Positions 1 to 64,000 of a stretch of 64,000 nucleotides of DNA are shown here, piece after piece. The notes beneath the pieces were generated by a model. It searched no databases. It was not told where the DNA came from and saw only the letters and a list, made by a program, of their open reading frames with translations. Origin of the DNA: a virus (lineage: Duplodnaviria > Heunggongvirae > Uroviricota > Caudoviricetes). The DNA is taken from the IMG/VR virus record IMGVR_UViG_3300046689_000419. One strand, 5' to 3'. A program made the translations under genes and the position numbers. Within the stretch, counting starts at the first letter, position 1, and each line of letters opens with the position of its first letter.

Positions 1-1
1 T

Positions 2-73
2 GGTCTATACCGACGCCGACACTGTGACCGTCACCTTCTCCGCGGCCTTCGCGGGTTCGGCGTACCTGAGCTA
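2..73 (+). CDS. 3' end of an upstream CDS (partial, ...VYTDADTVTVTFSAAFAGSAYLS*)
   Basis: Open frame from the window edge to TAG at 71-73, followed by RBS AGGAG and ATG at 83. Confidence 0.3.
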
Positions 74-82
74 GGAGCACAC

Positions 83-1423
83 ATGGCACGCGCCTTCTAC
101 ACCCCCATCGACCTGGGCCAGAACGAGCTGCAGAACGCCAAGGTGCAGAACCTGGGCTCGGCTCCCTCGAGCCCGGTCAAGGGCCAGCTGTACTACAACT
201 CCACCGGTGGCAACGACACCCTGTACTGGTGGGACGGCACCACCTGGCAGTCCGCCAAGGGCGGTAGCTCGTTCCCCGGCTACGGCGCGGTGATCTCCGA
301 GCAGTCCTTCGGGGTCACCACGGACAGCGGTAGCGCGACCACCGTCTCCCGCTCGGACCACACTCACGGCTCCCCGACGCACACTGCCGCGGCGCACTCG
401 CTGATCAAGCTCAGCGACCTGGCCCAGCCCACCGCGGCGATCCAGATGAACGCCCAGCGGATCACTGGGCTGGCCGACAACCCGCCGGTGGGTACCGACG
501 CGGCGAACAAGAACTACGTGGACTCGGTGGCCCAGGGCCTGGACGCCAAGGCCTCGGTGCGGGCGGCGACCACGGCGAACATCACCCTGTCCGCCCCACA
601 GACCATCGACACGGTGTCGGTGATCGCCGGGGACCGGGTGCTGGTCAAGAGCAACACCGCGCCGGCGGAGAACGGCATCTACCTGGTGCAGGCCGGAGCC
701 TGGACCCGAGCCATCGACATGGACTCCTGGACCGAGGTGCCGGGCGCGTACACGTTCGTGGAGGAGGGTGGCCAGGCCGACACCGGCTGGCTGTGCTCGT
801 CCAACGCCGGCGGCACCCTGGGCACCACGGCGGTCACCTGGTCGCCGCTGCCCGGTGCCGGTGCGCTCACCGCTGGTGCTGGTCTGACCAAGACCGCGAA
901 CACCATCGATGTGATCGGCACTTCGGGCGGCGGGCTGACCGTCAACGCCGACGACATGGGGGTCACCTGGGGCGGCTCGGGAGCTGCGGCCACGGTGGCT
1001 CGCAGCGACCACACGCACTCCTACGCGGCCACCAGCACCGCGATCAACACCACGGCCCCACTGACTGGTGGCGGCGACCTGAGCGCGAACCGGACCCTGG
1101 CGGTGAACACCTTCGGCTCCGCCCAGGCGGGCGTGGTGCCGCTCTCCGGTGGCGGCACGGTGAACTTCCTGCGCGCGGACGGCACCTGGACCACGCCGGC
1201 CGGCGGTGGGTCGATGAACAAGACCGCGGCGGACTGCGCGGCGGCGACCAGCACGGTGGTCTCGCACACCCAGGGCCAGGACTGCACGGTGTCGGTGTAC
1301 CGGAAGACCACTCCCTGGGACGAGGTGGACTGCGACATCGAGCACACCTCGGCCACGTCGGTGACCGTGCGATTCGCGGTCGCGCCTACTGCAGCCCAGT
1401 TCCGGATTGTGGTGACCGGCTGA
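83..1423 (+). CDS. Tail fibre / minor tail protein with two 'SRSDHTH' repeat units
   Basis: 446-aa Gly/Thr/Ser-rich protein with RBS AGGAG 5 nt upstream; repeated 'VSRSDHTHGS' and 'VARSDHTHSY' segments typical of fibre repeats; the antisense 424-aa ORF is an Arg/Gly-rich artefact. Confidence 0.65.
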   Translation: MARAFYTPIDLGQNELQNAKVQNLGSAPSSPVKGQLYYNSTGGNDTLYWWDGTTWQSAKGGSSFPGYGAVISEQSFGVTTDSGSATTVSRSDHTHGSPTHTAAAHSLIKLSDLAQPTAAIQMNAQRITGLADNPPVGTDAANKNYVDSVAQGLDAKASVRAATTANITLSAPQTIDTVSVIAGDRVLVKSNTAPAENGIYLVQAGAWTRAIDMDSWTEVPGAYTFVEEGGQADTGWLCSSNAGGTLGTTAVTWSPLPGAGALTAGAGLTKTANTIDVIGTSGGGLTVNADDMGVTWGGSGAAATVARSDHTHSYAATSTAINTTAPLTGGGDLSANRTLAVNTFGSAQAGVVPLSGGGTVNFLRADGTWTTPAGGGSMNKTAADCAAATSTVVSHTQGQDCTVSVYRKTTPWDEVDCDIEHTSATSVTVRFAVAPTAAQFRIVVTG

Positions 1424-1881
1424 TGGCTCGGGAGATGCAGGTCCCGCTCAAGCTGCCGGGCAACCCGGTCAACGCCCTGGAAGCTGCTCCCAAGCAGTAC
1501 GTGGACGTGGGTGGCGCGGTGACCACGGCCTGGACCACGCTACCCAGGATCAGCGGGGCGACCTTTTCCTCAGGTGTGTGTGAGTACATGGTGCAGAGCG
1601 GTCAGGTGTTCGCCCGGTTCAACAACCTGGTGCTGTCCTCGGCCATCGCGGTGGGTGCTGGTGGTGGTATGACCAACAACATCTGGGGGACCATCCCCGC
1701 CGCTGCCCGGCCTACGGTCACCGGGGTGTTCATGAGCTCGCTGGGTGCGAACATCGCGATGTGCTACCTCACCAACGCCGGCGAGGTGTGGCTGACGGTG
1801 GCCGAGTCCACCGGCTCGGCTCGCTCGGTGGCCGTGGGGGCGTCCTTGAACGGCTGCTCCAACGGCTTCCCGCTGGCGTAG
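1423..1881 (+). CDS. Hypothetical protein, fibre-associated
   Basis: ATGA start/stop overlap with the fibre gene; 152 aa, Ala/Gly-rich with a coding-like frame. Confidence 0.5.
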   Translation: MAREMQVPLKLPGNPVNALEAAPKQYVDVGGAVTTAWTTLPRISGATFSSGVCEYMVQSGQVFARFNNLVLSSAIAVGAGGGMTNNIWGTIPAAARPTVTGVFMSSLGANIAMCYLTNAGEVWLTVAESTGSARSVAVGASLNGCSNGFPLA

Positions 1882-1907
1882 GGGGTGCGAGCAGATGGGG
1901 GGAGCCG

Positions 1908-2096
1908 ATGAGCGACAAGGTACGGCTGAGGTTGCTCATCGTGATCGCCTTCGTCTGGGTGATGAACATGATGGTGTTCCCGTTGATGCTGCGTAAGTAC
2001 CACTATGTCCCGGATCCAGGGGTGAACGCGATCTTCGCGATCGCCGCCGGCGCGGTCTACTCGGCCAGTCGGTCCAAGGGAGGCAAGGATGAGTAG
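1908..2096 (+). CDS. Small membrane protein (2 predicted TM helices)
   Basis: 62 aa, 'LLIVIAFVWVMNMMVFPLML' and 'AIFAIAAGAVYSA' hydrophobic helices; G-rich RBS; ATGA overlap with the next gene. Confidence 0.45.
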   Translation: MSDKVRLRLLIVIAFVWVMNMMVFPLMLRKYHYVPDPGVNAIFAIAAGAVYSASRSKGGKDE

Positions 2097-2520
2097 CGCC
2101 TGGGTGCACTATGTGCTGTCCGGTCTGGTCTGGACGGTGGTCGGTCTGGTGACCGGGGTCGGGCTCGGCTACTGGCTGGGCACCCACGACAAGACCGAGA
2201 AGGAGCGCAAGCACTTCTGGGATCTGCTGGTCGGTGGGGTGCTGATGCTGCTCGGCCTCGGGCTGGTCACCCAGCAGGCGGTCCAGCAGCGCCGGGCCAC
2301 CGAGGAGCGCGAGTGCCTGGGCCGGATCTCCACCTCCGACGTGAGCTTCGAGGTACGCCAGACCGATGCCGTGACCAACTACCTGCACGCCCTGCAGCAG
2401 CAGCACCTGACCACTGCCGACCCGAAGGCCGATCCGGTCGTGGAGGCGTACCTCGAGACGCTGCGGCAGATCAACCAGGACCGGCAGACCTCACTGGGCC
2501 CGGACGCCTGTGCAGACTGA
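2089..2520 (+). CDS. Membrane protein (2 N-terminal TM helices plus a soluble domain)
   Basis: 143 aa; TM segments 'VLSGLVWTVVGLVTGVGLGYWLG' and 'LLVGGVLMLLGLGLV'. Confidence 0.5.
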   Translation: MSSAWVHYVLSGLVWTVVGLVTGVGLGYWLGTHDKTEKERKHFWDLLVGGVLMLLGLGLVTQQAVQQRRATEERECLGRISTSDVSFEVRQTDAVTNYLHALQQQHLTTADPKADPVVEAYLETLRQINQDRQTSLGPDACAD

Positions 2521-2563
2521 GCCCAGTAGCGGCGGATGAGACGATCTGAGCAGAGGAGGAACC

Positions 2564-2893
2564 ATGCCGACCAACACTCCGATCCAGGCCTTCCGGATCC
2601 CAGCAGGTGCTGACGACCCGGATGTCGTGGACGACATCACCCAGCTCGCCAAGGCCATCGAGAAGCGGGTGGTGGGCGTCTATGCCACCGCCGCGGCCCG
2701 GAACACCGCGGTCTCCGGGCTGGTCGAGGAGGGCATGTTCGCCTTCCTCAAGGACACCAACGCGCTCACCTACTACGACGGTGCGGCCTGGGTATCGTTC
2801 GCCCCGGGCAGTTTCAAGATCGCCTCCGGGCCCACGGTGCCGACCAACGCCGACCCGACGTACGCGAACGGCGACGTGTTCTTCAAGATCTGA
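2564..2893 (+). CDS. Hypothetical protein
   Basis: Strong RBS GAGGAGGAA 5 nt upstream of ATG; 109 aa. Confidence 0.5.
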   Translation: MPTNTPIQAFRIPAGADDPDVVDDITQLAKAIEKRVVGVYATAAARNTAVSGLVEEGMFAFLKDTNALTYYDGAAWVSFAPGSFKIASGPTVPTNADPTYANGDVFFKI

Positions 2894-2926
2894 TCCGGGC
2901 TTTATGAAGTTTAGGGTGGTTTAGGC

Positions 2927-4072
2927 GTGACCCTGCACATCAAGGACGAGAACGGCGTCTGGCAGCTGGTCCAGCGTCCCTACGTCCGGCGCAACGATGT
3001 CTGGGTGGCGGCCTCGCAGGCCTGGATCAAGCAGGCCGGGATCTGGAAGCAGGCCTACGACTACGACGTGACCCCGCCGAACCCGCCGGAGATCACCCTG
3101 ACCGTGATCGAGGACTTCGACAAGGTGAACGGCGCGAACGTGCTGAAGACCCGCTACATCAAGGTCGGCACCCGGCTGCCCGGGGCCAGCAACGACCCGG
3201 ACGCCCGACTGACCCGGGTGCTGACCAACTACGCCGGCAAGCCGCCGTCCACCCAGTTCGGCGGCACCTACACCGCCACCGCGGACAAGGACTGGACCGG
3301 CGAGCCGTGGAGCGAGTGGCGCTACAACGCCTACGGCAACCACAACGACACCTCGGCCTACACCTACAAGCAGTGGCCGCCCAACGTGGGAGCCGGGTAC
3401 ACCATCCCCGGCGACCGGGACTACTTCTTCGGTGGCTGGTCGCTGGACAACTCCGGGAACTGGAGCACCGTCAACCAGGCCTCGATCCACATCCCGAAGG
3501 ACTCGGTGGGCACCGCGAACGTGGTGGTCAAGGAGGCCCGGTTCCAGCCGAACTCCTCGGGATCCTGGCGGGCCTCGGCCGGCTGGGCCAGCGGGGACCT
3601 GATCCAGCAGGGCTCGCCGCGCTCCTTCGGGGTCTGGTTCCACGGTCACCAGTTCACCGACTCGATCGGTGCCCAGGGCGCGCCGACCATCCGGAGCGCC
3701 CAGATCTACATCCGCCGGGAGGGTGCGGCCGAAGACCTCGGCTCGGCGACCGCCGACCTCTACCTGTACTGGCACACCTACCCGGGGATCGCCAACCTGC
3801 CGAACCCGGCGGTCAGCGGGCTGGTGGTCAACGAGGTCACCAAGCTGACCACCACCGCCGGGGGTGGCCGGCTGGCCAAGGGCGAGGGCCGGTGGTTCAC
3901 CCTGCCGGCGGCGTTCTCGGACAACCTGAACACCCAGGTCAAGGGGATGGGGCTGTACTGGAAGGATCCGGTCAAGGCCTCCGCGTTCCCCACCGACTAC
4001 TCGAAGATCGTCTCCACGTCTGCGGCGCTGCGCTGCGGCGAGGTGCACGTGGTGTGGGAAGAGAAGCTGTAG
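2927..4072 (+). CDS. Putative receptor-binding / tail fibre protein
   Basis: GTG start after a short lower-GC spacer; 381 aa, rich in Trp/Tyr/Asn/Gly/Ser like carbohydrate-binding fibre tips. Confidence 0.5.
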   Translation: MTLHIKDENGVWQLVQRPYVRRNDVWVAASQAWIKQAGIWKQAYDYDVTPPNPPEITLTVIEDFDKVNGANVLKTRYIKVGTRLPGASNDPDARLTRVLTNYAGKPPSTQFGGTYTATADKDWTGEPWSEWRYNAYGNHNDTSAYTYKQWPPNVGAGYTIPGDRDYFFGGWSLDNSGNWSTVNQASIHIPKDSVGTANVVVKEARFQPNSSGSWRASAGWASGDLIQQGSPRSFGVWFHGHQFTDSIGAQGAPTIRSAQIYIRREGAAEDLGSATADLYLYWHTYPGIANLPNPAVSGLVVNEVTKLTTTAGGGRLAKGEGRWFTLPAAFSDNLNTQVKGMGLYWKDPVKASAFPTDYSKIVSTSAALRCGEVHVVWEEKL

Positions 4073-4106
4073 GGCACTGTAGGTCCACCAACGAGAGAGG
4101 GAAGTC

Positions 4107-4418
4107 ATGGTCAAGGACAGGGAAGTACCGCAGGAGACCGAGCCCACCGGGCAGAGCACCGGCGAGGAGACCGAGCCGCTGGCCGAGGAGGAGGACGAGT
4201 TCCTCGGCGTGCCCGGGCAGATCCAGTACCCGGACCCGGAGGTGCAGGCCGAGCAGGCCGGTGACTTCGTGGCCGGCAAGACCGACAGCCTCTACCCCGA
4301 CGACGAGGAGGGCACTCGGTCCGGCTGGCAGAACCCGGCGGACCGCCCGGAGGAGGAGCGGACCGTGGACGAGGACGACCAGGCTCCCGAGCAGACCGAG
4401 CCGGAGGCCCAGCGGTGA
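4107..4418 (+). CDS. Highly acidic small protein (Asp/Glu-rich)
   Basis: 103 aa with a very high D/E fraction ('EEEDEFLGVPGQIQYPDPEVQAEQ'); RBS GAGAGGGAAG upstream. Confidence 0.5.
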   Translation: MVKDREVPQETEPTGQSTGEETEPLAEEEDEFLGVPGQIQYPDPEVQAEQAGDFVAGKTDSLYPDDEEGTRSGWQNPADRPEEERTVDEDDQAPEQTEPEAQR

Positions 4419-4642
4419 CCCAGCAGCCCCAGGACGAGGTGGACCCGGAGTACGAGGACCTCTACGACCCGAGTGCCGAGGTGGAGGTCGAGGACGTGGA
4501 CGACCTCGGCGACGACGCGCCGGTCGATGGCGACGACGCCGCACCGACCCTGCCGGATGAGGCTACTGTCGAGTACGACGCGGACCTCGATGATCCCGAC
4601 GACGACACCACCGGGCACGAGAACGACGTGGAGGACGCCTGA
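4415..4642 (+). CDS. Highly acidic small protein (Asp/Glu-rich)
   Basis: 75 aa, more than 40% D/E; overlapping stop/start with both neighbours. Confidence 0.5.
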   Translation: MTQQPQDEVDPEYEDLYDPSAEVEVEDVDDLGDDAPVDGDDAAPTLPDEATVEYDADLDDPDDDTTGHENDVEDA

Positions 4643-5034
4643 TGAGCAACCCGATCCCGCCGTACACGATCACCACCCCCTTCGGGAAGCGGGGCTCGTG
4701 GGCGGCTGGCTACCACACCGGTGACGACTACTCCACCAAGGGCAAGCAAGGCGTCCCGGTGCGGGCAGCCAAGGCGGGCAAGGTGGTCGGGCTGGGTTCG
4801 TGGGGCTCGGCCTACGGCAAGCACATCGTGCTGCAGACCACCACGATCCGGCACGGCTACTGCCATCTGTCCCGGATCCGGGTCAGCGTCGGGCAGAACG
4901 TGAAGAAGGGGCAGGTCATCGGCTACTCCGGGAACACCGGGAACAGCACCGGCCCGCACCTGCACTACGAGGAGCGGCGCTCCCCGTACAAGTACGCGAA
5001 CCACCGCAAGCCGGTCTACAACCGGGAGGCCTGA
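4642..5034 (+). CDS. Peptidase M23 family endolysin domain protein
   Basis: 'GYHTGDDYS...GNTGNSTGPHLHYE' matches the M23/LytM HxxxD...HxH zinc-peptidase signature; ATGA overlaps. Confidence 0.8.
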   Translation: MSNPIPPYTITTPFGKRGSWAAGYHTGDDYSTKGKQGVPVRAAKAGKVVGLGSWGSAYGKHIVLQTTTIRHGYCHLSRIRVSVGQNVKKGQVIGYSGNTGNSTGPHLHYEERRSPYKYANHRKPVYNREA

Positions 5035-5564
5035 TGCCCGTCTCGCAGAACGGCTACGAGGTCCTGGACAAGGACACCTCGGGCCCCTGGCCGCATCTGC
5101 GGGAGTGGACCATCCCCGGGGTGAAGCGGCGGATCCTGCTCCGGGACGGCTCGGCGGGCTTCCTGCTGATCCACCTGGCGCTGTGGTTCGACCAGGTGCT
5201 CGAGGACATCGACCAGGGCGTGGACGACTGGGGTTGGTCGCCGCGCAAGATCAGTGGGTCCAGCAGCTGGTCCAATCATGCCTCGGGCACCGCGATGGAC
5301 CTCAACGCCACCAAGCACCCGCAGGGCCAGTCCCCGTCCCGCTCGTTCAGCACCCAGAACATCACCGCGATCCACACCCGGCTGGCCCTGTACAAGAGCT
5401 GCCTCAAGTGGGGCGGGGACTACCGGACCACCAAGGACTCGATGCACTGGGAGATCGACCGGGGCAGCGCGCTGGTGGTCAAGATGGCCCAGTCCCTGGT
5501 GGACAGCCCGCGCGGCAAGGCCGTGCTCTCGGCCAACCCGGGCGCTCGGGAGATCATCCTCTAA
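5034..5564 (+). CDS. Peptidase M15 (LAS-type, VanY-like) cell-wall hydrolase
   Basis: 'SNHASGTAMDL' (SxHxxGxAxD) and 'DSMHWEI' motifs of M15 carboxypeptidases. Confidence 0.7.
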   Translation: MPVSQNGYEVLDKDTSGPWPHLREWTIPGVKRRILLRDGSAGFLLIHLALWFDQVLEDIDQGVDDWGWSPRKISGSSSWSNHASGTAMDLNATKHPQGQSPSRSFSTQNITAIHTRLALYKSCLKWGGDYRTTKDSMHWEIDRGSALVVKMAQSLVDSPRGKAVLSANPGAREIIL

Positions 5565-5573
5565 GGAGGCACC

Positions 5574-5807
5574 ATGCTCGAGACCAAGGTGTCGGTGGGA
5601 GCCGGCGCTGCCGGGATCACCGGCCTGGTGATGTGGGCGCTGGGTGAGTTCGTGTTCACCGGCGGAAACGTGCCGAACGAGGTGGTCACCTTCGTGGCCT
5701 GGCTGGTGCCGGCGCTGGTCGGTCTGGCCGCGGGCTACCTGGCTCCGCATACCCCGCGGCCGGATCTGCCGGTGGCCACACCTCCGGCTCCACCGGTTGT
5801 GCAGTGA
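5574..5807 (+). CDS. Holin (2 TM helices)
   Basis: 77 aa directly after the lysins, two hydrophobic helices and a Pro-rich C-terminus; RBS GGAGG. Confidence 0.6.
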   Translation: MLETKVSVGAGAAGITGLVMWALGEFVFTGGNVPNEVVTFVAWLVPALVGLAAGYLAPHTPRPDLPVATPPAPPVVQ

Positions 5808-5814
5808 GCATCCG

Positions 5815-6144
5815 ATGCCGAGGGCGTGCACGGTCACCGGGTCCTTCACCACTCGTGTGGGGGTCGCCGGCCAGGGCCTGGTGCAGTTCACCCCCAGACG
5901 GCTCTGGGTGGTCCGGGACGGGATCCACTGGGCCTGCCTGGCCCCGCAGGTGTGGCTGGACTACGCCGGCTGCTTCACGGTGCAGGTCACGGCCACCGAC
6001 AACGACGCGATCAGCTGGGACTACGAGATCCGCACGCCGGCCGGTACCTTCCGGGTCCCGATCCCCTGGAGCGAAGCCGGCTGGAGCCTACGGGAGCTGA
6101 TCGATGAGCATCATCCTGGCCCGCGGCCCCCGCACCGACGATGA
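5815..6144 (+). CDS. Hypothetical protein (possible small terminase subunit or DNA-binding protein)
   Basis: 109 aa immediately upstream of and overlapping the large terminase; function not recognisable. Confidence 0.35.
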   Translation: MPRACTVTGSFTTRVGVAGQGLVQFTPRRLWVVRDGIHWACLAPQVWLDYAGCFTVQVTATDNDAISWDYEIRTPAGTFRVPIPWSEAGWSLRELIDEHHPGPRPPHRR

Positions 6145-7606
6145 ACTCTACGAGCTGGTCAAGGCACTGTGGGGGATCACCATCCCCCGGCACAAGGTCT
6201 GCAGCGACCACGACGCGCCGTTCGACGCCTTCTCGGCCGCCTACTTCCGGCGGATGCCCTCGATCCTGATCCACGGCTCGCGTGGGCTGAGCGGCAAGTC
6301 CCGGCTGATGTCCATCCTCGGGCTGACCGTGGCCGCGGTGCTGGGCTCGGATGTGAACATCGTCGGCGGCTCGCTGAACCAGTCGATCAACATCCACAAC
6401 ACCATCCGGAACGCCTGGGAGTCCGAGAACGCCCCGCGCTATCTGGTCCGGGAGGAGACCGCGACCCGGATCAAGCTGACCAACAAGTCGATCATCATGC
6501 CGCTGACCGCCTCCCAGAAGTCGGTGCGTGGCCCGCACCCACCGTCCTTGCTGCTGGACGAGATCGATGAGATGGACCTGGAGATCTTCGACGCCTCGCT
6601 GGGCCAGCCGATGCCCCAGGAGAACTGGAAGGGCGACATCATCCGGCCGATGACGGTGATGACCTCCACCTGGCAGTACCCGGACAAGACCTTCGCCGAG
6701 GTGCAGCAGCGGTTCATCGACCGCGACGACAAGATCTTCCGGTGGTGCTACCTGGACACCTCCAACCCGATCGACGGCTGGCTGGACCAGGAGACCATCG
6801 AGCAGAAGCGCAAGGAGATCCCCGCCGAGATGTGGCGGGTGGAGTACGACCTGGGCGAGCCGTCCATCGGCAACCGCGCCATCGACTCGGCGGCGGTGGA
6901 GGAGATGTTCAGCCTGCCCGAGCAGACCATCCGGCAGTCGGTGGCCAAGGAGAAGCAGGAGTACCGGTTCGAGGAGCCGAAGAGCGACCGGGAGTACGTG
7001 ATCGGCGCGGACTGGGCGCAGTCCCAGGACTGGACGGTGATCAGCATCGTGGACGTGAGCGTCTTCCCGGTCCACGTGGTGCACTGGCTGCGGATGCGCC
7101 GGCACCCGTACCCGGTGATGATCGGGCACTTCAACCGGCTGATGAAGGAGTACAACGCCGAGGGCATCCACGACGCCACCGGGCTGGGTGCGGTGGTCGC
7201 CGACTACGTGGACCGCCGGGCCCGGGGCTTCCTGATGACCGGTGCGAACCGGGACAACATGCTCAGCGAGTACATCTCCAGCGTGGAGAACGGCCGCTGG
7301 CGGGCTCCCCGGGTGCCGGTGTTCTACAAGAACCACCTCTACGCCTCGGTGGAGATGATCTACGCCCGGGGCAAGGAGTACCACCTGCCGGACGAGATCT
7401 GCTCGATGGCGCTGTGCTGGCGGCTGGTGAGCAAGCGGGCCATCCCGGCGCACCCGATCGTGGTGGCCGGCAACAACGACCCGACCTGGATGGAGCGGGA
7501 GATGGCCGAGAACGCCGACGCCAAGCGCAAGCCCGGGAACTGGACGGTAGGCGGGGTGGAGAACAAGTCGAACGAGGCAGCCCAGGAGTTCAACCTGATG
7601 GTGTGA
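6104..7606 (+). CDS. Terminase large subunit
   Basis: 500 aa; N-terminal ATPase motif 'LIHGSRGLSGKS' and acidic nuclease-type C-terminal region; sits before the portal. Confidence 0.8.
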   Translation: MSIILARGPRTDDELYELVKALWGITIPRHKVCSDHDAPFDAFSAAYFRRMPSILIHGSRGLSGKSRLMSILGLTVAAVLGSDVNIVGGSLNQSINIHNTIRNAWESENAPRYLVREETATRIKLTNKSIIMPLTASQKSVRGPHPPSLLLDEIDEMDLEIFDASLGQPMPQENWKGDIIRPMTVMTSTWQYPDKTFAEVQQRFIDRDDKIFRWCYLDTSNPIDGWLDQETIEQKRKEIPAEMWRVEYDLGEPSIGNRAIDSAAVEEMFSLPEQTIRQSVAKEKQEYRFEEPKSDREYVIGADWAQSQDWTVISIVDVSVFPVHVVHWLRMRRHPYPVMIGHFNRLMKEYNAEGIHDATGLGAVVADYVDRRARGFLMTGANRDNMLSEYISSVENGRWRAPRVPVFYKNHLYASVEMIYARGKEYHLPDEICSMALCWRLVSKRAIPAHPIVVAGNNDPTWMEREMAENADAKRKPGNWTVGGVENKSNEAAQEFNLMV

Positions 7607-7631
7607 GTGACAGCGACGGGATGATGAAGAC

Positions 7632-9524
7632 ATGGCTGACGTGAGACTGCCCCAGGGCGACATCTCCACCTGGGACGAGGACAACGCTGGGGATGAGGTC
7701 CCCAAGAACGTCGGCCCGATGACCGAGCTCGGTGTCACCGGGGTCAAGCGGGTCTCCGGGTACATCGATGAGGAGTTCCTGCCGGCGCTGCGCGGCCGCA
7801 AGGCGGTCCGGGTCTACCGGGAGATGGCGGCCAACGACTCGATGGTCGGCGCGATGCTGTTCAGCATCGACAAGCTGATCCGCGAGGTGGAGTGGAAGGT
7901 GCTGCCCGCCGACCAGTCCGAGGAGAACCTGCTGGCCCAGGAGTTCCTCGAGTCGAACATGGAGGACATGAACGAGCCCTGGGACGGGTTCATCGGCGAG
8001 GTGCTCTCCGAGCTCACCTACGGCTGGTCCTGGCACGAGATCGTCTACAAGCGCCGGCTGGGCCCCTGGCAGAAGGACCCGACCAAGCGCTCCAAGCACA
8101 GCGACGGGCTGATCGGCTGGCGGAAGATGCCGATCCGCGCCCAGGAGACCCTGATGCGCTGGTCCTTCGATGAGACCGGCGGGATCCGGGCGATGATCCA
8201 GATGGCCCCGCCCCGGTACCAGACCACGGTGATCCCGATCGAGAAGTCGATCCTGTTCCGGACCGCGATCGCCAAGGGCAACCCGGAGGGCCAGTCGCTG
8301 CTGCGCACCGCCTACCGGTCCTGGTACTTCAAGAAGCGCCTGGAGGAGTTCGAGGCGATCGGCGTGGAGCGGGACCTGGCCGGGATGCCGGTGGGCCGGG
8401 TGCCCGCCGACTACCTGACCGCGGCCAAGGGCACCCCGCAGGCGAAGACCGTGGACGCCTTCCGGAAGATGGTCCGTGGGGTGCGCCGGGACGAGAACGA
8501 GGGCCTGGTGCTGCCCACCCAGTACGACCCGGACACCAAGCAGCCGCTCTTCGACTTCGAGCTGATGAGCTCGGGAGGCACCCGGCAGTTCGACACCAAC
8601 TCGATCATCCAGCGCTACGAGCAGCGGATCCTGATGAGCGTGCTGGCCGACTTCATCATGGTCGGGCACCAGGACACCGGCTCCTACTCGCTGCACACCG
8701 ACAAGACCGGGATCTTCCGGGCCGCGCTGAACGCGATCACCAAGGGCATCGCGGACACCCTGAACCGGTACGCGGTGCCCCGGCTGTTCGCGGTGAACGG
8801 CTGGAAGCTCGATCAGCTGCCCCGGTTCGAGCCGACCAACGTGGACCCGCCGGCGCTGGACCAGCTGGCCGCGTTCATCTCGGCCACCGCTGGGGCCGGC
8901 ATGCAGTGGTTCCCGGACCCGGAACTGGAGAAGTACGTCCGGGAGATCGCCCGGCTCCCGGAGATGACGGATGAGGACATCGACTACAAGCGGGCGATGC
9001 TCGAGCAGCAGCAGGCGATGGAGTTCGCCGGTGGCCAGATGGAGATGCTCGGGATGAAGCAGAAGGCGGAGATGACCGCCCAGGGCTTCTCCCCGGAGCA
9101 GGCCCAGATGCACTCCGAGCAGCCCACCGCCGAAATGCAGCAGCAGTACGCGGTGGACGGGGCGACCTCCGAGCAGGAGGCCGAGGCGGCCCGGCGGCTG
9201 CACCCGGTGGGTCAGGCCGACCAGGCGGACGCGCAGATGCAGATGCAGATCGAGCAGAGCCGGGAGGAGATGAAGAACGCTCCGCCGCCGGCAGACCCGA
9301 ACGAGGACAAGCGGGCGCGCCGTGATCAGGTCAAGGCCGACCAGCAGGAGAAGTACGCTGCGACCGGACACAAGCGGGAGACCGAGAAGATGAAGCTCGC
9401 CGACCAGCTGGCCGAGCGCAAGCACAAGCGGGACATCGGGGTGCTGCGGGAGAAGAAGAAGCAGATCGGCCGGCCGGACCGGCGGCAGCCACCGCCGAAG
9501 AAGACTCCACCGAAGGGGAAGTGA
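7632..9524 (+). CDS. Portal protein with a long charged C-terminal extension
   Basis: 630 aa following the terminase; the C-terminal ~150 aa is K/R/E/Q-rich. Confidence 0.75.
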   Translation: MADVRLPQGDISTWDEDNAGDEVPKNVGPMTELGVTGVKRVSGYIDEEFLPALRGRKAVRVYREMAANDSMVGAMLFSIDKLIREVEWKVLPADQSEENLLAQEFLESNMEDMNEPWDGFIGEVLSELTYGWSWHEIVYKRRLGPWQKDPTKRSKHSDGLIGWRKMPIRAQETLMRWSFDETGGIRAMIQMAPPRYQTTVIPIEKSILFRTAIAKGNPEGQSLLRTAYRSWYFKKRLEEFEAIGVERDLAGMPVGRVPADYLTAAKGTPQAKTVDAFRKMVRGVRRDENEGLVLPTQYDPDTKQPLFDFELMSSGGTRQFDTNSIIQRYEQRILMSVLADFIMVGHQDTGSYSLHTDKTGIFRAALNAITKGIADTLNRYAVPRLFAVNGWKLDQLPRFEPTNVDPPALDQLAAFISATAGAGMQWFPDPELEKYVREIARLPEMTDEDIDYKRAMLEQQQAMEFAGGQMEMLGMKQKAEMTAQGFSPEQAQMHSEQPTAEMQQQYAVDGATSEQEAEAARRLHPVGQADQADAQMQMQIEQSREEMKNAPPPADPNEDKRARRDQVKADQQEKYAATGHKRETEKMKLADQLAERKHKRDIGVLREKKKQIGRPDRRQPPPKKTPPKGK

Positions 9525-9525
9525 G

Positions 9526-12500
9526 ATGCCCTACGCGAGCAAGGCACAGCGGGGCTACCTGCACGCCCACCCGGAGATCACCGACAAGAAGGGCCACCCG
9601 GTTGCGGCTAAGTGGGACGCCGAGATCCACGCCGCCAAGAAGCGGAAGGTCCGCAAGAACCGGAGCGATGGCTGGCTGAAGCCGGTGGTGGCCGGCACCC
9701 TGGCCGGTGGGCTGGCCAACCAGTTCCCGCGGGTCCAGGACGTGGAGCGGTCGCGGAAGAAGAAGAGGAAGGGCGTGGCCAAGCGGCTGGACGCCCCGAC
9801 CTGGCCGGACGACGGGTTCTTCAACGCCAAGGCGGCTCAGCAGGCCTACGACCTGGTGATGAAGATGGACCTGGACTCGGCTCAGATGTTCACCACGATG
9901 GTGGTCTCGAACGCGCTGGAGACCGACATCGAGGCCAACCGGCACACCCTGCAGAAGCACCTGGACGAGGTGATCGAGTACCGGCTGGCCGACCTGAAGC
10001 GGGCCACCATCCGGGTGGTGGGCAAGTCAGGAGCCTCGTCCGAGGGCGACTCGCAGGAGCAGATCGACTTCGCCACCGCGGTCGCCCGAGTGGAGGCGAT
10101 CTGCAAGTCCGGCCCGGTCAGCAAGGTCCTGACCCCGCAGGACTACGGCTGGGTGTTCCGGGAGGACCAGATCCGCCGGGACCCGGGCAGTGGGCAGTTC
10201 CAGACCAAGGTCAAGCACACCCAGAAGCAGCCGATCCAGGACAAGGTGGCCAGCTCGATGGGGATCGTGCCGCACCCGGTGGGGCAGGGTCCGGACAAGA
10301 AGAACCGGTTCACCACGGCGCAGAAGGCTCAGTACCAGGACGAGTACCGACAGCTGGCCAACTTCCTGGGCTCGGTGGCTCAGTCCACCCCGAACTCCGG
10401 GGACACCAAGATCGACCTGCACTTCGAGGACAAGAACGGCAACCAGTGGATCGAGCCGGCCCGCAGCACCCGGCCCGAGGCGATGATGCTGGACCCCCGG
10501 GACCGGACCCTGCGCGGGATCACCGCCGCTCCGAGCAGCCTGAACGTGGGCGGGATGGCCTTCGGGCTGGCTGGTGCGCTGGGTGGTGGGATGTCCCCGC
10601 AGCGGGTCGCCCAGGTCAACGCCGGCGCGGCGGAGATGCCGACGTTCGCGCAGTCCTGGACCCAGCGGTACAGCGACACCGACACCAACGCCCGGCTCTA
10701 CGGTCGGATGTCGGCCGGCGGGAAGTTCCTCGCCCAGGTCGCCCCGGCCGGCTCGAAGGCGAATCTGGCCGGGCACTTCGGCAACTTCGTGGGCGAGTAC
10801 GGGCCGCAGGCCGAGGCAGTGATCGGGCCGACCGCGCGCAAGACCGCCTACCGGTACCGGGGCACCGAGAAGACCCCGGACCCGACGATGGTGCGCGACT
10901 ACGAGGTCGCGGTGCGCAACGCGATGTCCCAGCGCGGCTTCGATGAGGACGCGACCAAGGCCACCAAGGTCGCCCAGAACCGGGCGGTCCGGGCCAAGAT
11001 CAACCAGGTCGCGGAGGAGACCAACACCCCGGTCGATGCGGTCAAGCTCACCAACGAGCAGCGGGTCGAGGCGCTGAACTCGGCGAAGAGGACCGTCGCG
11101 GCAGCCGGTGCCAGCACCAGTCCGACCTGGGAGGAGCAGAGCGTCGCGTCCTCGGCGATCATGAACTACCTGCGCGCGATCCCCGAGAAGGGCGGCACGG
11201 CTCCGAGGAAGGGCCTGTACAACCTGCAGCTGGCGGCCGGGAACACCCCGCCGTCCGAGGGCGTGATCCTGGACCGGGACGGCCGGATCGTCACCCAGGC
11301 GGTCGGCTACGGCGACGACCACTACCTGCCGTTCAACCTGAAGAACCTCAAGGGTCTGAAGGGCGGCTCCTACATCCGGAACCGCTCGGTGGGCGGGCTG
11401 ACCAGCGAGGACATCTACACCGGGCTGGTCACCGGGGCCCGGCGGGTCACCGTGGTCTCGAGGTCGGGCACCTTCACGATGGAGTTCGAGCCGGACTTCC
11501 GGGGTGGGCGTCGGCACAACGACAAGGCGAAGCGGATGACCCAGCGCTACGAGCAGCTGCTGGACGCCGTGCAGTCCGAGCAGGTGGAGCGTCAGGGCAT
11601 CGATCCGGAGATGCGCGAGGTGATCACCCAGAAGGTCAAGGCGCGGGCTGCGCAGTTCCCCAATGCCTTCACCGGGAGGGAGATCCGGGAGGAGATCAAG
11701 AGGAAGGAAGAGGAGTACAAGGCCAGCCCGGACCTCGATGACACGTTCGATGAGTACATCCACATGATCGTGAACAACCGGACCGTCGGTCTGAACGAAC
11801 CGGACCGCAAGGCGATCGAGGCCACGGTGCGGAACCAGCAGGCCAAGGAGAAGGAGTACAAGTTCCGGCTGAACGGGGCCGGCTATGCCGACGCCCTGGA
11901 GGGTCTGCGCGAGCAGTTCCCCTACTACATCAAGGTCAACTCGGTGCCGACCAAGGACCCGGAGCGGCATGAGACCGAGCGGGACCAGGGCTACGTGGAG
12001 CCTGGCCGGTTGCGGCCCACCGAGGCCACCGTCGGCCTGTTCGGGTCCCAGCGGGTGAACAGGTACTCCGGGAAGGGCAGCAAGATCTCCGCGGCCGAGG
12101 CGAACTACGCCAAGCCGTTCATCGCCGAGCGGCGGGCCGCGACTGCAGCTCCGGAGACCACCGAGACGACCGAGACGCCGGCGGCCACTCCGGCTGCCCC
12201 AGCCGACACTCCGGCTGCCGCAGGGGCCACCCCGGCGGCCACTTCGGCTCCGACCACGGTCGGCGAGGCCCTGGAGCAGGCCACCTACGAGGACAAGGCG
12301 ACCGAGCTGCAGCAGCAGATCCAGCTCCACCTCAACCTGAAGAACGACCCGGATGCGGTGAAGTGGCACGGTCTGGGCCCGGCAGAGTTCCGAGGGTTCC
12401 TGCAGAACAAGGACAACCTGGCCGACTTCGATCTCTACGTGACCCAGCGCGCGGCCGAGATGCTCGCCTTGAGGCCCCAGCTCCGCGAGCCGCTGAACGG

Positions 12501-13284
12501 CTACACCCAGGCCTCCGGCCGGCTGGGCCAGAAGCCGTACGAGCGGATCCTGGGCGAGCAGTGGCTCCCGAAGCCGTACGCCTTCCCGGATGGCGGCAAG
12601 GCCTACCAGGCCGGGGCGGATGACGCGACCCGGCACACCGAGATGGAGCGGATCGGGGCGGGCCGACCGGGCATCGTCAACGTGAAGCCGCTCGCCCAGA
12701 TGACCGACAGGGAGCTCGAGCAGGAGGTGATCGCGGTCGGTCAGGTCCGGCGGGCACTCTCCGGTCTGACCAACCCCACCATGGAGCAGAAGACCGAGGC
12801 CATGAAGGCTGCCCTGAAGGGCGTGAACACGACCTCGCCGAGCATGGGCGTGCTCGCCACCGCCGACACGATGGACGCCTACCTGGAGACGGTGCACCGG
12901 ACCCGGGCGGTCAACATCGGGGTGCCGGACGCCGAGCGGGGCTGGCAGGTGGAGCACACCGAGAACCCGCTCCCACCGGAGCAGGCCGCTGCCGAGCAGG
13001 AGGATGTCGGGGACCGGCGCGAGCGGCTGGTCTACCTGGCCGAGAAGACGGCGGCGCTGCACCCGGCGGACTCCGAGGAGTACAAGAAGCTGACCCAGCT
13101 CAAACTGGACCTGGAGATGCAGGCGGACCGGATCCGGACTCCCAAGGCGCTGGAGGGGGTGCAGGCCACCAACAAGGACGCCCTCGACATGATCATGCAG
13201 GCGCTGCACGAGGGCAAGGTCAACCAGTACGAGCCGGCCCCTCGGAAGCCGCCCTCGCTGCCGCCGGGTAGCTCCTCGTCATGA
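9526..13284 (+). CDS. Giant head-module protein (1252 aa), function unknown; candidate internal virion / ejection protein
   Basis: Continuous 3759-nt ORF, overlapping-stop coupled to the portal and MuF genes; contains a Thr/Pro/Ala linker and basic N-terminus; the antisense 1060-aa ORF is an artefact. Confidence 0.7.
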   Translation: MPYASKAQRGYLHAHPEITDKKGHPVAAKWDAEIHAAKKRKVRKNRSDGWLKPVVAGTLAGGLANQFPRVQDVERSRKKKRKGVAKRLDAPTWPDDGFFNAKAAQQAYDLVMKMDLDSAQMFTTMVVSNALETDIEANRHTLQKHLDEVIEYRLADLKRATIRVVGKSGASSEGDSQEQIDFATAVARVEAICKSGPVSKVLTPQDYGWVFREDQIRRDPGSGQFQTKVKHTQKQPIQDKVASSMGIVPHPVGQGPDKKNRFTTAQKAQYQDEYRQLANFLGSVAQSTPNSGDTKIDLHFEDKNGNQWIEPARSTRPEAMMLDPRDRTLRGITAAPSSLNVGGMAFGLAGALGGGMSPQRVAQVNAGAAEMPTFAQSWTQRYSDTDTNARLYGRMSAGGKFLAQVAPAGSKANLAGHFGNFVGEYGPQAEAVIGPTARKTAYRYRGTEKTPDPTMVRDYEVAVRNAMSQRGFDEDATKATKVAQNRAVRAKINQVAEETNTPVDAVKLTNEQRVEALNSAKRTVAAAGASTSPTWEEQSVASSAIMNYLRAIPEKGGTAPRKGLYNLQLAAGNTPPSEGVILDRDGRIVTQAVGYGDDHYLPFNLKNLKGLKGGSYIRNRSVGGLTSEDIYTGLVTGARRVTVVSRSGTFTMEFEPDFRGGRRHNDKAKRMTQRYEQLLDAVQSEQVERQGIDPEMREVITQKVKARAAQFPNAFTGREIREEIKRKEEEYKASPDLDDTFDEYIHMIVNNRTVGLNEPDRKAIEATVRNQQAKEKEYKFRLNGAGYADALEGLREQFPYYIKVNSVPTKDPERHETERDQGYVEPGRLRPTEATVGLFGSQRVNRYSGKGSKISAAEANYAKPFIAERRAATAAPETTETTETPAATPAAPADTPAAAGATPAATSAPTTVGEALEQATYEDKATELQQQIQLHLNLKNDPDAVKWHGLGPAEFRGFLQNKDNLADFDLYVTQRAAEMLALRPQLREPLNGYTQASGRLGQKPYERILGEQWLPKPYAFPDGGKAYQAGADDATRHTEMERIGAGRPGIVNVKPLAQMTDRELEQEVIAVGQVRRALSGLTNPTMEQKTEAMKAALKGVNTTSPSMGVLATADTMDAYLETVHRTRAVNIGVPDAERGWQVEHTENPLPPEQAAAEQEDVGDRRERLVYLAEKTAALHPADSEEYKKLTQLKLDLEMQADRIRTPKALEGVQATNKDALDMIMQALHEGKVNQYEPAPRKPPSLPPGSSSS

Positions 13285-15449
13285 CCACGGTGCCGGTCCA
13301 CCCGACCCCGGCGGTCGAGCTCCGGTTCCATCCCACCGACCTGGATGCGGAGACGCTGCGGACCGCGCTCAAGCCGCTGGGCTCGCCGTCCGAGGCGATC
13401 GAGGCCGCGCTGATGACCGCCCGGCTGATGGTGATCACCCAGGCCAAGGCCGAGGTGGCCGCGATGACTGGGGAGATGAGTGCGGCCAAGCTGATCGGGT
13501 TCGCGGACCTGGCCTGGCAGATCTACGCGCCCAAGTTCGTCCGGTCCCTGGGGCCGGTGTTCGCCGAGCAGTACCTGCACGCGATGAAGGCGGCCGGGGC
13601 CGGGGACATCCCGATGGCCACCGTGTACGCGCTGGCCGAGCAGCACGCCAGCCGGGTCGGCACCTACTACCACGAGTCCTCCCGGGACGCGCTGGCCCAG
13701 GGGTTCAACACCTTCGTGAACCGGCGGATCACCGAGCGGGTGGCTGCCGACCGGGTGCTGGACGGCTACGGGCTGACCGGCCGGGGGATGTCCGGGTACA
13801 CCTCCAGGAGCCTGGACAAGGCCGCCACGGTCACCCCGCTGCGGCTCAAGGAGCGGGTGCTGGACTACATCGGCACCTCGGTGCGCCGGCGCTCGAAGGT
13901 GTTCGCCACCCAGGAGCAGCACAACATCAGCCAGCAGGCCCAGCAGATCGCCTGGATGTGGCTGCAGGACCACGGCAAGATCTCGCCGAACAGCCAGAAG
14001 ATCTGGATCACCGCCCGGGACGAGAGGGTCTGCCCGCAGTGCGGCCCGATGCATGGGGTCAAGGTGCTGCTCGGCGAGCGGTTCAAGCTGCCCAACGGCA
14101 CCGAGGTCTGGGTGCCCGGGATGCATCCGAACTGCCGGTGTCAGGTCCGGCTGCTCAGCCACCCGTGGATGGCCGAGGTGGGCAAGGCGCACTCCTCGTT
14201 CGGGGTGATCGCCAAGGCGGACGAGTGGAACCCCACCCTGCACCCGCGCGGCGGCGACCCGGTGAACCCGGGCCGGTTCAGCGCCAGGGCCCGCACTGCG
14301 CGCCAGCCGGAGGTGGCCGAGAAGGAGCCGGTGGACACCACGAAGATCCAGGAGATGCTGGACGCGGCCGAGCACCAGCGGGCCCTGGAGGCGGTGCTGG
14401 ATCCGCCGATCGAGCCGAAGGCCACCCTGGAGCCCAGAGAGACGAGGGCCACTCTGGAACCCAGAGAGCCGAGGGCCACTCTGGCCTCATCGGTGAAGGC
14501 CACCCTGGCCAGCCGGGTCACTCCGGAGAGGCCCACCCTGGCCGCCCCGGAGAAGCCAGAGCTGGGCCAGCGGAGCCAGGCCGTCCTGCCTACCCGGGAG
14601 AAGGCGCAACTGCGGGTTCCGGAGCAGGCCTGGCTGGGGCAGGCCGAGCAGGCGTTCCTGCGCTATGACCAGCGGACCAAGCGCGTCCCACGGGTCCCGG
14701 AGCCGAACAAGCGTCGCAGGCGGAAGACCGTCCCGATCCTGGATGCCCAGGGCAAGCCGATCCCGGTCTACTACGTCGCCAGCAGGTTCGAGATGGACGA
14801 GAGCGGCTACATCGAGCCGCACGACGAGATGGAGTTCACCGCCGATCGGCAGACGGCGGTCATCATGGCCCAGCAGGTGTTCGATCAGGAGATCAACGAC
14901 ACCGCCGAGTCGATCAACGACAACGCGGAGAACAAGATCACCCAGGTCTTCGGGGACGGCCGGAAGTTCGAGGCGACCATCGATGAGGACGAGACCTACA
15001 GCGTGGTGGGCTGGGCGGCCTACCAGGACCAGATCACGGACCCGGACTGGACCGGCGACCGGAGCATCAAGGTGCTCTGGCGGGAGGTGGACGCCGACGA
15101 CATGCCGGTCGAGGACGGCGAGGAGTACGCGGACTCGGTGCGGATCTCCGATGTCGCCGAGGAGTGGCACCTGGATGCGGATCGCTTCGCGGTCAAGGTG
15201 CTGGTGCTCACCGAGGGCCACAAGTCCGAGCGCGGCAACACCTGGCAAGCCAACTTCAAGGACAGGCACGGCTACGACTCCTGGATCACCACCGGGCGAT
15301 ACAAGATGAACGACGTGCTTCAAGATCGAGAGGACCGCCCGGATCCGGTGCAGTTCGCGGAGCTGGAGCCCGATGACCCGGTGATCGTGGATGAGGACGA
15401 GCCGGGCGTCGGCTGGTCACCTGAGCATGGGCCTACCGAATGGCTGTAG
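13281..15449 (+). CDS. MuF-like / SPP1 gp7-like minor head protein with extended repeat-containing C-terminus
   Basis: 'CPQCGPMHG...HPNCRCQV' signature of the MuF/gp7 head-morphogenesis domain; 'ATLEPRE' peptide repeats near 14400-14560. Confidence 0.7.
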   Translation: MTTVPVHPTPAVELRFHPTDLDAETLRTALKPLGSPSEAIEAALMTARLMVITQAKAEVAAMTGEMSAAKLIGFADLAWQIYAPKFVRSLGPVFAEQYLHAMKAAGAGDIPMATVYALAEQHASRVGTYYHESSRDALAQGFNTFVNRRITERVAADRVLDGYGLTGRGMSGYTSRSLDKAATVTPLRLKERVLDYIGTSVRRRSKVFATQEQHNISQQAQQIAWMWLQDHGKISPNSQKIWITARDERVCPQCGPMHGVKVLLGERFKLPNGTEVWVPGMHPNCRCQVRLLSHPWMAEVGKAHSSFGVIAKADEWNPTLHPRGGDPVNPGRFSARARTARQPEVAEKEPVDTTKIQEMLDAAEHQRALEAVLDPPIEPKATLEPRETRATLEPREPRATLASSVKATLASRVTPERPTLAAPEKPELGQRSQAVLPTREKAQLRVPEQAWLGQAEQAFLRYDQRTKRVPRVPEPNKRRRRKTVPILDAQGKPIPVYYVASRFEMDESGYIEPHDEMEFTADRQTAVIMAQQVFDQEINDTAESINDNAENKITQVFGDGRKFEATIDEDETYSVVGWAAYQDQITDPDWTGDRSIKVLWREVDADDMPVEDGEEYADSVRISDVAEEWHLDADRFAVKVLVLTEGHKSERGNTWQANFKDRHGYDSWITTGRYKMNDVLQDREDRPDPVQFAELEPDDPVIVDEDEPGVGWSPEHGPTEWL

Positions 15450-15471
15450 ACCGGACAAGGATCATGAAGAT

Positions 15472-16512
15472 ATGAGCGCGGGCCGCGAGAACGACCAGAC
15501 CTTCCGCGAGGTAGCCGAACTGCTGTTCGGCGATGGTGCCGACTTGATCACCAAGATGAACCCCACCCAGTCCGACCTGGCCACCCACGATCGGAAGAAG
15601 CGCGCAGTGACGGCCGGGCTGAGCGCGATCGGGGCCACCGCCGGCGCGGCCGGCCTGGGCTACGCCGCGCATAAGACCGGCGGAGCCTACCGCGCCGCGC
15701 GGGCCGGGGTGCAGGGCGTGAAGGCGGCCAAGGGCGTCCGAGGGGTGAAGGCCGTCGAGCCGATGGGCCGACGGGCAGCGGCCGGGCACGCGATCAAGCA
15801 GGAGAAGCTCGGAGCGGCGCTGGTGCCGCTGGAGATGGCTGGGCTGGGCGGCGAGGTGATGGCCACCCGGATCCTGCACGGGGACACCAAGCGTGGGGTC
15901 AAGAAGGACATCGGTGAGATGTCCGAGATGGCGACCTCCAACCCGAAGCGGGCGATGACCCGGGCCGCGATCACCAACGCGCCGCGGGCGGCCGGCAAGG
16001 GCCTGGAGTACTCCAAGGTGGCGAACGGCAAGCTGAAGAAGCTCCCGGACCAGGTGGCCACCACCAAGAAGAAGGCGGAGAGGTTCGGCAAGCGCGCCGA
16101 GGAGGTGGACGTGATCTGGTCCGGCACCTTCGCCAAGGCGAACCTGGACAAGCAGCAGCTGTTCGGCTGGGCCAGCGTGGTCGAGGTGAACGGCGAGCCG
16201 GTGGTGGACCTGCAGGGTGACGTGATCAGCCCGGAGGAGATGGAGAAGGCTGGCTACTCCTACGTGATGAAGTCCCGCAAGGGCGGCGACATGCACCTGC
16301 GGGACAACTGGAGCCCGATCCAGAAGTCCGAGATGATCGAGTCGTTCATCGTCACCGACGAGAAGCGGGCCGCGATGGGGCTGCCGGACTCGGTGCCGAC
16401 CGGTTGGTGGGTCGGCTTCCAGGTCCAGGACCCGGAGGTCTGGGCCAAGGTGAAGTCCGGTGAGCGAACCGGGTTCTCCATCCACGGCACCGGACGACGG
16501 AGTGCGGGCTGA
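15472..16512 (+). CDS. Putative prohead protease / head maturation protein
   Basis: 346 aa between MuF and scaffold; the C-terminal half resembles phage serine protease regions; assignment is tentative. Confidence 0.4.
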   Translation: MSAGRENDQTFREVAELLFGDGADLITKMNPTQSDLATHDRKKRAVTAGLSAIGATAGAAGLGYAAHKTGGAYRAARAGVQGVKAAKGVRGVKAVEPMGRRAAAGHAIKQEKLGAALVPLEMAGLGGEVMATRILHGDTKRGVKKDIGEMSEMATSNPKRAMTRAAITNAPRAAGKGLEYSKVANGKLKKLPDQVATTKKKAERFGKRAEEVDVIWSGTFAKANLDKQQLFGWASVVEVNGEPVVDLQGDVISPEEMEKAGYSYVMKSRKGGDMHLRDNWSPIQKSEMIESFIVTDEKRAAMGLPDSVPTGWWVGFQVQDPEVWAKVKSGERTGFSIHGTGRRSAG

Positions 16513-17225
16513 TGGCGACCAAGAAGAAGCAGGAGACCGGGACCGCGAACCTGGTGGCCGGTGGCGGGCTGACCGCCTATGGTGCGGCCACCGCGCCGGT
16601 GCTCCGGGCCGGGCACAAGGACATGTCCCGGATGAGCAGTGCCTCCCCGAAGAAGCAGGGGGCGCGCTACCAGGCCGAGCTGCATGGGGCGATGGCGCGC
16701 GGCAAGGTCAAGACCGACAGCCCGGTGCACGTGCTGCGGACTCCCTCGGGTCGGCACCTCAATGCTGGCGGTACCCACCGGCAGATCGCCCGGGAGGTGA
16801 TGGGCAAGCCGAGCGAGTATCAGGTCAAGGACATCTCCCACGAGATCCACGTCTCACCGGCCACCAAGGTGGCCGGCAAGCTGCGGGTCGCTGGGCTGAA
16901 GCGGGGCTCCAAGCGGGCGGAGGCGGGCAAGCCGCTCAAGCCGGTCAGCGAGAACGCGCGCGGAACGAACGCGATCAAGTCCATGCGCGCCGATGCCGCT
17001 GATGCCCACATCTGGTCGCACCCTTCGGTGCTGAAGGAGCCGGCCAAGATCGGCCGCAAGGCGGGCCTGGCCGGTGCCGGGATGATCGCCGGGATGGGTG
17101 CCCTGACGATGGCGGGCGGCCTCCACCAGCGCAAGGAGTACCAGAAGACCCACCCGGTCCGTAAGAGCTCGGTCTCCGGGGGTGCGCTTTCAGCGTTCGG
17201 TGTGGACCACGGGTACGTCAGATGA
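16512..17225 (+). CDS. Basic Gly/Ala/Lys-rich protein ending in SAFGVDHG motif
   Basis: ATGA overlap; 237 aa; C-terminus '...GGALSAFGVDHGYVR'. Confidence 0.5.
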   Translation: MATKKKQETGTANLVAGGGLTAYGAATAPVLRAGHKDMSRMSSASPKKQGARYQAELHGAMARGKVKTDSPVHVLRTPSGRHLNAGGTHRQIAREVMGKPSEYQVKDISHEIHVSPATKVAGKLRVAGLKRGSKRAEAGKPLKPVSENARGTNAIKSMRADAADAHIWSHPSVLKEPAKIGRKAGLAGAGMIAGMGALTMAGGLHQRKEYQKTHPVRKSSVSGGALSAFGVDHGYVR

Positions 17226-18133
17226 CCTTCTCCAAGCGGGTGATGTCCGAGACCGAGCTGCGGCACCGGCGCAAGGTGCAGGGCAACATCGGCCGGACCA
17301 CCTCCACTATGGGCCTGACTGGGCTCGGGATGACCGGGGCCGCGCTGGCGGCCCGGAAGTCCCCGGGCGCGCTGAAGGCGATCCAGAAGATCCCGAAGGT
17401 CGGGGCCAAGCTCGGCAAGACCCCGGAGGAGGTCTCCGGCAAGCTGAAGGGCGCGGCGATCAACACCGGCCTGGTCTCTGGTGGCATCGGCGGCGTCGGC
17501 GGGTTCAACCAGGCCTCCATCTACTCCGACGAGGCGAAGCGGAAGAAGCCAGTGATCAAGCGCGGAGCGCCCACCGGACTGACCGAAGACATGGCCTGGG
17601 TCGGCGAGGTGGGGTTCGCCAAGGACTGGAAGCCGAGCGCCTCTACCCACGACTCCGAGCGGTCCCGGCTGAAGCGGGCCCAGGCGTATGAGGATGTCGG
17701 CGGCGTGGCCGCCGGAGGACTGGGTGCCGGGGCCGCGGTGAAGGGGGCTCAGGCGCTGAAGACGGTGGCCCCGAACTGGCAGAAGGGCCAGCGCAAGGCC
17801 AAGCACCTGCCCACCGTGAAGACCGCGCAGGCGGCCAGGAAGGCGAAGGCGGTCTCGCACGGGAAGGTCGGCGCGGGCCTGCTGATCGCCTCCGGGGCAG
17901 CCGGTGCGGCCACCCTGGGGGTGAAGAACCGGAACCAGTCCCGGTCCTGGGCCCCGTACGCGAAACGGGACTCGACCTCAGCGTTCGGGGTGGACCACGA
18001 GGTGAGCAAGGCCAAGAAGGTGCCGAACACCAAGTTCGACACGCTGGTCTCCGGGTTCCGTCGCCGGACCGGTCGCAACGCCGCCGGCAAGCTGATCCCG
18101 GTAGCGGCCAAGGTCGCCAGAGCAGCGCGATGA
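17222..18133 (+). CDS. Basic Gly/Ala/Lys-rich protein containing SAFGVDHE motif
   Basis: 303 aa; 'STSAFGVDHEVSKAKKVPN' near the C-terminus is homologous to the N-terminus of the 22207 gene. Confidence 0.5.
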   Translation: MTFSKRVMSETELRHRRKVQGNIGRTTSTMGLTGLGMTGAALAARKSPGALKAIQKIPKVGAKLGKTPEEVSGKLKGAAINTGLVSGGIGGVGGFNQASIYSDEAKRKKPVIKRGAPTGLTEDMAWVGEVGFAKDWKPSASTHDSERSRLKRAQAYEDVGGVAAGGLGAGAAVKGAQALKTVAPNWQKGQRKAKHLPTVKTAQAARKAKAVSHGKVGAGLLIASGAAGAATLGVKNRNQSRSWAPYAKRDSTSAFGVDHEVSKAKKVPNTKFDTLVSGFRRRTGRNAAGKLIPVAAKVARAAR

Positions 18134-18181
18134 GGGACCTAGTGGACAGCACCGTGAGACTGAGAACTAGAGGTAGATGAG

Positions 18182-18988
18182 ATGCCACGACGGAACAACC
18201 TGACCGACATGGAGATCGATGAGATCTCCACCGTGGACAAGACCGCGAACCAGCTCTCGAGGTTCGTCATCGCAAAGCGGGCTCCCGAGGAGGAAGACAT
18301 GCCCCAGCTCTACAACCAGGAGGGTAAGCCCCTCGATGAGAACGACCTCGAGTTCGGCGACATCGTGTTCGATGAGCAGGGCCAGGCGTACGAGTACGTC
18401 GAAGAGGGTGAGGAGCACGAAGAGCGTGAGGAGGAGGGCGAGCTAGTCGAGGCCGGCAAGTCGGCGTTCTTCCAGCCTCCGCAGAACTCCGGCAGCTTCT
18501 CCAAGCAGGTGATGGAGGAGCTCTCCAAGGCGTTCAGCGACGAGGACCGGGACCAGGTGTTCGCCAAGGCGCTCGGTCGGGTCGAGGAGCTCGAGAAGGC
18601 CCAGCAGGCCGCCGAGCGTATCGCCAAGTCCGAGCGGGACCTGCGGCTGACCCGGGAGTACGTGGCGAAGTCCGCCGAGTACAACCTGCCGGTGGACCCG
18701 AACGAGCTCGGCCCGGTGCTCTACCGGATGGCCGAGACGATGAGCTACGACGACTGCGCGGTGATCGCGAAGTGCCTGGAGTCGGCCGGCAACATCCTCT
18801 TCGAGGAGGTCGGCTACCAGGGTGGCGGCGACAACAACGACATCTACTCCCAGGTCGAGGCGCACGCCCACGACACGTTCGGCAAGGCCGAGGACTTCAA
18901 CGAGGTCTCGGCGATCAACAAGGTGTTCGACATGAACCCGGACGCATACGACGAGTACCTGGCCGCGCAGCGGCTCAACGGTCGATAG
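18182..18988 (+). CDS. Scaffolding protein (acidic, coiled-coil)
   Basis: 268 aa, acidic, helical, positioned upstream of the capsid gene. Confidence 0.55.
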   Translation: MPRRNNLTDMEIDEISTVDKTANQLSRFVIAKRAPEEEDMPQLYNQEGKPLDENDLEFGDIVFDEQGQAYEYVEEGEEHEEREEEGELVEAGKSAFFQPPQNSGSFSKQVMEELSKAFSDEDRDQVFAKALGRVEELEKAQQAAERIAKSERDLRLTREYVAKSAEYNLPVDPNELGPVLYRMAETMSYDDCAVIAKCLESAGNILFEEVGYQGGGDNNDIYSQVEAHAHDTFGKAEDFNEVSAINKVFDMNPDAYDEYLAAQRLNGR

Positions 18989-19001
18989 GAGGGAGTGACA
19001 G

Positions 19002-19403
19002 ATGGCCTACGAAGAGAGCCTCCGGTCGATCACGCTGAACGCGGATTCGTCCCTGGGCATCTACACCGGGGTGCCTGGTCAGCCGGGTTCCCCGGACCCG
19101 CACGGAGGCAGGCAGTACCACTTCGTGAAGGTGACCGGTGTGCACCAGGTCGGTCTCGGTGACGGCACCGGACCCTGCATCGGGGTGATGCAGAACAAGC
19201 CCCAGGGCACCGGCCAGGCTGCCACGGTAGCCATCGCCGGGGTCTCAAAGGTGGTCTCGGATGCGCCGATCACCGCCGGAGCCAAGATCCAGGTGAGCGC
19301 GGACGGCCAGGCCACCAGTGCCGGGGCCACCGCGATCGTCGGCATTGCCCTGTCCACCACCGCCAACGCCGGAGAACTCGTCAACGTTCTCCTGACGATC
19401 TGA
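19002..19403 (+). CDS. Putative head decoration / capsid accessory protein
   Basis: 133 aa, Gly/Ala-rich beta-type protein immediately upstream of the major capsid gene; RBS GGAGGGAG. Confidence 0.4.
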   Translation: MAYEESLRSITLNADSSLGIYTGVPGQPGSPDPHGGRQYHFVKVTGVHQVGLGDGTGPCIGVMQNKPQGTGQAATVAIAGVSKVVSDAPITAGAKIQVSADGQATSAGATAIVGIALSTTANAGELVNVLLTI

Positions 19404-19416
19404 GAGGAGAGAAGCC

Positions 19417-20415
19417 ATGCCGAACCCCACTCAGAGCGATCTCCACGTCAACGTTCCGCTGACCAATGTCTCGGTCGCCTACATGCAGGACAAGGCGACG
19501 TTCATCGCCGACAAGGTGTTCGCTCGAGTCCCGGTGAACAAGCAGTCCGACATCTACTGGAAGTACTCGAAGTCCGACTGGCGTCGGACCGACGCGCAGA
19601 AGCGTGCGCCGGGCACCGAGTCGGCCGGGGTCGGCTGGAAGCTCGACACCGGTCAGTACTTCGCCGAGGTCTGGGCTGTCCACAAGGACATCGATGACCA
19701 GGTGCGGGCGAACGCGGACAGCAACTGGCGACTGGACAGCGACGCCACCGCGTTCGTGACCAACCAGCTGCTGCTGCGCCGGGACCTGGACTGGAACGAC
19801 AAGTTCTTCAAGACCGGCCAGTGGGGCACCGACCTCGCCGGCGTCACCGGGACCGTAGGCGCGGGCCAGTTCCTGCAGTGGAGCGACCCGAACTCCGACC
19901 CGATCGTGCAGTTCACCGACCTGCAGACCAACTTCGTGGAGCAGTCCGGCCGCAAGGCCAACACCCTGGTCCTCGGAGCCCGGACGATCAACCAGCTCAA
20001 GAACCACCCGGACATCATCGACCGCATCAAGTACACCCAGAAGGGTGTGGTCACCACCGACCTGCTCGCGTCCCTGTTCGACGTGGAGCGGATCCTGGTC
20101 TCCTACGCGACGGTGACCGACGTGGCCGAGCTCAACGACGCGAAGGCACAGGATGCCGCCGCGACGTACCGGTTCATGTCCAACTCGAAGTCGGCGCTGC
20201 TCTGCTACACCCCGAGCAGCCCGTCCCTGATGACCCCGGCCGCCGGCTACACGTTCACCTGGAACGGGTACCTGGCCGGCAACGCCTTCGGGATCCGGAT
20301 GAAGAACTTCCGGATGGAGTGGATCGAGGCGGACCGGATCGAGGGCGAGATGACCTACGACATGCGGGTGGTCGCGAAGGACATGGGCATCTTCATGGCC
20401 AACGCGGTGGCCTGA
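19417..20415 (+). CDS. Major capsid protein
   Basis: 332 aa; strong RBS GAGGAGAGAAG; position after scaffold/decoration and sequence character of phage major capsid proteins. Confidence 0.75.
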   Translation: MPNPTQSDLHVNVPLTNVSVAYMQDKATFIADKVFARVPVNKQSDIYWKYSKSDWRRTDAQKRAPGTESAGVGWKLDTGQYFAEVWAVHKDIDDQVRANADSNWRLDSDATAFVTNQLLLRRDLDWNDKFFKTGQWGTDLAGVTGTVGAGQFLQWSDPNSDPIVQFTDLQTNFVEQSGRKANTLVLGARTINQLKNHPDIIDRIKYTQKGVVTTDLLASLFDVERILVSYATVTDVAELNDAKAQDAAATYRFMSNSKSALLCYTPSSPSLMTPAAGYTFTWNGYLAGNAFGIRMKNFRMEWIEADRIEGEMTYDMRVVAKDMGIFMANAVA

Positions 20416-20480
20416 GTCGGATCTACCCTTGGATGGGCTGTGGGTGCTGGCCCGCAGCCCATCCGTCGTCAGGAGGAGTG

Positions 20481-21011
20481 ATGGGCAGCCCGCTGCTGTA
20501 CAACGACAGGGTGTCCTTCGTGGTCACCAAGCCGTTCACCTCGGGCGAGAAGGAGTACGCCGTCGGCGACGACTTCCCCCAGGAGGACGCCCGGAACATC
20601 GAGGTGCTGGTCCGAGCCCGGTACGTGGCCCCGGTGGTGGAGGATCTCGCCGACCGGCCGAAGTACTGGTACAAGGAGGTCCGGCTCAAGTCCGACGTGC
20701 TGGCCCGGCTGAACCGGGAGCACGTCCAGGTGCGGATGCCGGAGCCCTACGCCGAGCACGACGAGAACCAGGTGGATCTCCAGGTGCTCACCCACCCGGC
20801 GACCACTCCGGAGCCGGAGGACCGCGAGGTCGGTGAGGATGAGGAGGCCCCGCCGGCCGAGGCGGTGCATCTGGATCAGTACGACCCGAGCTACCACTCG
20901 GTGCGCGAGGTGAACGCACACCTGGCTCAGATCCATGATCCGGAGGAGAAGGAGCGGGTGCTCGAGGCGGAGCGCAGCGGCAAGGCACGGAAGGGGATCC
21001 TGGAGTCATGA
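20481..21011 (+). CDS. Hypothetical structural protein (acidic C-terminus)
   Basis: RBS AGGAGGAG; 176 aa. Confidence 0.5.
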   Translation: MGSPLLYNDRVSFVVTKPFTSGEKEYAVGDDFPQEDARNIEVLVRARYVAPVVEDLADRPKYWYKEVRLKSDVLARLNREHVQVRMPEPYAEHDENQVDLQVLTHPATTPEPEDREVGEDEEAPPAEAVHLDQYDPSYHSVREVNAHLAQIHDPEEKERVLEAERSGKARKGILES

Positions 21012-21256
21012 TCAGTGCATTCGGTGTGGACCACGGCGGCATCGAGAAGGCGTTCAACCCGGTGAAGGCGCTCAAGGGCCTGCGCAGCGCGAAGGGTGGT
21101 GCGCATGCCGGTCAGGCCAGCCCGACGTTCGACCAGCTGGCAGCCAAGACCGGGATGAAGACTGGCGGAGCCCACCGGGCACCCGGGTCGCACAAGGGCT
21201 CGCTCAAGGCGAAGTCGTTCAACCCGTTCGGCCGCGGCGGGGCGCGGAGGGCCTGA
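21008..21256 (+). CDS. Small basic protein, N-terminus MISAFGVDHG
   Basis: ATGA overlap; 82 aa; paralogue of the next gene ('NPVKALKG...GAHRAPG'). Confidence 0.5.
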   Translation: MISAFGVDHGGIEKAFNPVKALKGLRSAKGGAHAGQASPTFDQLAAKTGMKTGGAHRAPGSHKGSLKAKSFNPFGRGGARRA

Positions 21257-21702
21257 TGTACAGCGAGGGTGGGCTTTCAGCCTTCGGCATCGACCATGGC
21301 TACGAAGAGGTCGGGAAGTTCGTCAACCCGATGGAGGCCATGAAGGGTGCCCGAGGGGCGGTCAAGGCCGCCACCGCTGGCGCACACCGGGCCCCTGGCC
21401 TGTCGTCGGTGTCCAAGCCGGTCGGCGCGCTGCGCACCTTCACCGGCGGAGTCGGGGCGAACATCTCCGGCGGCCTGAAGCGGGCCGGAGCCGCGGTCAC
21501 CGGGAACCCGGGCAAGCGGGCGGCCCCAACCCTGCGGACCAAGGTCGGCGGCGGGCTGACCAGCCTGGGCCAGAAGTCCTTCGCGCAGCCGTACAAGACC
21601 GGAGCCATCGGCCTGGGTGCCGCCGGTGCCGGAGCAGGCGCAGTCGGCGCAGGTGGCGCGGCAGCATTCGGCGGTCGGAGGAAGCGCCCCGGGCAGGTCT
21701 GA
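21256..21702 (+). CDS. Basic Gly/Ala-rich protein, N-terminus ...LSAFGIDHG
   Basis: ATGA overlap; 148 aa; tandem paralogue of 21008-21256. Confidence 0.5.
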   Translation: MYSEGGLSAFGIDHGYEEVGKFVNPMEAMKGARGAVKAATAGAHRAPGLSSVSKPVGALRTFTGGVGANISGGLKRAGAAVTGNPGKRAAPTLRTKVGGGLTSLGQKSFAQPYKTGAIGLGAAGAGAGAVGAGGAAAFGGRRKRPGQV

Positions 21703-21703
21703 G

Positions 21704-22210
21704 ATGACCTACTCCTACACGGTCCCTGGGGACACCGACAAGGACACCTTGCGGTTCCTGATCCAGGACACCGGGCCCTCCCAGGAGAACGACTGGATGC
21801 TCACCGACGAGGAGATCCAGTGGGCCTACGAGACCTGGTTCCCGCTCTACCACTCGCTGTACTACGTGGCCGCGACGCTGGCCGACACCATCTCGGCCCG
21901 GTTCGCGAACGAGGCGTCCTACTCCGCCGATGGGGTCAGCGTGAACCTGGGCCCGGTCGGGGACCAGTACCGGTCACTGGCCATGAAGCTGCGTGAGCAG
22001 TACTCCGCGCAGCTGGTCGGCACCACCGTCGATGCCGGTGGGATGAGCCCGGACGAGCCGCAGCTGCCCGGCACCAAGCCGTTCTCCTTCGGCAAGGGCA
22101 TGCACGACAACGTGGAGGCCGGTCCGCAGGAGTTCGGCGGGGTCTACCCACCGGACCAGACGACCTACCCGGCGGCGGTGCCCCCGCACGAGCAGATCGT
22201 TGAGCCATGA
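21704..22210 (+). CDS. Head-tail adaptor / connector protein
   Basis: 168 aa in the connector position; overlapping-stop coupled. Confidence 0.45.
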   Translation: MTYSYTVPGDTDKDTLRFLIQDTGPSQENDWMLTDEEIQWAYETWFPLYHSLYYVAATLADTISARFANEASYSADGVSVNLGPVGDQYRSLAMKLREQYSAQLVGTTVDAGGMSPDEPQLPGTKPFSFGKGMHDNVEAGPQEFGGVYPPDQTTYPAAVPPHEQIVEP

Positions 22211-22569
22211 TCAGCGCCTTCGGCGTCGAGCACGGGGTCTCCAAGTCCTGGAAGAAGCTCGCCCCGAAGCTGGCCAAGGTCCAGCAGACGCCCCGGCGGA
22301 CCGATGACATCCAGCAGCGGATGAAGGTGAACTACTACCAGGGGCGGGCCAGAGGAGCGGCTCGCTCCAAGGCCTACCAGGCTAATGTCCGTGGGTTGAA
22401 GCAGCGCCAGGCCCAGCCCGAGGGCACCCCTCTGCGGGACTACCGGATCGGTCGGAACATCGAGGACCGGGACAAGGCTCTCAAAGAGGGGAAGTTCTAC
22501 AAGGACTTCGCCAACGCTGCGATCGCCGGGCACTCCAACGCGGGGAAGAGGAAGAGGTTCCTGCCGTGA
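22207..22569 (+). CDS. Basic protein, N-terminus MISAFGVEHG
   Basis: 120 aa, K/R-rich, third N-terminal copy of the SAFG motif. Confidence 0.5.
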   Translation: MISAFGVEHGVSKSWKKLAPKLAKVQQTPRRTDDIQQRMKVNYYQGRARGAARSKAYQANVRGLKQRQAQPEGTPLRDYRIGRNIEDRDKALKEGKFYKDFANAAIAGHSNAGKRKRFLP

Positions 22570-22979
22570 CCAGCCCGATCAGCATGCACGCGATCTCCTA
22601 CGTGCGCGGCCAGGCCACTGCGGTGATGACCTCCACCTGCCGGATCACCCGGGGCTCGCGGCCGGAGGGCTACGACGAGGACACCCTGGTGTACACCCCA
22701 GAGGGGATCGCCGAGGTGGTCTACGAGGGCAAGTGCCGGATCTGGGAGGTCTCCGGGGCCGGCGCGGTGGTGGTCGGGGACACCGACATCTACCAGCAGA
22801 CCACCAACCTTTCCATCCCTTGGGACGAACCGGCGGTCATCAGGCGATACGACGAGGTGCTGATCCTGACCGACAACCTGGACCCGCAGCTGGTCGGCAA
22901 GCGCTATGAGATCCAGACCGTGGCCAAGGCCGGAGCGATGCGGCCCACTCGGCGCTTCGAGGTCACGGGGCTGATGTGA
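22566..22979 (+). CDS. Head-tail joining / head closure protein
   Basis: GTG start with GTGA overlap; 137 aa in the connector module. Confidence 0.45.
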   Translation: MTSPISMHAISYVRGQATAVMTSTCRITRGSRPEGYDEDTLVYTPEGIAEVVYEGKCRIWEVSGAGAVVVGDTDIYQQTTNLSIPWDEPAVIRRYDEVLILTDNLDPQLVGKRYEIQTVAKAGAMRPTRRFEVTGLM

Positions 22980-23434
22980 GCGCCGAGGCATCTGCGGACA
23001 TCTCCCGGCTCGCCGACGCGCTGAACCAGACCGCCAAGGAGTCGCAGACCACCACCATGGCGGTGATGATCCAGTCCGCGAACTACATCAAGGCCGAGAT
23101 GGAGGCCAAGGTCCCGGTACGGACCGGCAACCTGCGCAACTCGATCTTCATCAAGGTGGAGACCGACAAGGTGATCATCGGGCCGAACCTGATCACGGCC
23201 CCGTACGCCGGCTACGTGGAGTTCGGCACCCGGGCGCACACCATCGTGCCCCGGACCAAGGGCGGGGTGCTGGTGTTCACCGTCGGCGGCACCAAGGTGT
23301 TCACCCGCAAGGTGAACCACCCCGGGTCCAGGCCGCACCCCTACGTGATGCCGGCCTTCCAGTCCTGGGTGGACAGTCTCGGGACGATGGCAGCAGAGGC
23401 CAACGTGAAGGTGCTGACAGACAATGCCCGCTAG
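22976..23434 (+). CDS. HK97 gp10-like neck/tail component
   Basis: 'NLRNSIF...APYAGYVEFGT' motif characteristic of the HK97 gp10 family. Confidence 0.55.
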   Translation: MSAEASADISRLADALNQTAKESQTTTMAVMIQSANYIKAEMEAKVPVRTGNLRNSIFIKVETDKVIIGPNLITAPYAGYVEFGTRAHTIVPRTKGGVLVFTVGGTKVFTRKVNHPGSRPHPYVMPAFQSWVDSLGTMAAEANVKVLTDNAR

Positions 23435-23894
23435 CTCGATCTCTCGAGGACCGATCACCACTCGGCTGCTGGCCGAGCTGGTGACCGAGGGCTTCCCGGT
23501 GGGCGACAACGCCTCCCCGGACACCCCGTACGGCTGGCAGGGTGAGCCGAACTCTCCCGGTGAGACCTTCACCCCGTGGCTCTCGCTGTCCCCGGGCTCG
23601 GCGATCCCGCAGAACCCGGCCGGGCCGCTGGCCAACACCTACGCGGACTGGAAGCTGGGCTACCAGGTCAGCTACGCCGGGATCTCCCGCAAGCAGACCG
23701 AGGCGCTGGCGGACCGGATCCGGAACAACCTGATCTACCTCGAGCGGGAGGTCATCGACACCCCGACCGGGGGCTGGAAGGTGCAGAAGGTCTCCTGCAC
23801 CGCGATCGGCAACACCAACCGGATCGGCTCGGCCTATCCGGACTACTTCAGTCAGGCAGACACGTTCGAGGTCTGGGTCACGAAGGGAAGCTGA
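23424..23894 (+). CDS. Tail terminator / tail completion protein (tentative)
   Basis: 156 aa immediately upstream of the major tail protein gene. Confidence 0.4.
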   Translation: MPASSISRGPITTRLLAELVTEGFPVGDNASPDTPYGWQGEPNSPGETFTPWLSLSPGSAIPQNPAGPLANTYADWKLGYQVSYAGISRKQTEALADRIRNNLIYLEREVIDTPTGGWKVQKVSCTAIGNTNRIGSAYPDYFSQADTFEVWVTKGS

Positions 23895-23895
23895 C

Positions 23896-24057
23896 ATGGG
23901 AACACGGCGGATCAAGATCACCAAGGACGGCGTGGAGGCCACCTGCAACCCGCCCTCGCTACCGGTCTGGGAGCGCAACGGCTGGACGCGCGCAGATGAT
24001 GGAAGTAGCGGAGAAACCGAATCCACTCCGGACACGCAGACACCGAAGGAAGGCTGA
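23896..24057 (+). CDS. Small hypothetical protein (53 aa)
   Basis: ATG 2 nt after the previous stop; 'MGTRRIKITKDGVEATCNPPSLPVWERNGW...'; below the ORF-track size cutoff. Confidence 0.3.
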   Translation: MGTRRIKITKDGVEATCNPPSLPVWERNGWTRADDGSSGETESTPDTQTPKEG

Positions 24058-24060
24058 CCG

Positions 24061-24540
24061 ATGGCCCGGATCATCCCGAATGAGAACACCTGGATCGGTT
24101 TCACCATCGCACCGATCACCGACATCGCTGCGCCGAAGATCTCCGAGATCACCGCCGCCGTCGATCTGACCGGCTACTGCATCAGCCTGAACGCCTCGGC
24201 TCGCGGTAACACGGTGCCCACCCCGTCCTTCGACTCGCTGTTCGAGACCAGCACCGCCGGTACCTCGGCGGCCACCTTCGACGCGGACTTCTACCGCGAC
24301 GACGAGGACGACACCGCCTGGGAGACGCTGACCCGTGGCGAGCGTGGGCACTTCGTCATCGCCCGGTTCGGATTCACCGGTGCCAACAACGCCCCGGTGG
24401 CCTCCGACCCCTGTGAGGTCTGGCCGGTGATGATCACCTCGCGGACGATGGCGAACATGAGCTCGAACACGGTGCTCACCTTCACCGCGTCCTGCGCGGT
24501 GATGGAAGAGCCTGCCGAGGATGCTGTCGTTGGCACGTAG
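24061..24540 (+). CDS. Major tail protein
   Basis: 159 aa followed by a chaperone pair and the tape measure, in canonical siphovirus order. Confidence 0.6.
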   Translation: MARIIPNENTWIGFTIAPITDIAAPKISEITAAVDLTGYCISLNASARGNTVPTPSFDSLFETSTAGTSAATFDADFYRDDEDDTAWETLTRGERGHFVIARFGFTGANNAPVASDPCEVWPVMITSRTMANMSSNTVLTFTASCAVMEEPAEDAVVGT

Positions 24541-24569
24541 CCAGGACGGATAGCAGTAGCATCTGGTCC

Positions 24570-25004
24570 ATGGCAAACACCACAGCGAAGACCACCGAGG
24601 CGCGCCAGAAGCAGTCTGCCGCAGACAAGCGCGCCACCATCGATGAGCTGATCAACAAGCCCCGGTCCACCACCGAGTTCTCGCTGTACCTGGCCAACGG
24701 GAACAGCGAGCCCAAGGAAGTGACCCTGAAGTACCAGGCGATCGGGATGCGCGCCTACGACAAGCTGGTGGCCAAGTACCCGCCGAAGCCGGAGCAGCGG
24801 GCCGAGGGCTCCTCCTTCGACATCGACACCTTCGCGCCGGCGCTGATCGCGGCCTGCGCGGTGGAGCCGGAGATCAGCATTGCCCAGGCCAAGGAGATCT
24901 GGGACTCCGAGGACTGGTCGCGCGGGGATGTGATGGTGCTGTTCCGGAACGCGGTGGAGCTGAACAACCGGGGTCTGGACATCCCTTTCAGCGAGCGCGG
25001 CTGA
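24570..25004 (+). CDS. Tail assembly chaperone (G-like)
   Basis: 144 aa acidic protein upstream of the tape measure; slippery CCCTTTC heptamer 15 nt before its stop. Confidence 0.6.
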   Translation: MANTTAKTTEARQKQSAADKRATIDELINKPRSTTEFSLYLANGNSEPKEVTLKYQAIGMRAYDKLVAKYPPKPEQRAEGSSFDIDTFAPALIAACAVEPEISIAQAKEIWDSEDWSRGDVMVLFRNAVELNNRGLDIPFSERG

Positions 25005-25030
25005 GGAAGGACCCGAACTTCTTCCTGGAG

Positions 25031-25357
25031 ATGTCCTACTGCCACGAGCACGCTATCCCGCACAGCGAGTTCCTCGAGTGGGACCCGGAGGACCGGGCCA
25101 AGACGCTGGCCTTCGCGATGGAGTCGGCGGTCCGCTGCCAGATGTGCGGGACCGCGCCCTGGGAGTGGGAGGAGAACAAGTTCGCCTTCACCGCGGTGGA
25201 CGAGTTCTGCCAGGGTTGCTACCAGAAGTCGATGTATTCCGACACGCAGGGCTCGTCGCTGCCCGGGACAAATGTCAGACTGATCCCGACCACCCCGCAG
25301 CTGACCGCACAGATGGCAATGAAGGCCAAGAAGCGGCGGTCGCTGAAGATGGAGTGA
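25031..25357 (+). CDS. Tail assembly chaperone T-part (probably expressed as a G-T fusion by -1 frameshift)
   Basis: Its reading frame is open upstream back through the end of the G gene in the -1 frame. Confidence 0.45.
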   Translation: MSYCHEHAIPHSEFLEWDPEDRAKTLAFAMESAVRCQMCGTAPWEWEENKFAFTAVDEFCQGCYQKSMYSDTQGSSLPGTNVRLIPTTPQLTAQMAMKAKKRRSLKME

Positions 25358-25361
25358 GAAT

Positions 25362-28300
25362 GTGACCAGTCAGCCGGTTGAGGCCAATGTCGTACTGACC
25401 GCGGACAACAGCGGCTACGACCAAGCGATGGCGGCAAGCTCGCAGGCCACCACCACCTTGATGAGCTCGGTGGACGCGCTGACCGCCAAGATCGGCAAGC
25501 TGACCAAGACCGCCGGCAAGTCCCTGATCGGGATCGCCGCGGGTGACGTGGCGATGATCACCGGAGCCACCGCGGCCTGGTCCTCGTATGAGAAGCAGAT
25601 GGAGCGGCTCAAGTCCCAGGCCGCGGTGCTCGGCCGGTCCACCGATCAGCAGAACAAGCTGATGAAGGACTACAGCAACACGGTGAAGGGCCTGCGTTCG
25701 GAGTTCGGTACCACCACCACCGAGGCCGCGAAGCTGGCGGAGACGCTCTCCAAGGTCACCAACGTCCGGCAGAGCCGGGACCTGGGTGAGCTGTCCAAGG
25801 TCTTCATCCAGATGTCCAAGGCCACCGGGGAGAGCTCGGAGGGGCTGGCCAGCTCGCTGACCAACCTCGAGAAGATCATGGGCACCCCGGTGAACGCCCA
25901 GAACTCCAGGAAGTACGCAGACACCTTCACCCACCTGGCCGCGCAGACCAACGTCTCGGCGCAGGGCCTGATGGACTTCACCGCCACGCTGGCCCCGGTC
26001 GCCAAGTCGCTGGGGATGAACACCAAGCAGGTGGCCGGCTTCGCCACCGCCTTCACCCAGGCGGGTCAGGACACCGGGGCCGCGTCGTTGATGTTCACCA
26101 AGGTCAGCCGGGACATGCTGCGGTCCCTGCAGTCCGGCTCACCGGAGCTGGCGACGTACGCGAACATCGTCGGGACCACCACCGAGAACTTCAAGAAGCT
26201 GGCGAAGAGCGACGCCTCGGAGGCCGTGATCCGGGTCTTCGAGGCGCTCAGCCGCAACACCAAGACCGCGAGCGCGGACATCGAGCGGCTGGGTCTGGAC
26301 GGGCCGCGCACGATCCGGGCGATCGCCGGGCTGACCAACCAGCCTGGTGGCATCCGGGCGGCAGCGGGGCTGGTGAACGACCCGAGCGCCACGGGGTCGG
26401 TCGAGCGCGGCTACAAGGCCACCCTGAGTGGGCTGTCCAACCAGTTCGATGAGCTGCGCGAGGACCTGAAGCAGACCGCCGAGGCGTTCGCCACCATCCT
26501 CGGCCCGGCGATGGAGGGCTTCCTGGCCGGCCTGGAGAAGGCCGCCTCGATCATGCAGTCGGTGGTGCAGGGCCCGATCGGCAAGTTCCTGCAGGTGGTG
26601 ATGGGCCTGGTGGCTCCGCTGGCCGGCGGGGCCGGTGCGCTGCTGCTGTTCGCCGGCGCGCTAGTCAAGGTGGCCGGGGCGTTCCTGCTGCTGAAGAACT
26701 CGATGACCCGGGGCCTGGTCGAGGGCTTCCAGGGCAAGGCCGGGATCATCCGGTCTCCCGAGGGCGTCTATATGGCCCGCGGTGGCGGCACGCTCGGCAA
26801 GACCGGCGCGAACCTGGTCCGGGGCACCGACCCGAACCTGCCCCGTGAGGAGCAGAGCAGCTGGGTGCAGCGCGGGCTGTACAACATCGGCCAGTTCGGC
26901 GGCTCCGGGCTGAGCGCGTTCCGGTCCGGTGGGGCGGTCCCGGAGCACTGGTACGAGGCCCGGGAGGCGCTGTCCTCGAAGATCCCGTGGACCCAGCAGT
27001 ACGCCCGGCCGGACGCCCCACGGTCCGCGCTGAGCGCGGTGTCTCGGGGCGCGGGCGCGCTGATCGAGAACTTCGTCACCCCGACCTTCGACCAGATGCG
27101 GCATGCCGGGCCGTCCCAGCGCAGGACCTGGGCGGCCCAGGAGGCTCCCTGGGTTCGGGCCGGCGACGCGATGGAGATGGGGGCCGGCAGGGTCAAGCTG
27201 ATCCCCGGCCTGGCCGCGGCGATGGGCCGGGTCGGGATGGCCGACACCCGGCTGCAGGCTCAGCGCGAAGAGACCACCAGGGTCCACCAGGACCCGCTGA
27301 TGGACGAGCAGTCCCGGCAGGCCCGGCTGACCGAGCTGCGCGGCATGCGCGAGGAGACCATGCAGCGGAAGAACGCTGCCCTGGCGCAGGAGACCGCGAT
27401 CCGCCAGGAGATCGCCCAGCGCGGTGAGTCGGCCCGGGTCACCGCGGAGGCCAACCGGGAGACCAAGACCTTCGGCCAGGCGATGCGGGGCCTGGGCGGG
27501 GCGGTGGGTGGCTCGCTGCTGACCGGCGGCAAGGACGTGGCCAGGCTGGCCTGGCGGTCCGGGATGGTCGGCCAGGCCGGGGCGATGGGGGCCGCGGTCG
27601 CCGGTGGGGCGATGGGCTCCAACATGCTGATGATGGGCGGCACCGGCGCGATGATCGGCAGCATGATCCCTGGGGTCGGGACTGCCCTGGGAGGTGCAGT
27701 CGGGGCCACCGCCGGGCTGGCGATGGATGCGGCCAAGGCCAACAACGACGTGACCGACTCGATCAAGGAGCTGAACCAGCAGGCCACCGACGCCGGCAAG
27801 TCCGGCAGTGGGCTGGCCGCGCTGGCCGAGGCCACTGATCAGTCCAAGAAGAAGTTCCAGGACTACAACAAGTCGATGACCGCCCTGCGGCAGCCGGGCC
27901 TCTCGCCGCTCCAGTCGATCACCACCGGCTACGGCCAGGCGAAGAACTTTGTCGAGGGGCTTCTCGGGGACTCGGACGTGGAGGAGCAAGCGAAGAAGCT
28001 GAATGTCACCGCGGACAAGGCCCGGAACGTCGCGGACGCCTTCCGGGACCTGGCCAAGGCAGGTGGGGTCAAGCTCACCGGGTCCGCTACCGCGCAGCGT
28101 CAGCAACTGGACGAGTTCATGGCCAGCCGAGGCCTGCCCGCACTGGGCCAGGCGAACATCGAGCTGCCGGACCTGATCGCGGCCCGGGCGAAGGGCGGCC
28201 CGCAGTACCAGGACATGCTCGACAAGGCGATCACCCCGGGCAAGGCCACCGGGATGTGGGACCGGATGCGCACCACCCAGGTCGGCGCGGCGATGCTGGA

Positions 28301-31145
28301 CTCGCCGCAGATGCGCAAGTCGCTGCAGTTCCAGAACGACATCGCGCTGGCCTATGACGCCACCAACTCTGTCTTCGAGAAGATGCGCAAGACGGGGATG
28401 TCCTACCTGGACATCGTGAAGTCCGCCGAGAAGACCCAGGCGCAGATCGGGGTGGAGGGCGGCCCGGAGTACTCCCGCGCCGCGGCGCTGTCCCAGAAGG
28501 CCGAGTACGCCATCCAGATGCAGGCCCCGCAGATGGGCCGGATCGGTGCCGTGCAGTCCCAACTGGCGCTCACCCAGGCGGTGCTGGCCACCAAGCCGAA
28601 GACCGACACCGACGCCGCCGAGCGGGAGGCGCAGAAGCAGGCCGCCGCCTCGGCGATCGCCGACCAGGACCAGTACTTCCGGTCGATGATCCTGGCCCAG
28701 CGGGCCTACGAGCGGAGCCGGGTCCGGGCCCAGGAGGACTTCAGCCTGCAGCGCCAGTACCAGGAGTACGACTACAACATGTCTCGGACCCGGGCCGAGG
28801 AGAACTTCAACCGGATGCGGGCCCGGGCGATCGCGGACTATCACCGCAGCGTGACCAGGGCCTGGTCGGACTTCAACCTGCAGCGCAAGCGCCAGGAGCA
28901 GGACTACCAGCACCAGATCGAGGTGACTGCCCAGCAGCGGGCGATCTCGATGAACCTCTACCAGCGTCCGGAGACCCAGCGCACCTCGAGCGCCACCTGG
29001 CTGCTGTCGAACACCAGCAAGATCCTCTCCAACCTGCGCACCCAGAAGCAGCACCTCAACGAGCTGCGCAAGCTGGGCTTCTCCGACGCGGTGATCCAGC
29101 AGCTGCAGCTCACCGACCCGAACAACGCCCAGGAGCTGGCCCGGTTCGTCGCCGAGGTGCGCACCGACCGGACGATGGTGGGCAGGTTCAACCGGGTGGC
29201 CGGCCAGCTGTCCAGGGCGTCCCGAGCGCTGGTCACCGACTCCTCCAGCCTGGACTTCAAGGAGATGCAGCGCAGCTTCCTGCAGGGCCGGGACCGCGGG
29301 ATGGCGGACATGAACCGGTCGATGGACCGCCAGCACGCGGACTTCTGGCGCGGCCTGGGCCAGCAGCGCACCGACTTCAACATCATGATGGACCAGCAGG
29401 CCCAGGACTACGAGAACCAGAACAACCGCCAGCTCAAGCAGTACCAGACCTCGATGCACCGGTCCGCGCAGGACATGGCGCACATGGCCGATGAGGTCAC
29501 CGGGTCGATCACCGACGTGCTGGTCACCGCGCACGAGGAACTGACCGGCAGCGCCAAGAAGCAGGCCGGGCTGGCCCTGAAGTCCTTCCAGGACCTGCGC
29601 AAGTCCACCAAGCCCGAGGCCGTCGCGCTGATGCGCGAGCTCAGTCAGATCTTCGGCTTCGAGTACACCAACCCGCTGAAGGGCCACGGTCCCGCCCCGA
29701 TCCCGAGCGCCTCGAACGCGCACAGCGGGCGCACCGCAGGCGGGGTGAGCCGGTTCGACGCCGCGCACCCAGGGATGGCCCAAGGTGGCGTGGTGCCGGG
29801 CTGGAGCCCGGGCCGAGACGACAAGATGGTGCCGGTCTCCGGTGGCGAGGCAGTGATGCGCCCGGAGTGGGCGCGGCGGGTCGGCAAAGTCGCCATCGAC
29901 GCGATGAACCACGCCGCCGCGCATGGCGGGTACGCCAAGGGTGGCATCGTCTGGCCGCTGCCCTCCTCGAACTGGTCCACCTACCCGGGCCACGACGGCA
30001 TCGACCTGAACGCGCCGAACGACCTGGGCAAGCCGTTCTACGCCGCGGCACCCGGACGGATCTCCTACACCGGCTGGGGGCACGGCTACGGCGACGCGAT
30101 CTTCGAGACCGGGCCGTACGGCACCCTGGTCTACGGGCACGGCTCGAAGGTGGCGGTGCACGCCGGTCAGCGGGTCACCGCCGGCCAGTACATCGGCAAC
30201 GTGGGCAGCACCGGGCACTCCACCGGCCCGCACCTGCACATCGGCTTCCCGGGTGGCACCTCGGGGGAGATCCTGTCCTTCCTGCACGGGGCCGGACACA
30301 CCGGCTACGGGGCCGCCGCACCGCTCGGCGGGCTGATCGACCCGCTGGCGCTGACCGGGGTGCTCAAGGACCGCTACCCGCAGGCGGAGAAGGCCGCCTA
30401 CAACATGGACGGGGTGCACCCGCTGAACCCGGGGATGATCTCGGCGATCATCAACCGGCTGGGTCGGCGGGTGGCCGCCAAGTACGCCCGGCGCGCTGCG
30501 CCCGGTGGGGTGAACGTGGTGAACCTCGGCAACGAGCCGGCCAGCAACCTGACCAACGAGGGCATCGTGCACGTCGGCGCGAACCGGCTGGGCTGGGGCG
30601 ACCAGTGGCCAAGCCTGCGCCAGCTGGTGATGCACGAGTCCGGGTTCAATAACCTGGCCCAGAACCCGTCCAGCACGGCGTTCGGGATGTTCCAGTTCCT
30701 GAACTCGACCTGGGCCGGGGTGCACGGGCACAAGACCGCGGACCCCTGGAAGCAGACCCAGTACGGCCTGCAGTACATCAAGGACCGGTACGGCAACCCG
30801 GCGCACGCCTGGGACATGTGGCAGTCCCGGTCCCCGCACTGGTACGCCGACGGTGCGGTGTTCAACAGCCCCCGGCAGATCGGCGTCGGCGAGGGCGGCC
30901 CGGAGGCGGTGATCCCGCTGAACCAGAAGGGTGGGGAGTTCCTGGCCCGCTCGATCGGGCTGGACAGCGCGCCGATGGCCGGCGGCTCGGTGAGCGTGGC
31001 GAACTACCGGATCGACCGGTCCACCAACTTCACCGGCCCGATCACCGTGCAGGCCAACGACCCGAACGAGCTGCTGGCCAAGCTGCAGGCCCGTCAGCGA
31101 GTCCGCGCGCTGACCAAGCCGGCCCTGTCAGGATCAGCAGCATGA
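25362..31145 (+). CDS. Tape measure protein with embedded M23 peptidase and lytic transglycosylase domains
   Basis: 1927 aa, Ala/Gln-rich helical repeats; 'HGYGDAIFE...GSTGHSTGPHLHIGF' (M23) and 'MHESGFNNLAQNPSSTAFGMFQFL' (transglycosylase) motifs. Confidence 0.9.
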   Translation: MTSQPVEANVVLTADNSGYDQAMAASSQATTTLMSSVDALTAKIGKLTKTAGKSLIGIAAGDVAMITGATAAWSSYEKQMERLKSQAAVLGRSTDQQNKLMKDYSNTVKGLRSEFGTTTTEAAKLAETLSKVTNVRQSRDLGELSKVFIQMSKATGESSEGLASSLTNLEKIMGTPVNAQNSRKYADTFTHLAAQTNVSAQGLMDFTATLAPVAKSLGMNTKQVAGFATAFTQAGQDTGAASLMFTKVSRDMLRSLQSGSPELATYANIVGTTTENFKKLAKSDASEAVIRVFEALSRNTKTASADIERLGLDGPRTIRAIAGLTNQPGGIRAAAGLVNDPSATGSVERGYKATLSGLSNQFDELREDLKQTAEAFATILGPAMEGFLAGLEKAASIMQSVVQGPIGKFLQVVMGLVAPLAGGAGALLLFAGALVKVAGAFLLLKNSMTRGLVEGFQGKAGIIRSPEGVYMARGGGTLGKTGANLVRGTDPNLPREEQSSWVQRGLYNIGQFGGSGLSAFRSGGAVPEHWYEAREALSSKIPWTQQYARPDAPRSALSAVSRGAGALIENFVTPTFDQMRHAGPSQRRTWAAQEAPWVRAGDAMEMGAGRVKLIPGLAAAMGRVGMADTRLQAQREETTRVHQDPLMDEQSRQARLTELRGMREETMQRKNAALAQETAIRQEIAQRGESARVTAEANRETKTFGQAMRGLGGAVGGSLLTGGKDVARLAWRSGMVGQAGAMGAAVAGGAMGSNMLMMGGTGAMIGSMIPGVGTALGGAVGATAGLAMDAAKANNDVTDSIKELNQQATDAGKSGSGLAALAEATDQSKKKFQDYNKSMTALRQPGLSPLQSITTGYGQAKNFVEGLLGDSDVEEQAKKLNVTADKARNVADAFRDLAKAGGVKLTGSATAQRQQLDEFMASRGLPALGQANIELPDLIAARAKGGPQYQDMLDKAITPGKATGMWDRMRTTQVGAAMLDSPQMRKSLQFQNDIALAYDATNSVFEKMRKTGMSYLDIVKSAEKTQAQIGVEGGPEYSRAAALSQKAEYAIQMQAPQMGRIGAVQSQLALTQAVLATKPKTDTDAAEREAQKQAAASAIADQDQYFRSMILAQRAYERSRVRAQEDFSLQRQYQEYDYNMSRTRAEENFNRMRARAIADYHRSVTRAWSDFNLQRKRQEQDYQHQIEVTAQQRAISMNLYQRPETQRTSSATWLLSNTSKILSNLRTQKQHLNELRKLGFSDAVIQQLQLTDPNNAQELARFVAEVRTDRTMVGRFNRVAGQLSRASRALVTDSSSLDFKEMQRSFLQGRDRGMADMNRSMDRQHADFWRGLGQQRTDFNIMMDQQAQDYENQNNRQLKQYQTSMHRSAQDMAHMADEVTGSITDVLVTAHEELTGSAKKQAGLALKSFQDLRKSTKPEAVALMRELSQIFGFEYTNPLKGHGPAPIPSASNAHSGRTAGGVSRFDAAHPGMAQGGVVPGWSPGRDDKMVPVSGGEAVMRPEWARRVGKVAIDAMNHAAAHGGYAKGGIVWPLPSSNWSTYPGHDGIDLNAPNDLGKPFYAAAPGRISYTGWGHGYGDAIFETGPYGTLVYGHGSKVAVHAGQRVTAGQYIGNVGSTGHSTGPHLHIGFPGGTSGEILSFLHGAGHTGYGAAAPLGGLIDPLALTGVLKDRYPQAEKAAYNMDGVHPLNPGMISAIINRLGRRVAAKYARRAAPGGVNVVNLGNEPASNLTNEGIVHVGANRLGWGDQWPSLRQLVMHESGFNNLAQNPSSTAFGMFQFLNSTWAGVHGHKTADPWKQTQYGLQYIKDRYGNPAHAWDMWQSRSPHWYADGAVFNSPRQIGVGEGGPEAVIPLNQKGGEFLARSIGLDSAPMAGGSVSVANYRIDRSTNFTGPITVQANDPNELLAKLQARQRVRALTKPALSGSAA

Positions 31146-31621
31146 GCACCCGGACCAGACCGTTCGTCAGTCAGCCGAAGCCCGGCCTGGACTACCTGGC
31201 GGTGGAGATCTCCTACGGCAGCAGGTGGGTGAACCTGAACGACGGGGAGACCTACAAGATCTCCGCGGACGCGACCCGGGAGACCACCACCAAGTCCTGG
31301 CGCAAGACGGTCTCGGACTCCCCGGTGCTGGGCGGCAACTACCTGGTGCACGCGGTGCCGGACATGGTGACCGAGACGATCGGGGTCTGGGTCTACGGCC
31401 AGGACCAGGCCGAGGTGGCCGACAACCTGTTCGGCCTGGAGACGCTCTTCGAGCAGTACGACTACCGGATCCGGTGGACCACCGATGACTACCGGGAGTA
31501 CTGGCGCTGCCAGCTCGCCGAGGCCTCGATGAGCCGGGGCCAGGTCTGGACGCACAGCCGGATGGCCGCCGCGCACTTCGCGGTGCCGCGCTACCCGGAC
31601 GTGACCCGGGAGCGGATCTGA
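31142..31621 (+). CDS. Distal tail protein (Dit-like)
   Basis: ATGA overlap with the tape-measure stop; 159 aa in the Dit position. Confidence 0.5.
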   Translation: MSTRTRPFVSQPKPGLDYLAVEISYGSRWVNLNDGETYKISADATRETTTKSWRKTVSDSPVLGGNYLVHAVPDMVTETIGVWVYGQDQAEVADNLFGLETLFEQYDYRIRWTTDDYREYWRCQLAEASMSRGQVWTHSRMAAAHFAVPRYPDVTRERI

Positions 31622-32079
31622 TGGCCGGCCGGTTGACCATCTGGGGTGCCGGCGAGGTGCTGACCGCGTTCTTCGGCAACAGCGAGGGCGGCCGACCGGC
31701 CCCCGGCTCGTTCTACCTGGCCCTGGTCCGGACCATCGCGCCCACCCCGTACATGTCCGGGGCGGAGATCGATGAGCCGGCCGCCGCCGACTACGCCCGG
31801 GTGCAGATCGAGAACGACACCTTCAACTGGGCCAACGCCTCGGCCCCGCAGCAGATCTCCAACCTGCTCACCGCCAGCTTCGCGACCGCGATCACCGACT
31901 GGGGCGAGTGCCGGTACTGGGCGCTGTGCAACGCCCCGGTGGACGGCTTCAACTACCTGGTCGGCGAGCTGGAGACCCCGCTACTGGTCCAGACCGGGGA
32001 CACCATTCAGGTGGCCGAGGGCGACCTGGGCGTCTCGCTGGGCCCGTTCTTCTCCGCCGACGAGGAGGACGACGCCTGA
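31621..32079 (+). CDS. Minor tail protein
   Basis: ATGA-coupled; 152 aa. Confidence 0.5.
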   Translation: MAGRLTIWGAGEVLTAFFGNSEGGRPAPGSFYLALVRTIAPTPYMSGAEIDEPAAADYARVQIENDTFNWANASAPQQISNLLTASFATAITDWGECRYWALCNAPVDGFNYLVGELETPLLVQTGDTIQVAEGDLGVSLGPFFSADEEDDA

Positions 32080-33062
32080 TGGTGGTCAAGCAGATGAAGC
32101 CCGGCTCCACCGCGATCACCGCCCGGGCGATCACCAAGGCCGGGGTGGTGCCGGCACAGATCCGGGTGCTGCCCGGTGGGCTGTATCCGCTGCACTCGGC
32201 GGCCTTCGAGATGGACGAGTACCGGATCATGGCCGGCTGGCCGGTGCCGGTGCCCGCCTACGACATCCGCACCGACACCATGATGACCGCGGACGGCACG
32301 GTGCTCGCGGACCGGGACCGGCCCACCTCGCTGACCACCGGGGCCACCTTCCGCTGGGTCGCCGACGACAGCTACTACGACCCGACCGCGCTGGCCTGGG
32401 CCCCGATCCAGGGCGAGGTCTCGCCGTGGCTGGCGATGCCGGGCAGCGACCCGAGTCTGGTCACCGACTACGAGTACCGGGTCGGCGACGAGCGGTTCAC
32501 CGAGATGACCTGCCTGAACTTCGACTCGGACACCGCCGACTACCTGAGCAACGACCTGACCCTGATGATGGGCGGCTCGAACGGCTACACGGTGATCATG
32601 GTGGTCAGCCCGAACTCGGTCTACGGCAACAATGTGGACGTGCCAAGCAACGGGCTGTGGGGCCCGATGACCGCCATCGGCTCGCCGCCGGGCTGGTTCA
32701 GCGTGAAGATCGCCGGCAACTACCTGTGGTTGAGCACCGAGGACGCCACCGACCAGCGCGGGGTCTCGATCGGGGTCGGCCAGCGCACTACCGCGCCGAT
32801 GTTCCTGGCCCTGGTCCTGGGCCGCCCTGTGGCGTCCCTGTACGCCGCCTCCGGGCCTTCCAGCATGCTGACCAGGCAGATCCCCACCGGAGCGGACTCG
32901 AGGCCGCTGAGGGCCGATTTCTGGCTCGGCCGCACTCCGCTCTCCAACGCCACCGCGGACATGGCGCTGTTCGAGCTGGGCATCTACGGGGACATGCTCT
33001 CGGCCACCCAGGTGGCCAACGAGTTCGCGCTGCTCTCCAGCGCCTACGGCGGGGACACCTGA
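32079..33062 (+). CDS. Minor tail protein
   Basis: ATGA-coupled; 327 aa. Confidence 0.5.
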   Translation: MVVKQMKPGSTAITARAITKAGVVPAQIRVLPGGLYPLHSAAFEMDEYRIMAGWPVPVPAYDIRTDTMMTADGTVLADRDRPTSLTTGATFRWVADDSYYDPTALAWAPIQGEVSPWLAMPGSDPSLVTDYEYRVGDERFTEMTCLNFDSDTADYLSNDLTLMMGGSNGYTVIMVVSPNSVYGNNVDVPSNGLWGPMTAIGSPPGWFSVKIAGNYLWLSTEDATDQRGVSIGVGQRTTAPMFLALVLGRPVASLYAASGPSSMLTRQIPTGADSRPLRADFWLGRTPLSNATADMALFELGIYGDMLSATQVANEFALLSSAYGGDT

Positions 33063-35329
33063 TGGCCTCGCTGTCCGCCTACGCCTCCGAGCAGGAGCCG
33101 CTGGGCTACTTCCGGATCTTCGCCACCCCGCCCGGTGGCTACCGCCGGGAGATCACCATCGTGCGGGGTGCGCCGATCAAGCTGGGCACGGTGACCACCC
33201 AGGACCCGTTCACCGAGGGCACCGCGCAGATCGCACTGCCCCAGGTCACCGTCTTCGACCACCTCGGTGAGGGCGACCTGGACTGGCTGGTGGCCGAGGC
33301 GGACATCGACATCGTGTTCCAGCCCACCGGGGCCTACGACTTCGACTGGCGCTGGGAGGGCTACATCGCCTCCTTCTCGCTGTCCCTGACCGGCAGCGAG
33401 TCCAGCGTGAGCATCGACTGCAAGGGGGCCTTCTTCGGGCTGGACGACTTCCTGGCCATCCCATCCTTCCCGCGCCGGCCGATCCCCTACGAGATCCTGA
33501 TCGCCCGGGCCTTCGACCAGGACCTGCACCCGGCCCGGCTGGGCAACTTCCGGATGGTGTTCCCGTCCTGGTGGTCGATGCGGGTCCCGGAGTTCAACGA
33601 CCCGACCTACCTGAGCGCGCTCAAGCCGTACGGGGTAAGCACCGGCCAGCTCTGGACCGGGTTCACCTCGCGGTCCACCGGGTCCTGGGAGCCGGTGCTG
33701 TCCGGGCACGTGGTGACCATGTTGCAGTCCATGTACGCCAGCGGTGGGGCCCAGTGGAGCATCCGGAACCGCGGCCAGCGCCGCGGCGAGCTGTACCTGC
33801 GGACTATCCCGGACAGCAACGACGACTCGATCATCGAGATCTACCTGGGCGCGCCCGGGGTCGGCTTCGAGGGCACCCGGGACTACACCCAGCGGGCCGG
33901 GGTGATCTACGGCCAGGGCGCGGACGAGGCCGGGATCACCTACAACGGGATGGAGACCACCCCGGACGGCCGGCAGACCTACTTCAAGCCGTTCGCCTAC
34001 TCGGCCCGGCAGTGGCCGCGCCGGAAGAACCCGATGTACGACAAGCGGGTCAAGCCCAAGGAGACTCTGATCTCCTTCCAGCAGGGTGTGGACGAGATCA
34101 GCGCGATGAAGATCGCCCAGGCCAACTACCAGCGGCTGGCCGAGCCGGGCACCACCGGCAGCGTCACCCTGCTCACCGACCCGCGGTTCTCGGACGGCTC
34201 GCTGTGCCCGCGGATGATGATCAAGGCCGGGACGACCATTCGGCTGAACGGGCTGAACGGGGTCAAGGAGGGGGTGCTGGCGCACGTCACCTCCACCTCG
34301 GTGGACTTCCAGGGGCTGAGCACCACGCTGAGCTACGACACCAAGTACCGCGACCAGCTGACCGTGGAGGAGGTCAAGGCCCGGACCCGGGACTCCCTGG
34401 ACCCGGTGCGCTGGCTGCAGGTGAACAAGTACTCGAACACCATCCAGGACCTGATCATCCCGTGGTCCTACAAGCACGGCTCCGGGATCATCCCGACCCC
34501 GGCCAAGGAGTTCTTCCAGGAAGTGCTGCCCTCCACCGCGCAGTTCCCCTACGAGGAGTGGACCCGCAAGCACCCGCCGAAGAACGCCGACTCGGCCCCC
34601 TGGTACATCCGGATCGGGCCGACCAACGTCAACGACTCGAACAAGAACTGGTCCGGGGTGATCCGGGACGGGAAGATGACGATGGCCATCCCGATCCGGA
34701 TGGGCCAGGCCGGGACGATCCGGCTCACCCAGCTCGCCGCCTACGACCGGGACGGCAACGTGCTGCCGGTGAAGTTCCACTTCTCGCTCTACTACGGCAA
34801 CGGGGTGGCCGCGGATGGGATGCCGAAGTTCCCGAACCCGATGCCCGGGGAGGCCGGCTACAACCCGACCGACCCGGACAAGGCCCCGCCGCCGTGGCTG
34901 AAGGCCCGCAACGTGGCCGGGGTGGTGATCCCCACGCACTACAAGGCCTACCAGTCCAACCCGTTCTACAAGGGGGCCTGGGAGAACGTGATGGAGGACG
35001 GCCGGGCGTTCCCGTGGAGCCCGGACGCCAACATCCCCACCCAGGGGGCCGAACTGGTGGTCGGCTGGGGCAACTACTACGAGCCGGCCGGCTACTCCCC
35101 GGGCCGGGCCAGCAAGGGAGCCGCCCGGACCGGGCTGCTCGAGGACGCCACTACCTGGGGCTGGGACGTGGCCGGCAAGCAGAACATCGACTTCCAGAAC
35201 CCGAGCAACAACGTGAACGAGGAGTACGTCGGGATGCTGTTCGTGCAGATCTTCTGCGACGACCAGGACGACCAGCCGGTGTTCTTCATGGGCCGGCTGC
35301 TGCGCAGCGACCCCGGGCAGACCAACTGA
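33062..35329 (+). CDS. Minor tail protein (Tal / baseplate hub-like)
   Basis: 755 aa, ATGA-coupled, the largest protein after the tape measure. Confidence 0.55.
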   Translation: MASLSAYASEQEPLGYFRIFATPPGGYRREITIVRGAPIKLGTVTTQDPFTEGTAQIALPQVTVFDHLGEGDLDWLVAEADIDIVFQPTGAYDFDWRWEGYIASFSLSLTGSESSVSIDCKGAFFGLDDFLAIPSFPRRPIPYEILIARAFDQDLHPARLGNFRMVFPSWWSMRVPEFNDPTYLSALKPYGVSTGQLWTGFTSRSTGSWEPVLSGHVVTMLQSMYASGGAQWSIRNRGQRRGELYLRTIPDSNDDSIIEIYLGAPGVGFEGTRDYTQRAGVIYGQGADEAGITYNGMETTPDGRQTYFKPFAYSARQWPRRKNPMYDKRVKPKETLISFQQGVDEISAMKIAQANYQRLAEPGTTGSVTLLTDPRFSDGSLCPRMMIKAGTTIRLNGLNGVKEGVLAHVTSTSVDFQGLSTTLSYDTKYRDQLTVEEVKARTRDSLDPVRWLQVNKYSNTIQDLIIPWSYKHGSGIIPTPAKEFFQEVLPSTAQFPYEEWTRKHPPKNADSAPWYIRIGPTNVNDSNKNWSGVIRDGKMTMAIPIRMGQAGTIRLTQLAAYDRDGNVLPVKFHFSLYYGNGVAADGMPKFPNPMPGEAGYNPTDPDKAPPPWLKARNVAGVVIPTHYKAYQSNPFYKGAWENVMEDGRAFPWSPDANIPTQGAELVVGWGNYYEPAGYSPGRASKGAARTGLLEDATTWGWDVAGKQNIDFQNPSNNVNEEYVGMLFVQIFCDDQDDQPVFFMGRLLRSDPGQTN

Positions 35330-35339
35330 AGGAGGAGCC

Positions 35340-35702
35340 GTGGACGGCACCATCACCGACGGCCAGGTGCACCTGTGGCTGCAGGACATCGCCGACTCCG
35401 GCTGGGTCAGCCTGCACTTCGACACCCCGGCGCTGGGCGGGATCGACAAGGCGGAGATCGCCGGCGGCGGCTACCAGCGGTTCAAGATGGCCTGGTCGAA
35501 CCCGGCCAACCGGGCGATCTGGTCGATGGTCGATGCCCGGTTCACCGGGCTGGTGCAGACCAAGGTCACCTACTTCGGGATCTGGAACACCAAGAACCTG
35601 GGCCGGCTGATGGCCTACACCGAGCTGGCCTCCCCGGTGGCGATCCTGAACGGCAAGGGCTTCGTGATCCCGGCCGGGCAGATCGCGGTCAGCATGGGCT
35701 AG
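35340..35702 (+). CDS. Hypothetical tail-associated protein
   Basis: GTG start with RBS AAGGAGGAG; 120 aa; last gene of the rightward operon. Confidence 0.45.
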   Translation: MDGTITDGQVHLWLQDIADSGWVSLHFDTPALGGIDKAEIAGGGYQRFKMAWSNPANRAIWSMVDARFTGLVQTKVTYFGIWNTKNLGRLMAYTELASPVAILNGKGFVIPAGQIAVSMG

Positions 35703-35743
35703 TCACTCCATTCACTTCTGTCACATCGAGGGCAAATAAAAAA

Positions 35744-35785
35744 GACCCGGTAGCCCCCTGCCCGTGAAGGCAGGGGGCGCGGGTC
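35744..35785 (-). terminator. Rho-independent terminator of the leftward operon (convergence point)
   Basis: GC stem ccccctgcc/ggcaggggg with outer extension gacccg/cgggtc; on the minus strand it is followed directly by TTTTTTATTT. Confidence 0.55.
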
Positions 35786-35885
35786 AGGCGAGATCGATCT
35801 GTGGTCGTACCAGGACGTGCAGCACGGCCTCGGCCATCTTGCCGAGCAGTGCGACTCGCCAGAGCCAGACGAAGAGCTTTGCCAT
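35784..35885 (-). CDS. Hydrophobic micro-protein (33 aa, MAKLFVWLWRVALLGKMAEAVLHVLVRPQIDLA)
   Basis: Strong RBS GAGAGGAGGGGG 6 nt upstream; stop overlaps the terminator stem. Confidence 0.35.
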   Translation of the reverse strand: MAKLFVWLWRVALLGKMAEAVLHVLVRPQIDLA

Positions 35886-36062
35886 TTGGATCCCCCTCCT
35901 CTCAGGTCTCGATCCACCGGCCGGGCCCGCCCCAGACAGGGAGGAAAGGGGCGGGCCCGACGGCTGAGGGATACGGACCAGGCCCCCCGGCGCTGGTTCG
36001 CATCGACCCGTGACACCGGACCAGGACCCCGCTGGGGGTCGCATGGTCCGGGAGACAGGAGA

Positions 36063-36944
36063 CTAGGACACCTCGGGCATGTGGTCGATGCCAGGCCGGT
36101 GCCGGACCGACTTGCGGGGCCGGTCCTCGGCGTAGTCGTTCCAGGCCCGGATTCCGTTGGCCATCGCCACCGTCGGCCGGTAGGTGCCGGAGATCGACTT
36201 GTAGCCGCCCTCGGCGATCAGCCACTGACGGTAGGCCCGGATCGAGCTGGTGGCGTTCAGGTTCACCCCGTCCGCCAGTCGGGCGATGAACTCGGCCTGG
36301 GTGTCGGGTCCGTGCTTGGTGTAGATCGCGATGACCGAGACCAGCGCACAGGCCGTGGTGCGCAGCCCGTACCGGCCGATCTCGTGGCTGATCACGTAGC
36401 CGGGCCGCAGCGCGTCCTGGATCGCCTTGCCGAGCTCCGGGTTGGCCAGCGCGATCAGCACGTCGGCGGTGGTCATCGAGGCGGTCACCGAGCCGAGCGT
36501 GGAGTTGGTGCCGACTATCTCCGGGTAGGCCAGCACCTGACGGGTGGAGGCGGCCAGCACGTTCACGTCGGTGTAGCCGGCGATCCGCAGGCTGTCACCC
36601 GGCGATCTGGCCCGGCCGGTGTCGATCACCCCGAAGGTCTCCGGGTCGGCGTCGAAGGCGACCAGACAGGTGACGTGTTTTCGCTGCGCGGCGATCGCGG
36701 TCAGCCGGTGCCGGCCGTCCAGCACGAAACCGGTGGAGTCCAAGGCGATGCCCTGGTGGGTGGTCTTCCACTCGCCGGTCTCGATGGCGTGCAGGATCTT
36801 GGCGACGTTGCGCTGGTTGATCACGCGCTGGGCACGCTCCGGAGAGACCGCCAGCCACTCTCGGGCCATGGCCGGGGTGATCTTGACCTCCTCGACGTGC
36901 ATGGGCGGCTGCTTGCCGCTGGGTGTGTTGGTCATCGTGCTCAT
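36063..36944 (-). CDS. ParB-like nuclease domain protein
   Basis: 'FVLDGRHRLTA' matches the ParB/Srx DGxHR motif; 293 aa. Confidence 0.65.
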   Translation of the reverse strand: MSTMTNTPSGKQPPMHVEEVKITPAMAREWLAVSPERAQRVINQRNVAKILHAIETGEWKTTHQGIALDSTGFVLDGRHRLTAIAAQRKHVTCLVAFDADPETFGVIDTGRARSPGDSLRIAGYTDVNVLAASTRQVLAYPEIVGTNSTLGSVTASMTTADVLIALANPELGKAIQDALRPGYVISHEIGRYGLRTTACALVSVIAIYTKHGPDTQAEFIARLADGVNLNATSSIRAYRQWLIAEGGYKSISGTYRPTVAMANGIRAWNDYAEDRPRKSVRHRPGIDHMPEVS

Positions 36945-37222
36945 TCCTTCTGTGGTGTGGTGGACAGGAACTCCAGGAACTGCCCGATCACAATGGGACT
37001 CATCCAGATCGGGATCCTGGTGTTGCTGGCCTGGTCGGTTCGGCCGCCGACGAACATCAGCACGGCCAGGTTCACGATGTCGGCCTCGTCACCGGTGATG
37101 ACGAGCTCGTTGGTGGTGATGTACTCGCGAACCAGTTCGGCCAGCCGCTCTTCCTCGGCCGGCGTCACGTTGGTGCCGGCAGCGGTGATCGCCTCGGCGG
37201 TGAAAACCTCTTCGAGGTCCAA
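36941..37222 (-). CDS. Hypothetical protein
   Basis: 93 aa, coupled to neighbours. Confidence 0.45.
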   Translation of the reverse strand: MDLEEVFTAEAITAAGTNVTPAEEERLAELVREYITTNELVITGDEADIVNLAVLMFVGGRTDQASNTRIPIWMSPIVIGQFLEFLSTTPQKE

Positions 37223-37296
37223 GGGGTATCCCTTCCGGAGGCCCGGGGGAGGCGTTCCTACCCGCCTCCCCCGGGGGTTTGGTGGTGCCGGAACTG

Positions 37297-38880
37297 CTAG
37301 TCGCGGACCATGATCTCGCCGTCGTTCAGGTCCACCATGTGGTGCCGCATGACCTGCTCCATCACCGGCCGGAGAATCTCAGCCAGCGCGGTGTCCAGGG
37401 CCGGCTTAGTGGGCCGGTCGGTGGACACCTGGTGCGCCTCGATCTCGGTGCGCATGGCGTTCGCCGCCCGCAGGAAGTCCTCGGTGGCCAGTGGCTGGCC
37501 GAGCTTCCCGGTCCGGATGATGTTGTGCTTGACCACATCCTCCAGCGAACGAACGATGAACGCCGGCATCCACCCCTCGAAGGCGACATAGAGCTGGGAG
37601 TAGTCCAGCTCGACCCGCTGCGACTCCGGGATGTGGCTGTCGATCAACCGCTGGACCCCAGGCTGGTCGAGACCAGCAATGGTGATCGTGTGGTCGATCC
37701 GGTGCCCACCCTTCATCGACTTCGGGATCTCCTCGGGGTGGTTGGTGGTCATCAACAAGGTGACCGCGAAGCCCTTGTTCCGCAGCCCGTCGAACTCACC
37801 GAGCAGTGAGTCCATGGCGGCGGGGTTCTTGAACAGGTGCTCCACGTCCTCGATCACCATCACCGTGGGCTGCTCGAGCTGCTGGGTGAACCGCAGCGCC
37901 TGGACCAGCGGCTCGTTCCAGTTGACCTCCACGAAGTTGAAGCCGTTCTCCAGGCAGTACTGCCCGGCGATCGCGCAGGCGCAGGTCTTGCCGCCACCGT
38001 TGTCGCCGGACAACAGCACGTTGTTCGACAGCTTGATGTGGGTGCGCTCCACCTTCTGGACCGGCTCTCCACCGTGATGGCGGGTCTGCCCGGTGGGGGT
38101 GAGCTCGAAGACTGGGTTGCCTTCGGAGTCCACCACCGGGTAGCCGGCGTTGGCCTGCTTGATCAGCTCGTGCTTCTCGATCAGCCCGTAGATGTGCGCC
38201 TGCAGCTCCCACCAGTTCTCCTGGGAGTAGGCCACCGTGGTGCGGTCCACCGTGTACGGGTCGATGAACTCCGGCTGGGCGGTGACGTTGCGCATCGCCT
38301 TGCCAGCGTAGATCGAGTTCTCCTTCAGGTAGTCCTCGAGGAGGATGAAGAAGTTGGTGATGTCCGCCTCGTACTTCAGCTTCCCGTACGCGCTGACCTG
38401 GAAGGACAGCCCGTACTCCTGGTGCACCGACGCGCCCAGCTCGAACGTGGTCTCCCAGGGCTTGAAGTACATGTTGCCCCAGGGCACGTTGAAGGTCTCG
38501 CCGCGGTTGACCTCGACCGAGATCATCTGCGGCGGGGAGGCGAACCAACCCTGGGTCCGCCGCCCGAGCGGGGTGTCCCAGAGCTTCGTCAGCAGCTGGT
38601 TGAAGTTCCAGGCTCCATCCGGCGGGCGGCAGAAGAAGACCTTGGAGAACTCGTACATCTCCTGTTCGGCTTCCTTCTTCTCCCGGATGGTCTCCTCGGC
38701 GGTCTCCAGCTCCATGTCCACGGGCAACGCGATCTTCTTGCCACCGTCGTTGCGCCGCTCGATCTTCTCGGTCAGGGTGGATCGGTTCTTGCCGTGTTCG
38801 GCCAGAAGGTCACTGACGCGGCGGCGCTCCTCATCCGCTGCGTCGGTGCTCCACGGGTCGATCTTTTCCTGCTGAGCCAT
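37297..38880 (-). CDS. AAA+ ATPase with a ~250-aa N-terminal domain of unknown function
   Basis: Walker A 'GDNGGGKT', Walker B 'VMVIEDVEH', sensor 'TTNH'; 527 aa. Confidence 0.65.
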   Translation of the reverse strand: MAQQEKIDPWSTDAADEERRRVSDLLAEHGKNRSTLTEKIERRNDGGKKIALPVDMELETAEETIREKKEAEQEMYEFSKVFFCRPPDGAWNFNQLLTKLWDTPLGRRTQGWFASPPQMISVEVNRGETFNVPWGNMYFKPWETTFELGASVHQEYGLSFQVSAYGKLKYEADITNFFILLEDYLKENSIYAGKAMRNVTAQPEFIDPYTVDRTTVAYSQENWWELQAHIYGLIEKHELIKQANAGYPVVDSEGNPVFELTPTGQTRHHGGEPVQKVERTHIKLSNNVLLSGDNGGGKTCACAIAGQYCLENGFNFVEVNWNEPLVQALRFTQQLEQPTVMVIEDVEHLFKNPAAMDSLLGEFDGLRNKGFAVTLLMTTNHPEEIPKSMKGGHRIDHTITIAGLDQPGVQRLIDSHIPESQRVELDYSQLYVAFEGWMPAFIVRSLEDVVKHNIIRTGKLGQPLATEDFLRAANAMRTEIEAHQVSTDRPTKPALDTALAEILRPVMEQVMRHHMVDLNDGEIMVRD

Positions 38881-38957
38881 TCGTTTTGATCCCTTCGAGA
38901 ATCAGTTTGGTGGTGCCTTGGCTGTGCGGGTAGTGCGGCTGGTGCTTTGTTGCCTCC

Positions 38958-39419
38958 TCACAAATCTCTGTAGAGGTGTCTGCGCTCGAGCAGGTCCTCG
39001 AGGCTCCAGATCTCCTTGTAGGCCTCGATCGCGGCTGACCCGTCCGGGTCATCGTCCGGATCGCCGTGCCAGGAGATCTGTGGTCGGGGCCAGGACAGCG
39101 GATAGGTCTCCACCTGTCCGGGGGCTGGGTAGTACTCACAGACGGCCTCGCCGTACATGCCGACCGACCAGCCGGTCATCACGATTGCCAGCAAGCTCTT
39201 GTTCTCGAGCATTCGCTGACGAGCCCGGTTGACTTTGCGGAGCACGAACTCCTCGTCGCCTCCGATCCGGGGGATGGTGGTGACGATGTAGTCCTTGTCG
39301 ATCAAGTGGATGGCATCGGAGAGTCCATCCCCGATCCCGGCCAGTTCGATGATGTGCCGAACCATTGCGACCAGTGTCTTGTCATCCGGCTGCCTTACCT
39401 GCTGCTTCTGCTTGGGCAT
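38958..39419 (-). CDS. Hypothetical protein
   Basis: 153 aa with a coding-like frame. Confidence 0.45.
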   Translation of the reverse strand: MPKQKQQVRQPDDKTLVAMVRHIIELAGIGDGLSDAIHLIDKDYIVTTIPRIGGDEEFVLRKVNRARQRMLENKSLLAIVMTGWSVGMYGEAVCEYYPAPGQVETYPLSWPRPQISWHGDPDDDPDGSAAIEAYKEIWSLEDLLERRHLYRDL

Positions 39420-39483
39420 TGCCCCTCCTTGCTAGTGGAACGGGAAAGGGGAGGGACCCGGATGGGTCCCTCCCCTCGGTGAC

Positions 39484-40581
39484 TCAGACAGCCGTGCCCT
39501 TGATCTTGTCGTGCTCGGTCTTCAGCCGACGGATCTTGTTGAACCGGACGTTCTCCTTGATCGCACCCTGGTTGAGCGCCATCAGGTAGTGCCCGGCAGC
39601 CCTGGCGTGGTAGGTCTCCCCCGCGTGCTGGTCCTCCCACTCCTTCTTCAAGGAGGCCTTGAAGTCGTTGTGGATGCGGTTGACGGTGGCGTCCCTCTTG
39701 ATCCCGGGGTGCTTGCCACCCCGGACGTGGACCAGGTTCTGGCGCGCCTGCAACTCGCACAGGTACTCCAGGTCCTTGTCCGGCTTGCTCTCCTCGGCGT
39801 TGATCAGCTCGTCCAGGTAGTTGAACCGCTGGTCGAGCGTCTCGTTGGGATCCAGGTCGCCCTCGGGCAACTGGACCATGTAACCCCCATTGGCCGGCGG
39901 GGCCGAGGTGACCTCGACCTCGGCAGCGTTGGCCTCGGCGACCGCCTGCTGGGCGGCCTCGATAATCTCCTCGGTCTCGACCTTCGCCTCGACCTTGGCT
40001 TCCGCAGTGGCCTTCTCGATCTTCGCTGCCTCGATGGTCTCCTTGGCGGCTTCCTTGGCAGCGGCGTCGATGACCTTGGCGCTCTCCTCGAGCGCGTCGC
40101 TCACCTTGTCCACCGCCTCGGCGATTCGCTGACGCGGCTTCCGCTTCGGCTTCGGCTTCTCCTCGGGCTCTTCGGGAGCACCGGTGGAGACGACCTCGAG
40201 TCCGACGACCTTCTCCTTGCCGCGCCGGCGCACGACGTAGATGGTCACCGAGATCAGACCAAGCACTCCGATCCCAGCCAGGATGGCCAGGAGCTTGGAC
40301 CCCCACAGGATTCCAGCGACCCCACCAGCGGCAATGGCCGCCGGCCTGATCACGTACCGGCCCGTCCAACGGACGCCCGGCTGGACCCAGCCCCAGACCT
40401 TGCTCGAGGCGGACTTCGCCAAGCGCCAGGCCCAGGTGACCGGGGTGAGGTTGAGGAACCAGTTGCCGGCCTTCTTGGCAACCTGGGTGATGCTCCGGCT
40501 CAGTCGCCGGAAGCGGTCCGCGACCCGCGCCATGAAGGCGTCTCTGTCGGGCATCGCGGGAACAACTGCGATTGCAGTCAT
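39484..40581 (-). CDS. Membrane protein with TM segments and an Ala/Glu/Lys coiled-coil region
   Basis: Start 'MTAIAVVPAMPDRDAFMARVADRFRR'; hydrophobic helices (GILWGSKLLAILAGIGVLGLISVTIYVV). Confidence 0.5.
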   Translation of the reverse strand: MTAIAVVPAMPDRDAFMARVADRFRRLSRSITQVAKKAGNWFLNLTPVTWAWRLAKSASSKVWGWVQPGVRWTGRYVIRPAAIAAGGVAGILWGSKLLAILAGIGVLGLISVTIYVVRRRGKEKVVGLEVVSTGAPEEPEEKPKPKRKPRQRIAEAVDKVSDALEESAKVIDAAAKEAAKETIEAAKIEKATAEAKVEAKVETEEIIEAAQQAVAEANAAEVEVTSAPPANGGYMVQLPEGDLDPNETLDQRFNYLDELINAEESKPDKDLEYLCELQARQNLVHVRGGKHPGIKRDATVNRIHNDFKASLKKEWEDQHAGETYHARAAGHYLMALNQGAIKENVRFNKIRRLKTEHDKIKGTAV

Positions 40582-40725
40582 CGTGATCACATTCCTTTCC
40601 GAATGCGTTGTAGGTGTGGTGCGGTTGCATGCCGGGCCCTCATCGGGGCCGCCCCGCAGGGCTGGCGATTGCCACATGTCTTTGGCCCTCTTCGAGGCCC
40701 ACCCGCAGGTTCCGGACATGCAAAA

Positions 40726-40756
40726 AGGCCCACCGGCTATCTGAGCCGGTGGGCCT
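40726..40756 (-). terminator. Terminator-like hairpin followed by the TTTTTGCATGTCCGG motif
   Basis: 12-bp GC stem aggcccaccggc/gccggtgggcct; on the minus strand followed by TTTTTGCATGTCCGGAA. Confidence 0.45.
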
Positions 40757-40857
40757 TAGTGAACGGTCAGCCTTTGACAGCCGACCGTCCTTCGCGCAGG
40801 CTGAAGCCCGAGCGACTGAAAACAGTCTATCACATGCATTCCACGCATGTCACTACA

Positions 40858-41139
40858 TCAGGTGAAGTCCCCTGTGCGCCACCTGGCGAAGTCCGCCGCT
40901 ACCGAACCCACGGTGGCGTTGATGTCGAGCTCCCGGTCCTGCTTCTTCTGCTCCTCGACCAGGTACCGAGCGTGGTTGATGGTGCTGGCCAGGTTGCCTC
41001 GTTCCCAGGTTCCGACGATCGCCTCGATGGCAGCGCGGAGTTCGTTGCGCTGCTGCTCGGCCTTGCGCAGCGCGTAGGCGATGTGCGCCGCCTCCTGCCT
41101 GGCGTTAGCCAGTTCCTTCTCCGGGTCCTTCTCGGTCAT
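40858..41139 (-). CDS. Hypothetical coiled-coil protein
   Basis: 93 aa. Confidence 0.45.
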   Translation of the reverse strand: MTEKDPEKELANARQEAAHIAYALRKAEQQRNELRAAIEAIVGTWERGNLASTINHARYLVEEQKKQDRELDINATVGSVAADFARWRTGDFT

Positions 41140-41288
41140 GGCTGCTCCTCCAGCTTTCGGCGCATTGTCCGGAAGTCGTCCGTAACCTGTGCCATGAAGG
41201 TGTCGCGGTCGGGAATCTCAGGAACCTCGGGAGCCACTCGGTAGTCAGCCAGGTAGATCACCTTCCCGATCTCGCCTTCCTCGGTCAT
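41136..41288 (-). CDS. Small protein homologous to the N-terminus of the 39484-40581 membrane protein
   Basis: 'PDRDTFMAQVTDDFR' versus 'PDRDAFMARVADRFR'. Confidence 0.35.
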   Translation of the reverse strand: MTEEGEIGKVIYLADYRVAPEVPEIPDRDTFMAQVTDDFRTMRRKLEEQP

Positions 41289-41497
41289 GGCTGCTCCTCT
41301 CCGAAGTCGAAGAACTGCTTGACCTCGGAGGGCAACTCCTCGCCGGCGAACAGCTCGACCACGAGCTTGCGTGCCTCGTCGCCCTCCAGCCGGCCGATGG
41401 GGCCGCCCTCGCGCATCCCGAGAGAGGCCATCTCGAGATCGATCAGCGCATCCTCGGCGGTGATGAACTGCTCCCCGTCCGGGTTGTCGGTGGTCAT
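41285..41497 (-). CDS. Acidic small protein
   Basis: 70 aa, Asp/Glu-rich. Confidence 0.4.
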   Translation of the reverse strand: MTTDNPDGEQFITAEDALIDLEMASLGMREGGPIGRLEGDEARKLVVELFAGEELPSEVKQFFDFGEEQP

Positions 41498-41730
41498 GTT
41501 CCTTCCTCCTTGGGTGGTTGGTACTGGGCCTCCATCTCATCGAAGGCCTTCTTGACTGCCGCGATGACCGGCCCCAGCCGGTCGATGTCCGCGAGGGTGG
41601 TCGGGTCTGAGTCCCGAGCCCGCTTCATGAACTCCTCGGCGCAGTCCGCGATCCGGGTGAAGGCATCAGCCATCCGGTTGATGTCGTTGCAGAACTTGTG
41701 GTCCATGTGGCTACCGGGCTCGCCTGGCAT
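41494..41730 (-). CDS. Hypothetical protein
   Basis: 78 aa. Confidence 0.45.
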   Translation of the reverse strand: MPGEPGSHMDHKFCNDINRMADAFTRIADCAEEFMKRARDSDPTTLADIDRLGPVIAAVKKAFDEMEAQYQPPKEEGT

Positions 41731-41840
41731 CAGCGTGCCTCCTTTCTAGTGGGGGAGTAGGAACGCGCCGAAGATCGCCCAGAGAACGGGGACCAGGACC
41801 AGGATCGTGACCACGATCAGCACGACCTTCACGGTGATCG

Positions 41841-42437
41841 TCATGACATCGCCTTCCATCCGCCGCACTTGGGACCCGGAGCCACCATGCAGACCCGCAG
41901 GCCGTAGCCGATCCGGTACTGGGTCTTCAGGTCCATGTCGGAGCAGACCCTGGTGCCCTTGATCGAGACCGTGCAGATCCGAGCCGAGTAGGAGTGCACG
42001 ACCATCACCGGCTTGTTGTTCACCTTCGGGTGCAGCAGCGCCCAGGTGATGTAGGCCGGGCTGGTGATGGTGGGGAACTGCCAGGGAGTCATTCGCTGCC
42101 AGACCACCCTGGTGACCACCGGGCCGAAGGTCACCTTCACCGACTGCAGCGACCCGAGCGAGCTGTGCGCGATGAACGACGGGTGCGGCGTGGAGGCCCA
42201 CCTGATGTAGCGGGACCCCTCCGGGCTGCGGTAGGAACACCCCAGCTCGAGGGCAGCCGCGTCGATGCCGGAGATCGAGCCACTGAGCACCGCCCTGGCC
42301 TGCTTGAAGTGCGTGGCGCAGTAGGGGGTCCTGGTGCCGTACGCCGCCTGCGCGTTGGTCTGCATCCCCAGGACGGCGGTGATCACCAGAGTGGTCATCA
42401 CCAGCCCGAGGAAGAGCCTGAACTGCTTGACGGTCAT
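41841..42437 (-). CDS. Secreted / membrane-anchored Cys-containing protein (signal peptide)
   Basis: N-terminus 'MTVKQFRLFLGLVMTTLVITAVLGMQTNAQAAYG' looks like a signal peptide; 198 aa. Confidence 0.5.
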   Translation of the reverse strand: MTVKQFRLFLGLVMTTLVITAVLGMQTNAQAAYGTRTPYCATHFKQARAVLSGSISGIDAAALELGCSYRSPEGSRYIRWASTPHPSFIAHSSLGSLQSVKVTFGPVVTRVVWQRMTPWQFPTITSPAYITWALLHPKVNNKPVMVVHSYSARICTVSIKGTRVCSDMDLKTQYRIGYGLRVCMVAPGPKCGGWKAMS

Positions 42438-42694
42438 CAGAACCACACCCACTCGAGCTTGACCCAGTTGAACCGGTCCGGCTGGAGCATCAGGTAGGTC
42501 GCCCAGGCGTTCGCCTTGCCCACCATGTCGGAGAGCAGCATCGCCTGCTCGTGGGGCTTCTGCGCGCTGTGCCACTCCTCGCTGCTGATGAACCACTGCC
42601 GGGTGAACTCCGGCTCCGGGGTGCCGGGCAGCACCCCGGCCACTACGTCCACACCGCACCTGGCGGTCTGGGTCTCACTGCTGAGCTTGCTCAT
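42437..42694 (-). CDS. Hypothetical protein
   Basis: 85 aa. Confidence 0.4.
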   Translation of the reverse strand: MSKLSSETQTARCGVDVVAGVLPGTPEPEFTRQWFISSEEWHSAQKPHEQAMLLSDMVGKANAWATYLMLQPDRFNWVKLEWVWF

Positions 42695-42960
42695 CGGCTT
42701 GCCTTCTCCTTGATCTTGACCTGGGCCTGGTACTTCGCGGCCTGGACCTTGGCGCGCTGCAGGATGGTGATCAGCGCATCGATGTTGTCGGGGTGGATGG
42801 CGACATGAGTCTGAGACTCACCGAGCCCCTTCGCGGCCTCCCATTCGGCGAGGACCACCACGCCGTCGCCGTTGATCTGCGGCCGGAACCACAGCACCTT
42901 GGACCACTTGTACGCACGTTTGCCGCCGGTGCTGACGACGATGAGCTTCTTCAATGCCAT
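42691..42960 (-). CDS. Hypothetical protein
   Basis: 89 aa. Confidence 0.45.
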   Translation of the reverse strand: MALKKLIVVSTGGKRAYKWSKVLWFRPQINGDGVVVLAEWEAAKGLGESQTHVAIHPDNIDALITILQRAKVQAAKYQAQVKIKEKASR

Positions 42961-42972
42961 GTGCTTTCTCCT

Positions 42973-43290
42973 TCACTCGTTGCGCCCATAGGGATGAGGG
43001 ACGCTTCTCATAGCCCGCTTCCGCCCGTGCAGGGCAGCGAGCAGGGACTCGATATACGGGTCGTACAGGCCGGCGGCCACGCCCTCGATCAGATCATCGA
43101 TCTCGGGCGGGCCGGCGGCCGGATGGGCCGGAGGCTCCTCCTCCACCTCGACGCGGCGCAACCACTCCCAGGAGTGGTAGAACCGCCGTGGGTCCATGGA
43201 CAGAGCCTCGGTGTGCTTGGCCGGCGCGGTGCAGACCAGCGTCTGGCCGGATCTGCTGGTGAACTTCTCACCACAGACCCGGTAGCTCAT
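42973..43290 (-). CDS. Hypothetical protein
   Basis: 105 aa. Confidence 0.45.
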   Translation of the reverse strand: MSYRVCGEKFTSRSGQTLVCTAPAKHTEALSMDPRRFYHSWEWLRRVEVEEEPPAHPAAGPPEIDDLIEGVAAGLYDPYIESLLAALHGRKRAMRSVPHPYGRNE

Positions 43291-43649
43291 GGCTGGGCTC
43301 CGGCCCTCCTGGTGAAGATCTCCATGTAGGTCTCCAGGTCGGCCTTGTGCAGCGCTGCCTTGTACTCATCGGCCTCGTTCTCCAGCTCCTCGACCTTGTT
43401 GACGATCCGCAGGACCACCTGGGCCAGCACCTGGTTGAACTGGGCGTAGAGCGCGGGCAGAGCCTGGTAGGGGATCACGATCTCGGTGACCGTGAACCCG
43501 TGACCGTGTGGCTCCTCCCAGGTGGCCAGCCGGATCTCCTCCTCGTCCGGCCGGTCGATGAAGCCGACTGCCAGGTGGTCGTGGGCCGGGTCGAACCAGT
43601 GGTCGCTCTTGGCCCTGGTCCGCACCCTGAAGGTGGGTTCGTCAGTCAT
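43287..43649 (-). CDS. Hypothetical protein
   Basis: Internal ATG with strong RBS AGGAGGAACGAGC; the upstream part of the longer ORF is Arg-rich junk. Confidence 0.45.
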   Translation of the reverse strand: MTDEPTFRVRTRAKSDHWFDPAHDHLAVGFIDRPDEEEIRLATWEEPHGHGFTVTEIVIPYQALPALYAQFNQVLAQVVLRIVNKVEELENEADEYKAALHKADLETYMEIFTRRAGAQP

Positions 43650-43974
43650 GCTCGTTCCTCCTGATCGGCAGCTCGATGATCCGCGGCAGTGGCTCCGGCC
43701 CGACGTACTGCACGCACCGGCAGGTGGACAGCACTGAGCGCGGACCGAAGGTCCCTGCACGGGTGTGGATGACGGTGTAGTGGCACCCCGCCTCGTCGTG
43801 GAACGAGATGTGGTGCGCGCAACCGCAGAACGGGTCCGGATCCTCGAGGGACCGGACCCGCTCCTGCAGCTTCTTGTTCGCGACGCGATAGGTCTCACCC
43901 CAACCCAGGGTGAGGAACCAGCCGACCAGCAGCACCAGGTTGCAGGCCAGCGAGACCCACAACCAGGCGGTCAT
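43642..43974 (-). CDS. Membrane-anchored Cys/His-rich protein (family C: CGCxHHxxFH...CxCxxYVGPxP)
   Basis: N-terminal TM helix; motif shared with 48994-49254. Confidence 0.5.
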   Translation of the reverse strand: MTAWLWVSLACNLVLLVGWFLTLGWGETYRVANKKLQERVRSLEDPDPFCGCAHHISFHDEAGCHYTVIHTRAGTFGPRSVLSTCRCVQYVGPEPLPRIIELPIRRNEHD

Positions 43975-44213
43975 CGAACGACTACCTCCTGGTCGGTGTG
44001 GATCTCGATCTTGGTGTAGCCGTGCGCCTTGTCGGCGAGGATCGCCTTGGCAGCCGTCCAGACCTCGCCGTTCACCTTCAGGTGCTCCACCTCGGTGGCG
44101 ACCGGCGTGGACTTCTTCTTGCGACGCTTCTTCTTGACTGGGGTGACCTCGCCACTGGCGATCGCCTGCACCGCGTTCTCGTGCAGGCTGGCCTTGTCCT
44201 GAAGCTCGTTCAT
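43971..44213 (-). CDS. Small basic protein
   Basis: RBS GAAGGAGGAGGA; 80 aa with a poly-Lys/Arg tract. Confidence 0.45.
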   Translation of the reverse strand: MNELQDKASLHENAVQAIASGEVTPVKKKRRKKKSTPVATEVEHLKVNGEVWTAAKAILADKAHGYTKIEIHTDQEVVVR

Positions 44214-44338
44214 TCCTCCTCCTTCGGTGGTGGCAGGGTGCCGTGGCCTCGGCAGGCCGGGCAGGTCTTGAAGATGTGGTAGCCGGACTTGGCCTCTACC
44301 AGCACGAGTCCGCCGCCCGAGCACAGCGTGCACCTCAA
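44210..44338 (-). CDS. Zinc-ribbon micro-protein (CTLC...CPAC)
   Basis: Probable TTG start with TTGA overlap; four Cys in CxxC pairs. Confidence 0.3.
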   Translation of the reverse strand: MRCTLCSGGGLVLVEAKSGYHIFKTCPACRGHGTLPPPKEEE

Positions 44339-44538
44339 CGTGCCTTCGCCCCCTCGCAGCCGGCGAGGTGGTTCTCCATGAGCTCCTTGGCGATGTAGGC
44401 ATCGGTGCGCAGCCGATGCAGCCGCCGGCGCTCCGGGGGACTGGGGTGTCGGCTCCGGGTCCGCTCGGTCAGGGACCTGACCTCGCTGGAGACGCTGATG
44501 TAGTGCCGCTTCAACTCGTTGCACTCGGTGCAGGCCAC
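44335..44538 (-). CDS. Small Cys-containing protein
   Basis: GTG start; 67 aa 'MACTECNELKRHYISV...'. Confidence 0.4.
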   Translation of the reverse strand: MACTECNELKRHYISVSSEVRSLTERTRSRHPSPPERRRLHRLRTDAYIAKELMENHLAGCEGAKAR

Positions 44539-44639
44539 TGGCTCCCCTTCAGGATGGCTGGCATGATTGGTGATGTTTCATTCCTTTCCATGGTGAGAGC
44601 CCCCGGGGGTCTGGTGAACTCCCGGGGGCTCTGTGGTGT

Positions 44640-44906
44640 CTACGCCGCGGTGATGCTGTCCGCGCACTCGAAGATCGGCGAGTTGATGTGGTGCACCACC
44701 ACGTCGTCCGCATCGAAGGCTACGAAGGTGACCATCCGGACGTGCTTGGATCCCGGGACGGTCAGCAGGGCCGGCTCGACGCCGACCGCGAGCATGTCGG
44801 CGTACTCCTTCATCGCCACGTGCAGCTTGTCGTGATCGGACTTGAAACTTCGGCCGTTGCAGAACGTGACTCCGACCTCGTACCTGACGGATCTGGGCTC
44901 GGCCAT
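44640..44906 (-). CDS. Hypothetical protein
   Basis: RBS GAAGGAGGG; 88 aa. Confidence 0.45.
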   Translation of the reverse strand: MAEPRSVRYEVGVTFCNGRSFKSDHDKLHVAMKEYADMLAVGVEPALLTVPGSKHVRMVTFVAFDADDVVVHHINSPIFECADSITAA

Positions 44907-44934
44907 GATCCCTCCTTCTGGGTCTTGCCCCGGA

Positions 44935-45315
44935 CTATCTCCAGTCCAGGATCTGAATGTAGTGACCACGATCGCTCCTTCCGGTGACTGCCGGGGCCAG
45001 CAGCCGGTCCGGTGGACCGGCCAGTCGGTACCGGGAGAACCTCGAGCAGAAGATCGTGAGGTCGGCCCAGGCCACCGCATCGTCCGCGGTGACCAGGAAC
45101 TCCTCGCCGAGGGCGGCAAGGAGTCTGGTCAGCGAGTCCCGGGATGGTGACTCGCGACCCTTCTCGATCGCGCAGAGCATCCCCCGGCTCACGCCGGCGC
45201 TCCGTGCGACTTCGGTCTGAGTGAACCGGTGTACCGAGCGCGCCACTGCCAGCAGCGCCCCCAACCTCCGGTTGTCCTCAGCATGGCTGCTCCCGATGTG
45301 CAGCGTTTCGCTCAT
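44935..45315 (-). CDS. XRE-family helix-turn-helix transcriptional regulator
   Basis: 'FTQTEVARSAGVSRGMLCAIEKGRESPSRDSLTRLLAALG' is a typical HTH_3 motif; RBS GGAAGGAG. Confidence 0.65.
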   Translation of the reverse strand: MSETLHIGSSHAEDNRRLGALLAVARSVHRFTQTEVARSAGVSRGMLCAIEKGRESPSRDSLTRLLAALGEEFLVTADDAVAWADLTIFCSRFSRYRLAGPPDRLLAPAVTGRSDRGHYIQILDWR

Positions 45316-45533
45316 CCGAACTCCTTCCTGATGAAGCCGTTGAGTTGTTCCTGGACCCACTCGGCGGGCAGGGTCTCTTCTCCCGATAGCAGGGTGTACT
45401 CGAACACCCCGATGGCCAGCACCCGGAACTCGGACTCGAGCATCCACATCCGAGTCCGGGTGGCGACCAGACATACCACGTACCCGGCGACGAACCAGAA
45501 CAGTGATACGAAGACGAGGACCAGCCACGTCAT
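45312..45533 (-). CDS. Small membrane protein
   Basis: 73 aa, N-terminal TM helix. Confidence 0.4.
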   Translation of the reverse strand: MTWLVLVFVSLFWFVAGYVVCLVATRTRMWMLESEFRVLAIGVFEYTLLSGEETLPAEWVQEQLNGFIRKEFG

Positions 45534-45862
45534 TCGTCGTCGCTGTCGTCGTGGTCGTCGAACGTGGCCAGCGCCTGAAGCATCTTCGCCCTGACTTCCT
45601 CTGGGGTGTCGCCCGGGTGGACCGTGAAGGTGACAGCGCCGGTGGTGTGGGACTTCCGCAGCCTGACCCCCAGCCGGTTCAGCAGTCGGAACAGCCAGGA
45701 CCGGTAGGTGTAGGCCTCCTTGATGAACTCGTTCTTGATCGTCACCGAGTCCAGGTCCTTCAAGGTCCGCTCGTCCTTGACGAGCCAGAGGTAGGTGCCG
45801 ACTACCTCGCGAATGACGAGTGCGCCGAGCAGGATGCCCAGGACGTACCTCAGCCGCCTCAT
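45530..45862 (-). CDS. Membrane protein with acidic C-terminus
   Basis: 110 aa, TM helix 'YVLGILLGALVI'. Confidence 0.45.
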   Translation of the reverse strand: MRRLRYVLGILLGALVIREVVGTYLWLVKDERTLKDLDSVTIKNEFIKEAYTYRSWLFRLLNRLGVRLRKSHTTGAVTFTVHPGDTPEEVRAKMLQALATFDDHDDSDDE

Positions 45863-46014
45863 GCGACCCTCTTCAGGACGAGGAACTGCAGGCCGCGGAT
45901 CAACACGAACTTCGCGGTATCCTCACCGCCGTTCTGCCAGGCCCAGTTGGCGGCCTTTCCACTCTGGGTCGGGAGTTTCTTGGCAGTGCGCTTGAGCTTC
46001 TTCTTGACCTTCAT
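45859..46014 (-). CDS. Small basic protein (51 aa)
   Basis: 'MKVKKKLKRTAKK...'; below the ORF-track cutoff. Confidence 0.3.
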   Translation of the reverse strand: MKVKKKLKRTAKKLPTQSGKAANWAWQNGGEDTAKFVLIRGLQFLVLKRVA

Positions 46015-46102
46015 GGTGTTGCCTTTCTGTTGACGTGCAGAAGGCCCCGCCGCGGGGTGCGACGGGGCCGGGGCGACCCGGGTAGGAAACCGGGCCGGTG
46101 GA

Positions 46103-46597
46103 TCACTTCTTCTTCTTCTTGCGGTCCCGGCTCCACTTCCAGGACCTTGACCAGATCACCGGGCTGCCCTCCTCGCCGGTCTTCGCCCAGGCGATCAGGG
46201 CCTTGTTCGGGCTGGTGTGGAACTCGATCCTCCGTGAGCTCGCCTCCCGCCACTTGTCCTGCAGCCACTCCGGCGGAGTGGTCTGAACCGCGATCTCCTC
46301 GGCGAGGTAGACCCGGCCCCAGTAGACCTGTGAGGCGAACGGATCGGGCTCGTCCCCGATCCAGCAGAACGGCGCGTTCAGCACGTCCTCCTCGCAGGCC
46401 ATGCAGTAATCGACCCCGGAGCCGAAGACAGCGTGCCCGGTCTCCGGCTCGTAGACGGCCGCCACCTCGAACCAGTGATGACCACGACTACAGGTCATCT
46501 CGGCGATCATCGTTGTGGTGTCCGGTGCGCTGAGGGACTCGATGAGCTCGTGCCTGTCGAAGTCGTAGAGCACCAGGTCCTTCCACGAGGTGCTCAT
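46103..46597 (-). CDS. Hypothetical protein
   Basis: 164 aa with several Cys/His. Confidence 0.45.
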   Translation of the reverse strand: MSTSWKDLVLYDFDRHELIESLSAPDTTTMIAEMTCSRGHHWFEVAAVYEPETGHAVFGSGVDYCMACEEDVLNAPFCWIGDEPDPFASQVYWGRVYLAEEIAVQTTPPEWLQDKWREASSRRIEFHTSPNKALIAWAKTGEEGSPVIWSRSWKWSRDRKKKKK

Positions 46598-46893
46598 ACC
46601 TGAGCCCCGTCCAGGATCGGACGGGTCTTCTCGCCCGAGAAGAGAACCGTCTCGATGGTCTCGGTCAGGAACCTCAGCAGACGCTTGAGCTCCTCGCGAT
46701 CAGCGGTGGTCAGACCCAGCTCGTACATCTCGTCCACGGCCATCATCTGGGCATCCCTGAGGTGGATCTGGGCGTGCTTCAGATGCCGCTCGGCCTGGAT
46801 CAGCGCGTTGTCCATGGTGCGCAGGTCCTCCTCGTTGGCGGCCATCAGAGGCAGTTCGGGCAGTCGGACCGCGCCGTGCGGTGATCCCAACAT
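46594..46893 (-). CDS. Hypothetical protein
   Basis: 99 aa. Confidence 0.4.
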   Translation of the reverse strand: MLGSPHGAVRLPELPLMAANEEDLRTMDNALIQAERHLKHAQIHLRDAQMMAVDEMYELGLTTADREELKRLLRFLTETIETVLFSGEKTRPILDGAQV

Positions 46894-47102
46894 GCGTCCG
46901 ACTCGCGAGCCATCCGCCGCGCGGCACGCTCGTTGAGGAGCTTGTCGTAGTCGGACTTGTACATCGCCTTGGTGCCGGTGAGCACGATTGGCTCTCCGGC
47001 GGGCTCCGGGACGTACGGCATGAGCTTGTTGCAGTCCTCACACCGCTGGGCGATTGGTGCCGTAAGCGGCAGGACTTCGTGCGTGCAGATGGTGGTGCTC
47101 AT
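46845..47102 (-). CDS. Zinc-binding small protein (CxxC...CxxC)
   Basis: 85 aa; RBS AAAGGGG. Confidence 0.45.
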   Translation of the reverse strand: MSTTICTHEVLPLTAPIAQRCEDCNKLMPYVPEPAGEPIVLTGTKAMYKSDYDKLLNERAARRMARESDACWDHRTARSDCPNCL

Positions 47103-47137
47103 AGCTGACCCCTTTCAAAGGGCTTGGACATGCAAAA

Positions 47138-47174
47138 AGGCCCCCGACCGGAGGGGTGCTCCGATCGGGGGCCT
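47138..47174 (-). terminator. Terminator-like hairpin followed by the TTTTTGCATGTCC motif
   Basis: 10-bp stem aggcccccga/tcgggggcct; on the minus strand followed by TTTTTGCATGTCCAAG, then the RBS of the next gene. Confidence 0.45.
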
Positions 47175-47285
47175 TCTCGACGGTGACATCTGTGCCACCG
47201 ATTTTGGGGTCGCCGTCACTGGCGACTTGCTATAACTATCCCATATAGGGGTAGGAAATGCAAGTCAAAACACTACATTTCTGGC

Positions 47286-47486
47286 TCAGACTCCCGGGTA
47301 GACCCGCACGTTGTCGTCGTAGGGCTCATCCAGGATCTCGATCGCCATCTCCTGGCAGTCGTTGCTGAACCTCAGCGCCACCACTCCGTGCTGGGCCGCC
47401 TGGACCTTCAGGATCGCCTGGCGGATCGGCTCCTCCTCTCGCTTCATCCATTGGGCCATCCGTAGGCCCTGCTCGTAGGTGATCAC
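47286..47486 (-). CDS. Hypothetical protein
   Basis: GTG start with RBS AGGAGGAG 7 nt upstream; 66 aa. Confidence 0.45.
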   Translation of the reverse strand: MITYEQGLRMAQWMKREEEPIRQAILKVQAAQHGVVALRFSNDCQEMAIEILDEPYDDNVRVYPGV

Positions 47487-47751
47487 CAGGTATCTCCTCC
47501 TGTACGGTGGCCCGGATCAGGGTCACCATCTCCTCGTGGCCGGCCAGCGCTTCTTCCTCGGTGGCGTACCTCATCATCTCGATGCCGGTGAGCCCGCGAT
47601 CATCTGGGTCGTCGCGCTGGTCCTTCGAGAACACCATCGTCTCGAAGATGATCGGCGGACCGGGAGGGAGGAACCGCATGTCCAGCCCGAGCCAGACCGT
47701 ACTGATCCAGTACGGCCCGACCTCGGTGCTGGTCACCCGCTTGTAGTCCAT
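47326..47751 (-). CDS. Hypothetical protein (3' end uncertain; overlaps the next gene out of frame)
   Basis: The first ~88 aa look protein-like; the remainder is Pro/Gly/Arg-rich and overlaps 47286-47486. Confidence 0.35.
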   Translation of the reverse strand: MDYKRVTSTEVGPYWISTVWLGLDMRFLPPGPPIIFETMVFSKDQRDDPDDRGLTGIEMMRYATEEEALAGHEEMVTLIRATVQEEIPGDHLRAGPTDGPMDEARGGADPPGDPEGPGGPARSGGAEVQQRLPGDGDRDPG

Positions 47752-47832
47752 GTCCTCGATCAGCCGAGCCCACTCATCGACCGAGATCGGCTTGCCCTCT
47801 CGGTTGTAGGCGTCGTAGTCACCCAGGACTCA

Positions 47833-48330
47833 TCACTCCCGGTACCACTCTTCGCAGGCGGCCTTGGTGATCGACTCCGCGATCCGCCGGACGCTGGTCG
47901 CGGTGTTGCCACCGCTGAACAGCTGCTCGGCCCAGCCCGGGGTGATGCCCAGCTTGACCTGTGCCAGCATCGCCATCGACCAGAAGTTGCCGTCATCGGT
48001 CTGCACGATGGAGACGGTCTGGTTGGTGTCCTGGTCCATCACCTCGGTGCCGAACATCAGCGCCACGTTGCCGGCCACGCATCGGTAGGTGCCGCAGACC
48101 TGGTTCTGCTCGTCGTGCTTGGTCATCGCCCAGTCACCCTGGTACCACTCCCGCTCCGGGGCGCTCTGGACGTACTTGGTCTGCTCCTCGACCCACTCGA
48201 CCTGCTTCCAGAGCAGGCCCAGATCGAGGTCCTTGATCTCGACGTGCCCGGCGTAGCCGCCGATGCGGTCTCGGTTCTGCGCGATGGCCCGGTCGATCTC
48301 GTCCCGGGTCATCTTGATCGGCTCGTTCAT
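47833..48330 (-). CDS. Paralogue-family protein B1
   Basis: 165 aa; 'QVCGTYRCVAGNVAL' and 'AEQLFSGGNTATSVRRIAESI'. Confidence 0.5.
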   Translation of the reverse strand: MNEPIKMTRDEIDRAIAQNRDRIGGYAGHVEIKDLDLGLLWKQVEWVEEQTKYVQSAPEREWYQGDWAMTKHDEQNQVCGTYRCVAGNVALMFGTEVMDQDTNQTVSIVQTDDGNFWSMAMLAQVKLGITPGWAEQLFSGGNTATSVRRIAESITKAACEEWYRE

Positions 48331-48364
48331 CTGTTTCCCTTCTCTCCTGGTGAAGGGGGCCTGC

Positions 48365-48463
48365 TCATGGCAGCAGGCCCCCGGTGTACATGACCCAGCC
48401 CATCACCACGAAGTCGAGCGCGGTGGCGATGATCAGGATCGTCATCAGCATCTTGTAGAGCAT
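48365..48463 (-). CDS. Hydrophobic micro-protein (32 aa MLYKMLMTILIIATALDFVVMGWVMYTGGLLP)
   Basis: ATG 2 nt after the upstream stop. Confidence 0.25.
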   Translation of the reverse strand: MLYKMLMTILIIATALDFVVMGWVMYTGGLLP

Positions 48464-48465
48464 CC

Positions 48466-48969
48466 TCAGACCAGAGTCAGCTCGTACCCGTGGGCCTCGG
48501 CGATGTCCTGAGCGATCCACTGGATCCGGTTCGCGCTGTTGTCCGCTCGGAACAGCAGCTCGGCCTCGCCTGAGCTGAGCCCCATCACCTCCCGAGCCCG
48601 CTGGCCGATGGTGTGCAGGGTGTTCTGGTCATCGATGCACAGCTCGGTGTAGTAGGTGCCACTGAAGAGGTTGTCGGAACCGCAGTGGAGCACGTCGGTC
48701 GCGCGTACGCCCTCCTCGGACATCACCATCCGGTCCCCGTGCAGGATCACCGCCTGGCCGGCCACACAGCAGCCGGAGGTGCAGAGCACCTGGAACCGCT
48801 GGCTCGCTCCGACGAACTCGTTGAACGCCCTCACCACCTGGTGGGCCAGCCGGCCGTAGCCCCAGTTGCCCTGGGCGTGCCGCCGGCTGCTGGCCGACCG
48901 CTCGGGCCGGTGCTCGTCCATGACCCACTGGATCGTCTCCTGGAACAGGTCGAACTGCTTCTGATCCAT
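48466..48969 (-). CDS. Paralogue-family protein B2
   Basis: 167 aa; 'LCTSGCCVAGQAVIL' and 'AELLFRADNSANRIQWIAQDIAE'. Confidence 0.5.
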   Translation of the reverse strand: MDQKQFDLFQETIQWVMDEHRPERSASSRRHAQGNWGYGRLAHQVVRAFNEFVGASQRFQVLCTSGCCVAGQAVILHGDRMVMSEEGVRATDVLHCGSDNLFSGTYYTELCIDDQNTLHTIGQRAREVMGLSSGEAELLFRADNSANRIQWIAQDIAEAHGYELTLV

Positions 48970-48993
48970 GTCATTCCTTCCTGGTAGTTGTAT

Positions 48994-49254
48994 CTAGAGA
49001 GTGAACTCATCCACGGGGATGGGTCCCACGTAGTGCGTGCAGCCGCAGTAGCGGGTGCGCTTGGTGGACCCGTCGTACAGTTCCCAGTTGCACTTACCAA
49101 AGCCACCACCCATCTTGGCCATGTGGAAGGCCAGGTGGTGCTTGCACCCACAGGTCGCACTCTTCGACTTCTTTCCTCGGGCCATCTTCGTGCCCAGGTA
49201 GAACCCGGCCACCGGCAAGCCAGCCAGCCAGAACACCGTCAGCAGGTCAGCCAT
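48994..49254 (-). CDS. Membrane-anchored Cys/His-rich protein (family C paralogue)
   Basis: 'MADLLTVFWLAGLPVAGFYLG' TM helix; 'CGCKHHLAFH...CGCTHYVGPIP'. Confidence 0.5.
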   Translation of the reverse strand: MADLLTVFWLAGLPVAGFYLGTKMARGKKSKSATCGCKHHLAFHMAKMGGGFGKCNWELYDGSTKRTRYCGCTHYVGPIPVDEFTL

Positions 49255-49537
49255 CGCTGGTGGCCTTGCCGACCAGATCCTCGATCGCCGCGAACACCGC
49301 CGGCGGCAGGTGGTCGATGGCTGCATACACCAGCTCCGGGTCCCTGCTCGGGTCCAGGGTGACCACCGCGTGCATGCCGTCGCACTCCACGGTGATCTGG
49401 AAGCCGGCCTCCACCAGCGCGGGGTGCACCCGCATCGGGTGCACCTGCTTCTCCGGGTGCTCCTGCTGGTAGGCGGTCAGCGCCTCCTCGAGCTTGTCCT
49501 CGCTGATCACCTTGATCGGCTCACGCATCGACATCAC
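49247..49537 (-). CDS. Hypothetical protein
   Basis: 96 aa. Confidence 0.45.
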   Translation of the reverse strand: MMSMREPIKVISEDKLEEALTAYQQEHPEKQVHPMRVHPALVEAGFQITVECDGMHAVVTLDPSRDPELVYAAIDHLPPAVFAAIEDLVGKATSDG

Positions 49538-49889
49538 CGCCCCTCTCGAGTTTCTCCGCCTTCATCAGCAGGTCGGTGACCTCTTGCTGTGTCCTGCCCT
49601 CGCGGTCGTTCCAGCGGATAAACCCCGCCTGCGTGTAGGTCCGCAGGTGAGGCTCGGCGAGCTTCAGCAGATTGACCAGAATGCGTTCCACGCGCCAGCA
49701 GTACCGAGGGTCCTCGATCACCTTGTCCGCGGAGTTGTAGATCGCCCAGCCTTGGCTGTACAGCACGGCACCCAGACCACAGACGTTGCCGTGATCATTC
49801 CGCAGCATGTGCTGAGTCCAGCCGTGATCCTCGATGTACTCGCGGGTCCCTGCAAGGATGTCCGCGTCACTCTTCTGTTCCTCTTCCAT
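49521..49889 (-). CDS. Paralogue-family protein A1
   Basis: 'SDADILAGTREYIEDHGW...GNVCGLGAVLYSQGW...IRWNDREGRTQQEVTDLLMKAEKLERGG'. Confidence 0.55.
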   Translation of the reverse strand: MEEEQKSDADILAGTREYIEDHGWTQHMLRNDHGNVCGLGAVLYSQGWAIYNSADKVIEDPRYCWRVERILVNLLKLAEPHLRTYTQAGFIRWNDREGRTQQEVTDLLMKAEKLERGGDVDA

Positions 49890-49898
49890 GGCTTCCTC

Positions 49899-50255
49899 CT
49901 AGCCGTTGTAGGACTGGGTGGTGGCGCGGAACGCGCCGGCCCAGTGCCACTTGTTGTCCACCCACTGCTCGACCTGGGTGAAGGTCAGATCCACCTTGTC
50001 GTCCTGCTCCCACTCCAGCAGCAGCAGCGCGGAGTCGTACTCCTTCTCGAAGCTGATCGGCTTGGGCAGCTTGTGCAGGAAGTTCAGCCGCGGCTCCTTG
50101 TCCTTCTCCAACCGGGCCAGCTCCTTGGCGACCGCCTTACGGACCTTCTTCCGCCAGTTCTGCACGGCGAGCTTGTACTCCTCGACGTGCTTCTTCCGGT
50201 TCTGCTCCAGGGTTCGGATCAGATCCGTCTTGTTCACTTTGATGCTGTCCATCAT
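49899..50255 (-). CDS. Hypothetical basic protein
   Basis: 118 aa from MMDSIKV. Confidence 0.45.
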   Translation of the reverse strand: MMDSIKVNKTDLIRTLEQNRKKHVEEYKLAVQNWRKKVRKAVAKELARLEKDKEPRLNFLHKLPKPISFEKEYDSALLLLEWEQDDKVDLTFTQVEQWVDNKWHWAGAFRATTQSYNG

Positions 50256-50433
50256 TTCCCTTCGTGAAGGTGATGTAGGTGGGCACACCGCGCAGCATCT
50301 TGCTGGCGTCGAGTGCGTCCATGATTCGTTGGACAGGTTCGTCCCAGCGCCGGGAGAGCTCGCCCAGGGTGACCTGGGCGGGCTCCTCCAGCGCGTCTAC
50401 CATCTCGACCAGCCGCTCGAACGGTCTCCTCAT
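50137..50433 (-). CDS. Hypothetical protein (3' part overlaps 49899-50255 out of frame)
   Basis: The N-terminal ~58 aa are protein-like. Confidence 0.3.
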   Translation of the reverse strand: MRRPFERLVEMVDALEEPAQVTLGELSRRWDEPVQRIMDALDASKMLRGVPTYITFTKGNDGQHQSEQDGSDPNPGAEPEEARRGVQARRAELAEEGP

Positions 50434-50583
50434 GCGCCGCTCTTACCGGGCGGAATGACGCGGGTCCGGTACGGGTTCGGCGTCGGTTCGGGGTAGGTTG
50501 CCTGCACGGCGCGGGCGTCGGTATGGCCCGCGTCGTACCCGTCGTCCCATGCCTCCGCGAGTGCGTCTTTCTCGGCGGGGTGC

Positions 50584-50988
50584 TCACGCATCGGTGTCCC
50601 GGGCGGAGTGACGCGCGGTCTCGCCGTCGTTCCAGTAGTTCAGGCCGTCGAACGTGCCGTTCCCGAGGCGCATGGCGAAGACATCACTCGCCCAGATCAC
50701 CAGGCCGTAGCCCTCCATCGGTCCTCGGACGGCTGCGATGCCGCCGTAGATTCCTGAGAAGTCCAGCTCTGGGTTCGTCTCCAGCCTGGCGACTGAGACC
50801 GCCGCGAACTCCATGCACTCGTCCAGGGTCCTGGCGTCCTTCGTCCCGTTGATCAGGGTCAGGGCTGGCATGAGCCGTTCGACCTGCGCTCGGAGGTGGT
50901 CGTCCTTCAGTAGCGCGTCATGACGGCTGCGGAAGATTTCCAGCCTGGCCTTCGTCATCCCATCGGCATCACTCTCCGACATTGCCAC
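50584..50988 (-). CDS. Divergent member of paralogue family A
   Basis: 'SESDADGMTKARLEIF...ECMEFAAVSVA...LNYWNDGETARH'. Confidence 0.45.
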   Translation of the reverse strand: MAMSESDADGMTKARLEIFRSRHDALLKDDHLRAQVERLMPALTLINGTKDARTLDECMEFAAVSVARLETNPELDFSGIYGGIAAVRGPMEGYGLVIWASDVFAMRLGNGTFDGLNYWNDGETARHSARDTDA

Positions 50989-51184
50989 TCCTCTCTAGCT
51001 TCTCGGCCTTCATGAAGGCGTCCACCGAGGACTGCATGCCCTGGCTGAGGATAATCGCGCCCCTTGCGCAGACCGCGCCGTCGTCGTCCACCAGAACGTC
51101 CTGGCACCAGCCGTTCACTTCGATGTACTCGCGGGCCTCCGCGAGCACGTCGGCGGCAGACTTCTCAGTCACGAACATCGCCAC
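50969..51184 (-). CDS. Paralogue-family protein A2 (short form, 71 aa)
   Basis: 'KSAADVLAEAREYIEVNGW...GAVCARGAIILSQG...FMKAEKLERSGNV'; lacks the middle segment. Confidence 0.45.
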   Translation of the reverse strand: MAMFVTEKSAADVLAEAREYIEVNGWCQDVLVDDDGAVCARGAIILSQGMQSSVDAFMKAEKLERSGNVGE

Positions 51185-51497
51185 TCCTCTCGATCTTCTC
51201 CGCCTTCATGAACAGGTCGGTGACCTCCTCCTGGGTACGACCAACCTGGTCGTTCCAGAGGGTGATCGCACTACGAGGCTTCCAGCCAGTAGCGGCCAGG
51301 AGCTTCTGCTCGATCCGGTACTGCTGGGCGCGTTGCCCTATGACTAGCTCGTGGATATTCCAGCCCTGGCTGTAGATGACCGCGCCTGCCGCGCACACCT
51401 TGCCGGCGTGGTTGTGCAGGGCATGCTGGACCCAGCCGTGCTTCTCGATGTACTCCCGGGCCTCCGCAAGCACATCAGCGTCACTCTTCAACAACAT
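51165..51497 (-). CDS. Paralogue-family protein A3
   Basis: 'KSDADVLAEAREYIEKHGW...GKVCAAGAVIYSQGW...LWNDQVGRTQEEVTDLFMKAEKIERSG'. Confidence 0.55.
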   Translation of the reverse strand: MLLKSDADVLAEAREYIEKHGWVQHALHNHAGKVCAAGAVIYSQGWNIHELVIGQRAQQYRIEQKLLAATGWKPRSAITLWNDQVGRTQEEVTDLFMKAEKIERSGDVRD

Positions 51498-51873
51498 TCC
51501 CGCTCCTCTCCTGCTTCTCAGCCTTCATCAGCACGTCCAGGACCTGCTGCTTGTCGGCGTAGATGTCGTTCCAGTTGGTGACTCGACGGATCGGATCGCC
51601 CGGGAAAGACCGGCGGTAGACCACCTCGAGGATCTTCCGGGACAGCCGCGCCAGGTCGAAGAGGTGCGCATCCTCCACGCCCAGTCCGGTCACTCCGGTG
51701 TACTTCCAGCCTTGGCTGCAGATGATGGCTCCGACCATGCACACCGCCCCGTCGTCGCGCTGGATGTAGCTCGAGGTCCAGTCGTGCTCCTCGACGTACT
51801 CCTGGGCGTCACTGAAGATGTCCGCATCGGTCTTGATGTCGGCCTCAGACTTCGGCTCGTCCATCGACGGCAC
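51481..51873 (-). CDS. Paralogue-family protein A4
   Basis: 'AQEYVEEHDW...GAVCMVGAIICSQGW...NWNDIYADKQQVLDVLMKAEKQERSG'. Confidence 0.55.
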   Translation of the reverse strand: MPSMDEPKSEADIKTDADIFSDAQEYVEEHDWTSSYIQRDDGAVCMVGAIICSQGWKYTGVTGLGVEDAHLFDLARLSRKILEVVYRRSFPGDPIRRVTNWNDIYADKQQVLDVLMKAEKQERSGNVVEE

Positions 51874-52225
51874 CTCCCCGGGCGATCTTCTCGGCCTTCA
51901 TGAAGGCGTCGTAGACCTGCTCGTAATCCCGGTCACAGTCGTCGTTCCAGGCGGTCAGCCGGTTGAGGCCCACGCCCACCTTTCCGGGCAGGTTCTTCTT
52001 GCCAGCAGCCCGCAGGATGAGACCGCTGAGCCGCATGCAGTCATTGACGTGCTCGTGTTCCACGTCGTAGTTGTCCTCATCGACCCAGCCCTGGCTGTAG
52101 ATGATGCCGCCCAGGGCACAGACGTACCCGTCCTCGTTCCTCAGCACGTCCTTGGTCCAGCCGTGCCGATCGAAGTACTCCCTGGCCTCGGCCAGGATGT
52201 CCGCATCGGACTTCTGCTCGGTCAT
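51845..52225 (-). CDS. Paralogue-family protein A5
   Basis: Start MTEQKSD; 'SDADILAEAREYFDRHGW...GYVCALGGIIYSQGW...AWNDDCDRDYEQVYDAFMKAEKIARGG'. Confidence 0.55.
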   Translation of the reverse strand: MTEQKSDADILAEAREYFDRHGWTKDVLRNEDGYVCALGGIIYSQGWVDEDNYDVEHEHVNDCMRLSGLILRAAGKKNLPGKVGVGLNRLTAWNDDCDRDYEQVYDAFMKAEKIARGGAVDGRAEV

Positions 52226-52782
52226 AGCTTCAGCCCCCGGGACTCCGCGATCATGGCGGCCAGGGCCTTGATCGTGGTTGAGGAGTTGTCCCCGTGGAAC
52301 AACTTGAGCGCCTCGGTCTCGGTCAGCCCCAGCACGGCTTGGCCACCATCGGACCAGCTGAGGTGGCCCCACTCGGTGGCCGAGGGATCGACCAGGTTCC
52401 CGTCGTAGCCGACCAGGCTCGGGTCGGTGTACTCCTCGCGCAGCTGGTGGTTGGTCAGCTCATCTGCCGAGCTGACCCCGAACTCTCGGACGCACTGCTC
52501 AGCAGGGAGCTCACCGAGCAGCTCCCCGAGGGTCTTGACTCCACCTGTGGTGTACAGGGCGTAACCACACACGCAGTAGGCGCTGCCGCAGTAGTTCGAG
52601 GTCTGCAGGAACACCGACCAGGAGGCCTGGTTCCAGTGCGGCTCGTTGGGGAGGGGCGTGAAGGCGTGGGCCTGTCGGTCCACCCAGGCCACGCACTCCC
52701 GGAGCAGCTCGATGTTGAGCTTGGGGAGCTCGTCGTACCGGACGCCCACACCATCGCGGACACTGATGACATTGCTTTCCAT
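52222..52782 (-). CDS. Paralogue-family protein B3
   Basis: Start MESNVIS; 'NYCGSAYCVCGYALY' and 'ALKLFHGDNSSTTIKALAAMIAESRG'; bridges the A and B subfamilies. Confidence 0.5.
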   Translation of the reverse strand: MESNVISVRDGVGVRYDELPKLNIELLRECVAWVDRQAHAFTPLPNEPHWNQASWSVFLQTSNYCGSAYCVCGYALYTTGGVKTLGELLGELPAEQCVREFGVSSADELTNHQLREEYTDPSLVGYDGNLVDPSATEWGHLSWSDGGQAVLGLTETEALKLFHGDNSSTTIKALAAMIAESRGLKL

Positions 52783-52795
52783 GGTTCTGTTCTCC

Positions 52796-53698
52796 TTAGT
52801 TCCCCGGCGCTGTACCGGAGACGACGTATGTCGGTTGGAACGGGTTCTGGCCTTGCTGGATGGCTTCGTGGCGCAGGAAGTTCTCCGCACCGCCGTAGCC
52901 GTTGATCTCGGCCCGGGTCTTGGACGCCTCCGCCTGAGCGACGGCGATCTGGGCCCGAGCCTTCGCTGCATCCGCCTGCGCCTGAGCCTCCTGGGCCCGG
53001 GCCTCGGCAGAGGCACTGTTCGCCTTCGCGACCGCCGCCTGCTCGTCGGCGACGGCCTGCTTCAGCTGCTCGTTGGTCGGGTCGGGCTTCTGGATCAGCA
53101 CTGAGAAGTCCTGAAAGAAGTCCCCGCCGGCCTGTCGGGCCACCAGCGGACCGATGGAGGAGGAGACCTCCTTCTCCAGGGCCGCCTTGGTCACTGGGTC
53201 GTTCCACAGCTCGCGCCACTTGTCACCCTGCGCAGCACGGTCCAGCGCCTGGTCCAGCGGCTTGCCGATCACAAAGTTCAGCATCTTGATCCAACCGTCC
53301 GGGAACTCCGAGGACTTCGCCGAGCCATCGAAGGCCGCGTCGAAGCGAGAGCCGATGGACTCGTGGAACTTGCGCAGCGACTTGCAGTCGGTCTTCAACC
53401 GGAAGGTGACCGTGGTCGGCACCCGGAGCTCGGCGTTGTCCGCGGAGACCACCGTGAACGAGGCGGACTCCGCGTCCTGACCACCGGTGGCGTCGTAGCT
53501 GATCTGCCTGGTCGGGTAGCCGAAGTAGTTGTCCCCGGGGTGGAACCCGGTCCGAGTGGACGGGTCCACGCAGTCCACGAACTTCTTCGCGGAGAACTCG
53601 CCGCCGGCGTAGTGGACATCGACCATATCCGGACCGGTAGTCGCGGACGCACAGCCCGCCAGCAGCAACAGCGAGGCGAGCCCGATCAACCACCTCAC
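52796..53698 (-). CDS. Lipoprotein with C-terminal Ala/Gln/Glu-rich coiled coil
   Basis: GTG start; lipobox 'LLLAGC' in 'VRWLIGLASLLLLAGCASATTG'; 300 aa. Confidence 0.5.
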   Translation of the reverse strand: MRWLIGLASLLLLAGCASATTGPDMVDVHYAGGEFSAKKFVDCVDPSTRTGFHPGDNYFGYPTRQISYDATGGQDAESASFTVVSADNAELRVPTTVTFRLKTDCKSLRKFHESIGSRFDAAFDGSAKSSEFPDGWIKMLNFVIGKPLDQALDRAAQGDKWRELWNDPVTKAALEKEVSSSIGPLVARQAGGDFFQDFSVLIQKPDPTNEQLKQAVADEQAAVAKANSASAEARAQEAQAQADAAKARAQIAVAQAEASKTRAEINGYGGAENFLRHEAIQQGQNPFQPTYVVSGTAPGN

Positions 53699-54135
53699 GA
53701 GATCGCTGCCGGCTGGTCGCCGCCATGCACGGGGCAGGCCGGGTTGACCACGGACATCTCCGGGCTCTCCCAGACGCAGATGCAGGTCTTCTTGGCCTGC
53801 TTCTCCTCCGCCTTCGCCTCGGCCTTCTCGATCTGCGCCTTCTGCAGGGCCGTGTCGGCATCGGCGATCTGGTCGAGCAGCAGGTTCGCACCCAGGACAT
53901 CCTCGAACACCTGGATGTTGGTGACCAACCGCCGGACTCGGCTCCGAGCGAACACGAGGGCCTCGTCCGCCTCGGTGAGCGCCTTCAACGCCGCATCGAT
54001 GCAGTCCCGGCAGACCGGGTGGTCCTCGGGGATGTCCTCCCAGAGGACCTTGACCTTGAACTTCTTTCCGCAGAGCCCGAGTACTCGATCTCCGATCAGG
54101 TGCCTCGGGCGGTTGGTGATGTGTGCAGTTTTCAT
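53695..54135 (-). CDS. Cys-containing coiled-coil protein
   Basis: RBS GGAGAGGA; 146 aa with CxxC pairs. Confidence 0.45.
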   Translation of the reverse strand: MKTAHITNRPRHLIGDRVLGLCGKKFKVKVLWEDIPEDHPVCRDCIDAALKALTEADEALVFARSRVRRLVTNIQVFEDVLGANLLLDQIADADTALQKAQIEKAEAKAEEKQAKKTCICVWESPEMSVVNPACPVHGGDQPAAIS

Positions 54136-54407
54136 GGTGAGTCCTCTCCATTGGGAAACAGGTGGTGGTACCGCTCGTGCACCCACTCGCGGTGTCGCTG
54201 CTCGGCAGCAGCCTTGTGAGCCAGGCGCTTCTGGACCTGCTCGGGGGTCTCCGGCTCATCCCAGATCAGATGCCCGCCGGTGACGGTGACCTGGTTGGGG
54301 TCCAGGTCCTTCTCCAGGCAGAAGGCCAGCACCTGCTCGACGGACCAGCCCCGGTACATCGGCTCCATCCGGCGCAGCATCATCGGCTCGGTGCTCTGCT
54401 CACTCAT
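54132..54407 (-). CDS. Hypothetical protein
   Basis: 91 aa from MSEQSTEP. Confidence 0.45.
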   Translation of the reverse strand: MSEQSTEPMMLRRMEPMYRGWSVEQVLAFCLEKDLDPNQVTVTGGHLIWDEPETPEQVQKRLAHKAAAEQRHREWVHERYHHLFPNGEDSP

Positions 54408-54643
54408 TGGTTCTCCGTGTTGGTTCGGGACAGGCGGATCCTGTCGAGGATGATCTGGGACAGCTGGCTGTCGAGCATGTTGTACTCGATGGCCAGGGTG
54501 GACAGGTCGTCGCGCAGGTTGCGGAGCTCGGTGAGCTCCTTGCGTTCTCTCCTGTCCAAGTTGCTGGCGCGGATCCCCCTGGCGATCGCCACTGCCACGA
54601 TGGCGACGATCAGCACCGGGATGAACGCGATGATGACTTTCAT
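54404..54643 (-). CDS. Single-TM membrane protein with coiled coil
   Basis: 'MKVIIAFIPVLIVAIVAVAIARGI'. Confidence 0.5.
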   Translation of the reverse strand: MKVIIAFIPVLIVAIVAVAIARGIRASNLDRRERKELTELRNLRDDLSTLAIEYNMLDSQLSQIILDRIRLSRTNTENQ

Positions 54644-54876
54644 TCCTTCTCCTTGTCGTATTGGTGGATCTCATAGACCGAGTAGGCGCACACCTGGAAC
54701 GCCAGCCAGGCCAGGCACAGAGCAATGGCCCCGACGGGGGTCCCCCACAGGAAGTAGAGGACCCAACCGTCGAAGGCCAGGGCGAGGCTGTTGAAGACCA
54801 GGAAGAGCCACCAGATGTGGTCCTTGCCGACGAGCCAGTCGAAGAGCCTGGTCACCGGGTTCTGGCTATTGGCCAA
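54640..54876 (-). CDS. Two-TM membrane protein
   Basis: 78 aa, Trp-rich hydrophobic helices. Confidence 0.5.
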   Translation of the reverse strand: MANSQNPVTRLFDWLVGKDHIWWLFLVFNSLALAFDGWVLYFLWGTPVGAIALCLAWLAFQVCAYSVYEIHQYDKEKE

Positions 54877-55102
54877 TAACCTCGATCTCCTCCCGAGAGG
54901 TGAACTTCAGCAGCCGGACCGGCTTGCCCAGCTCGGCCGCGATCTTCTCGGCTATCGGCCGGAGCTTCTCGACCATGGCCATGTCGGCTCCCACCATCGG
55001 CAGCCAGCCCGACTCGCTGTAGAACCCGACCACGCCTTCGGTGTGGTCGTCGTCGGTGACCACGAAGGCGTACATCTGATCGATGTGCAGCTGGCCGTTC
55101 AC
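54866..55102 (-). CDS. Hypothetical protein
   Basis: GTG start with GTGA overlap and RBS GGAG; 78 aa. Confidence 0.4.
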   Translation of the reverse strand: MNGQLHIDQMYAFVVTDDDHTEGVVGFYSESGWLPMVGADMAMVEKLRPIAEKIAAELGKPVRLLKFTSREEIEVIGQ

Positions 55103-55569
55103 GAGCCGCTCCAGATCCCGAGCCGTGGCTGCCGGTCCCGGAACCGCTCCTCGAAGTCGTCGTCCCAGGGGAACCGGTCCTCGGTGTCCGGCCAGACCAG
55201 CTGCAGGCCGGACACCCGGCCGAACAGGTGCTGGCACATGCTCATCGGCAGCGCTCCGAGGGGCTCCAGGACCTCCAGAACCGCCACCCGCAGGCCTACC
55301 AGCACCTCGGTGGAGTAGGTGTCCGGCTCGAACCTGGTACCGCCTTGAATCGCCTGGTAGGCCGCGTTCAGCACTCCGTGCGATACCTCCGGGGTCATCC
55401 CGACCACGATCAGATCGGGGTGGTGGTGGTGCTCGCCCAGCCCGACCGTGTAGGTGAAGTAGTGCCCTGGGCTGGCCGTGGTGGGGAACACCGAGATCGC
55501 CGCCCAACCCTCCCGGGCGATGTCATCGAGGACCTTGCGGTCCACCTTGTCCCATCTGTCCTGCGTCAT
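55099..55569 (-). CDS. Hypothetical protein (His-rich 'EHHHHPDLIVVG'; possibly a DUF4262-type domain)
   Basis: RBS AGAGGAGAGGG; 156 aa. Confidence 0.45.
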   Translation of the reverse strand: MTQDRWDKVDRKVLDDIAREGWAAISVFPTTASPGHYFTYTVGLGEHHHHPDLIVVGMTPEVSHGVLNAAYQAIQGGTRFEPDTYSTEVLVGLRVAVLEVLEPLGALPMSMCQHLFGRVSGLQLVWPDTEDRFPWDDDFEERFRDRQPRLGIWSGS

Positions 55570-55579
55570 CCCTCTCCTC

Positions 55580-55885
55580 TCATGGCAACTCTCTGCAGGT
55601 GGCACAGGCTCCGAACATGAAGAAGACCTGTACCTCGCCGCGCATCCGCAGCACGTGCCCGGTCCAGAACGGCATCGGGTCCGGGCAGTACGCGCCACAG
55701 TTGTCGCAGGTGCGATCCCAGCGCTCGAACTCCTCGGGAGTCGCGTGCTCGCCCGGCTCGGAGACCGGGGTCATCACCAGCGGCACCCCCACGTCGGCGG
55801 TGCTTCCGAGGTGTGCCTCCATCAGCGCCAGCCGCTGATCGACCAGCGGGGTCAGCCAGGCCGGCTCGGGTACCGGCTCAGGCAT
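55580..55885 (-). CDS. Cys-rich small protein (CDNC...C...C...CATC)
   Basis: 101 aa. Confidence 0.45.
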   Translation of the reverse strand: MPEPVPEPAWLTPLVDQRLALMEAHLGSTADVGVPLVMTPVSEPGEHATPEEFERWDRTCDNCGAYCPDPMPFWTGHVLRMRGEVQVFFMFGACATCRELP

Positions 55886-56318
55886 CCGGAGCGACCCCGC
55901 GCATCCGCTTGGCGGTCTCGTGCAGCAGGTCCAGGGCGTTCTGCTCGGAGCCCCAGCCGTTGTCGTTCCAGCCCGGCAGGTCGCCCATCCCCCAGCGCTC
56001 GTCCCAGTCCTCCCGCTTCGCGCGCTGGTTCAGGGTGTCCAGCACCGCTGAGTAGACCGGGCAGGTCAGCAGCTTGCCCCGCTGATCGCTGTTCGCCTCC
56101 ATGTCGGCGGCGTCCAGGCCGATAGCCGCGGCCATCGCACCCTCGATGCAGTAACTCCACCGCTCGACCTCGCTGCCCTGCTCGTCGTACTCGTCCCAGG
56201 AGGAGAACCAGGCACCGGTGGTCCAGTGCCCCTCCAGCAGCTCTGCTGCGTCCTCGCATGCCTCGGCGATCTCTTCCTCGGTGCTGATCTCGTTCCATGC
56301 CTTCTTGTACATACTCAT
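55878..56318 (-). CDS. Distant member of paralogue family A
   Basis: 'WSYCIEGAMAAAIGL' and 'LPGWNDNGWGSEQNALDLLHETAKRMRG'. Confidence 0.45.
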   Translation of the reverse strand: MSMYKKAWNEISTEEEIAEACEDAAELLEGHWTTGAWFSSWDEYDEQGSEVERWSYCIEGAMAAAIGLDAADMEANSDQRGKLLTCPVYSAVLDTLNQRAKREDWDERWGMGDLPGWNDNGWGSEQNALDLLHETAKRMRGVAPDA

Positions 56319-56330
56319 TCCCTTCGTTGG

Positions 56331-56930
56331 TTACCAACTGCTCTGGTACCGGAGCACCAGCGGTTTCGGATAGGTGTTGATGACCTCGGCGAGCCGGTCC
56401 ACGGTGTGCTGCAGCTCGGCGATGTACCACTCGTCGTAGTCCACCGAGCCGAAGAAGAACCCGCCCTGGGTGGGCAGCAGCTTCGCGGCCAGCAGCGGGG
56501 TCTCGATCACCTGCTTGCACAGGTCCACCAGCTCGGCCAGCACCTCACCGTGGATCGGCTCGGTGAGCCGGCAGTCGTCCTCGCCGTCCTGGACGGTCCG
56601 TACGAACCACTCGTGGATCGCGTTGGCCTTGCGCCAGTACACCGCGCAGGGCCGGACCAGGTAGTCCTTGGTCTCGGGCTCCAGCTCGACGTAGAAGTGC
56701 GGCGAGTCGAGGTCCGGAGCCATCCCGGTCAGGGCGACCAGGGTGGCGTAGGCCGGGTCCGGCGGCACCGTCTCGAAGTCCCAGCCGGAGACGTAGGTGG
56801 AGTGCTGGTAGATCTCCTCGTTGGCGAGCTCCTCGAGGTGGTGACCCTCCAGGGCCTTGGTGATCGCCTGGTGCTGCTCGGTGTCCGCCGCCACCCGGTG
56901 CTCGGCGGTCAGGTACATGTCTAATCCCAT
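56331..56930 (-). CDS. Hypothetical protein
   Basis: 199 aa. Confidence 0.5.
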   Translation of the reverse strand: MGLDMYLTAEHRVAADTEQHQAITKALEGHHLEELANEEIYQHSTYVSGWDFETVPPDPAYATLVALTGMAPDLDSPHFYVELEPETKDYLVRPCAVYWRKANAIHEWFVRTVQDGEDDCRLTEPIHGEVLAELVDLCKQVIETPLLAAKLLPTQGGFFFGSVDYDEWYIAELQHTVDRLAEVINTYPKPLVLRYQSSW

Positions 56931-57586
56931 CAGGACTCCTGTGGGCCGTGCAGGGCATGGGCGAGTACCTGGAGCGGACTGAACTCACCGCCCTCGATGA
57001 AGGTGATCACCGACTCCTCGTCGTCCTCGTCGGGGAAGGCGTCGCGGTAGTGCTGGCCGTACTTGATCAGGCAGGCCAGGTCCCGGCCCTCCTCGGTGCC
57101 CTCGGCTGGAGTGGGCAGCTCGGAGACCAGGCCGTTCAAGATGGCGTAGGCCCCGAAGTTGCTGCCCAGGTCCTCGTCGGCGTAGAGCACCTGGAGCATC
57201 TGGTCCGGGAACCTCTCGGAGAGCGCGCTGATCACCGGGTACGGGTGTGCCCAGGCGGTGTCGAAGCGGACCACGGTGTCGTGCTCGGAGACCTCGGTCT
57301 CGTAGGCGTTCCACTTGGTGCCCCAGTTCTGGATCGACCAGTCGTACCAGTCGATCGCTCCCTCGGGGTACGGGATCGGGTCACCCTTCATCCCGGCCGG
57401 GTCGTCCTCGGTCGGGGCCCAGTAGACCTTCTTCATTTCGCCGTCGATCTTGGCGTGCCCGATGCTGCCGGTGATCACGTCATCGGGCATCGGGATGATG
57501 CGGTTAAAGTCCACCCCTGCCTCGGTGAGCAAGGCATCGATCGCCTCGCGCGGTCCGCGCAGGATGGTGGTTATGTGGTTGGGCAT
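56930..57586 (-). CDS. Hypothetical protein (motifs 'IIPMPDD' and 'NWGTKWNAYE', reminiscent of DUF1281-type phage proteins)
   Basis: RBS GGAAGGA 7 nt before the ATG (MPNHITT). Confidence 0.45.
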   Translation of the reverse strand: MPNHITTILRGPREAIDALLTEAGVDFNRIIPMPDDVITGSIGHAKIDGEMKKVYWAPTEDDPAGMKGDPIPYPEGAIDWYDWSIQNWGTKWNAYETEVSEHDTVVRFDTAWAHPYPVISALSERFPDQMLQVLYADEDLGSNFGAYAILNGLVSELPTPAEGTEEGRDLACLIKYGQHYRDAFPDEDDEESVITFIEGGEFSPLQVLAHALHGPQES

Positions 57587-57622
57587 TACAAGTCCTTCCA
57601 TGGGTTGTCCGGACATGGAAAA

Positions 57623-57664
57623 GCCCGGTGCCGAAGAGAGTAAGTACTCCCTCCGACACCGGGC
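57623..57664 (-). terminator. Weak terminator-like hairpin followed by TTTTCCATGTCCGG
   Basis: 8-bp stem gcccggtg/caccgggc with a long loop; same downstream motif as the 40.7 and 47.1 kb hairpins. Confidence 0.3.
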
Positions 57665-57918
57665 ATGGCCCCTGGATTCTGGCGTGCAGAACTCAGGTGC
57701 TGCAAACACACTATCACAACGTGGTCTATACGCACAAGGGCCAGAACGAGATTCGTCCTGGCCTGTTCTGGGGTGTCAGCGCGGCACTGTGTCTACGCGA
57801 CGGGCCGACTGATTGACCCCGGAGGCGAGGTGTGAGCCCCGCCAGAGACCGCCGGCCCAAGCGGGCCCTGCGATCTCATGCAGACAACATTAGCCTATAC
57901 ACCACAGCAGGTCAAGCC

Positions 57919-58629
57919 CTAGATCGAGGCTGCTCGATGGGCCGCGATCCGGGCTGCTGAGAGCGCCGAGCCGTAGTAGGCCACCTCATCAACGATCCCG
58001 GTGAACGGACCGGCTCCGGTGGAGTTGAAGCCGATCTGGAGCCGGCCCACCCCGTTGCTCTTCGGCACCCCGGACTGGGCCACCGAGATGTCCTGGGTGC
58101 CGTTCACGTAGAGCCGGGCGTTCGCGCCGTCGTAGCTGATCGCCAGGTGGTAGGTGGTGTTGGCCACCAGCCGGGCCACGCTGTTCAGAAAGAACGGCCC
58201 GGCGGTGTTGGTCCAGAAGATGAACTGCAGCGCCCCGGAGGACTGCAGCTGGAGCTGCCAGTACCGGTTGCCGGTGTCCGGGTCCCGGTCGATCGGGTTC
58301 TGGGTGCCGGTGATCGCGGTCGCCTTGATCAGCACCTCGGCGGTGAACCCGGCCGGGGTGTTCATCCAGGCGGCGTACGGCACCCACGGCTTGCCGCCCA
58401 GGGACTGCGCCCCGTTGGTGTCCCCGGCCAGCAAGCCGGAGACCCGGGTGGACCCGCCGAAGTCCGCGTAGGCACCGTCGTGGCCGAATCCAGAGGAGTC
58501 CGGCAGCACCAGCACGTTGGAGGGCTGGTCCATCCGCCAGTAGCCCAGCGGGGCATCGGCCATCACCTCGGTGGCATACCGGGAGGTGGCCAGGCCCACA
58601 TAGGAGTCCGCGACCACCCCGATGCTCAC
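57919..58629 (-). CDS. LamG/concanavalin-like domain fibre protein
   Basis: GTG start with GTGA overlap; C-terminal 'YHLAISYDGANARLYVNG...VAYYGSALSAARI' is a LamG-type jelly-roll signature. Confidence 0.5.
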   Translation of the reverse strand: MSIGVVADSYVGLATSRYATEVMADAPLGYWRMDQPSNVLVLPDSSGFGHDGAYADFGGSTRVSGLLAGDTNGAQSLGGKPWVPYAAWMNTPAGFTAEVLIKATAITGTQNPIDRDPDTGNRYWQLQLQSSGALQFIFWTNTAGPFFLNSVARLVANTTYHLAISYDGANARLYVNGTQDISVAQSGVPKSNGVGRLQIGFNSTGAGPFTGIVDEVAYYGSALSAARIAAHRAASI

Positions 58630-59357
58630 GTGGAGAGCCGTCCGTAGGCCACCCAGACATCGGTGGCGGTCTTCCGCAGCCCGTACGAGCCGTACTGAGC
58701 GGCGATCTTCAGACCCGGCGAGGCGTTGATGGTCACCCCGGCTCCCGGAGTCAGGGTGACCTGCCCAGCCCCCAGCTGATTGCCCTCGACCACGGTACCG
58801 ACCGGGAAGGCCACCGCGGAGTTCGGTGGCACGGTCAGCGTGGACGCGCCGGCGTTGGTCATGTCCACGATGTTGTTGGCATCGCCAATGGCCAGGGTGT
58901 AGCTGGTGCCGGTCTGGCTGTTCACGGTGGCCGGGACTCGAGCCCCGGTGTGGGTGTGGTTGCCGGCCGCAGCCTGCGTGGCGCTGGTACCCAGGGTCCG
59001 CATCGAGGCGGTCCCGGCGGTGCCGTCCTTGTTGGCCGCGGCCACCTTGGCATCGGTGACCACCAGTGCCGCGATAGCCGGGTTCGGGTAGCTCCCGGAC
59101 AGATCCCCACCGGCAGGGCCGGTGGACGGCCCAGCAGGCCCGGTAGGCCCGGCAGGACCGGTTGCTCCGGCGGTGCCAGGAGCGCCGGCAGGTCCGGTAG
59201 GTCCAGCGGGCCCTGCGGGCCCAGCCGGACCAGTCGCCCCAGCCGTACTCGATCCACCCGGGGCGGCGGTCAGGATCGAGGTGTCGTACTTGGTGACATC
59301 GATGACCAGGGTCCGGATGTCCACGGTGATGCTGGTGAGCAGCTCGGTGACGCTCAT
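58626..59357 (-). CDS. Collagen-like repeat protein (putative tail fibre)
   Basis: Gly-X-Y triplets 'GPAGPAGPAGPTGPAGAPGTAGATGPAGPTGPAGP' plus a beta-rich C-terminal domain. Confidence 0.6.
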   Translation of the reverse strand: MSVTELLTSITVDIRTLVIDVTKYDTSILTAAPGGSSTAGATGPAGPAGPAGPTGPAGAPGTAGATGPAGPTGPAGPSTGPAGGDLSGSYPNPAIAALVVTDAKVAAANKDGTAGTASMRTLGTSATQAAAGNHTHTGARVPATVNSQTGTSYTLAIGDANNIVDMTNAGASTLTVPPNSAVAFPVGTVVEGNQLGAGQVTLTPGAGVTINASPGLKIAAQYGSYGLRKTATDVWVAYGRLST

Positions 59358-59716
59358 CTGGTGACATCCAGCTCGGCGGTGAAGTCTCCGGCCATCACGG
59401 TCTGCGGGTCACCGGCACCATCATGGATCTCGAGGTCCCAGACCCCCTTCTGGATCACCTCGGTGCCCAGCCAGGTCCGGACATCATCGCCGGGCCAGCG
59501 GACCATCAGCACTCCGTTGCTGGCATCGGTGATGGTGATCACCGCATCCAGCTCGGTGACCTCGGTCTTGCTGGTCCGGGCCTGGGCGGTGATGGTCTTC
59601 CCGGTCAGGTTCACCGGTCTGCCGGCGGCCAGCAGGGTGACCCGAACCTCGTTCAGGTCTCCGGCACGAATCCCGGTGATGTCCACCTGGGCTGGTCCCA
59701 ACGGCACTGTCACCAT
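59354..59716 (-). CDS. Hypothetical beta-rich protein (first gene of fibre operon)
   Basis: RBS AGGAGG 7 nt upstream of ATG; 120 aa. Confidence 0.5.
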   Translation of the reverse strand: MVTVPLGPAQVDITGIRAGDLNEVRVTLLAAGRPVNLTGKTITAQARTSKTEVTELDAVITITDASNGVLMVRWPGDDVRTWLGTEVIQKGVWDLEIHDGAGDPQTVMAGDFTAELDVTR

Positions 59717-59784
59717 GGTCTGACCTCCTGGTCCCAGGCTAACGGTGAGCGCTCGTCGTTACGTTGAGGACAAGGAGGGGGCAT
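59717..59784. promoter_or_regulatory. Divergent promoter region between the leftward fibre operon and the rightward membrane/collagen genes
   Basis: 68-bp spacer flanked by two strong RBSs facing outward. Confidence 0.3.
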
Positions 59785-60042
59785 ATGACCAGGATTCGGG
59801 ATCGGTCCACTGGAGATCTGCTGGTGATCATGGTGGCCGGGACGGTGTGCACGGTGATTCTGGCCACCACTGTCGCGTTGATCGTCTCGCAGGTCCTCAA
59901 CCAGAAGGTGTCCTCGGGTGCGGCCTCGGCAGTCGGGGACATCGTGAACACCATGATCGGCCTGTTGGCCGGCTTCCTGGCCGGCCGCTCGGAGACTACC
60001 TTGACCACTACCAAGCGGGGGGAGAAGGAGTCTCCACCGTGA
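59785..60042 (+). CDS. Small 2-TM membrane protein (holin-like topology)
   Basis: RBS AAGGAGGGGG; '[24 protein letters not shown]' and '[15 protein letters not shown]'. Confidence 0.5.
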
Positions 60043-60725
60043 GCTGGGCAGTGATCCGGGCGGTGATCGGTCTGGTGGTCGCCGGAGGGCTGATGACCTA
60101 CGCCTTCGCGAACGCGATCTGGGGTCCGCTGCTGGTCAACGCCAGCGAGCAACCAGCAGCAAAGCCAGCTGTTGTCACATCAACTTCAGGTACTGCCACA
60201 TCAACTCCGTCTACTGCCAGTACCCCGACCAGTAGCCCCAGTGCAGTCAGTCCCCTCAGTACGCCGTCACCGGTGACCGGACTGACACCACTGACTCCAC
60301 TGACCGGACCTGCTGGACCGGCTGGACAGGATGGGGTCAACGGAACAGATGGAACGGATGGGGGAAATGGCAGTGCAGGACAACCTGGACCCCCGGGACC
60401 TGGAGGCGCTGCAGGTGCTCAGGGAGAAGCTGGTCCGGCTGGAAGTACCGGACGTACCGGACCACCAGGACCACCTGGACCTCGCGGAGCACAGGGGTTC
60501 CCCGGACCAAGAGGCCCAGCCGGGAAAGACGGACAAGCTGGACCAGACGGTGCGACCGGTCCAGTAGGACCGAGAGGACCTCAGGGACCTCAGGGACCGC
60601 AAGGTCCACCGGGCCCTGCGGGCCCACCAGGACCAGACTGTCCTCCGGGCTACTCCGCTGAACCGCTGACCTTGAACGCTCCGCATGGTCAGGTACACCT
60701 GTTCGTCTGCCAGAGAACTTCTTGA
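60039..60725 (+). CDS. Membrane-anchored collagen-like protein
   Basis: GTG start with GTGA overlap; N-terminal TM/signal helix, Ser/Thr/Pro linker, then ~40 Gly-X-Y triplets and a Cys-containing C-terminus. Confidence 0.55.
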
Positions 60726-61068
60726 CCAAATCGGGAAAGGGTTCGACCCTGCCATGGCAAGCCTACGAATCTTCGACCGATTGTGGCCGTACCTCTCTCT
60801 GGGGGGAACGCCTCTGATCAACTTGCACCAGACATCCCCGGATAGTCGTATCGCGCGGCCGGCGGCCGGGGGGAGAGTGCCAAGCATCCTCAGAGACCGG
60901 GTTCATCACCTTTCGGTAAGGCGACGCCGATTCGTGGCCTGCATGGGCTACGATGGCATCGCGACGTGGACAATCGCACGCTAGCCCCTGGAAGCGCGGC
61001 TGGCAAGGAGGGCCCCGACGCTGGCAAGTCGGGGCCCTCAGTCCGTCTAGACATGACACCGTGGACCC

Positions 61069-61215
61069 ATGCGGGGGAAGCTCACGGGCCGGACCGCCGG
61101 AGAGCTCGTCATCCTGGTGGTCTGTGTGCTGATCCTGCTGGCCACCCTGCTGATCGCGACCGCGCTGATCGGCATGGCGGTGGGCCTGATCGGTCAGGTG
61201 GTCCAGCCCGATTGA
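61069..61215 (+). CDS. Possible hydrophobic micro-protein (48 aa)
   Basis: ORF in the non-coding region; no convincing RBS. Confidence 0.15.
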   Translation: MRGKLTGRTAGELVILVVCVLILLATLLIATALIGMAVGLIGQVVQPD

Positions 61216-61267
61216 CCAGGTTTCCTGCACCCGTGCGTGTCGGCGCAGACCGGCGTAGGGTCCGGAG

Positions 61268-61597
61268 ATGCCCTCGGTCTGGGTCAGGGAGGACCCGAAG
61301 CTTCGCACCCGGTTCCACCGGACTCCGGACTGCCGGCAGCTGACGAAGAAGCCGTCCCGCGGCCAGCACCACGACCTGGTGCAGACCGATCTCGAGGTGG
61401 TGCACGTACGACCCTGCCGGACCTGCTACCCGGATGCTCCCTACCTGGAGATCCGCAAGCGGTACTGCCCGGTCTGCGACACCCGGCACGCCTGCGAGCA
61501 CAACGGCGGGGTGCTGATCACCGATCGGCGAGGAAGAGCGTTCTGGGTCTGGCCGGACACCAACCAGATGCCCTACTATCGAAAGCATTCCACCTAG
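61268..61597 (+). CDS. Cys/His-rich zinc-finger-like protein
   Basis: 109 aa; 'CRTC...CPVC...HACEH'. Confidence 0.4.
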   Translation: MPSVWVREDPKLRTRFHRTPDCRQLTKKPSRGQHHDLVQTDLEVVHVRPCRTCYPDAPYLEIRKRYCPVCDTRHACEHNGGVLITDRRGRAFWVWPDTNQMPYYRKHST

Positions 61598-61690
61598 CCC
61601 AGGCATTCCAAACTGGGTACATACATACAACTACACACTGCTTCCAGACCCTGAGCGGCGTGTGAAGGACGAGCACACGAGGAGCCCACC

Positions 61691-62986
61691 GTGCCAGCGG
61701 TATCCGCAGAAGCGCTGTTGATCTCAGCCCTGGTCAACACCGCGTCGGTCGGCAGTGAGGTCCCCTTCGGGATCTCCGCAGCCGACTTCGAGGGCTATGC
61801 CGACGAGTACAACTGGCTCGTCAACTACGTGGAGACCTACCACGAACAGCCCACCCGGGACATCTTCGCGATCAAGTTCCCCACCTTCGGGCACTCCGAG
61901 CACACCGAGGTCCGCTCGGCCGCGGACCTGGTGCACCTGGCCAGCAACAAGCGGCGGATCAACACGGCGATGAGCGACGCGGTGGACCTGATGCATCTGG
62001 GCGAGGTGAACGCGGCCTACACCCAGCTGGTGGAGGCCAAGCCCAAGCGGGCCCTGCTGCCACCCCGCCGGCTGCTCACCGACACCGCGCACCTGGACGA
62101 GTGGGACCACAAGCCGTACGCCGTGGAGCTCCCGTACGGCACCCTGCAGCGGTTCACCGGCGGGATTCAGGCCGGCAACCTGTGGTACGTGGCCGGACGG
62201 CCGGGACAGGGCAAGTCCGCGCACCTGACGGTGGCCAGCAAGCACGGCGTGCTGACCGGGAACCGGGTCCTCTTCTACTCCCTCGAGATGAGCGAGGCGG
62301 AAGTAAGGGCCCGGTTCCACGCATGTCTGGGCACCGAGATGGGCTACCCGTCGATCACCCTGAGCAACCTGCGCGACCGCAGCGTGGACCGGGCCCTCTA
62401 CCGCAGGTTCATCGGCGAGCTGGAGGAGCGGATGACCGCGACCGGCGGCTGCCTGGATGTGCACACCCCGGCGGACGGTCCGGTGTCTCCCTCGGTGGTG
62501 GCCAGCAGGTGCGGGGAGTACCAGCTGACGGTGATCGACTACGTGGGCCTGATGGCCCAGGACGGTGGCGGCCGGGCCATCGATGACTGGCGGGTGATGG
62601 CCTCGATCTCGAACTCCCTGAAGACCACCGCGCTGACCCAGCAGACCGGGCTGCTCTGCGCGGCTCAGATCAACCGGGAGGGGGAGACCGGCTCGACACC
62701 ACCGAAGGTGAAGAACCTGGCCCAGTCCGATGCCCTCGGGCAGGACGGGGACGTGGTGCTCACGATGCGCGCGAAGCCACACGGGGTGGCCACGCACTTC
62801 TCGATCGAGAAGAACCGGCATGGGCCGAGCGGCATCTACTTCCACACCACCTTCGACCCGAACACCGGCTCGTTCACCGAGATCTCCGGCGATGCCGCCG
62901 AGGACCTGGTGATCAACGCCGAGGTGCTGGCCGAGAACCCGATCCCGCCCAAGCTGCGGGTGATCAAGTCGAAGACCGACCTCTAG
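61691..62986 (+). CDS. DnaB-like replicative helicase (RecA-fold C-terminal domain)
   Basis: GTG start with RBS GAGGAG; Walker A 'GRPGQGKS' and 'LFYSLEMSEAEV' typical of DnaB. Confidence 0.7.
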   Translation: MPAVSAEALLISALVNTASVGSEVPFGISAADFEGYADEYNWLVNYVETYHEQPTRDIFAIKFPTFGHSEHTEVRSAADLVHLASNKRRINTAMSDAVDLMHLGEVNAAYTQLVEAKPKRALLPPRRLLTDTAHLDEWDHKPYAVELPYGTLQRFTGGIQAGNLWYVAGRPGQGKSAHLTVASKHGVLTGNRVLFYSLEMSEAEVRARFHACLGTEMGYPSITLSNLRDRSVDRALYRRFIGELEERMTATGGCLDVHTPADGPVSPSVVASRCGEYQLTVIDYVGLMAQDGGGRAIDDWRVMASISNSLKTTALTQQTGLLCAAQINREGETGSTPPKVKNLAQSDALGQDGDVVLTMRAKPHGVATHFSIEKNRHGPSGIYFHTTFDPNTGSFTEISGDAAEDLVINAEVLAENPIPPKLRVIKSKTDL

Positions 62987-63000
62987 TCCAAGGACGAGCT

Positions 63001-63156
63001 ATGAGCACTGCAACGATCGACCACCACCTCTACGCCACCAACGACCAGCCGCTGCTCGACGCCGAGCACCACAAGATCGTCGGCCGGTCCGACTTCGCCT
63101 GCATTCAGCGTGACTGCGACGGGTTGCACCACTTCTGGTGCAGCTGCGCGGCGTGA
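63001..63156 (+). CDS. Small Cys/His-rich protein (51 aa)
   Basis: 'FACIQRDCDGLHHFWCSCAA'; overlaps the primase start. Confidence 0.3.
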   Translation: MSTATIDHHLYATNDQPLLDAEHHKIVGRSDFACIQRDCDGLHHFWCSCAA

Positions 63157-63980
63157 GGGCGTTCACCCTCTCCGAGGCGCTGATCTACGGCCGCGGGGTC
63201 GAGCGGGAGTTCCTGTGCCCCGAGCACGGGGACTCCCGGCCCTCCGCCTCGGTGAACACCGTGAAGAAGGTCTGGTACTGCTACACCTGCCACGCGCACG
63301 GCGACCTGACCGGCGAGGCCCGGCTGGCCGAGCCGGACTACCACACCATGAAGCTCTGGATGGACCGCAAGCTGGCCCAGGGCACCATCTACCCGGAGGC
63401 CTGGCTGGACCGCTACGACGCCGGCCCGGTGCACCCGTACTGGCTGGGACGAGTAGGTGAGGCCGCCGCCCGGCGGTTCCGCCTCGGGACGGACCCGGAG
63501 GCCGGGGCACTCACCTACCCGCTTCGCGACCCTACCGGGCGGGTCCTGGGGGTGGTACGACGGTCGATGGGGGGCTCTGGACCGAAGTACCGGTACCCCG
63601 CCGGCATCGACGTGGGCCGCTTGCTGTTCAACTACACCACAGCCCACCGGTCGGCGGTGGTCCTGGTCGAGGGTGCGCTAGACGCGATCGCGCTGTGGAA
63701 CGTCGGCATCGATGCGCTGGCGATCTACGGGTCCCGGCTCTCCGAGCACCAGGTGAAGCTGATCGCCCGGATCGACCCGGAGTACGTCTACACCTGCTAC
63801 GACCAGGACAAGGCCGGCTGGGCCGCGCACCGGGACACCGAGCAGGCGTTCCGGAACCGGCTGGTGGACCGGCTGAGCTGGCCGAAGGCCTGGGGTGGGG
63901 ACATCGCCGAGGTCTCCGAGATTCGTCGGAAACACGTCGTGAATGATCTTGTATCCGGTGGACTCGCGTGCATAGCATGA
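63138..63980 (+). CDS. DNA primase (CHC2 zinc finger plus Toprim)
   Basis: 'CPEHGDSRPSASVN...WYCYTCHAHGD' zinc-finger motif; Toprim-like 'VVLVEGALDAIAL'. Confidence 0.65.
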   Translation: MQLRGVRAFTLSEALIYGRGVEREFLCPEHGDSRPSASVNTVKKVWYCYTCHAHGDLTGEARLAEPDYHTMKLWMDRKLAQGTIYPEAWLDRYDAGPVHPYWLGRVGEAAARRFRLGTDPEAGALTYPLRDPTGRVLGVVRRSMGGSGPKYRYPAGIDVGRLLFNYTTAHRSAVVLVEGALDAIALWNVGIDALAIYGSRLSEHQVKLIARIDPEYVYTCYDQDKAGWAAHRDTEQAFRNRLVDRLSWPKAWGGDIAEVSEIRRKHVVNDLVSGGLACIA

Positions 63981-64000
63981 CCCCATGGACGAACCCAATG

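Follow-up and report, generated by a model that had tools for sequence, protein, structure and literature searches.

The window, a 64,000-nucleotide stretch of tailed-phage DNA, carries terminase, Mu-type portal, MuF, tail tube and tape-measure genes. On the + strand of its head module lie genes for an XkdF-type prohead protease (15391–16512), an acidic scaffolding-type protein of pI 4.3 (18182–18988) and a lambda gpE-like major capsid protein (19417–20415). The C-terminal domain of the protease (residues about 247–370) matches Pfam Peptidase_S78_2 (PF14550, E = 5e-17), and the conserved catalytic residues of the S78/XkdF type, His in DMH and Ser in FSIxG, were invariant across 47 sequences. 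The 240-aa N-terminal extension of this protease is basic and Gly/Ala-rich, of the same kind as the proteins encoded by the tagged genes that the protease gene adjoins.

Six-frame translation of the window located the heptapeptide SAFG[VI][DE]H exactly five times, only on the + strand and only in the head module (17190–17210, 17978–17998, 21014–21034, 21277–21297 and 22213–22233). The preliminary description had reported a motif common to five proteins, and this was borne out: the five copies are in frame, and a profile made from the N-terminal tags of relatives matched exactly the five tagged ORFs among 665 six-frame ORFs (E = 7e-12 to 2e-5), the next-best ORF scoring E = 6. As a degenerate DNA pattern the tag gave seven matches versus 0.2 expected by chance, these being the five tags and two off-frame near-matches. 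GC3 of the five tagged ORFs was 0.86–0.91, as in adjoining genes, and the genes for the 82-, 148- and 120-aa proteins were also predicted by independent JGI and Logan gene calls. The proteins are basic and Gly/Ala-rich, as first described (pI 10.7–11.5; Gly plus Ala 21–41%), and none of the five had a match in Pfam, PHROG or NCBIfam.

The first tagged gene (16512–17225, GC3 0.89) encodes a 237-aa protein of pI 10.7 with a C-terminal tag, only four residues (GYVR) preceding the stop; orthologues 65–70% identical (L012, L017 and L036) retain the tag at this end. The basic, helical 303-aa protein (17222–18133) also has its tag near the C-terminus, in agreement with the preliminary description, followed by a 44-aa tail starting EVSKAKK, and looks like a C-tagged body joined to an N-tag-type module. 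In 37 of 40 members of its family, the tag comes after ...SW.PYAKRD.... The 82-aa protein (21008–21256; pI 11.5; MISAFGVDHGGIEKAF), whose ATG overlaps the stop of the preceding gene (ATGA), and the 120-aa protein (22207–22569; pI 10.8; MISAFGVEHGVSKSW; ending ...RFLP) carry the tag at residues 3–9. The 148-aa protein (21256–21702; pI 11.1; 41% Gly plus Ala) begins MYSEGGLSAFG and has the tag at residues 8–14; its orthologues begin MYSAFG. The original placement of the tag at the extreme N-terminus of three genes was therefore accurate for the 82- and 120-aa proteins and slightly overstated for the 148-aa protein. Homology of the flanking sequence had also been proposed, and it holds for the 82- and 148-aa proteins, which are paralogous beyond the tag (E = 3e-8); the 303- and 120-aa proteins resemble each other only over the extended tag, SAFGV(D/E)HxVSKxxK. 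Composition-adjusted BLASTP did not support homology of the 303-aa tail to free N-tagged proteins beyond the tag. AF2 models of the 303-aa protein (pLDDT 64, long helices, tag region unstructured) and the 82-aa protein (pLDDT 57, pTM 0.19, tag without secondary structure) were of low confidence.

Relatives were gathered with the major capsid protein as anchor. Those keeping the tag span a G+C content of 0.49–0.69 and have capsid proteins 59–97% identical to that of the window. Related phages, in which a motif search had been proposed at the outset, yielded 154 non-redundant copies, orthologous genes included. Codons differ among copies in the window and in relatives, as had been observed: in the 154 non-redundant tags all six Ser codons are used, both AGY and TCN, and codons for Gly, Ala and Val have near-random third bases. 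This degeneracy rules out a DNA-level element; the tag is conserved as a peptide, not as DNA. In alignments of the tagged proteins the only invariant columns were those of the tag, mean column identity being 12–19%, and a short linear peptide, neither fold nor DNA element, is the best explanation.

Among the 201 copies whose placement was examined, 145 are N-terminal and 40 have the stop no more than 20 residues away. The other 16 were classed as internal; roughly half of them are N-terminal copies in which the leader is longer or the start codon is GTG, leaving about seven truly internal. N-terminal copies conform to the consensus M-x-SAFGVDHG-x-(I/V)SK, with the tag at residue 3. Among the 107 non-redundant N-terminal copies, Met stands two residues before Ser in 89, Gly follows His in 98, and position 6 is Asp in 77 and Glu in 30. 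The 33 non-redundant C-terminal copies have tails of 0–19 residues before the stop, and six non-redundant copies stop exactly at His (...SAFGVEH). Some proteins bear more than one tag: P0108 (399 aa) has four tagged modules and at least nine further proteins carry two tags, second copies without their own Met usually having Lys just before them. In the 303-aa family, 10 of 37 tag-bearing members have a long post-tag extension, and such extensions always open with the N-tag continuation x(V/I)(S/E)K. The suggestion that the motif marks a breakpoint of split or fused genes is thus apt as a description, although it leaves the selection on the peptide unexplained.

Tagged genes are restricted to the head module, where they are embedded and translationally coupled: all 62 tags of 14 loci scanned over ±10 kb fall from −5.1 to +4.9 kb from the capsid gene. 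They occupy variable slots between conserved head genes, with more slots between terminase and portal, and their number and position vary even among phages with capsid proteins more than 90% identical. Genomes typically encode 5–7 tagged proteins, with only one or two in some relatives (L054–L059). In a sister lineage (L060) the homologous basic proteins have no tag, indicating that the tag is dispensable for whatever these basic proteins do. An exhaustive profile search yielded at least 611 protein clusters at 50% identity, and the profile matches examined included no non-phage protein. Isolated phages gave no near-DNA or tblastn match; the closest isolates, with capsid proteins 40–47% identical, are without the tag. 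In a scan of genome contigs for a host, the sole match was a distant Bacillota MAG (43% identity), which is devoid of tags. In the literature, SAFGVDH, SAFGVEH and SAFGIDH were found in no paper and SAFGV only in unrelated contexts.

All 154 tagged proteins have a pI above 7 (median about 11), and most are Gly/Ala-rich and predicted to be disordered or helical; the few globular ones comprise one GNAT acetyltransferase and an HExxH family. The tag is portable: the window by itself has it on five or more unrelated families, and elsewhere it occurs on a GNAT acetyltransferase (Pfam E = 2.3e-6), on five HExxH...REE(G/A)RAD proteins and on proteins of 440–830 aa. Several tagged proteins have moderately hydrophobic Gly-zipper-like segments (hydrophobicity peaks 1.0–1.66). 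Among the database relatives, one bears the name SlyB in its source and a different one matches PF13441, the only relative to do so.

On this evidence, SAFG(V/I)(D/E)H is, by a modest balance of probability, a portable short linear tag for capsid targeting or cargo loading of basic head-module proteins, and possibly doubles as a recognition site of the adjoining XkdF-type prohead protease. Among the three options offered in the preliminary description, an assembly or targeting tag is the best supported, the motif being terminal or junctional, portable, confined to the head module and invariant across both sequence divergence and a G+C shift. During procapsid assembly, a single shared component would bind the exposed tag; candidates are the core of protease and scaffold and the interior surface of the shell. 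The tag would be effective wherever it stands at a free end of the protein, be it the N-terminus (M-x-tag-G-x-(I/V)SK) or the C-terminus (K/R-rich stretch, tag, stop), and also where it joins two modules. In this way the head would take up the proteins that carry it, much as T4 does by means of its capsid-targeting sequence (CTS) and encapsulins by their targeting peptides. Cleavage at the tag by the XkdF-type serine protease may follow, with H|G or K|S as candidate scissile bonds, freeing the polyprotein modules and removing the 9-residue N-terminal leader. Packaged Gly/Ala/Lys-rich cargo would neutralize or organize the DNA, or be ejected with it, and the host would receive the less common enzyme-like cargo (GNAT, HExxH). 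Several points weigh against targeting, among them the basic proteins of L060 that do without the tag. The Gly-zipper-like segments of several cargo proteins might reflect a function at a membrane and not in the capsid. Moreover, we know of no capsid-targeting sequence that acts from either end, known examples acting from one terminus, and a receptor for this tag would have to accept both contexts.

A processing site, the first of the options originally raised, has partial support. That the tag is only such a site, read by the XkdF-type prohead protease or by a host protease, with terminal copies left over from polyprotein fission, is unlikely in our judgment, even though tags stand at every junction of some polyproteins, the adjoining protease has conserved catalytic residues, the scaffold contains a tag-like KSAFF, and the copies stopping after His, together with the prevalent Gly after His, resemble P1 and P1′. 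Cutting 2–9 residues from an N-terminus or 0–4 residues from a C-terminus would be useless alone, and since a pure cleavage site two residues from the start or at the stop is purposeless, recognition or binding must be the conserved function. The terminal copies are also the majority (185/201) and stay unchanged while G+C shifts by 0.2, and are thus under selection for recognition. Asp and Glu are both tolerated at position 6, and typical phage protease sites, AXE in SPN3US for instance, are shorter than the tag (PMC7411985). Conservation at the nucleic-acid level, as a start-associated sequence, recombination site or RNA element, would account for the many copies at gene starts and boundaries and for fusions at the tag; given the codon usage described above, the C-terminal copies away from gene starts and the survival of the tag from a G+C content of 0.69 down to 0.49, its chance of being correct is negligible.

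The remaining alternatives concern what binds the tag. It might be a mutual docking element that builds one internal body or core, either by tag–tag pairing (e.g. β-strand zippering) or with the portal or neck. The several tagged proteins per genome in both N- and C-terminal orientations, their disordered or helical character and the tagged genes that also adjoin portal and connector genes are in keeping with this; yet the tag shows no sign of self-complementarity, and genomes with only one or two tags (L054–L059) fit a fixed receptor better, so that docking seems quite improbable. Recognition by the host is a further possibility: the capsid and scaffold N-termini of staphylococcal phage 80alpha mimic ribosomal protein L27 for the Prp protease, and the tag could likewise mimic a protease site, or could be a membrane-insertion, secretion or localization signal for small Gly-zipper proteins. 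The Gly-zipper-like segments and their hydrophobicity peaks, and the relatives named SlyB or matching PF13441, speak for a role of this kind. We give it very little credence: the genes are translationally coupled within the head module, no non-phage protein is among the examined profile matches, and a tag constant across hosts of very different G+C content would need an equally constant host factor.

The capsid-targeting reading has its nearest counterpart in the T4 CTS (MKTYQEFIAE), to which, to our knowledge, MxSAFGVDHG bears no resemblance. The arrangement is nonetheless that of T4, with a short terminal peptide on several unrelated, mostly basic head-module proteins (five in the window, 154 copies in relatives); in T4 (IPI–III, Alt) these proteins are internal to the head. 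In both cases the accessory proteins so marked, putative cargo here, are diverse, evolve fast and include an enzyme. Unlike the T4 CTS, which is confined to N-termini, the SAFG tag is found at C-termini and between modules as well, and its bearer is a siphophage of the Mu/SPP1 type, with MuF and an XkdF protease, and not a T4-like myophage. In T4 the CTS is a short N-terminal propeptide common to diverse internal proteins, which it directs to the scaffolding core before removal by the prohead protease (PMC3012670, PMC7411985). Encapsulin cargo is loaded by an 8–10-residue terminal peptide that binds the HK97-fold shell; in Family 1 this peptide is conserved, with alternating small and hydrophobic residues (GSLxIGSLK), the cargo gene adjoins the shell gene and the peptide binds a pocket on the shell interior (PMC10960027). 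The present locus is not an encapsulin: the motif differs, the tag is mostly N-terminal, and the shell is that of a tailed phage that packages DNA and has portal, scaffold, protease and tail genes. In phage P1, an N-terminal segment of DarB is sufficient for loading into the head and the cargo consists of anti-host proteins, although Dar proteins lack a consensus motif (PMC9024508) and one invariant heptapeptide is present on all cargo here. Many head and ejection proteins of SPN3US/phiKZ are cut by the prohead protease at one short (AXE-type) motif, and their propeptides have been proposed to target proteins to the prohead; those motifs are of three residues within propeptides of 60–130 residues, compared with 7–15 residues at the extreme terminus here (PMC7411985).

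A more general scheme, which we offer tentatively and with some doubt, is plug-in cargo loading. The heptapeptide, at either terminus or between modules, would admit any bearer; moron-like genes at head-module junctions (DNA-condensing basic proteins, GNAT, HExxH) would acquire the tag and have their products delivered with the DNA, and the XkdF protease would resolve polyproteins at the tag. A tailed phage would then possess an encapsulin-like targeting peptide that works in both directions. Should the tag be a loading signal, sequence alone would identify the internal or ejected proteome of a widespread group of uncultured soil phages and explain the small "hypothetical" basic genes scattered through their head module. 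It would also provide a 7–15-residue handle for putting foreign proteins into siphophage capsids at either terminus, extend the idea of shared capsid targeting, documented mainly for T4, to the Mu-type portal/MuF/XkdF lineage, and link capsid targeting to polyprotein-like gene architectures.

Candidate partners of the tag were sought among the neighboring head proteins. The XkdF-type protease is a candidate reader or cutter. In an alignment of 47 scaffolds, a near-invariant internal VGK-SAFF (18458–18472 in the window) resembles the tag core, suggesting, from sequence resemblance only, that the scaffold may be a tag partner or fellow substrate. The best hhalign match of the tag profile was this KSAFF site, a weak similarity (P = 0.027). 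Descent of the tag from the scaffold segment was rejected, the scaffold scoring no higher than shuffled controls against the tag HMM, and the hhalign match serves as a lead only. A six-frame motif scan also picked up a degenerate tag-like SSFGV in the MuF protein, just past the MuF domain (14193–14207, + strand); it was not accepted as a sixth copy, since just one other MuF protein (L009, KSAFGIV) has such a sequence there, and it may be due to chance. The major capsid protein, a candidate tag receptor, contains the sequence GNAFGIRMKNF.

A six-frame translation of the window contained SAFG(V/I)(D/E)H exactly five times, in each case within a real head-module gene, which bears out the preliminary description of a motif shared by five structural-module proteins; the chance expectation for five copies is far below one. 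The positions described for the motif within these proteins were also correct, except in the 148-aa protein, where an insertion of 5 residues not present in the orthologues puts the start of the tag at residue 8 instead of at the extreme N terminus. Gene prediction by JGI and by Logan, made independently on identical contigs, gave the same small tagged genes. At least 24 metagenomic contigs carry the phage, and the longest of them measures 81 kb.

The window (G+C about 67%) derives from a tailed-phage genome and carries a Mu/SPP1-type head module on its + strand. This comprises a terminase (6104–7606), a Mu-type portal (7632–9524), an unannotated 1252-aa ORF (9526–13284), MuF (13281–15449), and an XkdF-type protease (15391–16512; Pfam PF14550, E = 5e-17), with the basic tagged proteins of 237 aa (16512–17225) and 303 aa (17222–18133) encoded 3' of the protease gene. 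An acidic scaffold-like protein (18182–18988), a cement protein (19002–19403), and a lambda-E-like major capsid protein (19417–20415) follow, and then an acidic 177-aa protein, the basic tagged 82-aa (21008–21256) and 148-aa (21256–21702) proteins, a 168-aa protein (21704–22210), and the basic tagged 120-aa protein (22207–22569), with neck and tail genes downstream, all on the + strand. The 168-aa protein is a putative connector by its position and its label in the preliminary description; its sole family match was phrog_1732, which has no assigned function. The 1252-aa ORF, in the portal/MuF interval, is kept in all relatives (31–67% identity), had no match in Pfam, PHROG, or NCBIfam, and may encode a large internal or ejection protein. 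By eye, the 1927-aa tape-measure protein (25362–31145, +) has M23-peptidase-like and lytic-transglycosylase-like motifs near its C terminus, a pattern common in actinobacteriophage tape-measure proteins.

Relatives were abundant in IMG/VR. Most loci with a capsid protein at least about 59% identical to that of the window carried one to seven tags, four (L045, L047, L058, and L060) carried none despite falling in this class, and loci with less similar capsid proteins had no tags, apart from a sister group with the variant forms (S/N)AFGV(D/E)(H/V). No close isolated phage was found, the nearest capsid proteins being 40–47% identical and their loci devoid of the tag. In all, 201 copies were counted, of which 154 are non-redundant. 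The tag columns were the only invariant columns in alignments of tagged proteins, and the peptide was unaltered in relatives with G+C as low as 0.49. In the non-redundant set all six serine codons were in use, and third positions of the Gly, Ala, and Val codons were near random, which argues for selection on the peptide and excludes a nucleic-acid element. When 1.84 billion cluster representatives were searched exhaustively with a profile, 611 matched at E ≤ 1e-3; in 217 of the 224 proteins retrieved the tag lay at residue 3 or 4, and none had an informative name. There was no model in Pfam, PHROG, or NCBIfam, and the motif was absent from the searchable literature; the tag is undescribed, and its clade is uncultured.

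N-terminal, C-terminal, and internal forms of the tag were distinguished. The N-terminal form (145 copies; e.g. MISAFGVDHGGIEKAF) reads M-x-S-A-F-G-(V/I)-(D/E)-H-G-x(1-3)-(I/V)-(S/E)-K-(A/G), with a bulky residue (E, I, Y, L, or Q) between Met and Ser; its genes usually have a Shine–Dalgarno-like sequence upstream, and their starts often overlap the previous stop. In the C-terminal form (40 copies; e.g. ...KKSAFGVEH), the heptapeptide comes after a basic stretch (in many cases ...PYAKRDxx or ...KK) and before 0–19 further residues, the stop coming directly after His in 6 of 33 non-redundant copies and after one extra residue in 8. A further 16 copies fitted neither class; roughly half of them are N-terminal copies that have a longer leader or start at GTG, and genuinely internal placement accounts for about seven. 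In the 303-aa family the tag follows the conserved body in 37 of 40 members; in all 10 with at least 44 residues beyond the tag, the next residues are x(V/I)(S/E)K as in the N-terminal form, a continuation that almost none of the short tails have. The database protein P0108 (399 aa) joins four modules in a single chain, with the tag at the start of each and Lys directly before the internal copies. At least nine further database proteins have two tags, including P0188, encoded directly 3' of an XkdF protease gene. With the tag both on the termini of separate gene products and at polyprotein junctions, the two architectures are interchangeable.

Tagged genes occupied variable slots between conserved genes: protease/scaffold, capsid/connector, after the connector, after the next neck gene, terminase/portal, and after the portal. 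Their number and identity differed even among phages with capsid proteins more than 90% identical. Every tag found lay in the head and neck region. When 14 loci were scanned to ±10 kb, all 62 tags were no more than about 5 kb from the capsid gene. Some relatives have N-tagged genes inserted in the terminase/portal interval or after the portal (L176, 1520–1876; L158, 2249–3793; L139, 1110–1889; L147, 7574–8554), among them a GNAT acetyltransferase and the HExxH...REE(G/A)RAD family; in the window, the terminase–portal gap is 26 nt, with no insertion. In the slot that follows the connector (22207–22569 and orthologues), the N-tagged proteins end in (R/K)xLP, and their stop codons overlap the GTG at which the next gene starts.

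The tagged proteins belong to several unrelated families. All 154 are basic (median pI about 11), with about 30% Gly+Ala and 17% Lys+Arg, and many have moderately hydrophobic Gly/Ala runs between basic residues; one database relative matched a Gly-zipper family. AF2 models were of low confidence, with the 82-aa protein largely disordered, the 303-aa protein forming long helices, and the tag unstructured in both. Globular tagged proteins were a minority. Among these N-tagged proteins, one of 118 aa is a GNAT acetyltransferase (E = 2.3e-6), and five share HExxH...REE(G/A)RAD, which had no Pfam match and by inspection looks typical of zinc peptidases. N-tagged proteins of 244–830 aa encoded just after the protease (L016, 6519–7877; L009, 6491; L046, 6936; L049, 6243) contain the repeat RYK.G..I..D(G)NH(R) once or twice; it had no Pfam match and by eye resembles the ParB/sulfiredoxin DGxHR motif. 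Long contigs of the clade cluster at 80–83 kb, compared with 60–63 kb in isolates with related capsid proteins (KPP23, RDJL, LiSara, and Kovu); the larger genome might be related to charge-neutralising internal proteins.

Because the peptide is invariant, unstructured, placed in every case at an accessible end or junction, carried by unrelated proteins, and confined to head-module genes, we infer that SAFG(V/I)(D/E)H is a recognition tag. Functionally, the nearest precedent is the capsid-targeting sequence of T4, the sole conserved feature of diverse internal proteins; it brings them to the scaffolding core, after which the prohead protease removes it (PMC3012670, PMC7411985). The targeting peptides of encapsulins provide another (PMC10960027). 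We therefore lean somewhat toward a tag for capsid loading. Against capsid loading stand the untagged homologues in sister lineage L060 and the either-terminus use of the tag, for which we know of no functional precedent. In L060 (capsid protein 59% identical, G+C 0.70), the homologues of the 303-aa and 120-aa families lie at 7700–8416 and 12169–12612, and one ends in ...RRNQPYN exactly where the tag would be expected to start.

Cleavage at the tag is also plausible, given the polyprotein junctions, the copies ending at His, and the Gly at the next position. Were processing its only role, terminal copies would be pointless, yet these are the most conserved, so cleavage cannot be the whole story. 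Competing readings are that the tag serves for processing only, that tagged proteins dock with one another into an inner body, or that the tag is a signal read by the host. A loading function would be a fresh form of the capsid-targeting or propeptide theme, set apart by its placement in both directions, by its occurrence at polyprotein junctions, and by cargo that is basic without exception.

Several features hint at a partner for the tag in the protease/scaffold core: the XkdF-type protease gene adjoins tagged genes, and its product, with the XkdF domain at residues 236–373, is catalytically intact and fused to a basic Gly/Ala module, while VGK-SAFF in the scaffold (18458–18472, +) is near-invariant in tag-bearing relatives, with weak statistical support for its likeness to the tag. 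Shorter scaffolds (L056 and L057) have GKSFGDSVREELSKAL at the equivalent segment, similar to SAFGVDHGEISKAF. Scaffold residues 6–96 (DMEIDEISTVDKTANQ...) align with positions 117–196 of a 381-aa PHROG, which suggests that XkdF domain and scaffold form one protein in other phages; in the window, two basic tagged genes stand between the protease (15391–16512) and scaffold (18182–18988) genes. In the major capsid protein, GN(A/S)(F/Y)G(I/V)RMKNF is conserved near the C terminus (20281–20295, +), and the AFG(I/V) that it has in common with the tag could reflect chance or mimicry.

Follow-up and report, generated by a model that had tools for sequence, protein, structure and literature searches.

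A conserved hairpin/CATGTCC junction in predicted promoter, leader, and terminator cassettes of an uncultured actinobacteriophage

Does a short element recurring directly behind stable hairpins in the leftward operon of an uncultured actinobacteriophage constitute a regulatory signal, and, if so, on which step would it act? The phage has three gene blocks, each headed by a predicted host-type promoter, a structured leader, a terminator, and a CATGTCC tail. The hairpin/CATGTCC junction is a real and hitherto undescribed regulatory signal, because it is kept in related phages while the hairpin sequences vary freely.

Architecture of the three cassettes

Within the window (the whole stretch of 64,000 nucleotides that was analysed), three minus-strand sites carry a stable GC hairpin (-26 to -37.5 kcal/mol), followed by T4-5, a single G or C, and CATGTCC, all three as described in an earlier sequence-only reading. 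All features given below lie on the minus strand, unless the plus strand is named. At site 1, the hairpin (40755-40727; GGCCCACCGGCT-CAGAT-AGCCGGTGGGCC, 12-13 bp, -26 to -28 kcal/mol, z -6.8) runs into the junction TTTTT-G-CATGTCC at 40714..40726 (TTTTTG 40726-40721, CATGTCC 40720-40714). Site 2 combines a hairpin of 15-16 bp (47173-47139; -33 to -35 kcal/mol, z -6.6) with the junction TTTTT-G-CATGTCC at 47126..47138 (TTTTTG 47138-47133, CATGTCC 47132-47126), after which come the SD AAAGGGG and an ATG at 47102. The site 3 hairpin, supported by terminator scan, fold, and covariation (57664-57623; 19 bp, -36 to -37.5 kcal/mol, z -8.5), precedes the junction TTTT-C-CATGTCC at 57611..57622 (TTTTC 57622-57618, CATGTCC 57617-57611), the SD GGAAGGA, and an ATG at 57586. 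The next start had been placed 25-140 nt downstream, in agreement with the measured distances: 30 nt past the C of the motif at site 2, 31 nt past it at site 3, and about 133-139 nt past the motif at site 1 (GTG 40587 or ATG 40581). The plus-strand 18-mer shared by sites 1 and 2, GGACATGCAAAAAGGCCC, starts at 47126, as had been stated, and at 40714, one position away from the 40713 first given.

In sequence, the hairpins show all the hallmarks of intrinsic terminators: a short A-tract precedes a GC stem that covaries across phages, and a U-tract follows it. This upholds their first interpretation; the hairpins also split the leftward operon into blocks, as had been proposed. That this operon is 'early' is an assumption. 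Nearly all of its genes are without known function; tail-fibre-like genes lie directly upstream of site 3, and site 1 is flanked by a duplicated gene N-terminus.

A near-consensus sigmaA-type promoter precedes all three hairpins, with its -10 box ending 43-68 nt before the stem. At site 1 (40824..40853, promoter scan), a GTGACA -35 box (40853-40848) is separated by an 18-nt spacer from an extended -10, TGA-TAGACT (40829-40824), with a predicted TSS at about 40817. The site 2 promoter (47235..47263) consists of TTGCAT (47263-47258), a 17-nt spacer, and GATAGT (47240-47235), for a predicted TSS at about 47228, and that of site 3 (57708..57737) of TTGTGC (57737-57732), an 18-nt spacer, and TGA-TAGTGT (57713-57708), for a predicted TSS at about 57701. 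The cassette, thus, reads promoter, leader of about 85-95 nt, terminator, motif, SD, and start, which overturns the terminator-then-promoter order suggested earlier. No promoter besides that of the cassette is visible for the downstream genes. An extra promoter-like site, P3a (57887..57915; TTGACC, 17 nt, TAATGT, by sequence reading), lies where the site 3 intergenic region begins, and its pattern resembles the promoter of the relative L003. A hairpin without T-run, GGCCAGGACGAATCTCGTTCTGGCC (57739..57763), directly adjoins the -35 box at site 3; its stem covaries in L002 and L020, and its flanks, GAACAGGCC and GGCCCTTGTGC, are invariant.

The leaders fold into independent hairpins, and no competing anti-terminator fold was found among them. 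At site 1, the two stem-loops (40761..40815; P1 40815-40792, P2 40790-40761) are predicted identically by MFE and centroid (z -6.7), and P2 shows compensatory changes among orthologs (alignment columns 105/122 and 106/121). Site 2 also has two (47181..47226; 47226-47209 and 47200-47181; fold z -7.25), and site 3 has one (57700-57668; fold z -6.1).

Non-randomness and conservation of the junction

Allowing at most one mismatch, GGACATGSAAAA matches three times, against 0.22 expected, and three matches were reached in 1 of 100 shuffles. Bare CATGTCC is found in 21 copies on both strands, mostly within or antisense to coding sequence. Across the whole window, half of the compact hairpin and T-run terminators (3/6) have CATGTCC within 0-2 nt (P about 1e-10). 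It is the composite of hairpin, T-run, and motif that is non-random, and not the bare 7-mer. The frequency of the 7-mer in coding sequence, put forward earlier as a means of refutation, is, therefore, the wrong test: the 7-mer is indeed common there, and only the composite departs from chance. The search for further copies beside hairpins, also suggested earlier and made on both strands, returned no additional full copy, but did return a possible degenerate fourth one (46031..46069), in which a hairpin (46069-46043, -24.6 kcal/mol) is followed by the weak T-run TTCTG and by CACGTCA (46037-46031), with no promoter upstream. The operon-end terminator (35744..35785; hairpin and T6, conserved in L147) lacks CATGTCC, as does an internal hairpin (39448..39475) that is followed by TTTCCC and has no upstream promoter. 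An unbiased terminator catalogue of the clade follows the same division: the motif accompanies promoter-associated internal terminators and is absent from the operon-end terminator and the promoter-less hairpin.

Relatives, all of them known solely from metagenomes, share this architecture, which brings the instances to 13 overall. Their terminator-associated consensus is T3-5, 0-2 nt, then (C/T)ATG(T/C)C(C), locked 4-6 nt from the stem. The ATG is invariant (13/13), and C-A-U is kept in all instances except L002_c, which reads TATG, without a C at the first position. At site 1, the junction is identical in L147 and L003, and differs in L164 only by a T4 run. Since L147, L020, and L023 were fetched by protein and L164 by a motif-free UTR probe, the junction kept in each of these four was recovered without use of the motif; L003 was first found with a 17-mer probe. 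In every instance, a TTGNNN-like -35 and a TANNNT-like -10, separated by a spacer of 17-18 nt, lie 34-104 nt ahead of the stem, and most instances have an extended TGn (usual also in window promoters). The -10 box TGTGATAnAnT of site 1 is kept in L147, L164, and L003, and at site 3 the -35 and TGATA boxes are invariant among three phages.

The stems, for their part, change. The terminators of the 13 instances range from -15 to -36 kcal/mol, and the outer 8 pairs are formed in every one, while only 4 of 78 stem pairs have any common inner 8-mer. The site 1 stem is wholly replaced in L147 and shows compensatory changes in L164 and L003; that of site 2 differs in its orthologs (L002:5915, L020:5419), and that of site 3 covaries across phages. 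On this comparative evidence, selection acts on the CATGTCC element, since related phages keep it despite changing stems, which extends to the relatives the conserved element first noticed beside the hairpins. The cassettes sit at mosaic boundaries, where flanking genes differ between phages.

Three candidate roles of the motif were tried and rejected. As a sigmaA promoter, one of the functions proposed earlier, it has no TANNNT 16-19 nt after TTGCAT, and in L023 the SD starts as little as 1 nt past the 6-nt CATGTC core. As the start of a conserved peptide, it would open uORFs whose length and frame vary even among orthologs. As a general pairing partner of the ribosome-binding region, it mostly does no better than permuted motifs.

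Read-through gating and its rivals

The reading preferred here, held tentatively and at somewhat less than an even chance, is that promoter-proximal terminators gate the blocks, and that the junction, lying under RNAP at termination, sets or mediates read-through. Each site would be a composite transcription module heading one gene block, where polymerases would meet the terminator whether they start at the local promoter or come in from the upstream block. The block would then be expressed only by the read-through fraction, and the cassettes may set dosage or timing for each block in turn. Intrinsic terminators let go of the RNA about 7-9 nt past the stem, so that C-A-U-G-U-C-C would occupy the RNAP active site and downstream duplex at the moment of decision. 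The junction could, thus, be a pause or termination-efficiency element, or a docking point for a read-through factor. The basis for this is sequence and comparison: promoter geometry, hairpins and their covariation, the T-run, junction invariance, and the 4-6 nt offset. Several points speak against it. The hairpins seem highly efficient, yet a search for an antiterminator found none; the elemental pause consensus is not consistently matched (G-10 at site 3 only); seven conserved specific bases exceed what simple tuning of terminator strength would need; and the motif persists behind two hairpins with poor T-runs, as described below.

As for a reader of the motif, the search for sigma, NusG/RfaH-like, and Q-like proteins was negative, and neither an RNAP-like protein, an N homolog, nor an RfaH/LoaP paralog was found. 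Host machinery (RNAP, NusG, or NusA) is more likely to read the motif than a phage protein, since phages with few common genes around the cassettes have the identical motif and a conserved phage regulator is not seen. At site 1, an RNA-level role after read-through is possible, as the motif is predicted to supply one side of an 11-bp helix that forms in the 5'UTR of this family after read-through. This conserved 5'UTR (40579..40713; consensus fold of four orthologs with compensatory pairs) contains two GGCCUCGAAGAGGGCC-type mini-hairpins (40700-40684 and 40651-40634), the motif-complementary CCGGCAUGCAA (40635-40625), and the SD with the GTG/ATG start (40600-40579).

Some of the same features could be explained by RNA processing, which is unlikely on balance. 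A host endoribonuclease, e.g., RNase E, would cut the U-rich single strand by the hairpin (e.g., UUUUUG|CAUG); the 3' hairpin would protect the upstream fragment, and the downstream block would receive a defined 5' end. Mycobacterial RNase E prefers to cut 5' of C, and C-A-U is present in 12 of the 13 instances. The motif is single-stranded in folds and holds a fixed spacing to a stable hairpin, and its invariance across phages would suit a host enzyme. CA(T/C)GTC is, moreover, retained behind two hairpins with poor T-runs (46037 in the window, and L002:9378), which ties the motif more to the hairpin than to the U-tract; these variants would also fit RNA processing or RNA binding. Nevertheless, a degenerate RNase E preference alone would not fix seven bases, L002_c has no C at the cut position, and the promoter upstream of every site would be left unexplained. 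A translational element has a low probability: the AUG would be an upstream or decoy start, loading ribosomes into short uORFs that are coupled to the main start, or CAUG would modulate initiation by pairing with the downstream start or SD. The invariant ATG agrees with this, as do uORF ends overlapping the main start as ATGA (site 2, L002_s2, and L023) and some folds of sites 2 and 3 in which the start or SD region is paired to the motif. However, the motif AUG has no SD and stands just 6-7 nt past the end of a stable hairpin, and, besides the unconserved uORFs and the mostly unremarkable pairing noted above, the differences at site 1 keep the RNA hairpin rather than a peptide. The distance from motif to SD floats (7-25 nt), as does that to the start (18-36 nt, about 130 nt at site 1), and the degenerate copy reads CACG.

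The chance is similarly slim that a DNA-binding protein of phage or host, bound to asymmetric CATGTCC(GGA) directly behind the terminator, holds RNAP at the U-tract and enforces termination in a stoperator-like way. The site is short, asymmetric, and in a single orientation to transcription; at site 3 it extends to the palindrome TGTCCGGACA, and block 2 contains one XRE-type HTH gene (about 45311-44935). Yet the palindromic half is unconserved in orthologs (L020 has TGTCCAAAGC), the XRE gene went undetected in the motif-bearing loci of relatives, the copies number just 3-4, no integrase or immunity repressor is seen within the window, and a DNA site has no need to be locked to an RNA hairpin. 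A phage-specific (middle or late) promoter directly after the terminator, as the earlier reading allowed, used by RNAP modified by a phage factor, would turn each sigmaA promoter and terminator into a separate short-RNA gene, and is very improbable. Terminators with a conserved non-sigma70 promoter behind them form arrays in phiC31 early regions and with T4 MotA boxes, and TTGCAT is -35-like, the same hexamer being the -35 of the site 2 promoter. Against it stand the missing -10-like box and the close SD of L023 described above, the failure to find a sigma-like or RNAP-like protein, and an otherwise unexplained short-RNA gene ahead of each copy. It is just as improbable that the 7-mer has no dedicated function and that the cassettes are mobile modules like the PeSLs of T4, the junction being kept by descent and by recombination at boundaries. 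Their mosaic setting and the duplicated N-terminus beside site 1 would suit this, but stems should then homogenise too, whereas they are unrelated beside an invariant 8-13 nt junction, and thirteen nucleotides are very short for homologous exchange. Finally, it is hardly to be expected that the leaders are stand-alone regulatory sRNAs, with the motif only marking the start of the next 5'UTR. Promoter, terminator, and a structured RNA of about 85-95 nt make up the anatomy of an sRNA gene. Orthologous cassettes at about 50% protein identity show, however, no conservation of leader sequence and keep only the presence of hairpins; no extended complementarity of the leaders to other window transcripts was found; neither leaders nor motif match an Rfam family; and the downstream genes would be left without a visible promoter.

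Comparison with known systems

For the preferred reading of gated read-through, the lambdoid PR'-qut-tR' (Q) and PL/PR-nut-tL1/tR1 (N) units offer a close likeness: a strong promoter precedes an efficient intrinsic terminator within about 100-200 nt, the long operon needs read-through, and the default product is a short terminated leader RNA. In contrast to these, which come as one or two units per genome, there are three or more here, neither a Q nor an N homolog was found, the initially transcribed region has no consistent sigma-dependent pause box, and the conserved element follows the terminator instead of preceding it. The HK022 put RNA, which mediates processive antitermination, likewise has stem-loops just past early promoters; of the cassettes, those at sites 1 and 2 have two. 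Whereas put is conserved in sequence and structure, the leaders keep only hairpin presence, and site 3 has a single imperfect stem-loop.

In the ops/RfaH system and at NusG-dependent pauses, operon leaders carry a short conserved element that is recognised within the transcription bubble and alters downstream termination. The likeness lies in this short leader element; the motif is, however, unrelated to ops (GGCGGTAGnnTG), and an RfaH/LoaP paralog was not found. Cluster A stoperators (L5 gp71) occur about 24-30 times per genome, depend on the immunity repressor, and have no hairpins or T-runs. They resemble the motif as asymmetric, intergenic, transcription-oriented sites of about 13 bp, and halt elongating polymerase, whereas the motif adjoins a hairpin and T-run, with no repressor or integrase seen. 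To our knowledge, there is no precedent for a conserved element placed right after a full terminator.

PeSLs are compact, conserved as whole units, and proposed as recombination points. In T4-like phages, they combine a host-type promoter with a terminator-like stem-loop, repeated in non-structural regions, and, like the cassettes, are composite units at boundaries of variable gene modules (PMC4122927, PMC2839356). The cassettes differ by the 85-95 nt leader between promoter and terminator, by their varying stems, and by the invariant 7-13 nt tail. In LUZ7, according to the consulted passages of an ONT-cappable-seq report (PMC9163698), terminators also subdivide operons, with time-dependent read-through that changes during infection, a precedent for the preferred reading; these passages report no conserved post-terminator sequence such as is present here. 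The SAS of Cluster K is, like the motif, short, asymmetric, in one orientation, located in the non-structural arm of actinobacteriophages, and sometimes placed after an inverted repeat (PMC3203893). Its distance from the start codon is 3-7 bp, and it includes the SD; the ESAS inverted repeats are conserved in sequence, with pairing unsupported (PMC3203893). The motif described here is, instead, linked to the hairpin rather than the start, contains no SD, and follows a repeat that keeps its pairing but not its sequence.

Predicted terminator hairpins, promoters and leaders of the leftward array

Three minus-strand hairpins in the leftward gene array are each followed by a T-run and by the motif CATGTCC. 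At site 1, the hairpin (40755-40727) precedes TTTTTG and the motif (40720-40714); at site 2, the hairpin (47173-47139) is again followed by TTTTTG and CATGTCC (47132-47126); and at site 3, the hairpin (57664-57623) is followed by TTTTC and the motif (57617-57611). A sequence-only reading of this DNA had pointed to this arrangement at three points of the leftward operon, and both sequence and folding confirm it at all three. The hairpins of sites 1-3 have folding energies of about -26 to -37.5 kcal/mol and score z = -6.6 to -8.5, which is near the most stable possible for their composition. They have the form of canonical intrinsic terminators, a GC stem and then a U-tract; over all the cassettes compared below, stems are of 9-19 bp and -15 to -36 kcal/mol, with runs of three to five T at 0 nt from the stem.

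The same reading held that its interpretation would be refuted if the motif proved equally frequent in coding sequence genome-wide. The bare 7-mer is indeed common, with 21 copies in the window, mostly in coding DNA, and its frequency is therefore the wrong test, but the hairpin-linked composite is non-random. CATGTCC lies 0-2 nt after three of the six compact hairpin and T-run terminators of the window (P ~1e-10), and the 12-mer GGACATGSAAAA, with at most one mismatch, occurs three times against 0.22 expected. No further full copy of hairpin plus CATGTCC was found elsewhere in the window; a search of it returned a degenerate one, with a hairpin (46069-46043, minus strand) followed by TTCTG and CACGTCA. 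In an unbiased terminator catalogue, the motif is confined to promoter-associated internal terminators. It is absent from the operon-end terminator (35785-35744, minus strand), which is conserved in the related metagenomic locus L147, and from an internal hairpin with no promoter (39475-39448, minus strand).

A predicted, near-consensus sigmaA-type promoter, missed by the sequence-only reading, precedes each of the three hairpins, with 43-68 nt between the end of its -10 box and the stem. The predicted minus-strand promoters are GTGACA, 18 nt, TGA-TAGACT at site 1 (40853-40824; mechanical promoter scan and geometry), TTGCAT, 17 nt, GATAGT at site 2 (47263-47235; geometry) and TTGTGC, 18 nt, TGA-TAGTGT at site 3 (57737-57708; geometry). 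Transcripts from the predicted starts would carry leaders of about 83-95 nt which, in folds of sites 1-3, form one or two independent stem-loops and then the terminator. In these folds, the minimum free energy structure equals the centroid, z ranges from -6.1 to -7.25, the ensemble frequency is high, and no competing anti-terminator pairing is seen. The order of the unit is thus very probably promoter, structured leader, intrinsic terminator, motif, Shine-Dalgarno sequence (SD) and start codon.

Site 3 has additional upstream elements. A covarying hairpin that lacks a T-run (57763-57739, minus strand) directly abuts the site 3 -35 box, and about 150 nt farther upstream is another promoter-like site, P3a (TTGACC, 17 nt, TAATGT; 57915-57887, minus strand). 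Together, these could produce another short transcript or provide a terminator for the upstream tail-fibre-like genes. The predicted P3a RNA would be perfectly complementary to the plus-strand DnaB-like mRNA at 62041, through a 17-nt exact match (57871-57855 versus 62041-62057), for which chance is a plausible explanation, the sequence being GC-rich and near-palindromic (GGGCCC-type). As for the idea of trans-acting small RNAs, a target search over the window gave nothing convincing for any of the three leaders.

Conservation of the cassette in related phage loci

An exact search of IMG/VR with GGCCTTTTTGCATGTCC returned four contigs, all with the cassette architecture and with unrelated stems. 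Other loci were located independently of the motif: L147 and L148 through the AAA-ATPase gene at 76% identity, L164 through a 5'UTR probe lacking the motif, and L020 and L023 through a neighbouring gene. The cassette is present at the orthologous place in these loci also. Overall, 13 distinct instances were compared (four site 1 orthologs, three of site 2, three of site 3 and three others); locus L002 holds at least three cassettes in 14 kb, and L020 holds two.

The outer eight stem pairs are formed in all 13 instances, while any inner 8-mer is common to only 4 of the 78 pairs of stems. Orthologous stems are either replaced outright, as between the window and L147, or changed compensatorily, with nine pairs altered on both sides in the site 1 ortholog alignment and similar changes in both site 3 hairpins. 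Pairing is, thus, kept while sequence varies, as is characteristic of selection at the RNA level. The sigmaA/sigma70 pattern (-35 TTGNNN, 16-19 nt spacer, -10 TANNNT) is matched at the three window sites and plausibly in 13 of 13 cassettes, one L002 cassette (L002_c) being the weakest; the extended TGn of the -10 box is present in eight, and the promoter boxes are invariant among site 3 orthologs.

Across the 13 junctions (T-run, G/C and CATGTCC), T at -4, A-T-G and C at +5 are invariant, with C or T at 0 and T or C at +4; this invariance is partly fixed by the way instances were recognized, and the motif-independent orthologs and the unbiased terminator catalogue agree with it. The C of CATG falls 4-6 nt past the last stem pair in every instance, while the distance from motif to SD ranges from 7 to 25 nt and that to the start codon from 18 to 36 nt, reaching about 130 nt at site 1. 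With a fixed distance to the stem and variable ones to the SD and start codon, the motif goes, on positional grounds, with the terminator rather than with the translation start. The genes downstream of each cassette vary between phages, while the cassette itself is kept; in L002 and L020, a site 3-type cassette lies directly after the divergent junction with the replication genes, heading the leftward array.

In the more distant loci L007, L010, L017 and L023, TTTCGTC... comes after several compact terminators, as TTTCGTCATGTCT in L023 and TTTCGTCATGCGG in L007 illustrate; it may be a lineage-specific version of the post-terminator element. Another type of orthologous junction, differing from the cassettes, is found at 44597-44631 (minus strand) and at L002:9263-9288, where a covarying intergenic hairpin without a T-run is followed by conserved TCACCATG(G)AAAGGAATGA with SD and start codon. 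A 17-mer scan of a genome collection gave matches across many phyla, some arising by chance and others at a conserved Pseudomonas gene start or at generic terminators, and is uninformative on the host and its terminators.

Possible roles of the junction

Polymerases from the local promoter and from the upstream block would terminate at the cassette unless read-through occurs, so that expression of each block would be the product of promoter strength and read-through. At intrinsic terminators, the RNA is released 7-9 nt past the stem. C-A-U-G-U-C-C would therefore sit in the active site and downstream duplex just when the decision falls, and the junction would set or mediate termination versus escape. 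Such a transcription-level role is a tentative reading, to which we give somewhat less than an even chance; against read-through, the terminators are strong, yet no known antiterminator was identified. It is fairly unlikely that the junction is, more specifically, the recognition element of an undescribed sequence-specific control of RNA polymerase at the terminator release site, with a host or phage factor recognizing the motif in the bubble or downstream duplex and switching the polymerase between termination and processive read-through. If this were true, one signal would gate every operon block, through what would in concept be an 'ops-like' or 'nut-like' site that follows the terminator and does not precede it. 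Since phages with few genes in common keep the motif invariant and show no conserved phage regulator, parsimony favours a host reader (RNA polymerase, NusG/NusA or, alternatively, RNase E) over a phage protein. Pfam and PHROGs searches of about 70 ORFs yielded a single XRE-type HTH protein (HTH_31/HTH_3; ~45311-44935, minus strand), the only recognizable regulator in the leftward array, whose ORF overlaps, in another frame, a region where a simple ORF caller picked a different ORF; it was not detected in the compared locus parts of relatives keeping the motif. The large unannotated ORFs gave no phage RNA polymerase signal in PDB, Pfam or PHROGs. Two variants keep the motif behind weak T-runs, which counts against the transcription-level role and in favour of RNA processing, itself an unlikely reading.

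Other readings fit the cassettes poorly. The sequence-only reading had offered a promoter as one role for the motif, which fails since no -10 box stands at the right distance and sometimes there is no space for one: TTGCAT could pass for a sigmaA -35 box, but no TANNNT follows 16-19 nt on, and the SD can start 1 nt past the 6-nt CATGTC core. Nor does a -10 box lie at -12 to -7 of the motif ATG, as a leaderless start with its own promoter would have. An N-terminal extension or leader peptide is contradicted by the frame and length of the upstream ORF, which vary among site 1 orthologs, and by substitutions that keep an RNA mini-hairpin (GGCCUCGAAGAGGGCC to GGGCUCGAAGAGGCCC) and not codons. A riboswitch or alternative-fold attenuator disagrees with the independent hairpins, which show no aptamer or competing fold; an Rfam scan gave no family at threshold, its permissive matches being generic hairpins. 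Hairpin promoters of the N4 type serve a phage-encoded virion RNA polymerase and have a 5-7 bp stem, a 3-nt loop and a fixed geometry, in contrast to the 9-19 bp stems, 4-5 nt loops and T-runs found here. Pairing of the motif with the ribosome-binding region is not a common mechanism either, given that permuted motifs pair about equally well in most cassettes. CAUG does pair with a downstream (C)AUG in some cassettes other than that of site 1, and in the consensus fold of the site 1 family, UUGCAUG-U-CCGG pairs with CCGGCAUGCAA (40635-40625), forming an 11-bp helix around two mini-hairpins. In the permutation test, this helix is the only notable one, and weakly so (10-11 of 150 permutations in the window and L003, 20 in L164 and 70 in L147).

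The ~130-nt 5'UTR after site 1 (40579-40713, minus strand) is conserved in four phages (window, L147, L164 and L003). Within it are two GGCCUCGAAGAGGGCC mini-hairpins (40700-40684 and 40651-40634), in which L003 carries a compensatory C/G swap. The region resembles a cis-regulatory RNA in its own right, which would act on the 356-aa gene.

Known systems and genome setting

The cassettes would work like lambdoid promoter-proximal terminator units. As in the lambda Q unit, a terminator follows the promoter closely, its predicted end lying about 83-95 nt after the predicted transcription start. No Q-family protein was found in Pfam/PHROGs scans of the leftward and other small ORFs of the window, about 16 kb of the genome lying outside it, and inspection of the 13 initially transcribed regions revealed no consistent second TANNNT that could act as a Q-type -10-like pause box. 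HK022 put RNA has two conserved stem-loops with conserved sequence features after the promoter, whereas the leaders here vary in stem number and are unconserved between orthologs. T4-type PeSLs are composites of promoter and stem-loop at variable-module boundaries, and the blocks flanked by the cassettes likewise differ in gene content; unlike PeSLs, in which the whole unit is conserved as a recombination substrate, the cassettes share only promoter boxes and a 7-13 nt junction. With the SAS/ESAS of Cluster K and the stoperators of Cluster A, they have in common a short, asymmetric, oriented repeat. The Cluster K SAS is a 13-bp motif that contains the SD and lies 3-7 bp upstream of the start codon (PMC3203893); CATGTCC follows the opposite positional logic, having no SD and lying 18-36 nt (~130 nt at site 1) from the start. 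Its copies obey the orientation rule of stoperators, with 3-4 copies versus >20 in stoperator phages, and neither an immunity repressor nor an integrase was detected in the window. The 50-bp motif of Vardy (PMC9671010) differs in being a promoter with a leaderless start.

In the literature searched, no conserved sequence directly downstream of the T-runs of phage-operon terminators is described. The cassettes would belong with the composite promoter/terminator regulatory cassettes of phage non-structural regions, their distinctive part being what may be called a 'terminator-associated sequence'. Little is understood of how actinobacteriophages regulate their genes, and a number of conserved intergenic motifs, SAS/ESAS among them, have no mechanism. 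The present element is clean, compact and experimentally tractable, with 7-13 nt at a fixed offset from a strong terminator at each operon block. Should the junction control read-through, it would reveal how these phages set the timing or dose of early-gene blocks with no recognizable antiterminator, and it could bring to light that actinobacterial RNA polymerase, NusG or RNase E prefers certain sequences at terminators. The cassette might also supply a synthetic promoter-attenuator part with tunable leak for high-GC hosts, and an annotation marker for operon block boundaries in a phage clade known only from metagenomes.

Site 1 is flanked by a 68-nt direct repeat with 76% identity (repeat family D17; 41158-41225 versus 40496-40563). 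Upstream of a 93-aa gene lies a second copy of the N-terminal coding sequence (MPDRDAFMARVADRF...) of the gene after site 1, in the form of a 50-codon ORF (…IPDRDTFMAQVTDDF…). This duplication suggests that the 93-aa gene and the site 1 cassette were inserted by recombination. With this duplication and the varying downstream genes, the cassettes lie at borders between mosaic modules, like the PeSLs of T4-like phages (PMC4122927).

The window has a G+C content of 66.5%. Virion genes occupy the plus strand from 1 to ~35.7 kb (Mu-type portal, MuF-like protein, terminase remnant and a 1,927-aa tape measure), the leftward array runs from ~60.9 kb down to 35.8 kb, and DnaB-like and primase-like genes run rightward from 61.3 kb. 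The portal, ~44% identical to those of Arthrobacter and Microbacterium phages, provides the only (distant) similarity to cultured phages: nucleotide searches for close and remote matches, together with a protein search of the GenBank phages, gave no cassette, no syntenic gene and no nucleotide similarity, and an exact-protein lookup matched environmental assemblies only. On these grounds, the source is an uncultured actinobacteriophage-like siphovirus.

Two very large ORFs of the virion region, at 9526-13284 (plus strand, 1,252 aa) and 31772-35329 (plus strand, 1,185 aa), have no Pfam, PHROGs or PDB-sequence match. Five tandem paralogs of ~110-130 aa (DUF6197, with common SDADILAEAREYIE... N-termini) at 49.5-52.4 kb on the minus strand are seen as repeat families D1, D3 and D4. 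Collagen-like Gly-X-Y coding repeats with 9-nt periodicity (59119-59251 and 60504-60645) adjoin the gene of a protein with a Laminin_G_3/ConA-like domain (57919-59367, minus strand). Probably, tail-fibre proteins are encoded here, between the replication genes and the leftward array; L002 and L020 lack the region at the corresponding position. The last gene of the array (36063-36944, minus strand; PHROG 5931, no Pfam match) carries a DGRHRL motif reminiscent of ParB/sulfiredoxin-type nucleases and, together with the AAA ATPase gene (37297-38880), forms the best-conserved part of the array, with 64-77% identity in L003 and L147.

Follow-up and report, generated by a model that had tools for sequence, protein, structure and literature searches.

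We describe a five-gene locus that, in the explanation we favour, marks the junction of the two divergent arms of an uncultured high-GC phage genome and joins two modules of late type, both directed at the cell envelope: an accessory virion fibre encoded leftward by P1 to P3, and a lysis-type membrane pair encoded rightward by P4 and P5. Taken as a whole, we think that this explanation is on balance probably correct. It draws on the fold modelled for P1, on domain homologies in P2 and P3, on a cassette slot compared among relatives, and on the gene neighbourhoods of the family to which P5 belongs.

Organization of the locus

The window (the whole stretch of 64,000 nucleotides that was analysed) derives from a genome with a GC3 of about 0.9. 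Sequence reading and translation placed all five ORFs at the coordinates listed in Table 1, and the structures reported in the first-pass annotation (the five ORFs, the GTGA overlap of P2 and P3, the 68-bp divergent region and a distance of about 22 kb from the tail genes) were all borne out: 4-nt overlaps couple genes in three places, and P3 lies 22.2 kb from the final gene of the tail operon, which ends at 35702. Relatives with 72-80% identity in DnaB preserve P1, P2, P4 and P5 in frame, and insertions and deletions in the collagen part of P5 comprise whole triplets, which argues that these ORFs did not arise by chance.

The tape-measure and tail-tip genes occupy 25362-35702, and the lysis cassette 4642-5807 (endolysins at 4642-5564, a two-segment membrane protein at 5574-5807). 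The fibre genes at 83-4072, previously said to be in the canonical position, turned out to lie upstream of this cassette and of the terminase gene, far from the tail genes. Their sole clearly fibre-like part is 83-1423, which matches PHROG head-decoration and tail-fibre families and carries two SRSDHTH motifs. P4 and P5 form the first unit of the genome arm coding for DnaB, primase and PolIII. In the part of the proteome that was scanned, no integrase and no evidence of lysogeny was seen.

Table 1. Coordinates of the genes and predicted elements of the locus, counted from the first nucleotide of the window.
Feature	Position	Strand	Description
19-bp hairpin	57623-57664	-	followed by UUUUCC; from the terminator scan; downstream of P_L, just upstream of a DUF1281_C gene
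P_L	57887-57915	-	putative sigma-70-like leftward promoter at the left edge of the slot; -35 TTGACC (57910-57915), 17-nt spacer, -10 TAATGT (57887-57892)
Leftward trio P1-P3	57919-59716	-	
P3	57919-58629	-	236 aa; LamG (concanavalin-A-like lectin); likely distal binding subunit, from sequence
P2/P3 overlap	58626-58629	-	GTGA, read from sequence
P2	58626-59357	-	243 aa; fibre shaft (predicted); N-terminal ~35 aa (TVDI motif), Gly-X-Y, NHTHT motif, C-terminal minor-tail-protein domain
P1/P2 overlap	59354-59357	-	ATGA, read from sequence
P1	59354-59716	-	120 aa; stand-alone Ig-like beta-sandwich; likely fibre anchor/collar subunit of the T5 p132 / BppU N-terminal domain type
Divergent spacer	59717-59784	.	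68 bp between P1 ATG (59716) and P4 ATG (59785)
P1 ribosome-binding site	59724-59729	-	AGGAGG-type
Near-palindrome	59739-59762		CTAACGGTGAGCGCTCGTCGTTAC; in spacer
-10-like element for P4	59760-59765		TACGTT; in spacer; putative
P4 ribosome-binding site	59772-59778	+	AGGAGG-type
Rightward pair P4-P5	59785-60725	+	
P4	59785-60042	+	85 aa; two hydrophobic segments, charged C-terminus; candidate class II holin
P4/P5 overlap	60039-60042	+	GTGA, read from sequence
P5	60039-60725	+	228 aa; collagen-like protein, predicted to be exported/membrane-anchored
12-bp hairpin	61008-61039	+	perfect, GC-rich, without a U-tract; within the 343 non-coding bp that follow P5

P1 to P3 occupy a variable cassette slot

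The cassette swapping envisaged in the first-pass annotation was evident when relatives were compared: a single slot, bounded by P_L and by the P4 promoter region, is either empty or filled by one of three different cassettes. The P_L element (TTGACA or TTGTGC, 17 nt, TAnnnT) directly adjoins the end of the cassette in L011 and L016; in L007, L008 and L015, which lack a cassette, its neighbour is the P4 promoter region. In all cases compared it is kept at the cassette edge, and past the end of P3 the window aligns base for base with the stretch in front of P4 in L008. Note that the consensus scan did not list P_L because its -10 hexamer matches at just three of six positions; a promoter function is predicted from its sequence. 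In the spacer, a TACCGT/TACGTT element stands 5' of P4 in all relatives, and the near-palindrome, present in one copy in the window versus 0 expected, is kept in L011, L013, L016 and L020. These spacer elements may also have promoter roles. No sigma-70-like promoter is visible for P1 to P3.

The hairpin downstream of P_L (folding of the minus strand over 57590-57925 gave z = -7.3 against shuffles) is a candidate terminator or attenuator that would also halt read-through from P1 to P3. The hairpin after P5 is absent from the terminator-scan list (z = -2.3 for the RNA fold of 60715-61075) and may, with low confidence, mark the end of the P4-P5 transcript.

The notion that the two collagen genes, P2 and P5, are recombination partners that vary host range fared poorly. 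Their shared run is just 43 nt at 86% identity (16 nt exact), and this run is repeated in direct orientation on the plus strand, with the genes themselves on opposite strands. Crossing over between the copies would thus remove P1 and P4 and would not swap a fibre tip.

P1 to P3 as a probable accessory fibre

The leftward operon had been proposed as a second fibre-type locus, and its three products agree with that, combining an anchor fold, a minor-tail C-terminal domain and a LamG domain. The AF2 model of P1 is all-beta (pLDDT 93.6) and superposes on p132 and on the N-terminal domain of BppU. In Foldseek searches of the PDB the best matches were T5 tail-tip chains (7qg9_L/J, E = 1.3e-7, TM 0.70), the DT57C baseplate (8hqz_T/Q; TM 0.73 for 8hqz_T), the TP901-1 BppU N-domain (3uh8/4v96; E = 1.8e-4 for 3uh8) and the Douge baseplate (8zdo_a). 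By sequence, P1 matched phrog_1084 of PHROG (E = 3e-13), scored below threshold with Pfam BppU_N (13.8 bits, cut-off 23.1) and, as profile A1 searched against the PDB, gave a marginal match to 'L-shaped tail fiber protein p132' (E = 0.011). The P1 family has 1671 representatives, nearly all of them stand-alone proteins of about 120 aa. P1 adjoins its presumed fibre gene, P2, and the same pairing occurs in L011, L016 and the Streptomyces phage Francob. Judged from the modelled fold, P1 is likely a fibre anchor of the T5 p132 / BppU N-terminal type.

P2 contains 13 uninterrupted Gly-X-Y triplets (Pfam Collagen 20.4 bits, under the 27.2 cut-off), and its N-terminal motif is also present in the collagen genes located behind P1 in L011 and L016. 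The C-terminus, for which modelling gave no usable fold (pLDDT 34), matches the minor tail protein family phrog_8780 (E = 1.7e-20), and tblastn with P2 returned 247 phage records annotated as minor tail protein, 223 of them from Gordonia phages, in which the matching genes sit in tail operons. P3 was recognized by Pfam Laminin_G_3 over residues 91-229 (E = 1.6e-25, 90.5 bits, cut-off 27.6). The related loci contain no P3 homologue, and different distal proteins occupy its place: in L016, the gene after P1 encodes a collagen protein that has a Phage_tail_C domain, L011 also has a GP4 fiber-I gp80-like protein, and the large distal proteins of these two loci differ from each other. P3 is the most variable part of the cassette and, from its sequence, the predicted distal binding subunit. 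The sole host hint in our data, a Gordonia-like one, comes from the P2 tip domain.

We propose that P1 would form oligomers on the virion, holding P2 by its conserved N-terminal ~35 residues. P2 would trimerise into a stalk made of a short collagen helix and, after it, a beta-rich region bearing the HxH motif, and its tip would be the domain frequent at the ends of Gordonia-phage minor tail proteins; P3, a translationally coupled LamG protein, would be the distal sugar-binding subunit. As a self-contained cassette that is swapped or lost among relatives, P1 to P3 could thereby alter adsorption range.

Where such a fibre would sit can be read in another way, namely on the head or neck as a decoration or whisker and not on the tail as a side fibre, with P1 binding the capsid or connector. 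The homologous trio of Francob lies between the major capsid protein and head-to-tail adaptor genes, and P1-like domains are in a few cases fused to a segment weakly resembling a gp6-like head-tail connector, so the fibre could be at the neck and not at the tail tip. That connector match is, however, below threshold (E = 0.006), and while P1 has weak Foldseek matches to Bas63 connector chains, its best structural matches are all tail-tip or baseplate anchors (T5, DT57C, NF5, TP901-1, Douge). Likewise, P2 shows a weak PHROG head-fibre match (E = 2.5e-4), but its C-terminus matches annotated minor tail proteins within tail operons. We regard a head or neck position as unlikely.

P4 and P5 as a probable holin-like and collagen-like membrane pair

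P4 has the size, topology and charge of a class II holin, as judged from its sequence, including the C-terminus KRGEKESPP. The mean Kyte-Doolittle values of its segments are 2.43 for the first and about 1.56 (hand arithmetic) for the second, and its homologues pass the threshold of 1.5 used to call two segments in them. P4 matched no family in Pfam or PHROG and no holin in NCBIfam, and its homologues, in 27 clusters of about 85 aa, are in no case named by their source; homologues occur in L050 (9e-22), L035, L078, L108, L044 (5e-8), L033, L081, L075 (3e-6) and L102 (4.8e-5). Its earlier description as holin-like gains support from context, since P4-like/P5-like pairs directly adjoin endolysin-type genes in four other contigs (L044, L075, L078 and L081).

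In P5, a hydrophobic N-terminus (residues 1-33) is followed by a Ser/Thr/Pro linker (34-88, 55 aa), uninterrupted Gly-X-Y triplets (90-200) and a C-terminal CPPGY...LNAPHGQ...VC module, with GC3 values of 0.88, 0.45, 0.34 and 0.62 by segment. The gene has a ribosome-binding site, GAAGGAG, 8 nt upstream, and its product scores 61.6 bits with Pfam Collagen (cut-off 27.2). The TM-like N-terminus and the Ser/Thr/Pro stalk of the first-pass annotation thus stood; its estimate of about 40 triplets was corrected to 37. The N-terminus could be a cleavable signal peptide (cut between AFA and NA) and not a stable anchor. Either way, a protein that appears exported or anchored is unlikely to be a fibre of a tailed-phage virion, in line with the earlier view. 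P5 was also compared with LPXTG collagen-like adhesins (Scl1/Scl2, Lcl), an assignment that we rejected: the NCBIfam scores of 55, 43 and 42 bits fall under the cut-offs of 325, 400 and 500, P5 lacks an LPXTG motif, and its anchor is at the N-terminus.

The P4-P5 pair is kept in 9 of 11 related loci, corresponding to six of seven distinct relatives, and seven of those nine loci also have an adjacent 109-aa gene and DnaB at equal spacing. An exact-pattern scan for the P5 family matched 115 IMG/VR stretches; among the IMG/VR pattern matches, 63 of 80 were true members, and the architecture recurs in 59 distinct proteins. Of the 120 best database matches, 20 likewise combine a hydrophobic N-terminal segment with a collagen repeat and the motif at the C-terminus. 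In the libraries searched, the family had no match except to collagen repeats. Its alignment (A2) shows indels in whole triplets and two invariant Cys, and P5 carries the tail motif CPxG[YF]...NxPxGQ...C. A further Cys pair lies immediately outside the membrane segment in many members, as would suit an extracytoplasmic location. Rods in the family comprise 8 to 51 triplets, a range that speaks against a fixed ruler spanning the envelope.

In at least 30 of the 59 members, a small upstream ORF with one or two hydrophobic segments ends no more than 40 nt from the start. These small partners are of at least three unrelated types, and those of L029 and L031 show a sub-threshold similarity (E = 1.2e-5) to XhlA from the PBSX lysis cassette. 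Among 101 larger neighbour proteins, Amidase_2 was the commonest Pfam family (8, as raw counts with no background rate), and CHAP, PG_binding_1, LysM, M23, M15_4, SLT and NlpC/P60 were also found. The gene orders include endolysin, 92-aa protein, P5-family member in L021; tail, P4-like, P5-like, M23 in L044; and P4-like, P5-like, 534-aa endolysin in L075. In L026, a 94-aa protein precedes a collagen protein of like layout without the CPxG motif, then Amidase_2 and an r1t holin. By-eye calls of endolysins downstream in L024, L027 and L030 were unconfirmed on checking. The only spanin match, a weak one (E = 6.7e-4), was to a small neighbour protein in L024. From these neighbourhoods, which point towards lysis, we infer that P4 is most likely holin-like and P5 most likely its membrane-anchored envelope partner.

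It was suggested previously that the collagen protein acts in superinfection exclusion or adhesion, and an early exclusion or surface-masking module deserves consideration: with P4 in the membrane, the P5 rod would block receptors or DNA entry, or keep progeny off debris. P5 appears to be exported, with Cys pairs outside the membrane, and the size and layout of the pair recall those of T4 Imm (two membrane segments) and the exported Sp. P4 and P5 are the first transcription unit of the replication arm, 55 kb on the window map from the endolysins of this phage, and in cassette-less relatives they stand back to back with a consensus sigma-70-like promoter, which suits early expression. Elsewhere, however, the family is embedded by overlaps in late lysis cassettes, between holin-like genes and endolysins, an odd placement for a function needed early. 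Nothing specific to exclusion or adhesion emerged: PADLOC (P1 to P5 and two family members) and PHROGs gave no match to a defence or exclusion family, and no lysogeny genes were seen among the proteins scanned. We consider an exclusion role improbable.

It is far less probable still that P5 is not a real gene, the collagen frame being a by-product of repetitive GGN-CCN DNA and the true product a 66-78-aa ORF (60331/60367-60567) found in public annotation. P5 is uncalled in six public contigs that match the window exactly wherever they overlap it in this region, gene callers having chosen the other frame, and its GC3 is 0.34-0.45 against about 0.9 for the genome. However, the high GC3 of the alternative frame is the arithmetic of GGA-CCN codons read one base out of phase, the collagen frame, hydrophobic N-terminus and CPxG[YF]...C tail are conserved at 32-41% identity with whole-triplet length changes, the architecture recurs in the IMG/VR and database proteins described above, and the gene has its own ribosome-binding site and the overlap with P4.

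If P4 and P5 act in lysis, as we prefer, P4 would resemble a class II holin and P5, translationally coupled to it, would be exported with its N-terminus inside and C-terminus outside. The collagen part would trimerise into a rod of about 30 nm (our own estimate, at ~0.29 nm per residue) on the flexible Ser/Thr/Pro linker, carrying at its tip a small module flanked by two Cys. P5 would then project from the membrane into or through the wall and aid the holin/endolysin step, either in its timing or by breaking outer envelope layers. A bolder proposal, which we put forward as speculation and think doubtful, is that the P5 family represents a new class of lysis or envelope effector, in which a holin-coupled, membrane-anchored collagen helix passes through the thick actinobacterial wall, possibly to the mycomembrane, and whose gene standard callers would systematically miss because its collagen codons are low in GC3.

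Comparison with known systems

The collar of T5 is made of p132, and the N-terminal ~50 residues of the side fibre pb1 are interwoven with it (PMC10038345). P1 shares its Ig-like fold with p132 (LtfC), which is of similar size (140 aa); both are separate small proteins beside a fibre gene, and the N-terminal ~35 residues of P2 are conserved together with P1. The differences from T5 are a marginal sequence similarity to p132, a collagen-like fibre tipped by LamG and a gene position away from the tail operon; we also identified no p140-like ring protein. The baseplates of mycobacteriophage Douge and of TP901-1/Tuc2009 (BppU and BppL) share the anchor fold of P1, and there too the anchor carries an exchangeable receptor-binding subunit; their anchor is, however, the N-terminal domain of a longer tail-operon protein, whereas P1 stands alone.

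Francob has the same three-gene set in the same order, as the hypothetical proteins gp28, gp29 and gp30. Gp28 matches P1 (E = 1.6e-12) and, below the cut-off, LtfC (E = 0.0027); gp29 has Gly-X-Y stretches visible by eye and a sub-threshold Pfam Collagen match (E = 2.5e-5, 24.4 versus 27.2 bits); gp30 matches Laminin_G_3 (1.4e-10). Only P1 is detectably homologous in sequence, and the Francob genes lie between capsid and head-tail adaptor in a 129-kb phage. In the Gordonia phage Stultus, the C-terminus of gp38 is 55% identical to the last ~90 residues of P2 (152-242; E = 2e-27), and a small gene, gp39, follows with a 4-nt overlap, as P3 follows P2. Unlike P2, gp38 lacks a collagen stretch, and we saw nothing like P1 next to it; gp39 is unrelated to P3, and the Gordonia genes are in the tail operon beside an endolysin gene.

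P4 and P5 recall XhlA/XhlB of PBSX, in that a two-segment membrane protein is coupled to a single-pass one, homologous contigs have the pair beside an endolysin gene, and some partners resemble XhlA. Gp4/Gp5 of Ms6 are a comparable holin-plus-partner pair. No partner in such pairs is known to have a collagen ectodomain, and here the pair lies outside the lysis cassette and P4 has no holin family match. We did not file P5 as a spanin, given its collagen ectodomain and the lack of an outer-membrane lipoprotein partner (no lipoprotein gene was seen embedded in or adjacent to P5). Nevertheless, like the spanins lambda Rz/Rz1 and T1 gp11, homologues of P5 have an N-terminal anchor, a long rod-like extracytoplasmic domain, Cys residues and a place in lysis cassettes, the rod being a collagen triple helix and not a coiled coil. 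If the effector class proposed above is real, P5 would complete or time the disruption of the envelope, filling the role of a spanin through another structural principle.

Genome setting and relatives

The sequence is a fragment of a tailed-phage genome of about 66% GC, and DNA polymerase III alpha falls past the end of the window. Its features are collected in the table below. All five ORFs that the first-pass annotation had placed around the divergent region are present: a leftward trio (P1, P2, P3) and a rightward pair (P4, P5). The genes of each set are coupled by short overlaps (ATGA for P1/P2, GTGA for P2/P3 and for P4/P5), the start codons of P1 and P4 are 68 bp apart, and both genes have an AGGAGG-type ribosome-binding site. 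None of the five has a paralogue elsewhere within the window, which carries no tRNA genes and gave only sub-threshold chance matches in Rfam.

Features of the window
Feature	Position	Strand or direction	Description
Structural genes	83 to 35702	rightward	
M23 peptidase	4642-5034		130 aa
Endolysin, M15-like	5034-5564		176 aa; phrog_1512, E = 4.9e-25
Membrane protein	5574-5807		77 aa; two hydrophobic segments
Large terminase	6104		
Portal	7632		
Tape measure	25362-31145		1927-aa protein
Small leftward genes	59716 down to 36063	leftward	
Structured stretch	57587-57915	-	~290-nt leader after P_L; z = -7.3
Hairpin	57664-57623	-	19 bp + UUUUCC; just before DUF1281_C gene
P_L, leftward promoter	TTGACC 57910-57915; TAATGT 57887-57892	-	sigma-70-type, well formed; 17-nt spacer
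P3	57919-58629	-	236 aa; Laminin_G_3, E = 1.6e-25
P2	58626-59357	-	243 aa; 13 Gly-X-Y triplets
P1	59354-59716	-	120 aa; all-beta in model
Near-palindrome CTAACGGTGAGCGCTCGTCGTTAC	59739-59762		24 nt; in 68-bp divergent spacer
P4	59785-60042	+	85 aa; two hydrophobic segments
Replication arm	from 59785	rightward	DnaB 61691, primase 63138
P5	60039-60725	+	228 aa; hydrophobic N-terminus, Cys-containing short tail

The lineage is uncultured. Megablast of positions 57000-62000 and 6000-30999 against 50,697 cultured phage records returned no match, tblastn of the large terminase subunit against cultured phages returned none at 1e-10, and searches of cultured phages with P4, P5 and P0234, another member of the P5 family, gave no useful match. 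Identical contigs are present in several metagenomes; L001-L006 are the same phage as the window and hold no comparative information. The relatives supplied by IMG/VR have genomes of about 81 kb, and their DnaB is 72-80% identical.

Upstream of the terminase gene, the region 83-4072 had been described as fibre genes in the canonical position. This did not hold, since these genes lie upstream of the lysis cassette and the terminase gene, and only 83-1423 is clearly fibre-like. The locus is a third one of fibre type, placed before the lysis cassette: it encodes a 446-aa fibre-like protein, with an N-terminus typical of minor tail proteins and the motif SRSDHTH twice, after which come membrane proteins at 1761-2096 and 2089-2520 and a 381-aa protein. 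The lysis cassette itself (4107-5807) lies directly upstream of the terminase gene and also encodes two extremely acidic proteins (103 and 75 aa); no LysB-like esterase was found among the proteins scanned. By eye, the C-terminal region of the tape measure shows an M23-peptidase-like HSTGPHLH motif and a transglycosylase-like AFGMFQFLNSTW motif.

The leftward arm (36063-57709, seen through L001 and L002) contains at least six paralogous DUF6197 genes, together with DUF4262, DUF1281_C and Band_7-like genes. Between P5 and DnaB (61069-61597) lie a 48-aa, almost wholly hydrophobic ORF and a 109-aa Cys-rich protein with CxxC pairs. The latter is 62-75% identical in all relatives; the place of the former is taken in relatives by an ORF of 51-67 aa, a positional match only, and the relatives' loci gave no tblastn hit to the 48-aa protein.

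P5 is a real gene that annotation missed

The middle of P5 consists of a 55-residue Ser/Thr/Pro stretch and 37 uninterrupted Gly-X-Y triplets. Six public contigs that are identical to the window over the sequence shared in the P5 region do not have P5 called; they carry instead an ORF of 66-72 aa in another frame (60331/60367-60567), and the exact P5 sequence is absent from a collection of 5.8 billion proteins. The miscall is likely due to codon use. GC3, near 0.9 in the genome, is 0.88 in the hydrophobic N-terminus of P5, 0.45 in the Ser/Thr/Pro stretch and 0.34 in the collagen part, where it is low because of GGA, CCT and CCA codons, and in a high-GC genome the out-of-phase frame therefore looks more coding. 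The collagen stretch of P2 also has a low GC3 (0.54), and under-annotation of collagen-like genes may be general among high-GC phages.

The question is settled by conservation: at the equivalent position after P4, five distinct relatives have an ORF of the same layout with 32-41% identity to P5, in which all length changes are whole triplets and the CPxG[YF]...VC tail is invariant. P5 is thus a real gene. Its N-terminus may be a cleavable signal peptide, with the candidate cut between AFA and NA.

P5 belongs to a widespread exported family

Among the 120 best database matches, 20 combine an N-terminal hydrophobic segment, a collagen repeat and a tail of the form C-P-x-G-[FY]-x7-N-x-P-G-G-Q-x5-C, which the tail of P5 fits. 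An exact IUPAC pattern scan of IMG/VR for this C-terminal tail matched 115 stretches; 63 of the 80 loci listed from these encode true members, amounting to 59 distinct proteins of 93-309 aa with 8-51 triplets, on contigs of 43-73% GC. Pfam, NCBIfam, PHROGs and PADLOC recognised only the collagen repeats, and literature searches for collagen-like proteins linked to holins, spanins or lysis cassettes turned up no account of the family. In many members the N-terminal tail is basic and an extra pair of Cys residues lies immediately beyond the hydrophobic segment, features of the sequence that fit a membrane protein of N-in/C-out topology; a few have a lipobox-like LAGC or LTAC. The P4-P5 pair thereby points to a widespread exported collagen-like family, which gene callers skipped in the phage of the window.

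One member was seen on a forest-soil contig from ENA (L028, 6996 bp), after a 66-aa protein with two hydrophobic segments and between a gene that by eye is packaging-ATPase-like and a PRD1-type (P3) major capsid gene. By this gene order the family also occurs in tectivirus-like elements. Here the member stands among small membrane-protein genes, and in such elements a membrane anchor could put it into the virion.

Gene context ties the P5 family to lysis cassettes

Family members nearly always come after tail genes, and in at least 30 of the 59 cases the gene just before the member encodes a small membrane protein and has a stop codon that overlaps or abuts the member's start. This partner takes at least three unrelated forms. 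One is P4-like and has two hydrophobic segments; in the second, a membrane segment at the N-terminus leads into a coiled coil; in the third, the coiled coil comes first and the membrane segment is C-terminal. The third form has a weak, below-threshold resemblance to XhlA of the PBSX lysis cassette (E = 1.2e-5). In raw counts over 101 larger proteins encoded next to members, the commonest Pfam family is Amidase_2 (8 proteins), CHAP (3), PG_binding_1, LysM, M23, M15_4, SLT and NlpC/P60 also occur, and endolysin-type families rank ahead of tail and terminase families.

Individual loci have the same character. L021 reads Amidase_2, a 92-aa protein, the family member and two small membrane proteins, and L026 reads a 94-aa protein, a collagen protein that shares the layout but differs in its C-terminal tail, Amidase_2 and an r1t-type holin. 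In L044 a minor-tail-like gene is followed by a P4-like gene (E = 5e-8 to P4), a P5-like gene and an M23 peptidase 36% identical to the window's own; in L075 the P4-like and P5-like genes precede a 534-aa endolysin with an M23 domain 47% identical to that of the window; and in L078 and L081 an amidase lies just upstream of the pair. Three downstream genes read by eye as endolysins (L024, L030, L027) were unconfirmed by Pfam, PHROGs, PDB and BLAST and were excluded from the counts. The match of a 105-aa protein of L024 to an Rz-like spanin (E = 6.7e-4) most likely reflects shared coiled-coil composition. On a 60-kb IMG/VR contig (L107:140-869), a P5-like gene is followed after 2 nt by a P1-like gene (26% identity, E = 7e-8), so that both modules are neighbours elsewhere, in another arrangement. 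This suggests that in other phages both belong to the neighbourhood of the lysis genes and the end of the tail genes.

Since the partner is coupled to the member and endolysins are its neighbours, we read P4 as a putative holin-like protein of class II and P5 as the exported protein that is its obligatory partner. In the model that we prefer from gene context, P4-P5 would form a holin-coupled trimeric rod reaching into the wall. Several observations stand against a lysis role. In the lineage of the window the pair is not beside endolysins and heads the replication arm; P4 matches no holin family; and the length of the rod varies six-fold across the family. Moreover, cassette-less relatives have the pair back to back with a consensus early-type promoter. 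The first-pass annotation had proposed that the collagen protein could serve in superinfection exclusion, and an early role of P4-P5 in exclusion or in surface masking is a live alternative that we regard as less likely, given the partner coupling and endolysin neighbours elsewhere in the family. Its other proposal, recombination between the two collagen genes, is not supported: the sequence common to them amounts to 43 nt at 86% identity, with 16 nt exact, and, the copies being direct repeats on the + strand in genes on opposite strands, a crossover would delete P1 and P4.

A role of the family in lysis is directly testable, given the steady coupling to small membrane proteins and the adjacency of endolysins. 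If true, it could supply a missing step in the account of how phages bring lysis to completion in thick-walled, high-GC hosts. The more interesting part of the locus is this pair, which exposes a widespread family of collagen-like membrane proteins tied to lysis cassettes.

The leftward trio occupies a fixed slot with exchangeable contents

Beyond the stop codon of P3, a stretch of 125 bp (57790-57915) that carries P_L matches L008 at nearly every base; in that relative it runs directly into the P4 promoter region and ribosome-binding site, without P1-P3. A P_L-type element with its spacing kept lies at the end of the cassette away from P4 in L011 and L016, and directly adjoining P4 in the cassette-less L007, L008 and L015; the contents of the slot therefore differ among relatives. 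In the window it holds P1, P2 and P3 (1.8 kb); in L016, P1, a 127-aa collagen protein with Phage_tail_C, a protein of ~512 aa and one of 101 aa (2.6 kb); in L011, P1, a short collagen protein, a GP4 fiber-I gp80-like protein and a 753-aa protein (3.6 kb); in L007, L008 and L015 it is empty. The swapping that the first-pass annotation had suggested looking for is thus borne out among the relatives compared, with three different cassettes or none. What stays constant is P1 together with the first ~35 residues of the collagen protein (TVDI motif), and the distal parts vary, which is the pattern expected of an anchor with exchangeable tips.

P_L was found by comparing relatives; an automatic promoter scan listed none. 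No sigma-70-like promoter was found for P1-P3, which would suit late, factor-dependent expression. The near-palindrome CTAACGGTGAGCGCTCGTCGTTAC is present once in the window, with none expected by chance, and is kept in cassette-bearing relatives, where it marks the right edge of the slot. It overlaps the -10-like TACGTT of P4 and repeats that element in mirror image on the P1 side, so it could serve as an operator or form two divergent promoters that overlap. The hairpin with its U-tract would stop read-through from the cassette, and the very strongly structured leader after P_L looks like a putative attenuator or antitermination site controlling the whole leftward arm. The motif CATACACGACAGG of the P_L spacer has a second copy in relatives, just upstream of DnaB on the coding strand (L007 ~9979, L013 ~2934, L016 ~9975), preceded by TTGCAC, 17 nt and TATGGT. 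It may be a shared site for binding a regulator.

The fibre cassette is putative host-range hardware of a plug-in kind; its fixed slot has a promoter on either side and lies 22 kb away from the tail operon, and close relatives show three different cassettes and one empty-slot state. The slot is useful for predicting or engineering the host range of uncultured actinophages, and warns that receptor-binding genes should not be sought only after the tape-measure gene.

The trio is a probable fibre module

That the leftward operon is a fibre locus, as first proposed, is supported, and the anchor fold, the fixed slot and the cassette swapping extend the proposal. With 37 homologues as input, AF2 modelled P1 confidently (pLDDT 93.6), and the model's best matches among solved structures are all siphophage tail-tip fibre anchors: 140-residue chains of T5 (E = 1.3e-7, TM 0.70), the DT57C and NF5 baseplates, the N-terminal domain of TP901-1 BppU and a baseplate protein of mycobacteriophage Douge. 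A sequence-profile search with P1 named the T5 L-shaped tail fiber protein p132 (E = 0.011). The T5 collar consists of twelve copies of p132, with the first ~50 residues of the side fibre pb1 woven in (PMC10038345). The P1 family comprises 1671 representative clusters, nearly all of stand-alone proteins of ~120 aa; fusions were very few in the representative search and pointed weakly toward connector proteins, not fibres.

Over its C-terminal half, P2 resembles minor-tail families of PHROGs (E = 1.7e-20); a single-sequence AF2 model of its C-terminal domain reached a pLDDT of only 34. P2 also contains an NHTHT motif of the HxH kind known in trimeric fibres. The tip domain (58626-59086) matches 247 cultured-phage records, in which the P2-like domain is the end of annotated minor tail proteins; 223 of these are Gordonia phages, so that the host of this uncultured lineage may, judging from such matches, be Gordonia or a related mycolic-acid bacterium. 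Gp38 of Gordonia phage Stultus is 55% identical to P2 over 91 residues and, like P2, is followed by a small gene with a 4-nt overlap.

By the structural matches, the fibre is predicted to attach at the tail tip; by the gene position in Streptomyces phage Francob and the few fusions to a weakly connector-like segment, attachment is predicted at the neck. Francob has an equivalent three-part set with the order kept, sitting between capsid and head-tail adaptor genes: gp28 matches P1 (E = 1.6e-12), gp29 has Gly-X-Y stretches (Pfam Collagen, sub-threshold, E = 2.5e-5) and gp30 is a Laminin_G_3 protein (E = 1.4e-10). These comparisons support the leftward trio as a fibre module, a new variant of a module kind already known.
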